NCBI GenBank assembly: GCA_002633005.1
Contig: NMRA01000362.1
Span: forward strand, 62,001 to 126,000
DNA: 64,000 nucleotides
Source: Phoronis australis
Lineage: Eukaryota; Animalia; Phoronida
Direction of reading: 5' to 3'
Of the stretch, positions 1 through 64,000 are shown one piece after another. Position numbers and translations under genes: made by a program. The number at the start of each line of letters is the position of its first letter. Within the stretch, counting starts at the first letter, position 1. Below the pieces are notes generated by a model. It saw nothing but the letters and a program-made list of their open reading frames with translations. It did no database searches and was not told where the DNA came from.

Positions 1-694
1 TATTGCTACATGTATATATACGGTATATATATATATAGTGCATGTCAAATTAAGCCCGGCGACATTGGCAAATTCAAAAACATGGTCTTTGGCACTTCGA
101 CTTTTCCACTTGATATATTACACACTGTACAATGTAACAAAAAGAGATAGTGAAATGAAAATAAACTGTTTTGGCGTAAATGGTGTTGTAAATACAACCA
201 ATTTTCCGGTACTACGTTTAGGCCATCCGAATTGGAAAATCTGTAGAAAATGAATGAATTATGTTGATGAAGTGGAAGACCAGCACTTAAATACAGGAGT
301 TTTCCTTAGATACTTCATCAAAATCACATCCTGGTTTTATTTTTAAAAATATATACAGGCAAATAATTATAATATATTTTTAGCTTAGTTGTAGAATTTT
401 TGGAGGTCCACCTGAACAATATGGGTGCGAAAGTTCAATGTCATTGGATCTTTACAAACGACAAACATATGCTTAGAGGTACGTGGTTGTAGTTTAGGAA
501 ATGCACCTACAATGTATATTTCGCGAGTGTACTTGATGGGTAAAGCCCAGTCTGCGTTTGAACCTGGAGAAAGACTATCTTTAAAACCAGACATGGGCGT
601 TGGTTTAAAAGAAACATCAGTAGACTTACGAAAAGTGTTTGTTGTGTACTCTTTTCACTCCGGATTAGGCATTACGACGGACACAAACCTTGTG

Positions 695-1800
695 TAGACA
701 AGGACACCGCGGTGAAATGCGCCCCCAGCTCTGAAAACGGTGCTTATCAGTATTATAAAAATGGCCACTAGATGGCACAGTACTGAGCCCAATCAAAAAT
801 TGCGAAGGCGTCCTCGCCTCTCAAACTTGTTCTCCAAGTTTCATGAAACTGCGTAAAAGAACTCCAAAGATACAAAGGCATACGCAAAAATGCCATAAGA
901 AACAAAACAAATAGTTGAATCCGTCTATTTGTTTTGAAGCTAGTAAGAATACAATTAGAAATTTTAAAAACATCTAAGGAGGGTTTAAGAGTTTCAGTCG
1001 TAGATGCGAAATATGTCATGTCCACAGAAAATCCATGTCAGTCGTGCTGTTGCCAATACGAAAACGTCTTCCAATTTCATAACAACCCTCTGCGCGGTTT
1101 AGGAGCGGAAGCAGACGACAAAAAGTGATTAAAAAATAATTAAAATGGCCTCTAGTTGGGGCAGAATACGCCTAATCCATTACAAAATGGAGAGGTGTTG
1201 ACATCTTCATAACAGAAACTTGGTTGGCAAATTTCATGAAAAAACATATAGGAAAGTTAACGTAAAACAATAAAATTGTCACTCACTAGGGGGCACGGCT
1301 GTAGTTGGGTTGATCTGGAACTCGTCGTCATCTGTTGTAATCTCCATAGAAACACGTCTGCAAAATTTCACCAAGGTCTTGCGAATGGTAAAGGGGATTC
1401 AGCCGTGGACACAAAAAAAATGTCACTAGGGGTTGCCAGATTAGTCGAACATGTCCTAAAATCAAACTTGGGCCTCCGTCTTCTCAGAAGGAACACATCT
1501 CCCAAGTTTAATAACTTGTCTTCAAGGCAGCAACTTGGTGGACGGAGGGGGTGACGTCAAAAAACTACGATTTTTTTTAAATGGGTATGGAGTGGCGTAG
1601 AATACGTCAAATCCGTCCGAAAATGAGAAAAAGGCGTCATCTCCTTAATAAAACATACACGTCGGACAAACCGGAAGGTGCCATCGCTTCTTTAATACAA
1701 AAGCTTTCTAATTAATTTTCATACATTTCGGTGGAGGAACTTCAAAGATACAGAGGACAACGGAAAAAATAAAATTGCCACAAGAGGGGCACAGCGGTAG
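695..1800. repeat. Degenerate array of related units, probably an old non-autonomous transposon remnant
   Basis: Units like atggccactag...caagtttcatga recur near 761, 1143, 1285 and 1423. No coding signal. Confidence 0.35.
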
Positions 1801-2105
1801 TTGTCCGTTGCCCACTTCATGTAAATCATACATGTACATGTACCACTGTAGTGGGGCGCAAGCGCACGTAGGCGCAGCCAACCATCTTGTGGCATTTGAA
1901 CGTAGCGCCTACGCACCGTAACTTACGTTCAGTGCTTGAGGTGATACGTTGCCGGGCTTTGGGCGTCTACTTACCTCTAGTTTTACCACTGCAGCACTGT
2001 TAAATACATTTGCCAAATTTAAGATCTTGTAGAGGGTTTAGGAGATGCTACCGTACGGGCAGGAATGACATGCGCCCACATATATAAATTTGCGCGCACT
2101 ACAAT

Positions 2106-2252
2106 CATGGCGGATTTAAGATATCACAATGGGGAGGGCAACATTCTGTCCGGGGTTAATTAATAAACATTTCCCTACGCTCTTACTGTTTTATTTTTGC
2201 AGCAGCCAAGAGGGTGCCCGGGCCCCCTGACCCCACCCTGAATCCGCCTATG
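2106..2252. mobile_element. Short MITE-like element with GC-rich termini
   Basis: Termini catggcggatt / aatccgcctatg are inverted. The same terminus recurs at 24907-24918 and 38240. Confidence 0.5.
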
Positions 2253-5200
2253 CACTAGTACATGTTTCAAATTTCTGGCGATGCGTACAATTCCAGACCA
2301 CCTCACTGGTTACCCTCCGCCGACATGCTGTGCGTGACTGAACTTGGAATCACATGCAGTGCTTAATAACAAGATCACGTACATGTATATGCGTGAACTT
2401 AGAATACACGAGGAAACTTGATTAGTTCACTCAAATAATCACGTTTACGTTGATAAAAATTTGCACAGCACTAAATCAAATTACATATGTTAATAAAATA
2501 ATGTTACACTCAACAATCAACTTTTTTCAACTATTGGCGACCTTATTCACCAAACAATAATCGATTTAACCATTCACATCCGTTACACACTAGTAATGGT
2601 ATTAGACCGAGAAAAAGGTTGTCGTGAGGCCAAACAATCACAAAAATGTTTTACAATGATCAAACAATTCACCAGACTGCTTAGTTTTCAAAGTGCACCC
2701 AAGGGCTATACGTACGGCGCTATCTTGAGTTTAACAGGATTCCAAGTTAACGCACAGCAGAAAGATGTCCAGCCAGATAGGCGCACTGGTGCCCATCGCA
2801 TAGAATTCTGGTAGTTTCACAGATCTTCCGGGCCAGCTTATGTCACGGCAGTCCTTACGCTGGTTCCCCGCTGCATCTGTTGATGCAGAACGGGTACCAC
2901 TTTGTCAGGAATATTCCTGCCCCTCGCATATGGCCCATGCAGAACTAGAATTTCACGCTCCCAAACAAGTGGTTAGAAAAAACCACGACTGACCGTAGTC
3001 AAACAGTCAGTAAAATGTCCTTTTTTATTGAGAACATAGACCCCTCTTCGTAAATCAAACACATAATTGTATAACAATCGTAATCAAACCGGCAGTCGTG
3101 AACTTCGGGATTGAGGTCACCCGTGGCTTAGTTATTCATACATGTACATGAACCAGCTGGCCAACTCCCTGTTCATTGAAGTCTACTAGGCGTCTCTAGC
3201 AAATAAAGGTCTTCGCTCCCTGGATTTGTGTATTCTGCCCGGCGAACAGCGAAACAAAAAGTACACTTGCAGCCCGGCCAGCCAATCTCGGTGAGTAAAG
3301 AACGCGTAACTGCCGACAGACAGTGGAATAATGACAATGAGACTGGTTGAGTGTCATTGGATTGTGCATACATGTAGGTGTGTTTCACTGCATGGCAGTA
3401 CTTATCGTTTAGTGTATAATTGTTCATGCCATCGAATTATGAGGAAATTAATTTGACAGTTGGTGTACCCTAGCAGAGCCGAGATTAAAAAGGTTTCATT
3501 TCTTTCTGTGATTAGTCCCACAACGCCTATCAAACTGCTGGCATTGCTCAGTTCATTTTGAAATCCATTATCTAAGACCACTAGACAGATGAGTGTGACC
3601 TACATTTTCGTTCACGACGAAGTGTCGCTCACTTGTGTGCACATAACTTGTTTATGCACAACCCGATCAAGGGGCGCGTTGCACAGACACTCGCAAGTAC
3701 AACTGCAATCACTCGCTCCGCTTGAAATACGTGGCGCTATATCTAGCGAAGATTTGTGTGATTTCGCTTTCCTCACGAGAAACGTGTTGAAGGGAACGCA
3801 ATGGCCAAGCATACATGCACGTATATGGATGTACGCGTGGCTGTATGGCTGTGAATGCGCTTGACGCAAATTTCATGCAGGTGTCTATATGCGTATATGT
3901 CAAAGGATTGTCTCACCACAAGTGCAAATGGACCAAATGATTAAAACATGCTTAAAACAATAAGCATTAACAGTTATGAACTTTGATTGGAGTGTTCGAC
4001 ATCGCACTGACAAGGGTAGAGGGCTTTGCAACCATTATTATTTCCTTTAACCACATATTTTACATATATAGCAACAATTTCTTGATTATTTCTAGAATAT
4101 TAATTAAAATAATTATTTTACCTGCAGCTACCCGGAGATCGTTGGTTAGATATTGATTGACGGAAGTCAGGGGCGTCAGGTCTCAGCGTTCAGACGATTT
4201 GACCGATTTTTTATTTCCACCGCAGAGTACAGCTAAAAATTGACGTCAACTTGTTCCTTACGCTGGTTAGACGTGATTTTAGGACGGACGTCTCAAAGAA
4301 ATGCAAATTTCCTGCGTTTATGTAACGTAAATGGTAAACATTTGCCTGCACGCGGTTTTAGGTGTGCGACTTAATTTGTGTTACTATTATAAATTTGTTA
4401 TTCAGTTCTTCATGGTGTGTTGGGAGGCGCTACTGACCTGCAGTGGTTACTGTACCTAAGTCCCGGATGTATTCTAGTCCGTCTACATGTAACCAACTCC
4501 GCTTTAGAATATTATGCAGCTACATCTAGATCAGGGAGGCCAATTCTTCTTTTGTATAGTGCTTGACTGCCGGCATCTGCCAAATGCACGCAGGTTTCGC
4601 AGTTCTGGGTCGAATTCGGTACCAGATCAAGAGACCTGTCTATCTTTAATAACCTACCTGACTTGACCTTAACGTTGACATCAAATTTCGGGCAACCGAT
4701 CCCCTATGAGATTCAGAGTGTTCCAAAGTATCTGTTAGCCAACTTTGCTGCTGATGTAAATGTTTTGGGAGTTTTGGTTGCTAAGAGACCGGACTATACG
4801 CCCATATATTTGGGCCTAGCGGTCTCCCGTTTTGGCCAAGGATGTGCAGTGTAGTAAACTACTGTAATAGCGGCACTATTTCAAACAGACATGAGCAGCG
4901 CTTGAAAGAAATGAAAACTATTCTGTACAATGTTTTTGTTCTTTTGTGAAAAACTATTTTTATTCTCAGGGAACAGAAATTTCCAATCCCAATATTGAGT
5001 CCAGAAAGTTATTTTGTAAATGTGCACCACTTCGTATAATTTAATAACAGCCAAGTAACCTTCTATTTGCCTTTTAACGCATTCAGGTATTACGAGAAGC
5101 ACTTTGATTTGAGCTCAATGTCTACGTATTATGTCTAGCAATCAGAGCATGAGTCTCAATGAAATACATGTACATGTATGAAACAGCATCTGATGCATGA

Positions 5201-5510
5201 TTATCTGGTAGTTCGACATTTTAGTTGCATATGCATATCCGACTGTAAATCGCAAAAAAATATTCTTTCCTGTACGTGGTACGATACTTTAAATACTTGA
5301 ATGTTAACACACATGTACATCGAGATGTAGGTTGAGCAGCACCACCGCGGTGACCACGCTCGGACAGTGAAACGGATTCCTGACCTGCGGTATCATGTCG
5401 TCGGCAGGGATGAGATTACGAGACCTCTATAAATTAGGGTACCTGTATCTCTACCCTAAATTACACGTTTTTTTGAAATTGAACAACTGATTTCAGGACT
5501 ACCAGGAACG

Positions 5511-8500
5511 ATGTACCGACATCCAGTCGTGCGCCCGCCGAGCTCAGATGAGATCAGTCAAATTTCTGAGAAATGGAACATGAAACTAACTGACGAGGAA
5601 GTGACAGCAGTCAGAGGTAATCCACTAGCTTGCAGCCTTTGTTAAACTTACCAATTCTTTAAAAACGAAGAAAATCTCCGACGTTAAAAGTTGCTTTAAG
5701 AGGGCTAGGTAAAACCAACAGCATGCAAGACACCCGTGCAGTGCATATACATGTAGGTACAATAACGATATAATACAAACTTCTATAAAGTAAAACGACG
5801 AGTGTCGGTTTTAAAATATATTAAAACGTTTCCCACGTTTCGAGCAGTACGCTGTTTAATAAACGCCTATGACACAGACTGACGATTACACAGATATATT
5901 CTTAATACAGCAAAGGAACTCAGATGACCACAATAGGAACAATGTGGGTCACAACTAACACTGGCGTGGGTATTGAATCTATTCGACAGTCTGTATCATG
6001 CACTTGATAAAAAGGGCACCGCTCGAGACGTGGGTGATGTATTATTAATAATATGTTTTAGTACCGATGCTCGTCGTTTTACTTTGTATTATTCTACTCG
6101 TGTTAACCCGCGGTAACTGCACTGCATTCCGACACCTACATGTATTTTATTTATTTTGCAAATACAAACTGGTTAAAACGATACATGCACGTCAAACAGG
6201 CTTGGCAGGCTGTCGCAGATCGTTCACTCTCTTGACTGTGTTACGTAGCCTACTGAATGCGCCGTACGTACCCCGATGAGACTGTACCGTATTTCTCGTG
6301 TGCAGAGACTTCTACGTACATTTGTACTGCTTCTCCGACCAACTCTACTAAATTTAGTACCATTTCACCTATTTCGACTTGTCCGCCGTACCGTAGTTCT
6401 CAAGTATAAGTCCGCCAATAATGTACCGGGGCTTTCAGTTGGTCACAGTCGTGTTGCGGATGGATATACGAATACTTTTAGTGCTCCGTAGTGTTCATCA
6501 GAATTCTGAAGAATATTTTGCGAATCATGCAGCAACTGGGCGTCAACTGGACGTATGTGGTACGGAAAGGATGGCCATCGGCCCAGACGTCGGATGCTCT
6601 TCGTAATGAAGTGATGCATCATAGTAAGACGGGCTTGGGAGACGTTGCATTCATTAGTTTGGCAAGTTTAAAACATGGACTGACTGAATTTATGTTGCAC
6701 AGCAATTGTTTGACAGAAAAACAAGAAAATAATAACCCAAGCACAATTATATAAAACGTAGCAAACAATAAATATGATAAGTGTCTTATGTTAACCTAGC
6801 TTCAATGGTTTTAGACCAGTCATTAAAATGGATTCGTCACCGACATTTTGATGAAAAAGTTCATCTTGACTCGTTCCTTCGCTATTGATAATATTCGCAA
6901 ACATGAGGTTAATAATTTGCAAATAGTCATGAGCTCATTATTATTTGAAAGTGAAAATATTGTCATATGTCATTGACGTTAAGTACGCGAAATTACAGCT
7001 GCATGTAGTTCCATATGCTTTCGTTCATGTTTTAGGGTGAAACTCTGTTTTCGTTTGTTTTTGTTGTTACTTTATACGGCGCATTACTGTTCCTTGTGAT
7101 ACATAGTGAAAGATTCGATCGAATAGGGATGATTCACCCTCCCTAACTTAATTACACTGTAGTTGCTTTTTAAAGTTTGGGATTGACCTGCGGTTATTCC
7201 AAACGGTTATTTAAAACAAATTCATGTGGAAGTATTTGTTGATATGTTATTGTGCAATGTGTTTGTGTATAGTCAGCCTCTTCTGAAATTTTCAGATAAG
7301 ATTATTGAGGCGACAAAATCCTATCACCGTTTATTGGAAATTCCGGAGCCGACACTTCCAGTAAAGTATCCCAGAACTCCCGGACATAAACCAACAATTG
7401 AAGAGAACCCCCTTAACGCCTGGTGAGAGGTCATCATGATGACAGTAAACTTCAGATCCTTGTTTTGGAGTAAATCGGTATTGTCTGACGTAATATTTCA
7501 GTTTCTGCTCATCTAGTCAACAAACATCTTTTCTGTACATGTACCTCTAAATGAGGCTGTGACCTCATTCTTTCGCTGTAACAGGACTGCTCTGGGAAAT
7601 GTCTTCGAATAACTGTTCACACTGTAATTAGCCGTGAATGAGAGAGATTACTAGATGAGATCCAAACGCGTAACAACAACGAGACATTTCTGTCAGACTT
7701 CTTTCTCTTTTATCCACAACGAGTCTTATTTCTTTTCACAACGAGTGATGAAAGAAAAACTGCCAGGGTCTAATCTTACACGGTATTTATGTATGGCCTT
7801 TTTGACAACTGTGAGTATTTCGCCAAACGTCTACCACACTAGATTCTAACTCAGTGAATGTACATATTTTCTGAAAGTAGAAAGCCTGCAGGATTCTCTT
7901 TTTTGATTTTTTCATGATTTTTTATTAACTGTGTCAAGTAAACAAGTCTATTTAGTAAACTTCAGTAGAAAAGAGGTATAATGAAAACAAAACAACGATA
8001 TCAATAACTTGTCAAATTTCACTAGGGTGAGTTCTTAAAAACGCTGTTGTAGTTTTCTCTGTAACTTGTCGTTTCGTTTTCGTTTAATTATTGTAAAAGT
8101 CGTTATTTTATAGGCCCTCGTGTAAAAGTGGAACAGTTTGAAATAAATTTCTATAGTGAATACATCGCAGTGTCTGAAATTTCCATACGAATCCAACCAG
8201 CTGTTTTCAAGATAAGATGCTCCGAGGTTACTTATAGCCATATTTGGACCATTTTCCTGGGTTCTACATGTACACAACCTTGACATTGAGCCCGGACTCA
8301 AGAATTCTTTTGTTATACAATAAACTCAAGTGCTTGTGTGTATGTTACTGTAATTTAAAGGCGCCAACAACTCGTTTCTTGAAGCTAAATTGTGAGGAAC
8401 ATACGCAGTAGTTATGTGCCCCCAGGTATTGGAAAACCGACATCCAAGGCGCATGTGGAGGAAAACTCCATGGTCGGACTGTTGCTCTCAAAGACAACGT

Positions 8501-11500
8501 CGCTTTGGCAGGAGTGCCCTTGATGGAGGGCAGTAAAGTCATGGACGGGTTTGTGCCGGATATCGATGCCACCATAGTTACTCGGATGCTGGATGAAGGT
8601 AAGTGAAAGAAGCATTCAGTGCAGGCACACATGGTTATGGTCTGATATAACGTGCCCGAATTTTGAGAACCAGATTTCCCTACTAAATAACGGGCATCAA
8701 ACTGTTTCTCAAAATGCGAGCACGTTATATCACAACCATTGCCGGCACATACAGGTGTATATAATGCTTCATCAACACTGTGCTTTATACCGTGGGACTG
8801 TTTCATAAAAGATGCTGGATGAAGGTAAGTGGAAAAACCAGTTTTCCCCACAAAATAACGGGCATCAAACTGGTTCTCAAAATGCGGCCACGTTATGCCA
8901 GACTATTGCCGATACATATATACTGGGTCATCAACATTGTGCCTGATACCATGGGTCTGTTTCATGAAAAGCTGCTGGATACTGAAGACAGAAATTTGGT
9001 CTTACTCTCCACCCAACCATTTCTGAAAACATAATTCAATCTCACTCGAGCACAAGTGCCGCAGCCTCTGAGGATACACCCACAAGCTAGTTAATGACAT
9101 ACTTTCTATGCATGTAAATTACTGCTAGACTGTGATGCTCTTATGAGCACTTGGCTGAACTTTTATTCATCATTTGTGAACTAAGAGCGTAAGAGCATAT
9201 TTCTGTCTCAAGTCTTATGTCACTGAAACCGACCCCGTGTGTTTGTTCTTGCAAATTTTCCCTAACCTTGTTGTAATTTCAGGTGCAAACATTACCGGCA
9301 AGTCTGTCTGCGAGAATCTGTGTTTCTGTGGAAATAGCTTCACTCCACTGACCGGTCCTGTTCTTAATCCTGCCAACAAGGAATACTCGGCTGGGGGTTC
9401 CAGTGGTGGTTCAGCGGCTCTGGTTAGTAAACAACTTGCCTGATGTCTTACAGAGAACTGTTTTTGTAAACTATATTAAAGATGTATTTACATGTTCCTA
9501 ATTATGGTCATGTATAGGAGGACATAAACGACAATGGCACTGGAACATCAACCACTCTAAACAAAGTGCAGTTGTATTCCTTGACAACTTGTAAATGTGA
9601 CCACAAAAACTGCAAATGGGTGACCTTTGCACTAATGATGCACGTGTACATCGCGAGCTCACATAGCCCTCATTATGCAATGCAATTCCCAATACTGCGT
9701 CACGATACTTACTGGACATAGTTGATTGATATACCGCGGATCTTCGACACATAACTCGTTTTAAAAGCATTTCGAATTTTTCAACGTTCTACACATCGTC
9801 GCTATATCTTTTGCTTCTAATTCATTTGACCAAGGCATCACAAAGATAAGGTTTTACTTTAACTTTTGCTTCTCTTCAAAACCATGTTGATGGTCTATGT
9901 ACCATGAACGATAACACATGGTGAAATAATGTCATTTATAATGTTAAACTACAAGTGTATAAAATAGGCATGGTTACGATAATGTAAAAGTAACAATAAC
10001 TGGTAACGTGGGCAATAAAAAGGCGCCGAAAGAGATGTTAAAGACAATGTAGGATTATAGCATTTGATGTATGAAGGCAATGGGAGCTACAAGTTACTGT
10101 GCAACATGAGTGAGAGCAGTGGTATGAACTCCAGTTGACGTACCGACCGCAGAAACAGCACGAATCGGAAGTAATTGGAGCACTGCTGAATATTTCGACT
10201 GTTGCCAGAAGGACAGCAGCAACAGTAGCAGCCCTATAGGATCAACTGTTGTCTGTAACAACATAGGTCATGGCAGCAGTTAAAGCAACAATAAAAGGCT
10301 AGGATTTCAGCCTGTACCTGCGGTGGCTGCAGCGGATTATCCATTAAACCAAACAAGCATCTGGGACCTGGCCCAAGATAGGGGCGCATCTGGTCGTCAC
10401 GGGTTACTTCAAAACTTGTGGCCGTCAAGAGGAATCCACAAAGCACGGGGCCTCGAACGAATTATTGGCTTCCTCTCGCAGTCACAGGGGCCCTCAGAAG
10501 TCAGGGCGACCGGGGAGGGTTGGGGGGAAGCTAGAAAATTTTGTCGAAAGGGGGAATTGTAGTGACTAGGGTTCCCAGGCTTTTATAGCTTGGAGCCCCA
10601 TGAAACCTTAATTTGAAAGATTTTTGTTGTATCAGGTGGCCGCAGGATACGTTGACATGGCTATCGGGTGTGATCAGGGTGGATCCATACGGCTGCCGTC
10701 GTGTTGGTGCGGAATTGTGGGTCTCAAGCCAACACATAGCCTCGTTCCGTACACTGGCATCAAGTCGCTGAATCCTGCAGTTGATCACACTGGCCCTATG
10801 ACGAGGAATGTGGACGATTGCGCCCTATTGTTGGAGGTGTGAAATGTTTCCGTTTATCTGTTGATAGTGACGTGGATGAATAAATACACAATGCAGTATT
10901 GTAGTAGAAGTAAACTGACTTGAAACCACATCCTTATGATGGTCAGTACACATTCTAATTTGTTACACACTATATACACGCAATGTACGCTTTGACTTGG
11001 CAAGAGCTTCAAAATGGTTCGCTGTTAGTAGTGAGACTGGAAGTGAGCACACCTATTGGTTGATTTTGAAAACGATTTTTATCTGCCATTTTTGTGCGTA
11101 CAGGTGATTGCCGGACCTGATGGACTGGATCATCGCCAGATGCCATATATGAAAGTTCCCGAATATTCAAAACTGGTAAGAATTCGACGATGCCGCTTTA
11201 TCGGCGTTGTTTCTTATGATGTACCAGTATCTAGTTTGACTACAGGGCCTTTCAGAATATGGCAGGATTTGAAAGAAGCTTAATATACAACTTCAACGTG
11301 ATATTGTTTCGTTCACAGCAGACAGTGCAAGTATGATTTTTTACATGTACACCTATTGTTTAGATATTGGTTGTAATTTATATAGTTCGCTGGTTCCAAT
11401 GATGACTTCCGGCCTATAGACCTTAGATGTCTTAGCTGGTTGATCTAAAGGAACTGGGTAAGTCAATTAGGTGCAGTAACTGTGTTGCCGATGTGCACGT

Positions 11501-14500
11501 ACTTGTGGTTCTGCTGAGAAGTTTTGAAGTAGTCCTTCATAATTTTGCTACTACCCAGATTAAGGAGCCACTGAGTGACCTCAAAGTTGCCATGTTGACG
11601 GAAGGGTTTGAAGGTTGCAAAGATGGCGTTGATAAGCTTGTAAAGACGGTAGCTTTGAAGTTGGCAGAAACGGGAGTTGCCAAAGTTGTAGAAGACGTCT
11701 CTATACCGATGCATAACAGGGACTTTCGTAAGTGTTTACTTCGATATGTTTGAAACGTTGTTGTGCTGTGTAAGATGTGGGACTATGGGAAATGAATGAT
11801 TTTACTTCCGATGATACCCAAGGTTTAATCGGACATTGTAAGAATCTTGTCAAGAGTTTGGACGCATTATGAGACGAACACTGTGCTGCGTTCCGTAATA
11901 AGGCTATTTTCTGGCGAGATTTGCGAGATTGTCTATCTATTCCTGAGATATCCATACATACTATTGCAAACAAAGCATGTGATCTCACTAGCTTTCCCTG
12001 GCGGAGCATCTCAGTTAGGGAAGGGCATGTGAGTCAATAATAATGAAATTATTTTTTTATCACAAAAGTCTTTAAAAAGATCTTCTTTGTGATTGGTAGA
12101 ACTTGACGTGAATGATATAGTCATTGGCACATAAGCTAGACTAGCGAACTGTCTGTTCATTGTCAAAGCGAGTAATTTGTATATGAAATCTAATAGACAA
12201 ATTCACTTCATAGTTTCAGCAATGGGAGGCTCTTTGGTTTTCGAGGAAGTGTTTGAGGTCCTCGCAAATGGTAACGGTAGGTTACAAACTTCACAATATA
12301 CCTTAATCTTTGTCGAATGCACCATAGTGATCACATGTCCACTGGGTATATGGTAACGTGTAAAAGTTTAAACTCCATTTGCGCTTTCGCTACTTTTTCA
12401 GCATCCAAACAAAATGTCACTTTATTGTCAATTCACGCCGTTAGTTGGAGGTTTCCCAACCATTCATCAATACTTATCTTAGATGTTAGTTCACAGCCTA
12501 TTTGTTGATACGCAATGTTTACGTTGTATAAATACTCTTTTTCTTTTACATTGACTATCTATTAGGTTTCAGCTATGGAACCAAAGGTTACATATGGACG
12601 AAACAGAGGGAGTACGCAGCCCGTGGTATGAAGACTCGCATGGCCGATGCTTCTCTTCCTGTTAAACTCCTTACTTGCTTTGGTCAATACATGAAGGTAT
12701 TCATTGTTAGGTTAAAATATTTTGTAGTCTAGCGTGTACATTGTCCGTGCATAGTTGTTTTTATTTTTACCTGTAGCCCCTTCAACAATGTTAGATCGAC
12801 CACAAATTGAAGGTGAAGATCAGTTATCCAAAATTGTAATGCTACGAGACCGTTTAGAAAAAATAGGATTCTTTTAGGAGACATTATAATTATAAAACTA
12901 AATTTGAAAGACATGTCAAAAGCTCCATGAATTTAGAACATTTTGTTGTAGTTTGAAATAAAATTTTCGTGGAATAAAGCAAGACTCTTGAAGCTTTATT
13001 AGTTTCTCAATCCCATGCGCTCAAAATACGAACATGGAGTATTCACGAATCATACCAACATTGACTTCACGGTGTATTGTTTGGTGACCGAATAGGATTT
13101 TTATATCTTTTTAAAAGACAGGGTTCAACGTGGCAAGTAATGCCATTTTTGAAGAAAATTCTTGGCATGAGATAAACTTCTTGGTAAAAAATATGTCGAT
13201 TTTTACACTGTTTTAGTTGTCACATTACATTTTGTTTTCTTAAGTTCTTACACACTCGACTCAGTTTTTAAAGGATACTTAACCCTGCGATTTCATGAAA
13301 CGTTTGATCTGTCTCCTGGTGATTCACTATTGGTACATATACCTTCCGCGGGTGACACAATCACCATTCAAACAAGGCAATCTCCCTATGTGTCACGCAA
13401 TGGATGTATGTTTGGGAAAAGCTGACCTTCCCCTCAGCTGTTTTTTAACACGCCTATAGCTTATCACGCTCGCCCTGTTGACAAGTTTTCTAAGCAATTT
13501 TCAGATATGGTCCAAAATTTCAGGATTGACAAATTTGACAGAGAATTATTCCACTTGAAAGACATGTAAATGAACTAGTCGTACCTGCAGTTGGTATCTG
13601 TTAATAAGCCAAATCTGGGTTTAGTGTCCTATGAAAATAACGTTGCAACTTTTTGTGGATGCTGTAGAATAACTATTGAAGAAACATCTTGCTAAGCTGT
13701 ACTATATGTATCTTTCAGGACAACTATGACTCCTACTTTGTTTCCAAGGCAACAAACATCAATCGGGTGTTAACAGCTGCCTATGACCAAGTCCTCAAAA
13801 CGTACGACGTCATCGTTTTGCCGACCATTAAATTTCCCGCCCCAAAATTGCCTTCGGCTGACGTAACTCCCAAAGGTAAATGTACAGTTGAATGCCCAAA
13901 TGCACAGCAACATATTGCTATTGAGCTAATGACTAAAGTACAGTGTGTATGCCACAAGTCCACAGCTGACCGTCTCCTGTTCTATTCGGTCAAATTAAAT
14001 TGTGTCGTGGAAAACAGGCATTTCCAAAATGGAAAGTTACGAAAATATTCAGAAAGTTTTACCTCAAACAACACAATTTTCTGGTGCTTGTTTCCACTTT
14101 TGGTGTATGTGGTCACAGTGTTCTCCACAGCCTGTTTTAACTCGACGCTGTAACGAGTTTGGATTTTGCCGCGTCGAGTTTGGAAAATGCGCGTCGAGTT
14201 TGGAAAGTGCTGCGTCAGACTGACCGTCAGTCTGAATTGTACATCAGTGAGTAATGACGGCCTTCTCCCGTTCAGTGACTTTACCAGACGTAAAAGGTTG
14301 TGAGCGTGTGATAACATCTAGCTCCTTTGTTAACTGCCAAGCACAGTCTTTCGTTTGGTATGACAACAGGCAGGCCAATTATCTACCAAGCTTATTACAG
14401 ACCACATGAGAGCACACTCAAACCCAAAGCGAATTTGTACATGTACGTTCGGAAAGAATAGATTGTTGTAACTTCGGTTGTAATTGGGCGATTTTGGTTA

Positions 14501-15075
14501 TTCAAAAACTAATCATGATCAGCATTTTGGGTGGAATTCAGAAAGGCTATGGGTTTATGTTCAAATTTAGTTTAACTTAACTTTTTTTAACAGCACACTC
14601 CAGGATCTTATTGGAGATAAGAGCAATTATCGAACAAAAGAGAGCTGGCCCTCCATCCATAAATGCCAGAATGGAGTTAATCAGTCGTGTAAGATATAGA
14701 CTACAGGGGTAAACTTCCCAACTTGTTGTTGGGCTATAGAAACGAACAAGTTGAGAGCGACGGGAAAACGCCGTAATGTTGGCGAGAACACTACTAACAA
14801 TAGTTCTTCGTTTACTTTTTGATTGTCTGTGCAGAAACAATATCAACGATCAATTAATTTCACTCTACTCCTTTACAGGTATCATTGAAGATGCTTTCTC
14901 CATGATTGAAAACACCTTCGTGTTCAATATTACGGGTCATCCTGTCCTAACAATAAATGCTGGCTTCACGGAGAAAGGGCTACCGGTAGGGGTCTCCATT
15001 GTTGGCAAACATTTTGACGAGACCACTGTTCTGAAAGCAGCAAAAGCCATTGAAAGCGTGGTAAAAAAGAATTGA
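5511..15075 (+). CDS. Amidase-signature family amidase (Rhodococcus-type / urethanase-like), 11 coding exons, about 511 aa
   Basis: Exons 5511-5616, 7296-7422, 8426-8598, 9283-9422, 10636-10836, 11104-11175, 11559-11727, 12214-12276, 12566-12696, 13719-13875, 14879-15075; all GT-AG, phases compatible, total 1536 nt. Exon 8 has in-frame alternative sites at 12220 and 12270. The translation has ENPLNAWYW, catalytic Lys in [16 protein letters not shown], nucleophile Ser in DQGGSIR, GLKPT, and C-terminal FNITGHP...GLPVGV. AATAAA near 15649. Confidence 0.93.
5784..6088. mobile_element. MITE-like inverted-repeat element in amidase intron 1
   Basis: tataaagtaaaacgacgagtgtcggt is a near reverse complement of accgatgctcgtcgttttactttgta; the match continues inward (cccacgtttcgagc / gctcgagacgtggg). 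Confidence 0.6.
8585..8990 (+). repeat. Degenerate tandem duplication starting at the amidase exon 3 donor
   Basis: gatgctggatgaaggtaagtg occurs at 8585 and 8811, each followed by aaataacgggcatcaaactg(t/g)ttctcaaaatgcg. A partial third copy starts near 8970. Confidence 0.75.
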
Positions 15076-16079
15076 AAGTTTGAGGTTCCCACTAAACGGG
15101 TTTACTGTCTGAAATTGAACCGAAATGATAAGTGAGACTAGATACCATGAGTACCTTAAGTTAGAGAGTTCATGACACTTTGGCATATAGTATGGGTGAC
15201 CATTTGTGTGCAAAAAGCATCAAATTGTACATGTATATAAACCAAACCCAATGCCAATTGTACGACAATTCAATCCTATCTTGGATGTTCAATGCTATTA
15301 CAATCCACACTGGTCGATTCCATACCGTGAACTCAAAGCTGTTGTGTGTATTCTATCCTGTTTCGTGTATTCAATGCTGTTTAATCGGTTCTGTTTAGTC
15401 TATCCTGTGGTGTTGTGAATTCGACCCTGTTTCGTCGTTCTCAGTGACTGTCCTATTCTGTCGCACTTTATTAGACACTGGGATGACGTCATTTGCTGCG
15501 TTTGGCAACATGTTATGTAACAGTTACACACTACCAGAACATTTGTCGATTGCGACAATATATTTCCCTATTGACACCTCACCATTCGCATTTATTGTTA
15601 GATCTCTTAGGTTAGCGTTATTTGGTTCACATAGAAATCAACGACGTTAAATAAATGCTGTGGGTTGACCAGGTTTTCGTTATGATTGCCAAATTTATTG
15701 TTTAGTCGTGTGACTCCAGGTTTCTAATGAATTTTCGTGTGGCCATTACCCAACTTTAAAACTACGAGAAAAACCGACAATCGCTTTAATGTTGAATTTA
15801 ACACTGAAAGAACGACTACATTTCCTAAATTGTCATTTTTTGTGTTTTATTGAGTTTCGTGTTGTAGGGTAAGGGAACAGGGTTGATTACGTGTATTTTG
15901 GCCTTACTATGAGAAAGTAAGACGCGAACATATTTTTTTCCATAAAGATTGTGTCGGCCACTTCAATTTCGTAGCAATGGTTTGCTCCAGCGGTGGTGCT
16001 TTTTTGCAGACTGTGGCGTCCTACGGTGGCAGCATAATAGCCAAATGATTAATGTTGTACTGCTAATAACATTAGGTAT

Positions 16080-16365
16080 ACTCATGAAAATATTCCAGCT
16101 CACGGATTCTGCTCACAGGTCTAGTTAAAGAAACCGTAAACCACGTTACACAGCTTATACGTAATCATTTCCACGACATGGCAACTACATGTACACACAT
16201 TAACAGAAAATGACTGTATTTTGATATCCCATAATAATAATTTTATGTTAAAGTGTGTAGTTGCCATGTCGTGGAAATGATTACGTGTAAGCTGTGCAGC
16301 GTGGTTTACGGTTTCTTTAACTAGACCTGTGAGCAGAATCCGTGAGCTGGAATATTTTCATGAGT
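16080..16365. repeat. Long near-perfect inverted repeat (fold-back/MITE), arms about 125 bp
   Basis: actcatgaaaatattccagctcacggattctgctcacaggtctag... is the reverse complement of ...ctagacctgtgagcagaatccgtgagctggaatattttcatgagt, with a short AT-rich spacer. Confidence 0.9.
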
Positions 16366-16575
16366 CGTCATTCTGGGCATTCTCAGGTGGTGTGAAAATC
16401 TCCAATTAATCGTTGTTACTTTATTCGAATTATATGAATAAAATATATGCACTCTGATTCATGTCTATGTAATGAACGATGCCCCTCAGAACATTTCAGT
16501 AACTTTCACAATAGCTTTTCAGTTCAGTTAGAATGCCAAGCTTGCCATAGTATACCCATGTTCCTCTTTAATCTG

Positions 16576-16838
16576 CATGCGCACGCCCTGCCTTCAACAT
16601 GGGGAGGATCGAATTCCTACCGATGTGGACCTTTTACTACCAAAATAGTCGTTCGACTAAAAAAAGCAGTTCCACGATCGGGGCTGTACGTGCTGTGAAT
16701 TGCGCGTTTGCATCTTTTTGTGGACTTTTATCTCGTTTTCTTGGACTTTTTGTTTCTCTGTGGCAGACCTTTTTGCCCACTTCGCTTAATGGGGGGCTCG
16801 TTCGAGCCCCCACAGCCCCGCNCCTGGGTGCGCGCATG
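16576..16838. mobile_element. MITE, copy 1 of a family also at 29351
   Basis: Termini catgcgcacgccc / gggtgcgcgcatg, flanked by the direct repeat atctg (16571-16575 and 16839-16843). Internal sequence shared with 29351-29561. Confidence 0.7.
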
Positions 16839-16996
16839 ATCTGGCACGTTACATTTCAAACATTAGGCTGTATTTCTTTATCTATCCGTTTGCGCCGTGT
16901 CCCCCAAAGCCTTTACATCGGTCTTAACTTTTTTGCGGCAACAAACACATACATGTATAACCAGTCAGCAATGAAACACTGACTGAGTAAAAAGTT

Positions 16997-19900
16997 TTAT
17001 GCTGCAACCTCGTCTTCTTCCGGTACGTCCTCAACGCCGTTTTGTTGGATAGGACTGCTAGCAGCGGCTGGTGAGATCTCGACTGTGCGACGCCTCCACC
17101 CGCGATACTTTGAATAAAGCATCAGTGAGATGATTATAATTAAAATCAACGCAGCCAAACCTAAACAAGTGCCGATGGTTATTATCACAGGCCCACTTAA
17201 GAATTCGTCGTTAGTACCCATGAGTGTCTCGTTCCAGCCAGGCGTTGTGTTTGTTGGATTTGAATTTAAATCGCTGACGTTGAATAGGTTAAATGTTTTC
17301 TTTGTCGACGTTCCTTCCGTTGAGGAGCCAGCGACATCTGGCGATTGATAGGTAAGGGAATTTTCGCGAGTGGAATAATCCGATACCGTTGCGATTGGAC
17401 GATTACTTTCAGTCGTGGTGGCAACGGTGAAGGTACGAGAAGACAACGTGTCGTTTTTACTGTCCGTTAGCCTCGTGGAATTGTTGCTTTCGTTGGCTGC
17501 TCTCGTGGTGAAGTTATCCAACAAAGTGGTCAAACCTGGAACTGTTGGGGTGTTATCTGGAAGATAAAAGGACATATAATTAAATCACTGCTTAATGATA
17601 TTCTTGTATACACTCATCCATTTAGAACACAGGATCAATTCTCGCTGGTTCCCTGCGTGCCGCTAGGTGGCAGGCCAGCACGCAGGTATCATTTAATTTC
17701 CCTTGGGAAATTTTTTACACCGGCATTTCTGATGGTAGCAGGTCGAATTCTCAACAGATAGCGCTTTACGCAAACAAACTGGCATGGCTGATGGAAGAAG
17801 TGTAAATGGGGTATGTTGTACAGACAAATCGGTGCTTAAAATTCATGTGCAAGAAATGTGAATCCTAGAAAATTGTGGTTGTGTCTGTTCGGAGTGCATC
17901 TTTCTACTGTCACTGACTTTTGTTTAGTTGCTGTCCTGTATTCATACAGTATGAATAACAAACTAGTTAAATCGGCCAGATGTGTGTTTATTGTACATGC
18001 ATGTGCTTCAAGCACACGGCTATTAAACATTACTGCGGAAACGAAATAGCTGAAGCTACGCTTCTTGCATGACAAGGCTTAAAATCGTTCATAGTCCGCC
18101 ATTTTCCTACCTTGCTGTAAAGCAAACCTGTGACTGCCGAGGTTACATGAATCAGTGAAAGCTAGAGGATGAATTTCGCAAGCCGAAAGATATCACTAAG
18201 ACATAAACATTTCTTAACCGTCAGTCTTGTTTGTGCTTGCCTTATTTTATAATGATTTTTAAAAAATTTTGAAACACGGGCGGAGTTTCCGCGCAAAACT
18301 CTTTACGTATCGTGTATGGCGGCAGTTGAGTGAGTGAGTGAGTGAGTGAGTGAGCAGACATACTGCAGGGAGGTAGCTGCTCTTCCGGCACTACGGCGAC
18401 TAGTTTAGGTGGTGGTGGACCACCAAAAATGAATATTAAACTAAAAGTCACGTAAAAGTCAGTTAGGTTTTGAAATACTCGTGTTGAGTTTTTTATTCAA
18501 AAATGAATTTTGTTTCTCACGTTGGCACACTATGGTGTATACATGTAAGACTAAGCTTCACTTGTATGTGAAGGCGTCTATCACCATTCTTTGCATTTAA
18601 TTAAATTAGTTCAACTGAAAACATGCCAACGACTTCATTCACGAAGAGCTTCGGATCTAGGAGCAAGGGTCTTCTTCCGAAAGTTTGCTCAGCTTCACTG
18701 TAAGACGCACAAACTTGGTACGCAGTTATGCCTAGCGTATGGCCGAATTATTCAGGAGCATTGAACTTCGATCGCATGAACACAGTAATGTGTTCAATTG
18801 AGTTGAAGTTTTTGCGGCAAATGAAAAACGTACTCCCATGAACGGGTTTTGTGTTAAATGTTTTTTCTCGTGTAGTATTTCAGCGTTCGAGTTGATGTCA
18901 TTGAAACTGGCAATCTTTGTTCTCGTTCCGACTACTGATCACGTGGTTTTGCAGTTCACGAATCTTAGATTTCTATAGTCATCCTTTGCTAGTCTAATTC
19001 CATAACAACGGGCGGCGCACCATAGGGGACTGGGCTGGGGGCTATACCCTTCACTTATTTCAGTGCTACGCCGCTTTGAAAAAGAGCTGCGCACGCCACT
19101 GTACGTAAGCAAATACGAAAAATGGGACCACGTAGGCAGGTGCTGAAACAGGACTTTTTGTAATGAACACTTGCGATAATCGGACCGTGGAAATAGTGTC
19201 CATTTGTTGTTCAAGACATTCGTATTCAACAATTGAATCACGTAGACAGGGCCCAAGACCATTGTTTACAACTACACAAGCAGCTTGTAAGACCCTGGCC
19301 TGTGCCACGACTTAGTTTGAGACCTGTGCTCAGCTACTGAAAAAGAAAGAAAAAAAACAACGCCCACATCAGCCAATGTATAGTGTAGGCCTCTATTTAG
19401 ATAAGTTGCACCAAGGCAATGGTAAGCAAGGTTTGAAACGCCATTATTTGCCACGCGATAGGTAAAAACACAAATTCGTGTCATTTTTGCTGGTCTTCGG
19501 TGGATTTTCTTTTTTTGAAAAATAAGCAACTGCCGCATCACTGATTCGACTTTCAAAACAGACCAGTACCACCTCTGGTTTTACCTCGTATCAAGCGTAG
19601 CTCTGTGCGGGTATACATGTAAGTGTGCGTCACCAGTGTATGTGAAAAGTGTAGAGTGACATACCCATGGATGCATTTCAAGATGAGTGTGGGTATGGAT
19701 GGACCCAGATGAAATTCACTGTTTCTCCGCCACTACAAATTATTGAATCTAACGTGCCAATCAGCATGTTTAAAAATGGCACCTGAGTGTTATCATGGGC
19801 GGCGCAGCACTGAAATAAGTGAGGAGACTATAGCCGCCCCTCCCCAGTTCCCAGTGGCTTGCCGCCGATCAGGTTATCATGCTGCTGTTCTGCGCGTTAT

Positions 19901-21441
19901 GTTGATCTGCGCGTTTTAGGGATGACGTAAGCAAAATGACGTCATCTGCATATAGCGCAGATCAACAAAACGCGCAGCACACTGCAATAAGTCAATTAAT
20001 CAAAGGGATCTCATACTTTCTTCAGTTTGCCCAGAGCGTGTTTCATTAAAGGACTTAGTTTTTTGGGTCGTGAGTTTCAATCATACACGTGGCAACTTCT
20101 AACCACTTGCATCTGTTTACGACATTAAAAACGGATTTAAATGAACCTGATCATGTCCACGAAAACCCTCTGATGTTTTACAGTGAAGCATTGAGTCTTG
20201 GCTTAGTCAAGACTTTGTGCAAAATGGTCATGAATTAAGTTGTGACTAAATAGTGAGACAACCCCAGAAGTATAAATAGACTCCGATGTTAATTTTAAGA
20301 TTATGCGAGACAACCCCACAAATATAAACAGACTCCGAAGACAATTGCTAAGACTATGTAGGAACCTAAAATTTCCCAATTTGGCTGTTAACTTCGGAGC
20401 CTCTCGTATTCACGTGAAACTAACAGATAGTATACTTTATTCATTGTTCTCTTAAACACTGTTTGGAAAGCCTTCAAAATCACCCCTGCATGAAAGGTTT
20501 TCAAAAACAGGAATTTCACGATTTTCTGAAAAATAGAAATAAGTTGCATAAAACAAAAACGATAAATCAAACAAATCTTAGTGCGTTTTTTACAGATTTC
20601 ATCTTAAAGATTCGCATCAAATAGAATTAGGTCATACTATCGTTACGGTTGTTTTTCTGTAACTGCACCTTCACTTTTTGCTAAATGTTACTGAAAATGC
20701 TGGGTCACGTGACCCAGTTGATTGTGTGTTCAGAAAATGTACTGTTCAGAAAATATACACATTTGCTGAGGTAAAATCTATAGTTTGCTTGATACTCATT
20801 AAAAAATTGCCGATAAAGAACACACTACATAACCTTAAGTAAGGGTGCACCATGTTAGAAAGGTCATGATGGAATTATGACTAAATACTTGGACAAGCAC
20901 ACGATGTACATACTCTGCGGCGTGTTAACAAAAATGTTTGTGCTCTCAGTCTGCTGCCGTGGCTGATCGGCAATAAGCTCTACACTAGGCGTGGTGGTGA
21001 TATAATGATTGCAATAGGAGAAACGGAACTAATTAGGCTACCTAGCTAAGCGGTGTCAACGCCTGTTCAGTGCTTATTAACTTAATCGTTGGGTTAGTAT
21101 ATCAAACAAAAATAGAATATTTACATTTCTTAAATGAAATTCGCTCTAATACCTTACGCCATGTTCGCAGTCTGTACTGGGTTCCAAAAAATCAGTTGAG
21201 TCATGAATTTGCGTAACGGGTGCATGTCGTAGACCTATACGACTATCAGCAGCTAGTCAGGCTTCGTGGTAGTTAGCCACGGCCATTTTGACAAAACGGC
21301 AGCGTAAACAGAACGATTGTTTGAGTGAAAAACGGACATACCTGGCGACTGGGTGGAGGAACATAGAGTTGAAGAGACCCAGAGAATATGCAGAATGTAG
21401 GCGACGAGGACATCACGTTTCTTTTTAGGCCGGGCAGACAT
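16997..21441 (-). CDS. Uncharacterised Ser/Thr-rich (mucin-like) type I membrane protein, 2 coding exons, about 219 aa
   Basis: Exon 1 (21441-21342) encodes MSARPKKKRDVLVAYILHILWVSSTLCSSTQSP (signal-peptide-like) and ends CCAG|gtatgt, phase 1. Exon 2 (17556-16997) follows ttttatcttccag| in frame. It encodes an S/T-rich ectodomain with many N-x-S/T sites, the TM PVIITIGTCLGLAALILIIIISLMLY, basic KYRGWRRR and a short acidic tail. Confidence 0.75.
17680..17925. repeat. Dispersed repeat; inverted copy at about 58745-59015
   Basis: cggtgcttaaaatt...gtgaatcctagaaa(a)ttgtggttg...gcatctttctactgtc matches the reverse complement of 58746-58833. Confidence 0.7.
18328..18353 (+). repeat. (GAGT)n microsatellite
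   Basis: gagtgagtgagtgagtgagtgagtga. Confidence 0.85.
19795..19871. mobile_element. Short GC-rich MITE-like element; related tandem copies at 23122-23269
   Basis: catgggcggcgcagcactgaaa begins both 19795 and 23122. gttat flanks both sides of this copy. Confidence 0.55.
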
Positions 21442-24133
21442 CTTGGTGCAGTCTCGAACATTTTCCTCAGCAATCGAAAGTTCCGGACAACGGGTAAGAA
21501 GCTTGGCACCGAGTTCACCAAAGTAACACGAAGTATCAATGTACAATTTTTTAACCCGTCTATTCGCCAAATCCTTAACTATTTATCTATAACAGAATCG
21601 TTTTCATGATATTGGAAATCATTTTGATGTTGTTCGGGCAGTCGACCATTGTTTGAGCACCCCTCGCTTATAAATGGCATCTCCTACAAGAATCTGTTGG
21701 TGGTGTTTCGTTGAAGGCGAGTGTTATTTCGATAACCTATGTCGCCTCGGTAACAGAAAAACAAACAGAGATCAAATGTCGTCCACGGTGTGTTGTCTAT
21801 CTGGCGCAACTCTGAACGGTGCCATCTGCAAGAGGCGTCAAATGTTGTCCATACTACGCGAATAAATGAACTTCGTACCCGGGAATGTAAATCCACTCTC
21901 AGCTATCTGAGATCCACTGCAGCACTGTTTCGTGTATAACGTTTACATTTTCAATCTTAAACCGGCTTCATCGCGTTCTCAACCTTTGTTTGAATTGAAA
22001 TTAATTACGATGAATTGCCCGAAATACTCCTGATGGACCTGCATAAAAGTAACCCGCTGTCAGGAGTAACGCATTGGCTACTGCGTGAAACAATACTGCA
22101 TGGTCATTTCTTCTGTTGCCGGGTTGTTTTAAACAGTTCCAAATAGGAAATGAACTAAGTTTTTTAGATCTGCTGTGCGCCAAGGATTTGTGAAAACCCC
22201 TATTGTGTCCATAATGTTTTGATTTCATTACTTGGAATGTATTTTTACTTTATGTATGTCAATGTTTGACTTTGAATTCTCAATATCAGCATCGAAAATG
22301 AGCATCTTTTTTGCAACGCCCCCGAAACGCTGAGTCCCAATATATGTTCATTGAACGCCGGCGCCCAGTTTTTAGTTGTATCATTACAAAATGTCATTTG
22401 TCAAAGAGGAGCTCATAACAAAGATAAAATGCCGGACAGAGAAAGGTTTCATCTGTGAGAAAAGAACTACACAATTATGCAAAATGTTTACGAAATTTAG
22501 TTGAGTCCATCTAATATAATCCAAAGGAACAAGAGACGATAGCGGTGCTGTCCCAAATTACTAAAATTCAGTTGTTTTTACAGTAGAACTCGCCAAACTA
22601 AAGCTATCCATGTTACTTAAATTGTCGGGTTATATATAACAAACTTGCATGTGCACAGTTGAATATGAAAAATCAGGGCCCCTGCATTGAAAAAGGAGAG
22701 ATCCGGTTATAAAGCAGGACTTGTAGTTCTATATACATGTATACCAAAATGCACGAATGTCCGCCTTTAAACATGAAAACGCCACGACCTAGTTTTTTTT
22801 CTTGACGAGAAAGTAGGGCCATGTCGCGTGGAAATCGCAAAGATATATGAAAATAAGTCAATTTTGCCGTGTGTCCAAATGCAGGACATAATCCTGTGCT
22901 GGGTCGGGAAAATCTTCCCAATGCGTGGCGGTCCGCATACCCTGAGTAGCCAGAAGGGTACAGATATGTGTTTATGTAAGTGCCCGGCCTGCCGCCTATT
23001 GATTTGGCCGTGAGTTAAATCCACGAACCGGCTTCAGAATGGACCGTATCATTGAATGAAGCGATGCCAGCTCCTTAACAAAGGCCGGTGTATCCCACCT
23101 ACGTTCGCAAAATTACCTTATTCATGGGCGGCGCAGCACTGAAAAAAGTGGGGGCATAGCCCCCAGCACCCTGTGGTGCACCGCCGATAGACCATGGGCG
23201 CCGGAGCAACTGAGTGGGGACTATAGCCCAAATCGCCCTTCCCCAGCCCCCTATGGTGCGCCGCCCATGTCATTGTGTAAAATTCTTGGTGCGACATGGT
23301 GTTACTAAATTAAAACTTTCACATTTGGATTCTAACGTTTTTATGTTTCAGGAATTAATCTTTAACTTCTCATTGGGGAACCATCAAAACCGTCTCTTTC
23401 TGGGATTAGGATTTACAGTACTTCGCTAAAAGTTAATTTACGTCGTCAATGTTAATTAATTTATGTGTTTTAATTTACTTGCGTAACGTTCAGCTTGGCC
23501 GACGGTATGGGGTGAAGTAAAATTTCATTTTTGCAGGCTCCACAAGTTTTTCGCCACGATGCTTCTGGCATTTTGTTCACAACTCTAGCAGTGGCCTCGA
23601 GCTCTGCTAGATCAAAATCAATTCATTCAGAAAAAATGAGACCAAATTCATAGAGGTTGATGTTCTGAACAAAGCTAGTTTTGTTGACGGAATGTGAATT
23701 TATAACTGATTTAGTTGCCGTTAGATGGCATGATTTTCCCTCGTGCGTAGCATATAATTTGATTATTTCGTTCAGTTAAGTGTGGTCTTTCGATGATTCA
23801 GTGTTTTATTTTACACAATGACTTATTTCGTGGAAGGGTTGCACCTTACACCTTTCTTCTCAGGCGAATTTTGACACTCTAGCGCCGATGGCAGTAAGCA
23901 CTTCCTCAAAGTAAACTGTACTGTATATGAGAGGGCGGCGATTTCCGAGAACACTAATTTATTTTGCATCAAAAGTCACTATCAGCAACTCGCAAACGAT
24001 AATATCAGTTGATGCGTTCCATACAGCTGTTCTACTTAAAGTGATTTTCATGTACAATCCCCGTGGAGGGCTGGGTGTTCGTTTTTTAAATTCATTTGAA
24101 CACATGTCACCATATTAATAACACATGAAAAAT

Positions 24134-24177
24134 TTACTTACTTACTGACTTACTTAATTACTTACTTACTTACTTAC
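24134..24177 (+). repeat. Imperfect (TTAC)n microsatellite
   Basis: ttacttacttactgacttacttaattacttacttacttacttac. Confidence 0.8.
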
Positions 24178-24559
24178 GGTGTCGCAACTATCATAAGGAT
24201 AGCCACGGTCGCAAAACTCAATGATGAAAAGAAAAGGCACTCTCAGGCTTGGCAGCCTGCGGGTTGACAGTGTTCATGTATACATGTATACGCGGACTTA
24301 AGGGAAGATTCGGCACCAATCTCCCCCGCTCCCCCTACCGTCGCAACCACTGAAAAGAAAAGGAACGCTGCTAACATGCCGTTTTCAAGGTCCAATATGG
24401 TACTAAGAGACCTACATGTACTTGTTTATGGTGCACAGCGTTTGCGCGCGAAACCTCCTTCTTTTTGTAATGCTTATTACACGTTTTATATTTTGTGCCA
24501 TCGATTCTTAACAAATTTGTCGTATTTAAAATAGTCTTCAAATGCCAAAAAGACCAAAT

Positions 24560-24918
24560 CCGTTTTTCGTAATGGCGGGATTGCTTTGGAAATCGTCTTA
24601 AGATAAGGTTTGGCAAAGAGAGTATTGCGAGTTTCTGAGTGATTCACTAAGGCTTCTATTAAAATTCACATCTTACCAGCAGCTTCTGTTTTTTCATCGT
24701 CACTCACGTTCCATTTTCTTTAAAAGATGAAGTAAATTTTCTTCATTGCACAGTGGAGCAGACGACGGAAACAGAGTCGTAGTGCGCAGCGCCACTGCTG
24801 GTCGCCTGGGATATCGCGGGAGAGACTATACTTAGCCATACTTCCGTTACGAATGCGCCGTATTCCGAATTTGACACTTGAAATTGGATTTGAGCCCCCC
24901 CCCCANAATCCGCCTATG
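24560..24918. mobile_element. Non-autonomous interspersed element; inverted copy at 38240-38810
   Basis: A core of about 270 bp (gggattgctttggaaatcgtctta...gtcgcctgggatatcgcgggagag) is nearly identical to the reverse complement of 38410-38665. It ends in aatccgcctatg. Confidence 0.8.
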
Positions 24919-26967
24919 CACAGATGTTAGTTTAACTGCAGGTTCGTTTGCTGTGCTATTGCAAATCCACACCCGTCAACTATTGCATCCCTGCTAACGG
25001 CGTTGAACAAGAAAAATTATAATTCCACATAGGAGAGGAGCCAACCTTTAAACTCGTTTGAAATTGTGTTGAAGTTAGCGCAAATTGTGGGGTCATCAGT
25101 GTTTGGCGCTGGTGCGTCCGTTCCGCCCAGCAGGCTTTGCGTGTGGCTTGATCCTCCGCCCAGTACTTTAGTTTGCTCATAAATTAAAGTTTGTCTACTA
25201 ATCTACATTCCACAATGTCTTAAAATGGCATTATCGGTGAGCAAAGTGATTTTCTTATATCAGTCCCACCACGAGAGAAAAACCTGTGCAACCATCTCGG
25301 TCGCTGTTAAACATTTTGCTGGCGAAGCTAAACTCCAGGCGATCAATGCTTTGTTTTAATAGAACTAAAGTGGTCAAGTCACAGGTCTGGATTTCCGTGA
25401 ATGGCTGGCAGGCGACAATGAAAAATTTCGATTTTTAATCAAATCACAACATACAAAGGATTTTATTGTTTTATAGCTCTGGCTGGTCGTCAAAACGTCT
25501 ATTCCAACCAATTCTAATCCAAAAATGCGCTTGTCTGTCGTGAAAACGATACTCTCATTTCAAATACCTTCCTGAGGGTTGGCGGCATTTTTCACCCGAT
25601 CCCAAGTCCTTTTTCTAGCATGCACGCATGAGTGATCAGTGGAGTGGCTCTATTCTTTTCCGCGTTGCGCGGTTTCTTGTTAACTCGAATACTTGAGTTC
25701 AGTACTGAAGCGGGGTCAAGTTTCAGTTTCCATGGGCTTTTTCTACAATGAAAAACTTCATGTTATGGGTCAATGGGTGCTCAGATTGGCGCCATTGCTC
25801 GTTTTAGATTTTGACCAAGGTGCTTATACCTCATGATACAATCAAGGTCGAATTTTAAGGCCGCGGTACTCCTTGAGATTTTTGGAGGGTGTTTGGCGGC
25901 CTCTCGGCCAGGGTGTATTTCGCAGGTCATGGATCAATGAATGGCGAGTAACACGCGTTAAATCATCTTGAAATATTTTCGTGTTGCTGCGAATGTCTGA
26001 GCTGAGAATTTGAAGGTCTTTCTGGTTTGAGGCCCTTCTCAGGGTCTCATGTCTGTCATTGGTAATTCAGTGGTGGTCAGTGTTGCACTGTTGTTCATTT
26101 TGAATCAGCTTTTGCCGATACACGAACGTCGTATGAATAACCTAGCTCAATTTTGGTGACATCTTTTGCAAAGTCCATAGAGGCACACGCAGAGCAGTAG
26201 GCCCACAAGTACGACATAGCGCTGAAAACTACAGAAACGGCAAAAACGTAGCGAAATACCGACGTAAATCACGGTACTGGTTCACTGGTGTGAGACTCCG
26301 ACACTCGCCTTTGGAGAGCGTCTCAGGTTGTCTTGGTAACTGGGGGCTCGGCCTGTTGTTGGATCTACATGTGCATCTACCTTCCACTACGATATGAATA
26401 CACGCCGCTTGGTATTGCAGCGATGCAATGATGCCTATGTGCTGTCACTATGACTTGTGTTTCGTAATTTCTATAATTCATATGGTTTTGGCTTTTTGAT
26501 GCACGTGCAAGCGGAGAATTGTAGACAGTTATTGGGGTCTTGGCGAGTGTAACATAATTAACTTAAGTAGACTCTACGTGTATATTTAGTACAGTCAGCT
26601 GCGTGTAATGTAGGCTATGACGCGCTAGACTTCCGTGAACGGGTGAAAGTTTCGAGATATCTCAAACGTATTGTACATGTATTTTAGACTTTGTACACAA
26701 GTTTAACCAGTAAATATTTGAAACGATAACTGTCAACATAAATGTATTGCAATATAAAAATATATCATATAAACATAAAACAAGTGTATAAATACATGTA
26801 GTGTAAAAGCAGTTCAGGTTTTAAAATTCAAAATTAATGAAATTTCGTTTTATGCACAAAATTACCAAGACAACAAGCACGTGCCACTTAACCAATATTT
26901 AAATTCACACTGTCAGGTTACTCCTGGGTCCAAATTGCAGTTGATCGCCATCTATTGGCCATGCCCC

Positions 26968-29900
26968 TCATTGACGTGAATTTGAACGTAACAGAGTTTT
27001 GGGTCCAGGTGCGAGTGACGGTAGACCGGAGTTTTTCGGAAAGTTTATTTTGAAAAATGTCGCTATCGCTGGTAATTCGTACTCCGCATCTTCTTCAAAG
27101 ACCCCGGCTACTCCGTTACCGAATGCACCGATGTAGTAGGAAATGTTTTTCTCGGAAGACTGGTCGCCGTGTAAAAATTTAAATCTATAAAAGGAGAAAA
27201 TAGCACAGTTGAGACATTAATTTAACACAGCCTAGTGTGTAGCCCTTACGTATGCCTCTACATTAAGTGCAGTTGAACCCATGTTAAGCTGAGGCACATT
27301 CCGTAACTTAACATAGTTGCTTGTGAAAGCTACAGAGTCACGTGATTTGCACGACGATGACGAAGGATGACTTCCGTGACCTCGCATATTTCGCAAGGCA
27401 TACATGTATGGTAGGCTTACTAGCTAGACGTAGCCCACAAAAGAAACGATTCAACAATATTACACATCTACGCATACTAAGATCAGATTGCACATAGATC
27501 ATCCGTTGTGTTGATGACATATATCCCATAGGACTTAGAGGGAGCCAATTAGCGGTTGCTTGCAACACTCGCAAATAGAGGCTCAACAAATTTTCCTGAA
27601 TCTTTCGCATGTTTGTGTCTTTCTTTACTCGCAGATGTAATATTTATCTTGAGCAGCTCCTCTTTCGGTAATGTCCCTTTCTAATAATATAACAAAAACT
27701 GAACTCTTATTCCAGAGAAAATCAATAGACATTTGGTCCTTGAAATAGAGGCGTTCCATGAAAATATCCTTACTTATTTTCAATAATATTCATAATTCAA
27801 ATTACCAAAGTTAAAAATTGACTTGGTTATAAAACTTAAGCAGCACAATAAAGGGCACTCATTGTTATCACGAATCCACTAATACATAGGCGCAGTGTGA
27901 GATTTGGGAAGCTTAGCTGAATCCGTATTTGGGACTCTTCCACGTAACCCGGTCCGGTAGACCCCTTACGGACACAGCCAAAAACACCGTGAGCGTCATT
28001 TTTAGAGCTTAAGAGGAATTTTCCTTTGAACATTGTGGTTTTGCCCTACACTTACGACTTCCTAGATCTACCATTTACTGCTGTTTCATGAAGGCCGGTG
28101 TGTCATACGTGAGACTTGTGGATATAGACACGCCAGGTCGTTTTGAAGCCTGCGGTTTGTGTTGCTTAGCACTGAGTTGAGGTCACTTATTTTGAACCGA
28201 CTACGTTAACTATTCACGCATTTGCGTCAAAAGCAATGCAAAGCCCCTTTAAACCAACCTGTATCTATAGGATGAGCGGTTCTCAAGTTCCCCGTATTGT
28301 TCTAAGAGTAGTCGGGCTTCCAGAGGTATGGGGTTTGTACTGTTGGGCTCATAGCTCTGTAAATGATATAGAAATCGATATTACAATAGCAAAGACAAGG
28401 ACCGATTTAGGTCACAGAATTACATCCTCCACCACTGACGCGGCAACAAACAAACAAACAAAGGAAAAGACGTCGCCAGCATGCTGATTTTAGGCCGTTT
28501 CCACCGAAAATCGCACATAGATTCCCCAATGCGTCGGTGCCTTCGAAAATAGCTAAAACTCAATCCGACAACTCTGAAAATCCACGTACCCACTCTTCCG
28601 AGCGCCACGGTCAGCGAAGGTATAGAATTCAAACCAAGTTTAAAAACCAAATGCAAAAGATTAAAAAAAGGAGACCCAAAGTTTAACGATTTCAACAATA
28701 GAGGTCGGACGCATAACGGGGGTGTGACCAGTGTTATAGTAGTGTTTTATAACGAAATGGAGCTTAGTCGAATCGGATATATCAGCTACCTATTACAAAC
28801 AAAAGAAACGCGCACCAATAAAAAAACTTTTAAATTTCCATGCAAAAACCAGTTTGTTAGTTTCGATCGGCGGACATGCCACTGAGCGAGGTTGGTGATG
28901 CACATTCACCTGTGGCTATAACGTAGGTGCCAAGCTAAAACTGTCAGTTAGGAGATATTGATCACTTTCGCAGAGATCAGCAACGTATGCTACATGAGGA
29001 CCTATGGCCTTGTACAGATTAGTAAAACTTGATTGACAACATAAACTTACTTTTAAGGCAATGGTTCCGTCCTCAAGTTTGACTAGACAATATGACCTAT
29101 CTCTATGGACAGCCTTGAAGAAAAATTCGCACCCACTTTCCTTGGCTGGTGTCCACAATGGCTCGTGAAACACAAATAAAGCTGGAGAGAAAAAGGAAAA
29201 CGAAAATAAATACGTAGGTTTCATATAATATCAAAAAGTATGACTTACAAGAAGCTACTTGCGAGGGTGGAGGAACAGTCCTTTATAGTATTCCTGCCTA
29301 ATAGGCCTAGTTGTTGTAGACTTTATAGATCAGTACACGCAACAGTATCTCATGCGCACACCTAGCTTTCAATATGGGGGGCTCGAATTATTGAGGTGGA
29401 GACCTTTTGGTAACAAACAGGATGGCGGGCTAGAAAAAAAGCGTGGCACCACTGTGAATGGTGCGTTTGCACTTGTTTAGTGGACTTTTGTCTCATTTTC
29501 TTTTTGTTTCTCCGGAGAGGCGGACCTTTTAGCCCACTTCGCTCCCCTGGGTGCGCGCATGTAGCCTACTTACCATTACAGAACAGGCGTGCGTTCAGTA
29601 GACGCTAGGACCTACGGTAGGACCTTGCTAAAACCTAGTCAAAGTCACGTGTTCTTATTTAAAATACACGGCAATATCTCACGTAATCTCGCGAAGTCTT
29701 GCTTTTTAGCGAGGTCCTAGCGTTACTGAACGGGAGGCAGGACTCAGTGCTCAACACTGAGCCACCGCCGCATTCAGTCCTATATACTGCACATGTCAAC
29801 TTTGTGCTAACGTTTCATTGTTAAAGCTCACCGACTTTTAAATAAAGATTATTACTACTACTACTACAGGTAACGAGAAACGCATTGTTTTTAGAAGAAA

Positions 29901-31254
29901 GACTTGAGTATCGTGTCGCTATATGCTAATGTTACACTTACTGTTTTCATCGAAAAGGTAACCCATGGCATCTACAGACAGCAGTCCTGGGCAAAGTTCC
30001 TCGGCCGCGATACGAAAGCAACCTCCTTTGACATTTGACTGGTCGCATCTCAGTTGAATAGTATCCTGATAGTAGGGCTGTAGACAGATTCATAAAATGT
30101 CGTCATATATTTGTCTACTCAACGAAATACTCGAGACAGTCACGAGGTACGAGCCTACTCGGGTCAACCGCTATATCGAATACTCACCGAACAGGTCAGC
30201 GCCTACGGCGAATATTTACCAAGCCGTAAACCGTGGGAGTGTGAGAAAATTAAGAGTAGGCTACTAATCACGTGCGAGATATTACCTGAACGTTCGTTCG
30301 CAAAACATGGGAATTAGTTCACGTGATTCTAGGTGAAAAAGCACGATATTTTGAAATACCAAAATGAAATTACATGTGAATACATGTCGATGTCAAATAA
30401 TTTGTTGCGGAAAGGTTTCGAGCCGCATCAACGACATGTTTTAAAGGCAATTACAAATATTTCAAGTTTACGTATAGGCTATATAATTTCCGCAGAAATA
30501 GGCCTAGAGACTCAGCTCTGCCACCATGGGCCTAAATACGCGCATTTACAGTACCCGAGTCCTCCAAGCGGAATTTGCACATGACAACATCAAATTCAAT
30601 CACGGGACATACATACGTACATGTACATATACTAACTGTACTTACAGTGGGGATTTTGTTTTCACTATGGCTCAGCCTGTTCTCTCTTAACACACGTACA
30701 TGTGTGTTCTTGACGAGCCTTCTGAGTTGCGACAGGCGCATCGCAACGAGCGGGTCTTCGTCATTGGATACGTAAACCATATTCTCCTGAGTGAAAAAAA
30801 ATGAAGATTGATTAAGTTACTCCAACCTACGTTTTGCACTGCAGCATGTTCCGAGCATTGTAGTCATAGACATCTTAACTTGTGATGTCTATCATTGTAG
30901 TATTCTCTGCGAACGAAACTACATATAGTATGGCAATGACCGGCACGTGCTCTTATTTCAGAATCTACTCAGCAATGAATTAACTCGGCACCTTCGCGTG
31001 CAAACAATGGCGAGATATTTACCGATATAATCGTACCCTGGTAATGGAGTATCTTCAAAGTTAATCGGTAATATGTATCAATATCATCGCCTGCAAGCAA
31101 CCCCCCCCCCCTCCCCACCCACCTCTTCCCTTACCTCCGGTTGCCCGTCCACCACATCTGATCCAGTATCCTTCACACACACAGCGTCGGTCACTAAGGC
31201 CACATTCCAACGCCGCTTACGTTTTGTCGCTGAACGCGAGTTTTGGCCGAGCAT
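26968..31254 (-). CDS. Leaderless IL-1-like (beta-trefoil cytokine-like) protein A, 7 coding exons, about 265 aa
   Basis: Exons 31254-31221, 31090-31023, 30786-30646, 30077-29942, 29181-29051, 28149-28079, 27184-26968; all GT-AG, total 798 nt, no internal stop. C-terminal part: PYYQDTIQLRCDQSNVKGGCFRIAAEELCPGLLSVDAMGYLFDENTLFVFHEPLWTPAKESGCEFFFKAVHRDRSYCLVKLEDGTIALKASKRPGVSISTSLTYDTPAFMKQQFKFLHGDQSSEKNISYYIGAFGNGVAGVFEEDAEYELPAIATFFKINF. The gene itself is well supported. The IL-1/FGF assignment is by-eye motif and intron-position inference; exons 1, 2 and the exon 6 donor are less certain. Confidence 0.7.
29351..29561. mobile_element. MITE, copy 2 of the 16576 family (intron of IL-1-like gene A)
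   Basis: Termini catgcgcacacc / gggtgcgcgcatg; shared internal ggactttt...gcccacttcgct. Confidence 0.65.
29590..29732. repeat. Short inverted-repeat element
   Basis: cgttcagtagacgctaggacct ... aggtcctagcgttactgaacg. Confidence 0.6.
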
Positions 31255-31313
31255 GATAATCTATTATGTCAGCTTAATCCACAATTCTGAACTCATTCAT
31301 TCTAAGCGCCACG

Positions 31314-31321
31314 TTTATATA
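31314..31321 (-). promoter_or_regulatory. Candidate TATA box of IL-1-like gene A
   Basis: TATATAAA on the minus strand about 60 nt upstream of ATG 31254. The implied first exon ends at a strong AAAC|gtaagc donor (31221). Confidence 0.55.
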
Positions 31322-31393
31322 GCACTTTAAGTATTTAAATCAATCAAAAAACCTGTTGAATCTCGGGGGCTAAACAGAAAGTGCCCAAGCAAA

Positions 31394-31404
31394 GGGGATT
31401 TCCC
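31394..31404. promoter_or_regulatory. Consensus NF-kB (kB) site
   Basis: GGGGATTTCCC fits GGGRNWYYCC on both strands and lies about 75 nt upstream of the TATA box. Confidence 0.55.
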
Positions 31405-33275
31405 GGTCACGTTGCCCAATATCTTGTGATCGCATTTGGATTTCTCTTCCAAAAAAGGTTTGGCAATGGTTTGCGAGAAGATCATTGGTTCGAGTTGGTC
31501 TTTCACATCCAATCCGTGCTATCTCATTTGTCAATAGCTGGCAAATAGGATGTTCCGCGAATGAATCGAAACTGACCCAATGACCTTTCACTGTGACCTG
31601 GGTAGATTTCATACAGCTGTGTCTGAAAGAAAAACACTTCTAGCCTCAACACCAAGGCCAACCCGCGATCGAGAATGACCGGAAAGCGATCGAGAACGAA
31701 ATTTTGCGCGAGAAGTGAAGCCAGGCGAGAGATATATGTTAATGTGATGAATTTCCGTTGTTTTTACTTCCATTTGAATACAGAGACATTAGTTCAAGGC
31801 CGGGCGTAACACAGTGAGGAAGGGTAGATAGAGGTTTAGGCTAGTGTCTCGGGACCCGAAAAGTTGCGTTGCCTCGAACGAATTTTATTTTCATTTCAGG
31901 AAAAAAGCTCATGGCTATTGTGAGGAGAGCTTCATGCCACCCACGATGTGAAGGTACACCCTACCAGGGTTTTGAAATGTACAGGCATCTACTTTTAGAC
32001 GAAACCACTGAGAACAAGGGTTTCTAAACTGAAGACTCACCCAGGAGTTGTTCCGTGTGGCGTGTCAATCAGGGGTAAACAAATTGTTGCAGCACCGAGA
32101 TGAAACCTGGGATTGTAGAATCTTCTTGTAAGATTGTGACAGCAAAAGGAAAAAAAAACAAATAGACAGTGAAGTCAAAGAATGATGATGAGCTTGCTCA
32201 TGGGAAGAGAAGGGAATGTGGCAACACTTCACGAGTTGATTCAAAGACTCCCACTCATGGGACGTGTGGGATCTAAAAATTGGCCAGAAGTTGCATAATC
32301 TGGTGTGCTGATAAAACGGGTGGGATTTTACTTGATGTCTTACTGATAACATCGATACAGAGACGACCAGATTTACTTATAGCACCCGTATGTTCCGTCT
32401 CCGATTAAAACCCTTTTCACAACTGTAAAGCTTCCTATGATTTCGTTAAATGTCCTCTTGAAATACAAAATGGCCGGACTTGCAAAATACCTTCGTTATA
32501 AAAAGGCGATAATTTGAATATTTATTTGCTGGCGGCTTATTGTGACCGAAGTAGAGTCCATCGATCACATGAAAATTGCAGACATTTTCATGGTAACTAT
32601 TTTTTCTGTGTCATTATGATGTTCTTGAGAAAGCATGCGATGATTTTATGTACATCATAGGAAGCTTTTGAGACCTTTGACAAAAGTTCTTGGGAAATAG
32701 ATTGAAAAATATTATTAAAATCCGAATGAGTCTATGGCGTTTTCTTGATTTTTTAAAATAATAATTCTTCAAAATAATTCAAGGAGCAAAACTAAAATCG
32801 ATCTCTAAGTAGGCATTCCTTAAAACGTTATAGGATCCTTAGGAATTGCATCAGGGATAAAATGACGTCCTGGCTCGCTCTTCATCTTCAAGCCACTGTC
32901 TTCAGAAAGATGGGCTAGACATGTTGGTATTTCTATAATGGAGTCTGTTTATACCATAAGAATTGCTCTTGTTTAGGTAAACGAAAACTAAAGTTGACAA
33001 TGAAAACCACATCAGTTGTTCACCATGGCACGTTGTGCACTGACTTAAAGAATATGAAACAGCATCTTTATTCTAAGTCTTATGAGCAAAACTTCACCTG
33101 AAATTCACCATGAGAGTATTTCATACAAAATTAATTTATTTTTGTTAGCGTTTCGCGTGAAGTACAATATTGATAAAATCCAATTTGTGACTATTGACAG
33201 CAGACAGAGGATGGCCGAGCTGTCAGCAAGTTACTTTGTGATAACTGTCAGCGCCACTCAGCTGGCTTGACTGAG

Positions 33276-34088
33276 AAATATAAATATCAGGGTGGTATGA
33301 TTAATAAAAATGTATTGTGGGACGAGCATGTTGATAACGCGTGTAAACAAGTTTCTGAGTGGATTGGGCTTTTGTAGAGAGTCAACTGCTATGTCGATCA
33401 GCCCACTCTTCGGACTCTGTACGAGAGTCTAATTGTGCAGCACTCATATGTTGAGAATGGACTTCAGGAATTACAAAACAAGGCTGGGAGGCTGATACTC
33501 AACTATAGTTTCCCTTTGTAATGATTTTCCCATTATTGACACTCTCAATACAATTCGCTGGTGCAGCCTGGTTAGCAGGCGTGCCTTTTATTTATCTTTC
33601 ATTTAAACGTCAAGGTGTACAGTATAAAACCACACTTAACCATACGCCAAATTACCTCACTACTAAATTCAAAGCAATCAGAGATTCTAAAAATCACAGT
33701 ACTACAGCAAGTGTTTCTGTCTGCCAGCTGCCAGATAAATCAAAAAAAAATATGGCAAAAGAACATTTGCCTAAAGAGGTACTTTACATGTACAAAGGGC
33801 TGAGGACTACAGTCACGAAAGTACCCAATGTCCAGGTCTTCAAACAGTGGCACTTCTGTGTGCTGATCGGGACTGTAGGTCTCAGCTCGTCATTGTTATA
33901 CTCTATTTTATCTTTTTTATTCATCTAATAACTAATTTATTTATTTCATCATTCTTTTCAATCAAATTGTACGTATAGCTCTTTGCGTTTTATTTCATGT
34001 ATTTATTGCCGACTGGGTCTTACTACAGAGTATTCAGTGATCAACCAGTCTTTTAAAGAAGTTTAAATAAATAAATAAATAAATAAAC
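33276..34088 (+). mobile_element. Decayed 3' fragment of a CR1/L2-type LINE
   Basis: Translates to KYKYQGGMINKNVLWDEHVDNACKQVSEWIGLL*RVNCYVDQPTLRTLYESLIV...LQELQNKAGRLIL, the typical post-RT region, with a stop and deletions. Ends in a (TAAA)n tail at 34064-34087. Confidence 0.7.
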
Positions 34089-34974
34089 AATGTCACGTAT
34101 GGACAATACAGTTCCATTGGAAGGTAACGATTGTGTTCAACTTTGCCGGCCCAAGGCCGCCATTCTTTTTTATCATACTTCTACCTTGCACCCTCCTGTC
34201 GCCATCATTCTCGCGCCGTGACGTCGCGTGTTCGCATTTGCTAAACTGACGTGTTGCTGAAACTAAAGAGCGCGGAAAGTAGTTTGGCGTTCAATGAAAG
34301 GCCTGATACCACTTTAATCCTCAAGGTGTGTCTGTCCTCCGATTGTCCCTCGTCTATTTTGTTCCTTCATCAGGAACGAACAAGCCAATGACAGTTAAAG
34401 AAATCTTCGCACTCTCGGTCATTTAGAGCAATTCATATTTATGATTAACCAAGGGTTGAAATCTGGTGCGGCGTTTTCCTCCAGAACAATGGGATAACCT
34501 ATAAATTGTGTATTAAACGTTTAGAAATTCCAATGATTTGCCTTAATAGACTTAAAATCCTGAAAGCTTCATGCGTCCATGGTATGGCAAGGAGAAAGTA
34601 GGCTGGAAAGGGAATCAAATTCTAATAATACCTTGACTGAGATGAAACCTTTGAGAAAATGAGCTTCGTGTGAGCTAAATTTACCTTCCTTAAAAACTTT
34701 AAAATCTGTTCATACACTCTATCTTATTCTCAGTGGCGAACTTTTATTATCACTAAATGGTTCATTGTTTTAACTTGTATATTTCACAAAGCACATGTCA
34801 ACAAGACATTTCCGTCATGCAAATGAGTTCAAATACAGTATATGGGGTCTATAGGTTACACTGTATTCATAGGTAGACTCCTGTGATACATGTCTTGAAT
34901 TCAAATCGTTATAAATATCCTTTTACTTACCGGGTATACATCAGTGCATACAGATGAATGACATATTTGCATAC

Positions 34975-35119
34975 AGGGGCTGATCCAGGATTTGTTGAGT
35001 TAGGGAAAGGGGCAGGACTTTGGCCTTCAGATATTTGCACTCCCGAACTGCCAAACACATGTAGAACTCTGGTAGAATTTTAGGGGTGGGGGGCACAGCC
35101 CCTTCTAAATCCACCACTG
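34975..35119. mobile_element. Short GC-terminal MITE in the probable 3' UTR of the Ig receptor
   Basis: caggggctgatccagg ... aaatccaccactg, flanked by tgcata / ggcata. Confidence 0.55.
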
Positions 35120-35485
35120 GCATACATGTTTGTATTTGAGATGTTGAACAAGATATTCCATTTGTTTTTGGAAGATTCAAGGGCACCATAAGCTGACTAG
35201 TGTAATTTTTCTCACCTAAAGTGAAGTAACAACTGTCTAGAAAAATCGAAAGCGGATGAATCATTACTGAGATGCGTTTCATCGGCCGATCCCGGCCGAA
35301 ACAGATAACTAGTTCTAAGAAAGTCTCAATATGTCTTTTTAAAAATCGTCGTGAGTGTCTGCGTCAGTATGTTGGGGACGTACATCTCATGTTTCCTCTA
35401 TCCGAAATGCACGTATCTACAGCAACGCTAATCAATTATATACAGCAGTTCAAATTATTAATGGTCAAGTAGACCTTCTCCAAAA

Positions 35486-38400
35486 CTATCTTCTCTGGGA
35501 AGATTTCATCACAGTTTCGTATTCGCTTGGCTTGTCTCCCATAGTCGTTCCTTGTACATGTAGTTTAGCATAGTCTCCTTGTGCGCCTTTTGTGCTGTCT
35601 GCAAGTCCTTCATAAACAGGCGTTTGTGCCACATTGGCGTATGCCACGTCCACAGCTTCCTGACAAACAGGGGGTCCCACGTCGGAGTAGGCGCCGTCTA
35701 GAACCTGGTTAGAGTCAGACTCTACTTGCTTGTGTAGACCCAACGTTCCTATCCTTTTCAACATCATTCTACTTGGTCCAAGAGCGACACCTGTCAACAT
35801 GTGTGGATACAATGAAGTCATTCTGATAATAATGCTCGCACTTTCAATTCCTTAGACTAAGGACCAACCATTTCTTAGGGACATTTGAGCCTGAGACGAC
35901 AAAAAATTTAGAGAACACGTAACTGATGTATCACAAACCCAAAAGATACCTGTACTGTTCCTGATGTCGATTAGGATGTTTTAAATAAAACCATTTTGAT
36001 TGGAACATTAATGTTTCAAAGTGTGGCGCAAATGAATGTGATTTTAGTGTGAGTTTGGACTCAGTGCGAAGGAGTTTCTAAGATCATTTGCATATGCCTT
36101 TTGAATGCTCAGTGCGAAGGAGTTTCTAAGATCATTTGCATACGCCTTTTGAATGCTTTTTCGATGTAGATGTTTTCATACATGTATCCGACCGGTGAGT
36201 GAGGACATGTTTGTGTATCTACTATTAGATACATGTAGGTTTGCCAATAACGCAACCTCTTAAGCAGTATATAACATTTTGCTGCGGTATGCCACCGTGT
36301 GCGGTGCAGGTGATTGCCTTGGTTTTGTTTACGGTGCAGCTCAGTGCGATATTTTCTTTTAAGTGGAACAAGTACGCTAGTTCCTCATCTCTGTGATTGC
36401 TTGGTCAAATTGGTTAGAAACACAGCACATAGCGACGATGTGATTATGAAATAGGTTGAAAATTGCCGAATGTTTTTAAGAACAAGATTGTGGCGAAAAT
36501 GATCCGCTGCAAATCATCTAACTGTTTCGCGATGCTGGAGAACAACACCGCATGATGCAGGCTATGTGAGCACACAAGGTGCGTAATTAGTACAAAGGTC
36601 ATCTATTAGCAATTTTTTGTTTTCACATTTACGAGCTAGCAGTGAATACAACTGCACTGTGTTTAGTGTATATTATATTAAAATATTATAGTCGTTTAGT
36701 TCCTGCTCTACATTAGCAAATACATCTTTGTCATACAAAATGGTGAGGAGTACGGTTAATGACGCTTTAAGAATAAACAGCGTAAGGTGACCTTATTACA
36801 TGTACCTTAACAACAATTTTAGATGTCTCTTAGAATACAGGCCAAACAATTTAGTTGTAAGCTTGTAAAAACATAATGCATTATTATGCACAGTCAGAAA
36901 TTGGGTACAACCTAAGAAACATTTACCAAGCCTCAAAGTCAAATCCTCGATAGTAAGGTCTGCGAGAGATTGCGTTGTAATTTGCTCTCTTTCGAATGCC
37001 GGAGCGTGGGACTGCAGCCCAAACGACTCGAGTAAGTCTGCGACAGCATTGTCTACAAAAGCAAAACACGCAGTACAGCCACCAGGGATGATCATTAATT
37101 GTAATGTTTCCACTACAGGTATCATGCACCATTAGGAAGCTGAATATAACACGGTACGACCCCACCTGCCTTCTGTAATGGTGATTTTTCAGTTTTAATT
37201 ACAGGGAAGTGGGTGATGAAGAACCAACGCAAAAGAATAAAGACGCCATTCTGGAGTTCAGCGTCGTGCCAAATCAGTTTGAAACAACGCAAGTGCTGTC
37301 TTCCTCATGATAGTTTTTCATTTTTCCTATTTTATGATTATGCATCGAACACTTTGGTAAATATCCAGACAGAGGCAAAGAAAACCAAACTTGTCTAAGG
37401 CGTACTCCACATTAGTCGGGTTCACGGTCGAAATATCTTCACAATAGAAACACAAACTAAAACTCGTGATGATCTGTGGAAGAACTTGGAATATGTCCAC
37501 TCTGACAAATATAAATTAGCTACTACGAGTCCAAAATCTTTCGCCCTCTGTGCTACTCTCACTACGAGCACGAATATCTATAGTTGATAAAGATCTTTTC
37601 AGAGAGTTAGTCGATAGACAGCAGAGCGCCACGCAGACGCTAAAATAAAGCTACACATCACCTGACCACAAAATGAGGCCTTTTTGCTAATAAAATCGGT
37701 CTCGTTTATCGTAATAAGACGATCGGAGAATCAAAGATGCGTTTATAGTTCATTGGGATAGGCTAGCGCTAAAATCAGGAATTCTAAAATGAAGCTTCTA
37801 CCAGTTTCTACGATACGTAAAGACGAAATCTGTTTTCTTTGATTTAGCATCTTTTTGGCAGATAATTTCAAGGTGACATTCAATTTTAAAGCTGCATTTC
37901 GCTGCTGTTTAGCTGAGTCCTTTACAAATCCCATTTGATCTTGAATGAGAGTCGAATTGAAAAGCAACTCAAGTCACAGACAATCTACGTGTAAATACAC
38001 GCCATTTTCGATTTCGCAATTTTAAGGTTGGTTAAGTCTGATATGTTTTCTTGAGTTGATGATAGCAGGAATAGAATTCCATAATGCTAGGGAGTGTAAA
38101 GTGTCCAGTAAAATACATACCATGTAATTGGATTGTCGTTTTTAGCCGCCAAAACATAGCGGTATAAAGCTTTAATTAATAGAAAAAACATCCCAAAATT
38201 CATGAAAGTCCCGACGGCAAGAAACTCCGAAGATAAAAACATAGGCGGATTTAGGGGGGCAGGCCCCCCCCCTTGCCTGCCGCAAAAAAATAAAACAGCA
38301 AAAGGATAGGGAAATGTTGTGTTTATTAATTAACCCCGGTAATTAAAATTATACGGCTGAAACAAGATTTAAATGTGTGCAGTTTTAGTGTTGGGGGGCG

Positions 38401-41400
38401 GGGGCTAACTATAGGCTCTCCCGCGATATCCCAGGCGACCGGCTGTGGCGCTGCGCACTACGACTCTGTTTCCGTCGTCTGCTCCACTGTGCAATGAAGA
38501 AAATTACTCCATTTTTTAAAGAAAATGGAACCTGAGTGACGATGAAAAAACAGAAACTGCTGGTAAGATGTGAATTTTAATTGAAGCCTTAGTGAATCAC
38601 TCAGGAACTCATAATTCTCTAGTTGTCAGACCTTATTTTAAGACGATTTCCAAAGCAATCCCGTCATTATTGCCAACACGAAAAACCCCCCTCCCGACCT
38701 CCCCCTCCCCGCCCATTCGGTGCTATGCGCACCTACAATCGTGGTTTGCGCAAGTGCTTACACCCGGACAAAATGTTTGGCCCCCCTTGTGATATCCTAG
38801 ATTGGCCACTGACAAAGGAAACTAATTCTTAAAATTTAAAATTGTCACTAGACAGTAGGCCTATCCGTTGGAGCGTTAATAGGAATACACTTACGAAATT
38901 TCACAAAGCTCCTGCGAAGGGTTTATGAATTTCAAGTGTGGACGCAACTGCCATTGCGGAGGGAGGATCTGAGATTAATGTCAGTCATGTTCTTTTAGTA
39001 GCACATCTATCAATTTTCGTGATCGTTTGAGCGTTTTGCAGATAAAGACGCTGGGGTCAAAAATGCACACAGAAATCCTACAAGTGTCCACCAGTGTCAA
39101 GAATAAGTCTTTCCAACCGAAATCGGAAAGGCACCGTCGCCTCCTTCATAGATTTCTATTTGCCAAATTTCATCAAAATACGCCAATGAACTAAGCGACC
39201 ACATGTCCATTCAACACAACAACACTACTGTTCATAACCATCATTTGTCAAAAATCAACTAATTCTGAAACTCTGTAAAGTATGAAGTTTGTGCTTACCT
39301 AAATTGCTGTTCCAAGTATTCGGAAACCTCGTGCGGACCTTAAAATATAAATTCTCTAACTTTAATTCGGTCCAACTAATGAACCAACGGCAACCTGTAT
39401 TGTACACTTGTCCCAATGACAATACAACACGCTTACACTGGACCAGGAAGACATTACTGTCTCCCTGAATGGACGTATATTAGTAGTGCGGACTGGATGT
39501 TGTACTGCCTTTGAGCCCAACTGTGCAAGCGAATATAAGGCATTTGAGAAGTTAATCAGATATGGTGGGAATTGTGGCCAAATGACGAAAAAATGAGACG
39601 ATATTTAAGGGTGTATGTCTCAAGGTCACATGTCGAGCTTCTCGTTTCGCCTGTTCCAAGCAGGTCACCTATTACATGTATTTAATACTTTAGAAAGGGA
39701 GCCGTTTTTACTGCCAATTTCATGAAATTAATGTTTTTGGTTATTCTAAATACATGTAGAAACTTAATAAAGCCGTCGAGTGAACGGGCAACACAGCATT
39801 TGGACAAGACAATAAGACGTAAGAGCAAGGCAGGGCATCTAGTACTTAATACTTTCGAAAGGGGACATTTTTACTGACAATTTCATGAAATTGATGTTTT
39901 TGGTTATTTTGAATAAAAACTTAACGTGAACGGGCAACGGAGCATTCTTGACACGGACGAGACAACAAGACTCAAGAGAAAGACAAATAACGGTCGAATT
40001 TTTACCTTTACCTAGTGGACGTACGCAGATTAGCATCTCACTACACGCGTGGGTGCGTGAATATCTAAAACAACGGACAACATTTCCAACAGAACATACG
40101 TGTACTTCAAATTGCATCGTACCGACGACATTTGCTACACATCGTAAGCTTACCATTTTCAATTTTAGTCGAAATAGCCTTTGAAACGTAGAAGTTTCGT
40201 ACGAGAAAAGAACTTGCTCACACTGAAGCATGAAAATCAAGAAGGGAACAATTTTCAATAAAATGCGGTTGAATCGCACAAACGCTGACAATGTATGCCC
40301 GCGCGGCATTTCATCAGCATCCTTTTAAGCGAAATTTGGCAGCACTCCGCTAAGAAATATTGGAATATTATTATCAGCGCAGACATATGGTGAGCCATGA
40401 ACAAACGGCCGCAATGACGTTTGGTTTTGCATCTTTTCAATGTCTCATCTGGTGGTAAGCCTAAAGGCAGTATACAGCGCCACCTTTAGCTCAAAAAGCA
40501 AAATACATTTAAAATGGCTAATGCCTGAGGATATACACTGTGCATATCTCCCGTCCATAAGCCTGAGATTATCACAGGATGAAAATACTAGAACTACGAC
40601 CCATGGCCCACTCACCGTGTCGTTCACATAGGTCACAGTGTCAGCCGCGTTAGCAACCCCTGGTGTCTGAACTTGTAGTTTGTCATTTGGTCGGCTGCTT
40701 CATCCAAAAATTAAAAAGAGACATAATCTGAACATAGTTTGACTTCACTGGAAGGTACGCATGACAATCATTCAACGAGACAACGAGGATGGGTGCGAAT
40801 AACAAATTCAGATAACTGACATTGTTTTCATGTCGTCAAAATTTACGACCTGTTAGTTTTTGCTCACTGAGTTCAGAGGTGATTTCTGAGTTGCAAAGAA
40901 CAGACATTTCGTTATTAGTGGAGACCATTCTCGGCGGACAATGGCATGTCGTGACAAGCCAGCTTGTAAAGTCTCCCAAGCAAAGACGATTTGTCAGTTC
41001 CTTCAAAGCCCAGAACGAATATCCAGTTTAAGCAAGGTAGGTGGTTTAAAAGGTCGCTTTTCGTGACGGAAGATGATTGACAGCCACTAAACCGAAAAGT
41101 ATCAACCCAAGTTACCACAGAAACAACTGTCCATCTGTAGCCACAGTTGTCCCAAGTCGGGACGCAAGGTCACACTACAGGCGTCTTCGGCTTCTGATCG
41201 TCCCCACTACACTATACATAGTAGTGTCAGAAAGAGATAACCACCCTGGTTAACTCTTCCTGGTATTATGTATTAATTGTATTAAGGACGATCAGGAGCT
41301 GAGGACGCTTTTGGGTCACACAAGGCTGGAACATCAAGCAATTTGAACAAGTTCTTTACACACCAGGTGTTGAAAGCAATAAAACAAGTACGTTGACGAT

Positions 41401-44400
41401 TAAAAAAGTAAGAAAATGCAGTGAACAGTCTCTTACCTGTTTCCTCCAGTACAAGGTAGCAGGATGGTTCCTCTTCTTATCAGCATAACCAGAAGTACAA
41501 TCAGCACAATTTCCAGCACAAACACTGAGATAACGACGCCGGCAACTTCAGCACCTGTCAAGCCTTGGTGTGGACAGGGAACTAGAAATATAGTTCAGAT
41601 CTATTCCTGAAAAACCTTAGTTGCAAAATATAACTACGGTGACGCATGTGCAAGCTCGGTGGGTTTTGGCAGCACTAGATGAAGTAGCAACGTGGGTTCG
41701 TATGAAGTTTAAACCCAGGAAGTCGAGACTTCTGATAATGAGAGGTGGGAAAGTAGTCAACAGATTTACCTTGACCATTCAAGGCGAAGAAATTCCATCA
41801 ATTGTTAATAACCCCATCAATTGTTAATAATCCCATCAAGTGCCTAGGTAAGTGGTACGATGATCTCCTGTGCGACAAGAACAACATCAACCAGATGGAG
41901 ACCCAGGTGACGGAGTGGTTGAAGAGAATAGAGAAATGCGGTCTTCCTGGCAAGTACAAGGCATGGATTTGCCAGCACGGGCTGTTACCTCGAGCAACGT
42001 GGGGTCTAATGCTGTACGACATCCCGATATTGGCGGTAGAGTGCTTGGAGAGAGCAGTAAGCAAATGGCTGAGGAAGTGGTTGGGAGTCCCAAGAAGCTT
42101 CACACAGGTTGGCCTTTATAGCAGAGCAGCAGAGCTTCAGCTGCCTCTAGCAGCAATCACGGAGGAGTTTAAAGTAGGAAAGTGCAGGCTGGTTCTCACA
42201 TTACGTGACTCTAGAGATCCAAAGGTGAGGGATGCTGGCGTCATGACAAGATCAAGGAGACGGTGGTCAGCAGACACATCTGTGAGCCAGGCGGAGAGTT
42301 TGTTACAGATCAGAAATATAATTGGTAGCACCTGTGTAGGACGCCAGGGGTTGTGGACATCGCAGTTCCAGCAGTGGGAGAAAGCAAGTGAGAGGCAGCG
42401 GAGGGAGATGGTCCAAGCTGAGGTGAGAGCAGCGGAGGAGGAAGCCCGTAAAGCCAAGGCAGTCCAACTAAGCCAGCAGGGAGCATGGACCAGGTGGAAC
42501 CTTCCAGAGAGGAAAATATCGTGGGCAGACGTTTGGAGTATGGAGCCGATGTGTGTCCAGTTTTTACTTCGCTCAGTTTACGACGTGTTACCATCGCCTG
42601 CAAACCTTCTTCGCTGGGGCCTAGTGGATGACCCAGCCTGCCAGTTTTGCGGAGGAAGAGGTACATTGGCCCACATCTTATCAGGGTGCAAGATGGCACT
42701 ACAGAAGGGCCGATACAGATGGCGTCATGACCAAGTATTGAAGACCCTTGCAGACATCATAGATGGAGAGCGTAAGACAAGAGTAACTCAGCCTAGGGCA
42801 AGCAGACAGCACATACAATTCGTCAGGGAAGGTGAGATACGGAAGAAGTCACGTCAGCAGCCTTGCATCCTGGATGGAGTAAGCTGGGAAATGAGAGTAG
42901 ATCTGGGAAGAAAGCTTGTGTTCCCGAGTATTGTGGAAACATCACTTCGGCCTGACATCATTCTGTGGTCGGACATTCATCAATTTATAGTGATTATAGA
43001 GCTTACGGTGCCTTGGGAGGAAGGATGCGAAGAGGCCCATTAGAGGAAATTATCTAAGTATAGCGAGCTGGCGGAGACATGTAGAGCTCGGGGCTGGCGA
43101 ACTTGGTTGTTTCCTGTAGAGGTGGGATGTAGAGGATTCCCTGCAAGATCTGTATGGTGGTTGCTGGAGAAGCTTGGTGTGCGAGGTGGAAGAAAGAAAG
43201 CTGCAGTGAGAAGAATGGGCGAGACAGCTGAGAGGACATCTTGTTGGCTGTGGTACCGTCGGAATGAAGGAAGTTGGAGGCCTCAGTGATGCACAGTGGG
43301 TTGGCCGCCACTGTAGACCCACCAGTGGAGACCGTTATGGTTTAGGGCCGAAACGAGTCGAGGAAGCTGGAGGCCATCTGACGACATCAAGCTACGCCTC
43401 CAACTAGTTAGTGTACGGCGGGTAGAAGAGAATCCTGGTTTAGCTGTTACGAAGAAGGGGCGACAAGACGTCAGACTGCATAGAAGCCTGACAACTATTG
43501 AGGCAGATACCATCACTCTAAGTACACACATCGACATACGTACACTTTGTTAAAGGGTCTAAAGCATGTTTTAGCCTTTTGAAACTGAGTACGACAAGAC
43601 TTCTTTAATGTATGAAACAAAATGATGCTCCGTAAACATCCTCAACTATCAGTATTTTGAACGGCTGTGTGTGTGCTTTTATACAGTCGGCAATGCTATA
43701 CTACCAGTTGTGCAGCAGACTTATAAGCCGGGAACCTCTTTTTATTTCAATATGTTTTACAAAGATACATGTTTTTAACTATATGTAGTTAATGGGTTCA
43801 CCGCCGTCAACAAATTATGTTTCGTATTTAGATAAAATGCCAGTACAAACAGTTTATCGTTCATCTATTTATACATCTCAATACTACTATACAGACAGGG
43901 CAGAATATACTGTTTAAAAAAATGATTTGGAAATTGAAACTTGTAGTTTTCACGATCTGGATACAAGTGCCAGTTGCAAATTGCCTCAAGAACACCTATA
44001 TGAAAACATAACGGCACAATGACACAGCTGCACCTGTTATTCCACACACTTCCTTCACATTACGAGCACAAATCACCAAATAATGTATTTTAGCAACTTG
44101 GAATTTTCTTGAAACACATCGCCACTCGATGATTTAGATTGTCTACAAATAATGGAGATCACGGTAAGATGGCCACTACTAAGTCTGATTGGATTTCTGT
44201 GTTTGACCAGTGGTCCCGTTGGCTCAGTGGCGAGAGCATCTGCACGGTTAGCAGAAGGCCCTGGGTTCGTGTCCCGGTCGGAGCAGAAATCTTTTAGGAC
44301 TTATATTCATTAGGTCACGTGATGTGACCAAAAAGATGGCGTGCTGTTTACAGTCTTCATATTGTAATATGTTTACGGTGTGTATGCATTCAAGCCACAG

Positions 44401-47400
44401 CATTGGGCAGGCAAAGCGGCTAACGGGTGTGGTGTCCAAATGTGCATCGAGTTAACTTAACAGTTGATAAACGATGCGTTTGTGATTTGCTGGTCAATAG
44501 CTAATTTGAAAGAAAAAGTTTGTGTCGACTCTGGCATGCGGGCGACAAGGTGAAAATACTTGCTTTGCTGCAGTGTGCGGTTCCTCATGAAGAACCAAGA
44601 ACTGCATGGAACAGTCGTGACCTGAAATTCTAATTCTTCTGCCAATTCAATGTCACATTCAAATCATTTCTGGTGAAGCGTTTTGAGTGTCATATTCATA
44701 CAAAAAAAGGATGCAATACATGGTAATGGAATAAAGTGCCACACAGATTTCAGGTAACCTAGGAGATGCCAGGTATTAACTTTACTCGAAGGTACCCAGC
44801 CTTTGTGTTAAATGAACTTTAAACCATTTACAACCCAATTACCTGCAGTCTGATCCAAAACAGTCATGGTTGAAACTAAAACGAAACATGGCAAATCGTA
44901 TTTGAGCAATTCGGTTGATGTCATGGCCAAATTACATATACTGCACAGCTTGGAGCGAAAAGTGGAAATTTACGATACGGCTTGTTAAACGTCGAGATGC
45001 AATTACCAGGTCACATGGGTATGTGGTTCCTGATGGAAGTTGAGAAACTACATGTAGTGCCACGTTTAATTATTGTCAAAATTAATTGTTAGAGGTATCC
45101 TGGAAGTCATAACCAAAAACCACTAAGGACGTGCGGGGAGTCACTCACACGCTATGCTGTTTTCTCAGAAATGCTATTTGACCTTAAGCAGCACGCTTGT
45201 AAATGAAAAATTAGTTAATGTTACGTTTGTACTTGAACATGTTCACATGCAACCTGTTTTATCAAAACTTCACACAACCAGGATAAGGTAGTCCTACGTC
45301 AGCCGTTAACGCGTTAAGGGAACGCGATGCTGTGCTTTCCCGACCTGAAAAGTATTAATATAGCGTCCAAAACTGAGACGGCACACAAATATAAATTGAC
45401 CTATCCCAAGCTATCCCATGTAGCTCAACGTCGACAAACAAAAATACGTTTTACCCGGCAACGTGTTCTTTGTCGGGTAAAATGGCGGCTTGGAAACGGA
45501 GGCGTGAAAGGAATGCTGCCTTCTGATTGGTCAGTTAAGCCGTCAACCAAAATCCTCGCGTTTGGTCAGATTCCCAATGACACTGGCATGTTCCCATACA
45601 TTACATTCCAGCCACTGTCAAGTCACACTGAAGCACCGTAAGTTATCACAAAAGCACCAGGTAAAGTTCCATCGATTAAAACCAGAACACTGATGACATC
45701 AATCCATCTACTTGTTCAACAATTTCAAAGACGGTGGCATATACTTGAAAATGACGTTAAACGATAATGTCCATACAGAAATAATCTGGAATACAATTTT
45801 CCGGAAAGCTACATACATGTATACTGGAAACACCTGAACGACATAGGCCTAATGAAATAATATTAAGTTGAGCTTACTCTCTTCAGAGGTCGTTGTGTCC
45901 ACGGATTGTGTCCGACTCGCTGGTTTTGCTATAAACAATATACACGAGAAATACATGCATTTATCAGTACAGCGTGTCTCTGAAACAGTGACAGTACGAT
46001 TTCAATAATTGCACGTCAAAATCCCGAAAATAGCAGGTAACGACAAAGATTCATCTAGCAAACTATAAACAATTAACAACAAGTACATTTAGCAGGGTGA
46101 CATTTCTCATTTCTGTGGACTTTAAGTTTACACATCAAAAGTTGGTTTTCCCACTTCTCCGAAATAAAATGCCGCGGCCTGAAAGATGATCACTTTCACG
46201 AATATTAGTATAATCGTTTCTCATGCGCGCACATTCAAAACCAATTGGGATAGGCAATTGAACATTTTGACATTACAAATTGTGAGATCCCTGCATGAAA
46301 ACAACTTGTGCAATTCCTCAATAAGTAACGGTTGGGGGTGTATCTCAGATGCTTTATTCTTTTCTACAATGAGTTTCAATTATCTATTGTTCTAAATAAA
46401 AATGTGTAGCCTAAGATCAAAGTATGTGTTAAGTGTTGAGTTCTTTTGATGAAACGGACCCCTGGGTTCTACCACCACAAATTTCGAGTTCTGCGATCAC
46501 CTACCCGCATCAACTCTAGACTTCGAGTCGAACGAAGACACTTACATGTACATGTAAGCAAGGGTAAGCAAAGTGTAGGAACGTCACGACTTGCCAAGTA
46601 AAGAGTAAAAACCAAGTTCCGCATCATTTTAATCGTTTAAAATGTGTTTCCTTTCTGGAAAAGTGAGCAACTAAAAATCACCATCGACTCTACTGTCAAA
46701 ACATAGAAACTATAAACAAGTATGCATTTTGTCCTACGTGTATTTATAAGATCAGAGCCATCACTGAACTCACAAAGAGTCGACTCCGATTTCTTACGTG
46801 TACCTGATCAAATCCAGAATCCTGATACCCTGATAATGAGATGGTACAGTGTCTACAATGAGTATTTAGTAGTAACTACAGTTAAGAATTGACCAAGTTC
46901 TTGATAGTTATTCATCATTTATGTCCTCCAACTAAACGTGAACACCAACCTGTAGCCCTGATGGTGACATGTATGGACGCTGTGTGCGTCACACCACGTA
47001 CAGTGTTTGACGCATTACACACGTAGACAATCTCAGATTCAGTGATTGTGAAAGAAAGGACCGGCCCGCTGATAACACTACTTCCGTTGACATGCTGGTA
47101 CCACTTGTATTCGTGAGGTGCGGGAATGGGAGGAGATGACGTGACACCACACGTCAAACTGACTTGATCATTGATGTAGTAATCAAAAGGTGAAGTACAC
47201 TGAGTGGTGGACGTCTTACATACTTTAATGTTAGCATTGGATACAGGCACAGGAGCTGGTTGATGAACGAGAACAGAGGAAACCGTGACACAGGCGCATT
47301 AAAGAAAAACGTATGATTATACATATCACGTTTGCACTTCCATTTGAATTTCCTGACATGAAACTCGTTGTAGGCTTAATGGGCTAGAACTACTTTGCCT

Positions 47401-50400
47401 TTAACGTTTTTGCTCTAAGCTATAGCCGTCGCATCTCGAATCTTTAATAGCAAACGATTCAATATCGTGGTTTATGCATAGAAACTGTGACCATTACATT
47501 TGAATTGAACCACGTTTCACTTTTTTAAAAATGTAGAGTCGTCTTCGCAGTGACGTCTCTACGACCGTCGGTCATAGCTTCGACCGAACCTTTCGACCTT
47601 TGTAAAAACGACGCCCTGCTTCTTAACCACGTTCAATTTAATTGAGATTTCCCCGTTCATTTAAGTTAATCTGATTTGTGGAAGGACTCCACAAAAAATC
47701 AGGATAGCAGGAAGTGTTGCACACAAAGTTCCCGTGAGAGTAATCATCTGCGCCATGAACTTTTTGCGTGAACACTTCTATCATAATTTGACAGGCAACT
47801 CATGTATTTCACTAAGTTCCGCAAATTTAGTTAGATACCCTTTACCAGTCTAAATATGTGAAACAAAAATTCCGACTCCAATTTTGCACATCGCCAGTGC
47901 TCAAACGTCACAAATTTGGAAGCCCCAGTTAGGCCTGTGGACATTGCCCTGCAGAAGTGACCTCCTATTGGTGATTGAAGCTACTGAGAACAGGCAAATA
48001 GGACGGAGTGCAGTTCGTGTAATGCTCCGTGAGCAAACTCTACGGGAGAGGTAAGATTTTTCATTTTCTATCATGAAGAGGTTAGGAATGAATTACTATA
48101 AGGTCAGGTTTTGAAAAGGTGCAATATGGCTGACACAGATTGCCAAACCTGCTCGAAAATGGCTTTAGCGAAAACCTGCAAAATACCTATAGCCGTTTTT
48201 GCCCCACAAAATCAAACCAAACAAATTTGAAAGTAATTTTTGAAAGTTATGCCATTAAACATTCAATCACGGCCCTTTAAAATCGTATCAGTCATTTGTT
48301 ATCAGCTAGATACACGTGTTAGTAAAATACATACAATAATGTCTACTTCAGCAAAATGTCATAAAAAGAGAAATAATGAATAAAAATTCTAAAAAAGGAA
48401 TGTTTCTACATCTCATCGAATTAAACTCATGTGCTAAGACTAAAAATTAAGTGATTTTTGGTTTTCAAACGGAGTCACGCTTAAATAGCAACTTACCAGT
48501 TGCATCTATGGCCTCAGTTTCAGCTGACAAAGTAGCCTGCCTGTTGTACACTTGACATCTGAACTGTACACCATCATCAGCTGTATCCAAGTTGACCGTC
48601 AGTGCGCTGGAGCCGCTAGTGGTTCCATCATTGTTCCTGGTGATAGTCGTGTTAACATTCTCTGTTATGTTTGTGTATGCACCGCTACCAATCCGACGTG
48701 ACCACACCATAGATGCCTGTGGTTTGCCCAAGTTGGCTGTACATGTGAGGACAATTGGTAATGCTCCACCAAGAATAGACGCCGGGGCTCCAGATATAGA
48801 TGGTGTGCTCGGGAGGACTGGGGAAACGTGCAATAGTCAGTCAAACGTTGAGCTTACATGTATACGTTCAATTGATGCTTAAGGGCCGCATTCACTCAGT
48901 AGTTTTATGGCAGGTGATAAATATTCGAAGTGTAGAAATAGGTGTACGTTATCAAGTGAGCGCAGACGATTCAGTCTGCAAAAATATGAAATCGTTTTCA
49001 AAACGTATTCACCAAGACACCCGAAGAATACTCAAGCACAGATAGGCCTATAGGTGTATGCTCTAAAATGTTTTCTCCTCTACATGTTTTGTTATGTTCT
49101 GCCTTCCCGATTGCCTTTACGTCAATCGGTACGAAAGTTTTGCCTTCATTTCTGTAAATTATTGAGGGGACAGATACACACAAGGTCCTTCCACAACTGC
49201 CATGCGTTTCATTAAAGGAAACTACCCCTTCTCCTCGCAAAGAAGTTCTCTCTACTGAGCGTACTAAGTGTTCCACAACATAACTTTGATATGATATATC
49301 CACGTATGACCTAAGCACGTGCAAATTTTAGAAATCTGTCCAATCTGAAATTTGCTTCTTCGCACTTCACGAGGACATTTCCACCATTCACCTTGTCCAA
49401 GCGCTAATCTTATTCACGTTTGTTAGTTCCATACAAGAGTCCCCTGTTTACATGTATGTAGAAACACACTGCTCAGCGCAAAGCACACTATGTTTCTGGT
49501 ATTGCTTTTCATAAACAGCTTAGTCGCGCAAATGATGTTTTTACTATTTCGGTAACGCAAAACCAAGCTAATGATGACAAAAGCAAAGTAACTTAGCTTC
49601 CTTGTTTCACATAATTAAACATCTTTAGTGAACGTAACGCCTTGCCATCCAACACAAGTTTAGTAACCACAAGTGGGACAACTACAAGTATCTGGACGTT
49701 TTTGGTCTTCAGTTTAGTGTACTCTCTCTCTCAGCACTTGTGATAACTTGACATACATGTAGAGTGATATTGTACCGAGTACTGCCAGCGTAGCAGTCGA
49801 TGGAACCACGCAATAGAGAGCCTTTTGAAAATGATCTATTGCATGGCAAACACTAACAAGTACAACACAAAGCCTTACATGTACTTACCATCCAACACAA
49901 GTTGAGTTACAACAGGTGGGACAGCTAGGTTGTAGTTTTTAGTAAACTGTACAGTGTACACTCCCTCATCACTTGTTGTAATTCCACTGAGAGTGATGGT
50001 GAACTGAGTCCTGCCAAAATAGTAGTTAGTAGAAGCGCGGGTTTCATAAGGTCCTGAAAATGATCCATTGGGGAAAAACAGGCCTTGAAGGAAGTTAGGT
50101 GCAGTAAACACATTCTGTGTGCCTTTATTCAGCTCAAAACTGTTGAAGGAATCACCACCACTCACTGTGTAGCTGATTTCAAATACAGCTGAGCCTCCTT
50201 TGACAGCGATGATCTCACTAGGAACATTCACATCAAGAGCTGCATCAACAACACCTGCAATAAAATGAACAACTTTCTGGGGGGTGTTCATCAGTGTGGT
50301 ATAATACATGCTCATACAAAACGAATTCTCCAAGAAAATGATATTTCACAAAAGTCTAAAAGTTTTGTAATTCAGCTGAAAGTGGATGCAATACATGTAT

Positions 50401-51532
50401 GTTGAAATGGCGATCTCATTACAATATAGAATTTGTCAAAGTGTTATTTTACTTACTCTTAATTATCTTTTAAAGCATTCCTCTGACAACGATGATCTCA
50501 TTAGGAGCATTAACATTAAAAGCTCCAATAATGAAAAGAAAACGAAGTGCGTCTTAAAAATGTATTGATGCTTGGATTGGGTCTTTGAGCATCATTCAGC
50601 GTAAAATTATCAGAAAATTGTCACGCAATTTACATCTATGTGGAGAGCAGGTGAGCAAACTAAAAGTTTGGTGCCAGGTGTCGATGGATCGGGTTAATTC
50701 TTTTACGTTACAAATGATATCCACGAAAAACAAAAATTCCCTGAAAAGCACAGATTTTTTAACCTTTGCTAAAAGGTGTACAGATGTTAACATTCTATAC
50801 AAGTATCTGTTCAGTGGGAAATATTAATTTACTGAGTAATTTGGGCTTCATCGTATGGTGAAAAATACACTTAAATATTATTATTTTTATTTTTTCATTA
50901 TTTATTTTATTTTATTAATGTAATATTATTTACAATGAGGGTATCCCCATCAGTTCAAACTGCTTTCCATGGGGGCCTTCGCCTGCATAGTTACATTCAT
51001 GTCTTCATTACAGTGCTTTCCAACCTTTTTATGGTGACCACTGTGTGAACAAGGCCTATAGCGCATACTGCGCTGGCGGTGGTATATGCAGCACCCAGTC
51101 GAATATATGGCCTTGTTATCAATCGTTCCTTCATGAATCTCACTTCCGTCTTAAAGTAGAATCACTGGGCTCCAGTTCGTGACAAGTAATTTTTTCGCCT
51201 ACGGGTTTTGTTTGGACTACCCAGTAGGCACTGATGCTCTAACCATCTAATAAGTGTTAAAAACGTGCGTGCCTAGGTCTCATCTTGCACATGAGTATTT
51301 CGCCTTTTCAGACACCCGGTACATACGTGTAGATCTGTAACAGATCTCTTTACAATGTAGGCAAAAGCAAGTATCTAATATTGCACTTTGGTTTCGGGAA
51401 TTGTTCGGAAATTGTTACTAAAGAATTTAAGCCTTTCTTAAACACGAAATTCAACACAAATTTCACCCCACCTTTCACGGCCATGATAATAGCAATAATG
51501 ATCAAGGCAGCTGTCAGCGATGAATCAGCCAT
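35486..51532 (-). CDS. Ig-superfamily type I receptor: signal peptide, IgV, IgC2, IgC2/I, stalk, TM, SAM domain, Tyr-motif tail; 11 coding exons, about 610 aa
   Basis: Exons 51532-51472 (MADSSLTAALIIIAIIMAVK), 50254-49889 (V-type, DEGVY), 48817-48497 (LTC...W...DDGVQFRC), 47255-46950 (LTC...YKW...YVCNASN), 45928-45878, 44875-44843, 41581-41437 (TM VAGVVISVFVLEIVLIVLLVMLIRR), 40694-40616, 39338-39299, 37052-36927, 35790-35486. The last two encode the SAM (VADLLESFGLQSHAPAFEREQITTQSLADLTIEDLTLRLGVALGPSRMMLKRI), then YSDV, YANV, YEGL, YAKL, YETV. All GT-AG; Ig exons are phase 1-1; total 1833 nt. The small exons are less certain. Confidence 0.85.
36060..36157 (+). repeat. 48-bp tandem duplication
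   Basis: ctcagtgcgaaggagtttctaagatcatttgcata(t/c)gccttttgaatg, twice. Confidence 0.85.
38240..38810. mobile_element. Non-autonomous interspersed element (intron of Ig receptor); inverted copy at 24560-24918
   Basis: Starts cataggcggatttagggggg; core 38410-38665 matches the reverse complement of 24575-24830. Confidence 0.75.
39660..39985 (+). repeat. Diverged tandem duplication of about 170 bp
   Basis: ttaatacttt(a/c)gaaaggg...ttttactg(c/a)caatttcatgaaatt(a/g)atgtttttggttatt...gtgaacgggcaac occurs twice. Confidence 0.8.
41630..43530 (+). mobile_element. 5'-truncated, inactivated non-LTR retrotransposon with restriction-like endonuclease (R2 superfamily, HERO-like)
   Basis: RT C-terminus (HVQARW, MKFKPRKSR, IKCLGKWY), CCHC knuckle CQFC...HILSGC, WRHDQVL, and endonuclease LRPDI...IELTVPWE...KY...PVEVGCRGF. 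A 19-bp duplication at 41795-41832 shifts the frame and an in-frame TAG sits at 43041-43043. The ORF ends at 43289. It is antisense within a receptor intron. Confidence 0.9.
44212..44285 (+). pseudogene. tRNA-like sequence (tRNA pseudogene or SINE head)
   Basis: A box TGGCTCAGTGG, B box GGTTCGTGTCC, stem TCTGC/GCAGA. The anticodon loop ACGGTTA lacks U33/R37 and the acceptor stem is mismatched. Confidence 0.6.
49641..49845 (-). pseudogene. Degenerate duplicate of the 3' half of the IgV exon (pseudo-exon)
   Basis: Colinear with 49884-50070: ccatccaacacaagtt, gtgggaca, agtgtac, gagtgat, gagt(a/c)ctgcca, tgaaaatgatc(t/c)attg. It has indels and the donor changed from gtaag to gcaag. Confidence 0.75.
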
Positions 51533-54330
51533 TTTTGTTGATCGCAAGTCCAGATATGTGACCACATCAGCTGACCTAAACAAAAAAATCGAATTGAAAC
51601 AGAAATGAAAGACCCATGTTAGATAAAGCCATGACTAATGACATTCATCGTATCACCAGGAGACAGCTTGATTAACAACTTGAAAGTTCAGCGCCACTTA
51701 CCGTTTACCTGTGAATGAGTGACTTGAAATTTACTAGGTGGCGTAGTGCAACAACTGTCCTACCTGGGATAAGTTTCGTAACCACAAGAGTTTTGTGAAA
51801 GAAGCTCGTGCGATCACGTGCTTTTCATGTAATACAAGCTTGGCGATATCTCGCAAAGACTTGAGCGATCTTGTGCTGCTGCGACTTATTCCATCTACGT
51901 AACAGGCATCTGGGTTGAGTTCTATTGAACAACTTACTTACGTGTGTCAGGAATAGATTGGCACTGTTCTTAAAGGGGAGGGCAACCTTTTTTAATGTCA
52001 GTAAGACATTTTTGGGTGTTAAAATCATGTTACAATATTTTACGGGAAGAAGTTGCATTTAGACTAAATGAAAAGTTTAGGCCCTTTTTCTGAGAAATAA
52101 TGTATGCTTAATGTTACGTGTAGTATTTAACTGTACCCGTGAAGAACAAGACAATTTAAAAAATGAAAAGTTTACCTTGTAAATGAACCCAATCCAGTGC
52201 TTGGTGTTGCTGACAGCGTAGAGTGTATTTGCTCTTTGGGTGCACACTAATCCGGAAAGCACACAATGACAAAATATGTTTTATTGAGTCAAGATTCTTT
52301 TGTTTTGGCCGCTCGAGCAGACGTTACCAATAATTCTTTAGATCAAAATGTATTGTTGTTATACTAGCAACACTTGCTCAAGCCTATTGCGAAGTAAAAG
52401 CTGTATGTTTTCTAAGTACATGGCACACTCTGATATATTGTATTCACTCAGACCTCGCTGTTTGAGTTTACTCACATTCTTTTGCAATTTGTTGAGGGAC
52501 AGAATTCGACCACCCCCTCCCCCCGAACCTGAACAATACTCACCTCTTTCACTATCGTCCCACAACCTTGTTGCTGCTGTCCCATCACTAAAAGTACAAA
52601 TGAATGTTGTCACCAGACTACGTAAAATCGCTTAATCCAAAAGAAGAGGTATGACTACCCCTATCCCCCTTCTTGGCTTTGGATGGTCTCAAATCCCTGT
52701 AAATTGAACTCCTTCATATCCACTTCACGTATACTGTACAAATCGTGTTGTTTGTAGTGCATCTTTTCATAAACCTGCTGTGTAATCACTGAGATGAGTA
52801 GCCAAATGGTGCAAGGTATACTCAGTAAAAGTTCATGGTAACCAAACTTTTTACTTCATTAATGTACTGTGGTAAACTAGCCCAAAACTACCAAAGTACA
52901 CTGGTTTCATATTCACACATATATCCTTTGCTCGCTTTCTCATTGAACTGGTTAAAGTCAGCAAGTCGAACATTCGCAAAAATTCTCAGCTTTTGAGAAG
53001 CCATTTCTTAAATTCTAAATGTCTATACTAAATATCAATCCTGTTTTTGGATCTTAAGGTCAGGAAAAGGCATTGATTTTCCAAACGTTTTTAATCTATA
53101 GAGACATCTTAAAGGATGTCATATGTTTGGTACAAGAGTGAAGTGAAGAGTCAAAACATGGAGAAGGAACTTCAGTACACAACGACCGATAGTAAACGCA
53201 TTTCTGTGACGAACATCCATTTGCGAATGTATTCGACGGTCAGTGTGCAGTGATTGGCGAATCGGGGGTTGGACGTGTTTGGGCACTTGTCAGGAAATAC
53301 ATGTTCAAGTCTGCTGAAGTGACTGGATTTCTTGAAATAATATGGCATTTTGAAAAAATGTAAGCCGATTTTAGTGCGATTGAGTATAACGCTTGAACGG
53401 AGAACGTTGAAACTCGTGGATCTGTGGTGAACGAATGAACAATAGACAACGACACTTCCGCTCAATAGAGTTACATAAGGATACATACAGACCGAACTGT
53501 TGTTGAAACTGTGCTTTGTTTAAGTGTATTCCCATGTGTTGAGATATGTATTTTGTAGTAAAGTATTTCTCATTTTATTGTTTCACTAAGTTGTTTCTTG
53601 AAATAGATTTACTATGGAAGTGGAGGTCAAGTGCAGGATGTGTCGGTTACTAGAAATGGATAGTAGCTAACTACATCATCTACCACAAGACTCATACTGG
53701 ACGGTACTAGTGTGATTACAACTTCAATCACATCGAATGAGTTAACTGAGGTATTATCAGGTGTCTGGCATCACGATGAAAAGAAATATGAATTCCAACA
53801 ACACTCCAAGATGAGGACAACCTGGTACAAACATTCCAGATGAATGGTTTCCCAGACGAATTCATGGAATCATAAACAACATCACAAAGAAGAGAGTACG
53901 CAGAAGAAAATATTACACAATCTATGTGCCTCTCATACACAAATATGCCTAGCTAGTTAGTATCTTTGAAAAGCTAGGACGAATATGCAAGGAATTCAAA
54001 ATAAGAACTGTATATATATAAGCTCAGACACCATACATCGGCGACAAACCAAAGTCAAACCGGAAACAGACATGGGGAAAAAGAAAAACGCCATCTATCA
54101 AATCCCACCAGTTATGAGCAGAGAAAGCAATAGCTCATCGGAAATATCAGGGCATATGTGGTCAAAACAACACAAAAATCCAGTGGAATACTTGACAACG
54201 AAACTAGCTGTACCAAAAAACACCAAATCCATGCACATGAAGCTATACCCGACAATTATTTCCAGCAAGCCAAGTGACACCTGGATGTACTCTCGATCCC
54301 AAGGTAGACATAACAAAATAGATTTGTATG

Positions 54331-54410
54331 GGCGACTCGGTGGTGTAGTGGTGAGGGTATTGACCTGAAACTTAAAAGGTCTGAATTTTAATCCATCTCA
54401 GTCCCAAGAA
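54331..54410 (+). mobile_element. Degenerate tRNA-derived SINE head
   Basis: ggcgactcggtggtgtagtggtgagggta is A-box-like, followed by a decayed B box. Confidence 0.4.
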
Positions 54411-56199
54411 AAAGGACAAAGTGCTCATCGATCACCACCAGGAGTGTACCATACACCCGTGCTAGTTTTTGCAAGGGCGCTTTTGCAGTGAAGATGTCCT
54501 GAGAAGTGATCTACCGGTATTGTCTTGATAGTGTAAATAGACTAGAGAATGTCGTAAGTGGACCGATACATTTTAGAAGTTATACTATCAGGCACATCAC
54601 TAGCTCAGCGTGGTCTTAGGAAGACAGAGCATTGTTCTGGGACAATGTGGTTCCTTGGCAGAGCTCGGCCCTATGTTGTGACTTACTTGATGATCTAGAA
54701 CATAAAATCCAACCTCATGTCCAGTTGACGGCACGCAATAAAACTCTGATACACTCAGCCAGTTGTGAGTGAAATATTACAGATATGTCGTGTGTTCACT
54801 GGTCAACATTTCCAAAGCATACATGTAATTACGCCATTGGTGTATGTCGTAAAACGAAGAAACTGGCCATCTGTGCAAAAGAACTGACCTTTCGTTCTAA
54901 TGTCGTTAATCACTGTCTTTTCATTGAAGCAGTAATTCTGAAGTTCCTTTCGGGAAAATACCAAAAATAATTTTTTATCCACTTAACCTTCGGCTTCCCG
55001 ATAATGTCTTCCTGGTTTGACTAAACGAAGTGCGAATTCAGGGCTTAAGTTCACCTCTAACTCTCTACATGTAAAATTTTAGTTTCTCCTATACTTACCT
55101 CTAACCACTCTTGATTCTAAATGTCAGATCACACTATTCACCTGACCTATATGTTTGGATCTGCGAATCCATGAGCGAATATTGTACTCAGAAATTAACC
55201 CCTGCACACTGATTTTGAGGAAATAACATGTCCTGTTATATCAATGCAGTGTACATGTAGGTCACGGTCACCGAGGTGAATGATTGTACTGAGTAAACAG
55301 TCGTTTCAGTGCTAGTTCAGAGGTTTGTTTCTGGAAGAGACTATTGGCTTTTGTTTTTTGCATTGTTTAGTCAGATATGTGACAATGCATAGCCAAAAAG
55401 TTGAGTTTTTGTATTTTGCAGTTCAGTTCTCGAAACGTTTTGCCAAGCGGACTACGTATTTCTGTCTTATGACATGGAGTTGTAGGCATTTAGTATATGC
55501 TAGTTTTTGTGTAACAAGTTAAGTCATCCGTAGATTGGTTTTAGCCGAAAATCAAAAGACAAAACCCAATAGACACCTCTAGAAACGACAGGCCTCTTGC
55601 AGTTAGAAAGCATTTGAGTCTCGGATGCAGAATCTCCTGCCACGTTACTTAGATCTAAATGTAATTACTTGTTCTGTCTATTTCATTTAGGATCAAGCCA
55701 TTACGTAAAACTGCAGAAGAGGTGCCATCAGCATATCGGACGTATACCATCAAAGTATTCTTCTCGGACATTTTCTGATGCATACTCGATATTTCCGGAC
55801 AAGTTTAGCAGTGTTATAGTGCGTATAATGAGGGATTGTAATTTGCATTTACTCCTAATAGTCAATTTCCCATTTGTTACTTACATTGTACGTAGCCAAC
55901 CATGTTATCTTTTCGCCGCTGTGGCCTTCCAGCCAGTGTCCGGAATATACGGTGGCCCGGGCCCCGAGTGGATTTGCGGCAGGGAAAGTAACTTTTAGAC
56001 AGAGGCCCTATGCGGATGTGGTCTCATATCCAATTATTCAAAAAGGTGTATTGAGTAATTTTGTTTGCCTCACACTTCAGTCTTGGACGCCAACAAGTTT
56101 AGTTTTGAACATAGTTGGCAATAAATCCACTTTTTACAAACAAGATGTAATAAGCGCACCAGTTGGGATGTTATAAACCACCCTCGACTTCAACACTTC

Positions 56200-56291
56200 A
56201 CGAGCTCTCGACCCACATCCCAACAACCCCATCCACCCACGACCTCATCCACCCACGACCTACGACCCACAACCCCCTCGACCCATGACCT
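56200..56291 (+). repeat. Low-complexity (acccacgacct)-like repeat
   Basis: Several cgacccac / cccacgacct units. Confidence 0.6.
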
Positions 56292-57136
56292 GTGCCAATG
56301 GATGTATTATTACACATTTCCTAATCATATTGTAAGTCGCTGATGATGGCTTTCTGTAGACTTGCCTTAACACAACGAGAGTTGGCTGAAATCTACAAAA
56401 ACAGGGGTTAAGTGTCCTTTTAACATAACGCCAGATAATTTTTGCACGTGTTCTAATTTGATTGTTGATCGACTCATTGGTGGGCTTGTTTGGGTGTTTT
56501 CATCAACAAATTGGAGATTCTTTAAAACCACTCGATTAATGAACCGAGAAAATATCTGAAAAGCTGGGTTGCAATTTGCAATTGAGAATTAAGCTCAAGA
56601 AGTCGTAGAAAACCTTACTGTATATCCTGGCGATGAGACATACATGTAGTACACACATACACGCTTACATACATTCATACATGTATGTAGTGTGTACATG
56701 TACATGTATGTACAGTGTACGTAAGTATGTCTGAATGTATGTATACGCAACGTATTGCATTACGAGAATCAATTACATAACATGTAGAGCACCGTAACAA
56801 AGTTCTGGGCATTCTTTTTATTTTTGTTACGCCGTAAAAAATATCAGGCAGTACCGAAGAGGCCGATAAATGAAAAACAATTGCAGGCGGACCTGTTGCA
56901 CTGAATCGCAAGGAACTATTTTCATGCTTTACTGATATAGTTAATATCGAGTTGAGGAGTTAGATACCTGATTCGAAGGGTGCGCATCCTTTAGTGGAAC
57001 TCGAACCCACGTACATGTAAAGGAAGTGAACACTTGCTACATGCATAGGCCTATGTACGTATCCCACAATGCCACAGTGCCTCCTCAGAGAAGCGACCGC
57101 ATGGGGGATGCGGGATCGTCTTGGTTGTAAAACCAG

Positions 57137-57547
57137 GGCCCGGTCTCTAATCTTTGTACTCGAAATGAACTCGAAACTATTTTTGGCAATTTCTCTGCTC
57201 CTTTTGTGCGAACTTAAGATAATTGGTTATCAGACTGCTCGAAATACATTATACATGTAGTTTATGCATAGGAGTTTCTACAGTAGTTCAAGTTTGCCCT
57301 TGAAGACCTTTATATTCGTGCTACAAACTCGAGTAAAAACTCGAAATTTCGAGTTCAAACTCGAACTTATTGCTTTAATATTGGGTTTACAAACTGTGAA
57401 CTAAGGGCAATACATTATCTACGTAAGTTATTGTGTACTCGAGCTTAGAATAATAGACATTTATCTTGAGTTCGCCCAAAAGTAGAGTAGAAAATGCCAA
57501 ACCTAATTTCGAGTTCCATTTCGAGTAAAAAGATTGGAGACCGGGCC
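57137..57547. mobile_element. PIF/Harbinger-like MITE
   Basis: TIR ggcccggtctctaatctttgtactcgaaatg / catttcgagtaaaaagattggagaccgggcc, with 3-bp flanking duplication CAG (57134-57136 and 57548-57550). Confidence 0.8.
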
Positions 57548-58744
57548 CAGTCATGATTAGTGAACAAAAGTGGAATAATGCATTGCTCAATTCTTGGTAG
57601 TGACAGGCTGTTGACAGCGTTTGCTCTCTCTGAGCACACCAAACTTGGAAACACCATATCGAGATAGACTCCGACGATTTTAATCATGTTTGAATTTTCA
57701 GACAGCACAATTTCTGTGAAATTCCCGTTTCTGGTTTTTCATTAGAGCTTTCGTTATTTGTTATGTTTAATTTAATATGAAGGTTCGTTTCATTCTTAGA
57801 AAAGTACTTAACACTGAACCCGTTTCGCGACTGAAAAACGCCGGCGCCCGTAATCAGTGGAAATTCCAGGTAGAGACCGTTCTCTCAAAGGTTTTAAATA
57901 CAGAAAAGCTAGTGAATGTTGTTGAAGAAAACCGTCGTATAGTATACAGACGTTTGTCAAATTTAGCAAACAAGAACTGTACATGGCAAAACGTGTACGG
58001 TATCCATAACGTTGTTAGTTGATATAAATGTTCATGAGCACAAAAACGATGTAAGGTAAGCTTTTTTTAAATACTTCGTTTCTGCAACTATATTTTTTTA
58101 AAGAAGCCATAAAATTTCTATTTTGGAAAACCCCTCACGTGGAGCATATCAAAACCAATTCCTAATAGCGTTTATGAGAACAGTGCGTAAACCACAGTGC
58201 AGTATCTGAAAGTTTCGTGATGAATCTGATCAGCCATATTTGAGATATGATGTTCAGAACTTACCCAAATTTAGACAAATGGACAAATTTCTAGGGTCCT
58301 AAAACTAATATAATAACTTTTACTTACTACATGACCATTCATTCATAAAACACGACAAATTTCAAAAGATGCAAACTGCATGCCCTTTCTGAGCAGAGGA
58401 CGACTGCTTAGTTTCAAAATCTTCCGACCACTTGATGTATGCATACATGTACCTGTCACGTTGAGACCTATTCAAACCAGGAGAAGCGTGGGAAGGGTTG
58501 TAGCGCCCTCATTTGGGAAGTTGTAGGTCCAGATGGTGAAAACCTTCCCATTAAAGCGAACGGGAAAGATATGCTACCGCATTCCTCAAATGACAGACAG
58601 CTTATAGCTGTTCTATAGCCTTTTTAACTTTGTGCGGTGACCATTACCCGCGGTGAATGGGAAACTGAGGAGGGTTTCACCGACGCAAGAAGCTCGTGAA
58701 AACGCAAGATCGCGCGTGACTTTACCGACTGTATGAATACAGCT

Positions 58745-59015
58745 AAAGTCATCGACAGTAGAAAGATGCGTTCCGAAAAGGCGCAACCACAATTTCTAGG
58801 ATTCACATTTCCTGAGCAGAAATTTTAAGCACCGATTTGTATGTAGCAACAGACTTCATTTACACTTCAGTCCATCAGTCATGCCAGTTTGTTTGCGAAA
58901 AGGGCTACCTGTTGAGAATTCGACTAGCCAATCAGAAACTCCGGTGAAAAAAATTCCCGAGGAAAATTAAGTGATACCTGCGTGCTGGCTACTGACCATC
59001 TAGCGGCACACAGGG
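58745..59015. repeat. Dispersed repeat; inverted copy of 17680-17925
   Basis: gacagtagaaagatgc...caaccacaatttctaggattcacatttc...ttttaagcaccg. Confidence 0.7.
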
Positions 59016-59339
59016 AACCAGCGCGTAGCTTTCTTCTGAGAGATTGTTGCGTGTATGACATTTGCCTAGATGTCGACGGCCGGTGCATTCTCTTTCCTTT
59101 TAGCCCCATCACAGAAGAAAACATTTGAACGCTTACGAACACTTTTTTACTTTGGGGGTGTCTCACAGCATGTAGTAGCCCTCTTTTGGCGTGGCGTCTG
59201 GTGGCAACTGTGCCACACACCACTGATTATATAATAAGTACCCCCCCCCCGGTCACCAACTATTTTCTGTATGACCCTATTCATTTATAAAAAATATAAT
59301 TGCAGGCGGTCTGATACACGTTGTACCAGACGTGCGCAG

Positions 59340-59527
59340 GCCTCGCATGTGGGCCCATTGCACTGATCACCTGGAAATATTTTTATGCTTTATTAATATA
59401 TGGTTAAAACCGAGCTGAGGAGCTAGAAACCTGGCACAAGGATTTAGCAGTGTGAACTGGTGGGACTTGAACCCACGACCTCGAGTAAAGAAAGCGGGCA
59501 CTTATCAACCAGGCCACACTGCCTCCT
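59340..59527 (-). mobile_element. tRNA-derived SINE (head 59527-59455); related decayed head at 56995-57087
   Basis: The minus strand reads gaggcagtgtggcctggttgataagtg...gtgggttcaagtccca (A and B boxes). The body motif cctcgcat(g/a)tg(g)gcccat is shared with 2922-2938. Confidence 0.55.
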
Positions 59528-60282
59528 CTATTCATTTACGCAGATGACGACCTTATACAGTGTACATACATGTACCCATATCCAACTGAAAGAGTCACAT
59601 ATACATGTAAATGGTAGGTAGAGGTTCTGGCTGTATCAAAATCTGAAAACAATGGTGATGACGGTTATAAGTGACATTTGCATGGCCTTGCTGCAATTAT
59701 AAACACTTAGAAATACCAAGTTATATAAAGCAAATTTTATTTAACAGTTCAACAACAACAAGGCAAATATCCTGAGGCAAACACCGCCCATTGGGAAATA
59801 CTGGCCCCGTGAAATATTCAAATGGGAAATTGGCGGGAATGTACAGCAGGTTAATATGAAACATAAATACAGGTTCTTCCCAAGCAGGTCATGGTCCAAA
59901 ATGCAATAACAGTTGAAGCGCTTAATACATGTAAACTAATGAACAATGATAAATTAACATTAATACTGAAAGTGTTCTGTAAGACGTGTTCCTTGGAAGC
60001 TTGGCTTTGGCAGACCATGCAGGTCTTCGCGATGTGCATTCGATGACCTTTACCACTAGTCGGTTTTCAGGAAATCTGTCATTCGGTCCGAAACTCGCTT
60101 CTCATTCTACATGTATAATTGTAATTGCTTGATTTTATTCCGATGTGGATGGCTTTTTCGGCGGGTCCATCTATCCACACAAAACAATTACAGTTGTACA
60201 TGTACATGTACTACCTTCCATTCTCGATCTAGGTTCTCGCGTTGCAGAACGGCGCTCAGGAAATCAGCCCTTGTCGACATTT

Positions 60283-60445
60283 TTATGCGCAGTCAATCAT
60301 AGTGAAGCATGTTTCCGGATTGGTTCCTGCTGGCGAACCATCATTCCTCACAAACTGTTCACATAGTTTGGCCTGATCGTCAGGACCTGACGCTCCGAGG
60401 TAGACATCGTGCAATTCAACTTTCGGACCATAAACAGCGCGAAAC
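60283..60445 (-). CDS. Terminal exon of a second IL-1-like (beta-trefoil) gene B; upstream exons uncertain or outside the window
   Basis: Acceptor tcttttccag|G (phase 2), then FRAVYGPKVELHDVYLGASGPDDQAKLCEQFVRNDGSPAGTNPETCFTMIDCA-TAA. Same phase and same F...Y(L/I)GA...TxFx(M/I) pattern as the last exon of gene A. AATAAA on the minus strand near 59737-59742. Confidence 0.65.
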
Positions 60446-63400
60446 CTGGAAAAGATAGTTAGGATTCAACATTGTTACTGAATATAAATATGTAAGTCTT
60501 GAACCGGGGTGAAAATAGAGATCACAAACATTCTTAAGTCTGGTCCATTAGGTAACGTTGTTTGGTCAAAAGGTGGCGTGCAGACTACACTTGAATATTT
60601 GTGATTGTACCCAATGAATACGTTTAACTGTGGACGGTGACATTCAAAGCTGAACTACTGAGCAAGATGTTCCGGCTTTATCTGAGATTATAATGAAACT
60701 AAAGAACATGAAACTACAACAGTTTTAATGATATAGTTCATATTGGCATAGCCAGAAGTGTCGTTGATCGTCAGCTAATGTTTCGGTGACTGTACGGTAG
60801 CTCATGTTGCACAGCAAACAATGGTACACCACCTCAAGTCAAACAGCATCACATGCAATCACATCAAGGCCACGCTGTGTTGATGTGACATTAGTGCAAG
60901 TTGAACTTTTCGTTCGACTATCCCGCAGTGGCCGTTTGATACGAAGGTTCCGTAATCTTAACTGAACAGGTCTTAATCAGAGTACGTAGGCATGTATACG
61001 TATAGGTGAACGTGGATAACTGTACGTATTGGAATATGATTAAACTCCTCGAAAGCTTTTTTGACTCATTTGTAGTGTTATGGACAGTGAAACTGTTTTG
61101 TGTTTATACCGAGTCTCACAGCTTAAATCCGTTTATACTTCCTCCTTGTGTTCGTTAAATCACTGGTAACTGGGCAAACTGTCACCGAAAGCCCTACCAA
61201 GTATTAGTGTGGAACTTTTGTTTAATGATCCACGGAAATGCAGGCATCATCGGTTTGACCGATGCATTTCCTTTCATGAATGCACAGTTTGGTATTACAC
61301 ACATCCAGTGCTGGCTTTTCCATTAAAGGGGTTCGGAACGATTTTTATCTTCTTTTTAATTTTTATATTTTATATTATAATCTTTGCCTGCTACATATGT
61401 GCAAAAATGCGGGGAGCACCGAATTACGTTTACTCTTACGGCCGTCTAAACAGAGGCACCTCTGGCAAAATGTCAGTACAAGGGCTACAGAAAAAGCCAA
61501 CTTTCGGTCATGACAATTTCGTTTCGCGATGTCAGTTCTGTTTTTAGCAACGTTAATTATATTTCCCGGCTTCCTGAGTTTCTTACGTTAGCAATCCTTT
61601 TCTTTGGATTTTGAGTACCTCAACTTTAACGTTTTAAGTTTGACACAAAACGTCACACCTCTGCTTTAGATAAGTTCTTTGTCGAACCTTGTATTTCTAT
61701 ATGCCTCACGCAAACAAGAAAGACGCGCGGTGCAAAAACGAGGCTCAGTACAATAGCTCCGTTAAATGTCTCATCGGTATAGTTGTGTTCCACGTTGCTG
61801 GAACACCGGTACAAAAAATAAGGATATTCAACTGTCTTTTTACCATCTCTAAAGGTGTCGAGATTCGGAAGCATTGGGTCGTTGCCACAACAAAGAAAAA
61901 TATTATTTTCCGGGTAAAATTGATAAACATATATGTTTTCGAAAGTTTGATCACATTTTGTCACATCTCGGTTGCCGAGCATCATAGAAACGACCGGAGA
62001 ATCTTCGGCCGGCCAGGCCGTGTTGTAATGACTGACTACCGGTTGAAACATGATGCATATCTTTTCAAAAAGTCCAGGACCCTCAATCCTTCGATTTTGG
62101 GTCCGATTATCGGCCCTATTCCCCTCGCAAAAATACTGAAAAATCACGCGAAATTCCCCTCACGAGTCCTAAAAATTTCCCCAAAGTGATTTAAAATTTT
62201 CCCTCGAAGTTCAAATCACTTGCAACCCACACTGGTGATAATTTGAAAGAGCACAAAGTATTACTCGAGTCTATGAGAGTTTGCAACAGGGCAATTTGAA
62301 ACCGAACACATGAAATAGATGTAAGAATTATGAAATGCAAGAAAGCAGAATTGATGGTCAAAAAATAGCTTCAGTTAGCAGCCTGGTATTTTTACTTTCA
62401 TAAAATATAATTTCAATAACATCATCCATGCAGATCAATAAATAAGCAACTTTTAGTTCCGGTAGTGTTTGTCTGACTACGGCCAGGACCGTTGGCAATG
62501 CTTGACGTTAATTTTCTTGATCAACAACTTAAACCAGATGACTTGCACACGACAGCAAAATGCCATTAGCCACCACTGTCAAGCGTGTCTTCAAGTCGTC
62601 AAAAATACGAGCACGTGACGTGGATCGTGCAAAGCATTTTTATCAACAATTTAAAAGAACAAACGTAACCCCGCATTTACAGTAGTATACATGTTTACCT
62701 AATCTGTAACCCGATCGCGGCGATTTGGTCATATTTACTTTTCATGTTTCGAACGTAGTTTTCCGAAAAACTATGCCCTTTCGTTGTCAGACAGCTCTTT
62801 GGTGCATTGACTTGTTCTGTAATGTTTTATTTTTTTTACCTCTCTGTGGTTAATTATTGATATATTAAAGATTTAATGTCCAGGTCAGACTCGAAAGACT
62901 AGCCATTGATCTCATGCGATGTCAACTTCAGCTTTGTTTACCGCATTAAGCCTCGCTTTGGATTTTAATGTTGGCCCAGTGAATTAGAATTATGAAACTA
63001 GAAAAAAATAAAGGACCAACTACTTTAAGTCAAACACTGTCACCTGAACAAAAGTAATCGATGGCGACCTTTTCAAAAGCGCGCCAAATTCAGGTTCCCA
63101 CTTTGGTAAATTCAAATTTGACATAAGCCACAATATGCCTGTTGCATAGTTCCAAACAGAGACTCAGTTTGCTTCCTCAGCATTCACCATATTTGCGGAC
63201 TAACTTATAAAAACAACTGTTCTTTATAATACTATTTCATTCTCATTGCTATGTCAGCTTTTTACTTTGATACAAAGCGAGAGTAAACTCTTCTTGAATT
63301 ACGCATGTTACTGAAAATACACTCCATTGTCTGGTTACACCCTAATTAAACCGACTGAAGTCAGGTCTCCATCTTTAGATATATTATTAGAAAGTGCCAT

Positions 63401-64000
63401 TAGTCCAAAAGTACCACATGATTAAGACGATAACAACTGCTAGAGAAATATTTAATTTGTGAGTAAAAAGATTTTCAAGATTTAGGGAACTTAGTTGAGT
63501 CACTTTTTGGGACAGTTTCAAACAGCCGGGCACTAATGTTGTTACGTACAACGCCATTGTGAAATTTGATGTAGCGCCCTATTATTTAACGCCATTATAA
63601 CAAAAGCTCAAGGCAGTGAAATAAATTTATAAATTAGACAATGTCGTAAAACAACAACTGCTTTATGTTTATTAGGCAAAAACTCTGAGCTGCATATGAA
63701 GTTTTAATCTGTCCTTAACACATGGGGATCCCTAGCACAGGGGTCCCTAAACTTGTCGCGGGGTTAGGAAAATATTGTGAACATCGAAAGCGGGGCAATT
63801 CTCACTGACTACCGGCCAGGAATTGAAGCGACGGATGGCCGGCTGACGATGGAGGATACATCCCAAATTACCATGGCCCCAGATTCCTAAGGCCTGAAAG
63901 ATTAATTCTGCAATGGATATATATACTTAAAAAGTAGTAAAGTAAGAAGCAAACGCTGAAAACAAAAAATAGTACCTGGCAATTTTTCTGGAAACACAGT

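What the first reader, a model, noticed from the sequence alone, without database searches (positions are those of the whole stretch)
26968..60445. Co-oriented cluster of IL-1-like gene, 3-Ig/SAM/Tyr-motif receptor and second IL-1-like gene: candidate invertebrate cytokine-receptor locus
Seen: three consecutive minus-strand genes, with a three-Ig receptor between two related beta-trefoil-like genes. Known: vertebrate IL-1 receptors and FGF receptors both bind beta-trefoil ligands through three-Ig ectodomains, but signal through TIR or kinase domains. Inference: this may be a linked ligand-receptor module signalling through SAM plus phosphotyrosine motifs, an arrangement I do not recognise. Adjacency alone does not prove binding, and divergent IL-1-like genes may already be reported in some invertebrates, so novelty needs checking.
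Basis: partly seen in the sequence, partly recalled or inferred. Interest (0 to 1): 0.85.

Follow-up and report, generated by a model that had tools for sequence, protein, structure and literature searches.

The report
SAM-tailed Ig receptor beside IL-1-like gene
An expressed invertebrate gene likely encodes a three-immunoglobulin surface receptor whose inner tail carries a SAM domain and five tyrosine docking motifs, and it lies next to an expressed gene that is likely an ancestral-type interleukin-1, but nothing yet shows that the two bind.

Summary
Two of the three genes hold up. The middle gene is an 11-exon, 611-aa model: signal peptide, V-set, C2-set and third Ig domain, stalk, transmembrane helix, SAM domain and a tail whose 5 of 5 tyrosines are YxxV/L. 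RNA reads confirm 6 of its 10 introns (stalk to tail); the Ig-side introns were not covered. The downstream gene has six exons (5 of 5 introns read-supported) and encodes a leaderless 280-aa protein that resembles published IL-1anc proteins by eye; its trefoil fold could not be tested. The upstream 'second IL-1-like gene' is one convincing terminal exon plus weak candidates, and its likeness to the first is not significant. IL-1anc genes and their linkage to putative TIR-type IL-1 receptors were published in 2025-26. I found no paper on an Ig-TM-SAM-tyrosine-motif receptor. Its V-C2 ectodomain fits ITIM/ITAM-type immunoreceptors better than IL-1R, and no relative, synteny or binding model could be obtained. 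Best reading: a SAM-bearing tyrosine-motif Ig receptor beside a PDZ-less IL-1anc-like gene. Cognate pairing is about 13% likely.

The parts
26868..27184 (-). Downstream IL-1anc-like gene, exon 6 (stop at 26968-26970, then 3' UTR); entered through a phase-2 intron
   Evidence: joint 27184/28259, 6/4/45 reads in X2/X3/X4, and contig piece 26868-27184; model
28259..28356 (-). Downstream gene, exon 5 (phase 0 to 2)
   Evidence: joints on both sides
29051..29181 (-). Downstream gene, exon 4 (phase 1 to 0)
   Evidence: joints on both sides
29942..30077 (-). Downstream gene, exon 3, likely start of the trefoil (phase 0 to 1); a 6-nt insertion allele keeps the frame
   Evidence: joints 29181/29942 and 30077/30647 (tables 5 and 5c); table 4
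30646..30786 (-). Downstream gene, exon 2 (pro-region, with a DEDP motif at residues 49-52)
31135..31291 (-). Downstream gene, exon 1 (ATG at 31254 with an in-frame stop just upstream; basic KRKRR stretch; no signal peptide)
   Evidence: joint 30785/31134 and contig end at 31291; hydropathy
31315..31404 (-). Likely promoter of the downstream gene: TATA box at 31321, about 30 nt before the first transcribed base, and a kappaB-like palindrome at 31394-31404
   Evidence: the kappaB pattern is not enriched in the window (4 matches, 3 of them at this site, against 2.52 expected)
35486..35790 (-). Receptor exon 11: last helix of the SAM domain and the tail with five YxxV/L motifs (Y545, Y561, Y570, Y584, Y601); stop codon; 3' UTR runs to about 34750
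   Evidence: joint 35788/36925; motif statistics; two 6-nt deletion alleles keep the frame (table 4); polyA signal at 34748
36927..37052 (-). Receptor exon 10: first two thirds of the SAM domain
   Evidence: Pfam SAM_1 E 1.4e-6, SAM_2 E 1e-6; joints
39299..39338 (-). Receptor exon 9 (cytoplasmic linker)
   Evidence: joints
40616..40697 (-). Receptor exon 8 (juxtamembrane; Y451 in a YxN motif; two acceptors 3 nt apart)
   Evidence: joints 40694 and 40697/41437
41437..41581 (-). Receptor exon 7: transmembrane helix
   Evidence: joints; Kyte-Doolittle peak 3.29
44843..44875 (-). Receptor exon 6 (33-nt stalk exon)
   Evidence: joints
45878..45928 (-). Receptor exon 5 (Ser/Thr-rich stalk)
   Evidence: donor read-supported; acceptor from the model
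46950..47255 (-). Receptor exon 4: third Ig domain (C2/I type, Cys285-Cys329 pair plus an extra Cys pair)
   Evidence: Pfam Ig_3 E 9.7e-4; phase 1-1 exon; no RNA check
48497..48817 (-). Receptor exon 3: CD80-like C2-set domain (Cys168-Cys230)
   Evidence: Pfam C2-set_2 E 3e-7; no RNA check
49889..50254 (-). Receptor exon 2: V-set domain with no cysteine
   Evidence: Pfam V-set E 5.9e-7; cysteine list; relative P0003, 37% identical; no RNA check
51472..51532 (-). Receptor exon 1, coding part: predicted signal peptide
   Evidence: model; hydropathy peak 2.42; no RNA check
60283..60445 (-). Terminal exon of the candidate second IL-1-like gene (strong acceptor, 53 codons to a stop, polyA signal at 60139)
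   Evidence: resemblance to IL-1anc C-termini by eye only; not RNA-checked
61000..61587 (-). Weak candidate upstream exons of the second gene (61000-61092, about 61234-61344, about 61440-61587); acceptors have only 2-6 pyrimidines of 13
   Evidence: not significant, not RNA-checked

Best explanation
The middle gene is a spliced, expressed gene that likely encodes a type I Ig-superfamily receptor signalling through phosphotyrosine docking sites helped by a SAM domain, and its downstream neighbour is a spliced, expressed gene that is likely a PDZ-less, inducible IL-1anc-type cytokine; they likely sit together as neighbouring immune genes rather than as a ligand and its own receptor. Shown: the exon structure from stalk to tail, the SAM match, the non-random YxxV/L tail, and the six-exon leaderless neighbour. 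Inferred: the cysteine-free V domain binds a cell-surface or microbial ligand; clustering lets a Src-family kinase phosphorylate the tail; SH2 proteins dock (SHP2/SHIP-type on the two ITIM-like sites, Syk-type on the YxxL-x10-YxxL pair, Grb2 on YxN); and the SAM domain builds receptor oligomers or holds a SAM-bearing effector such as SHIP2. The net effect is more likely damping than activating. The cytokine would be transcribed from its TATA/kappaB promoter on challenge, released without a leader, possibly after cleavage near its DEDP motif, and would signal through an ordinary Ig-TIR receptor encoded elsewhere.
For: Open 611-aa and 280-aa models with all-GT-AG introns. 6 of 10 and 5 of 5 introns read-supported, with frame-keeping indel alleles in both coding regions. 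Domain matches. 5 of 5 tail tyrosines have V/L at +3: 0 of 20,000 tail shuffles reach this, p=0.0014 over the whole cytoplasmic part; two ITIM-like sites p=0.013-0.03. Ectodomain order V then C2 with a cysteine-free V domain, which is the nectin/SIRP/CEACAM/CD2 pattern (pattern recalled). Precedents: oyster CgNCAM1 (3 Ig, FN3, 2 ITIMs) recruits SHIP2 and damps inflammation (PMC11841013, passages); SAM-SAM docking of EphA2 and SHIP2 (PMC10935306, PMC5993539, abstract starts); SAM-driven oligomers of SLP-76 (PMC3795252, abstract start). Neighbour shares IL-1anc traits listed in PMC13736523: no leader, N-terminal basic stretch, trefoil region over 4 exons, DEPD-like motif, plus by-eye motif matches to Lingula IL-1.2 and cnidarian IL-1anc. 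Joint reads per million rise about 10-13 fold for the cytokine-like gene but only 1.6-2 fold for the receptor in X4 against X2/X3.
Against: The four 5' introns joining the Ig exons to the stalk are modelled, not read-supported. The trefoil fold was not tested. The FES motif is not literally present, and Pfam finds no PDZ or IL1 domain. No full-length relative of either protein was found, so motif conservation is untested. The tail mixes ITIM-like and ITAM-like motifs, so the sign of the signal is uncertain. The published ancestral IL-1/IL-1R linkage raises the prior that an Ig receptor next to an IL-1 gene is its partner, and both genes peak in the same run. Tissues and treatments of the three runs are unknown, so an immune role for the receptor is not shown.
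Confidence: 0.55

Rival explanations
1. Cognate module: the IL-1anc-like protein binds the three-Ig ectodomain, and the receptor signals or acts as an inhibitory or decoy partner through SAM and phosphotyrosine motifs in place of TIR.
For: Direct adjacency, about 4.2 kb from receptor stop to cytokine ATG. IL-1anc genes are linked to putative IL-1R genes in cnidarians and most ambulacrarians (PMC13736523). Swapping the cytoplasmic module under a trefoil-binding Ig ectodomain has precedent in FGFR against IL-1R (PMC11087794, passage). Both genes are expressed in 3 of 3 raw RNA runs and both are highest in X4.
Against: The ectodomain is V-set then CD80-like C2-set, which is not the IL-1R or FGFR domain series as I recall it. 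The paper reports no discernible microsynteny of IL-1anc within lophotrochozoans (supplementary Fig. 1 legend). The expression ratio of the two genes shifts about 6-fold between runs. The 'sandwich' between two cytokine genes is unconfirmed.
Confidence: 0.13
2. The receptor is a nectin/CADM/nephrin-like adhesion or neural recognition molecule whose V domain binds itself or another Ig protein in trans and whose tyrosines recruit cytoskeletal adaptors; its position next to the cytokine gene is chance and has nothing to do with immunity.
For: V-C2-C2 layout with a Ser/Thr-rich stalk. Steadier expression across runs than the cytokine-like gene. No kappaB-like site within about 1 kb upstream of the receptor's first coding exon. 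The other neighbours (an amidase gene and a mucin-stalk membrane exon) are not known immune genes.
Against: ITIM-like and ITAM-like spacing in the tail. The V exon found only 10 matches among 1.84 billion representatives, and only one (P0003) aligned over most of the domain; such fast divergence is more usual for immune receptors than for conserved adhesion molecules (inference).
Confidence: 0.22
3. The downstream gene is another kind of beta-rich or trefoil protein (lectin-, FGF- or fascin-like, or a nuclear factor), not an IL-1 relative, so there is no cytokine locus.
For: No Pfam, PDB, atlas or database match for its exons. No literal FES motif and no detectable PDZ. Basic NLS-like stretch.
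Against: By-eye matches to Lingula IL-1.2 (a G-L-x-V-D ... D-E-N pattern in exon 3) and to cnidarian IL-1anc (F ... Y-I-G in exon 6) in supplementary Table S2. Central intron phases 1 and 0 as recalled for IL-1 genes. PDZ-less and NLS-bearing IL-1anc members are described, and the paper says sequence searches miss this family.
Confidence: 0.1

Closest known systems
IL-1anc family, PDZ-less members (Fontenla-Iglesias et al. 2026, PMC13736523; e.g. PclaIL-1.2/1.3, PvanIL-1.2, SpurIL-1.3; nearest by eye Lingula LanaIL-1.2, XP_013384251.1)
   Same: Leaderless; about 170-aa C-terminal region over 4 exons; N-terminal basic stretch; DEPD-like motif in the pro-region; by-eye strand motifs.
   Different: No PDZ detected (87-aa pro-region); F-K-F in place of F/L-E-S; neighbours are not GCC2, ESD, EIF2A or TRAF3; the linked Ig receptor has SAM, not TIR; fold not tested here.
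IL-1 receptor family and invertebrate Ig-TIR receptors linked to IL-1anc (PMC13736523)
   Same: Single-pass receptor with three Ig domains next to an IL-1-like gene.
   Different: No TIR domain; SAM and tyrosine tail instead; first domain is a cysteine-free V-set; invertebrate IL-1Rs are described with two Ig domains.
ITIM-bearing Ig-superfamily receptors: oyster CgNCAM1 (PMC11841013); vertebrate SIRP-alpha, CEACAM1, CD33-type Siglecs (recalled)
   Same: Three Ig domains, TM, short tail with ITIM-type tyrosines; V then C-type domain order as in SIRP, CEACAM and nectins (recalled).
   Different: A SAM domain lies between membrane and tyrosine tail; no FN3; five YxxV/L motifs including an ITAM-like pair.
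Eph receptors (SAM-bearing single-pass receptors; PMC5364462, PMC5993539, abstract starts) and SLP-76 (SAM plus tyrosine motifs; PMC3795252, abstract start)
   Same: A SAM domain used together with phosphotyrosine docking at the membrane.
   Different: No kinase domain and no Eph ectodomain; SLP-76 is a cytosolic adaptor. Here the SAM and tyrosine module is fused to an Ig ectodomain.

Membership tests
IL-1anc (downstream gene) | C-terminal 12-strand beta-trefoil with IL-1 strand order | not testable with these tools
   The domain is split over 4 exons and no full-length relative was found to fold; by-eye motif likeness only
IL-1anc (downstream gene) | No signal peptide | tested here: met
   No 19-residue hydropathy window above 1.6; maximum 0.77 in the first 40 aa
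IL-1anc (downstream gene) | N-terminal PDZ domain (absent in a subset of members) | tested here: not met
   No Pfam hit on exons 1 and 2; pro-region only 87 aa; PDZ-less members exist
IL-1anc (downstream gene) | F/L-E-S motif in strand 9 | tested here: not met
   F-K-F at the matching place by eye; published cnidarian members carry variants such as FRS and FQS
IL-1anc (downstream gene) | Trefoil on 3-5 exons with two central introns of conserved phase | tested here: inconclusive
   4 exons, phases 1, 0, 2; the paper gives the phase values only in a figure I could not see; phases 1 and 0 for IL-1 are recalled
IL-1anc (downstream gene) | Induced on immune challenge | tested here: inconclusive
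   10-13 fold difference between runs of unknown tissue or treatment; one kappaB-like site, not enriched over chance
IL-1anc (upstream candidate) | Intact multi-exon gene homologous to IL-1-like proteins | tested here: inconclusive
   Best two-exon joint in the window (rank 1 of 401) but p=0.19; other tests not significant; weak acceptors; no RNA
IL-1 receptor family | Cytoplasmic TIR domain | tested here: not met
   The read-supported cytoplasmic exons give SAM plus a 5-Tyr tail and a stop
IL-1 receptor family | Two or three extracellular Ig domains | tested here: met
   Three Ig exons; their joining to the TM exon is modelled only
IL-1 receptor family | Binds an IL-1-type trefoil | not testable with these tools
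   Neither the whole ectodomain nor the whole trefoil could be handed to a folding tool
FGF receptors | Cytoplasmic tyrosine kinase domain | tested here: not met
   The 196-aa cytoplasmic part holds only linker, SAM and tail
ITIM-bearing Ig-superfamily receptors | Type I membrane protein with Ig ectodomain and [ILVS]xYxx[LV] motifs (consensus recalled) | tested here: met
   Two such motifs (Y561, Y601), shuffle p=0.013 in the tail and 0.032 in the whole cytoplasmic part
ITIM-bearing Ig-superfamily receptors | Phosphorylation-dependent recruitment of SHP1/2 or SHIP and inhibition | not testable with these tools
   Needs experiment

The most novel reading that the evidence does not exclude
An invertebrate IL-1 binds a dedicated, genomically linked three-Ig receptor that has replaced TIR with a SAM domain and a phosphotyrosine array: a third way to read a beta-trefoil signal, beside TIR (IL-1R) and kinase (FGFR), and the first directly testable IL-1anc ligand-receptor pair in this lineage.
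Probability: 0.13. Interest if true: 0.85.

Novelty: new variant of a known kind. Interest (0 to 1): 0.45.

Why it matters
[quoted passage not shown] Even without pairing, a kinase-less Ig receptor with a SAM domain and five tyrosine motifs would put a receptor and an SLP-76-like adaptor module in one chain, a layout that six paper searches did not turn up. It would add to the few known tyrosine-motif immunoreceptors of invertebrates. The cytokine-like gene alone is a new member of a published family.

Tried and rejected
No whole genome is held, so synteny and paralog counts could not be tested. No RNA evidence was obtained for 46,500-64,000. No RNA holder was listed by the index itself; the three raw RNA runs came by species label. 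Protein searches with single exons found nothing: last exon of the cytokine-like gene (57 candidates, 0 hits), receptor tail exon (28, 0), V-domain alignment (3023, 0); all covered longer proteins only and are weak. HMMER over 1.84 billion representatives with the V exon gave 10 hits: 9 are long multi-repeat proteins matched over part of the domain and one is the single V exon P0003; none of the 9 scanned (P0004 not scanned) showed a SAM family. Metagenome scans: 0 of 37 and 0 of 184 candidate stretches confirmed. Atlas: no usable hit for either query. PDB sequence searches: nothing for either terminal exon at E<=10; only weak antibody V domains for the V exon (best E 0.053); tankyrase-1 SAM at E 0.023. 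AlphaFold on ORF 61659-61973 (pLDDT 34.8) and on the V domain (51.9), with its fold search, were uninformative. The V-domain homodimer job gave no answer and is not used either way. Paralogy tests for the upstream candidate: last exon alone p=0.15, rank 6 of 547; single exons rank 11th to 44th for the first hit in that region; four-exon chain 15.2 against a null of 17.3+-0.6, 89 shuffles; two-exon joint rank 1 of 401, p=0.19, 3855 shuffles; two spliced aligners not significant. The p=0.0013 is for the best of 338 models and is not corrected, so I set it aside. A TIR receptor, GCC2, ESD, EIF2A or TRAF3 in the window: none among 28 ORFs scanned; only amidase matched. Read-through between receptor and cytokine-like gene: not seen. 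A scored comparison with the published IL-1anc sequences was left out; they were compared by eye.

Full report
Approach. No genome is held for this window, so the work rests on the 64-kb sequence, one RNA lay over 26500-46499 with three raw stranded RNA runs and one contig run under the same species label, searches by single exons, and the literature. That the animal is a lophotrochozoan is only a lead, from an earlier scan note on the same genome and by-eye likeness to a Lingula protein; I did not test it.

The receptor is real. Eleven exons with GT-AG introns give an open 611-aa frame. Pfam on single exons finds V-set (E 5.9e-7), CD80-like C2-set (3e-7), a third Ig domain (9.7e-4, under its cut-off) and SAM (about 1e-6, model positions 6-43 of 64; the rest would lie in the next exon). 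The first six introns are phase 1, as usual for Ig exons. The V domain has no cysteine. Hydropathy shows a signal-like peak and one transmembrane peak. Reads support 6 of 10 introns, from the stalk to the tail, on the minus strand; the four 5' introns were not covered. Two 6-nt deletion alleles in the tail exon keep the frame (table 4). All 5 tail tyrosines have V or L at +3. None of 20,000 shuffles of the tail reaches this, and p=0.0014 over the whole cytoplasmic part. Two sites fit the ITIM pattern (p=0.013 and 0.032), Y570 and Y584 form a YxxL pair 10 residues apart, and two sites are YxN (motif names recalled). There is no TIR or kinase domain.

The downstream gene is real and probably IL-1anc. 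It has six exons, 5 of 5 introns read-supported, a 280-aa frame, phases 0, 0, 1, 0, 2 and no leader. A TATA box lies about 30 nt before the first transcribed base and a kappaB-like palindrome about 110 nt before it; the kappaB pattern is not enriched in the window (4 matches against 2.52 expected). It has a basic KRKRR stretch and a DEDP motif; the IL-1anc paper describes N-terminal NLSs and cleavage in a DEPD motif. By eye, exon 3 shares a G-L-x-V-D ... D-E-N pattern with Lingula IL-1.2, and exon 6 shares F ... Y-I-G with cnidarian members (supplementary Table S2). Against this: no Pfam, PDB, atlas or database hit, no PDZ, no literal FES, and the fold could not be tested. I put IL-1anc membership near 80-85%.

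The upstream gene is not confirmed. Position 60445 is a strong acceptor (10 of 13 pyrimidines; confirmed acceptors have 7-13) before 53 codons, a stop and a polyA signal. The exon opens with F-R-A and carries Y-L-G 11 residues on, close to the Nematostella spacing by eye. A phase-2 joint from 61000 into it is the best match to the downstream gene's last joint among 401 candidates, but shuffled queries do as well 19% of the time, and four other tests were not significant. Candidate upstream exons have weak acceptors (2-6 of 13), and the pieces that align best do not join in frame. It may be a divergent paralog, a decaying copy or unrelated; I give about 55-60% that it is IL-1-like and less that it is intact.

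Pairing. For: adjacency; the published linkage of IL-1anc to putative IL-1R genes in cnidarians and most ambulacrarians; precedent for swapped tails under trefoil-binding Ig ectodomains; both genes present in 3 of 3 runs and highest in X4. Against: the V then C2-set series matches immunoreceptors and nectins better than IL-1R or FGFR (recalled); no microsynteny is reported among lophotrochozoan IL-1anc loci; summed joint reads per million are 1.5, 1.2 and 15.2 for the cytokine-like gene (4 joints) but 6.8, 5.5 and 11.0 for the receptor (6 joints). Three runs of unknown tissue from one study are thin evidence either way. No relative with context was found.

Mechanism. Most likely the V domain engages a surface or microbial ligand, clustering allows tyrosine phosphorylation, SH2 proteins dock, and the SAM domain oligomerises the receptor or holds a SAM-bearing effector. 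Oyster CgNCAM1 recruits SHIP2 through ITIMs and lowers inflammatory gene expression, EphA2 binds SHIP2 by SAM-SAM contact, and the SLP-76 SAM drives oligomers. Two-point docking of SHIP2 by SH2 and SAM is therefore a specific, testable guess. All these steps are inferred.

Literature seen. PMC13736523: parts 1-3 of 13 of the text, passages, supplement 1 part 1 of 2 (71), supplement 4 part 2 of 7 and single rows (70, 74), and a whole-word search of all 7 supplements with 0 hits for SAM and TIR (40). Its figures were not visible, so I cannot exclude that a linked 'putative IL-1R' in Fig. 3 or supplementary Fig. 1 lacks TIR. PMC11841013, PMC11087794 and PMC11999971: passages (93, 84, 75; the last has no mention of SAM). 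PMC3795252, PMC5993539, PMC10935306, PMC5364462: search listing and abstract start only. Six searches for an Ig-TM-SAM receptor returned 0, 1, 7, 3, 0 and 6 papers; none describes one, judged from titles and abstract starts, plus passages for PMC11999971. The library covers open-licence papers only.

Verdict. One new likely IL-1anc member (known family), one apparently undescribed receptor layout (new variant of tyrosine-motif Ig receptors), one doubtful second cytokine gene, and an untested pairing at about 13%. Interest 0.45; 0.85 if the pairing holds.

Noticed in passing
window 41626-43540: A stretch of about 1.9 kb in receptor intron 6 that looks like a retrotransposon fragment by eye (no Pfam hit on the one ORF scanned). 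Run X4 has reads joining 41626 to 43540 and almost no depth inside, while X2 and X3 cover it on both strands, so it is likely a polymorphic insertion.
   Followed up: partly
window 17000-17558, minus strand: A large exon with a Ser/Thr-rich stalk, a transmembrane helix and a short acidic tail ending in a stop: the last exon of another co-oriented type I membrane gene downstream of the IL-1-like gene. Upstream exons were not found; there is a faint LRR_2 match at 21256-21582 (E 0.13).
   Followed up: partly
window about 5400-15100, plus strand: Multi-exon amidase-family gene (Pfam Amidase E 3.8e-25 and 1.6e-8 on two exons).
   Followed up: partly
window 61656-62159, minus strand: A 168-codon open frame of unknown nature just upstream of the candidate second gene. 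No Pfam, atlas or metagenome match; low-confidence beta-rich model. A short segment resembles exon 2 of the downstream gene and PDZ loops of IL-1anc by eye only.
   Followed up: partly
window 49647-49730 and 50479-50523, minus strand: Short degenerate copies of the end and the start of the V-domain exon in the flanking introns (tblastn E 0.62 and 3.3), possibly relics of an exon duplication.
   Followed up: no
window 29584-29741 and 38250-38800: High-copy repeats transcribed on both strands with many loose ends; the first lies in intron 3 of the IL-1-like gene.
   Followed up: no
window 57136-57548: Long imperfect inverted repeat (32-nt arms at 94% and 64-nt arms at 80%), MITE-like.
   Followed up: no
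P0003 (unnamed 1.1-kb ENA contig): A single V-set exon 37% identical to the receptor's first domain, also without cysteines, so the domain family exists in at least one other locus or animal.
   Followed up: partly
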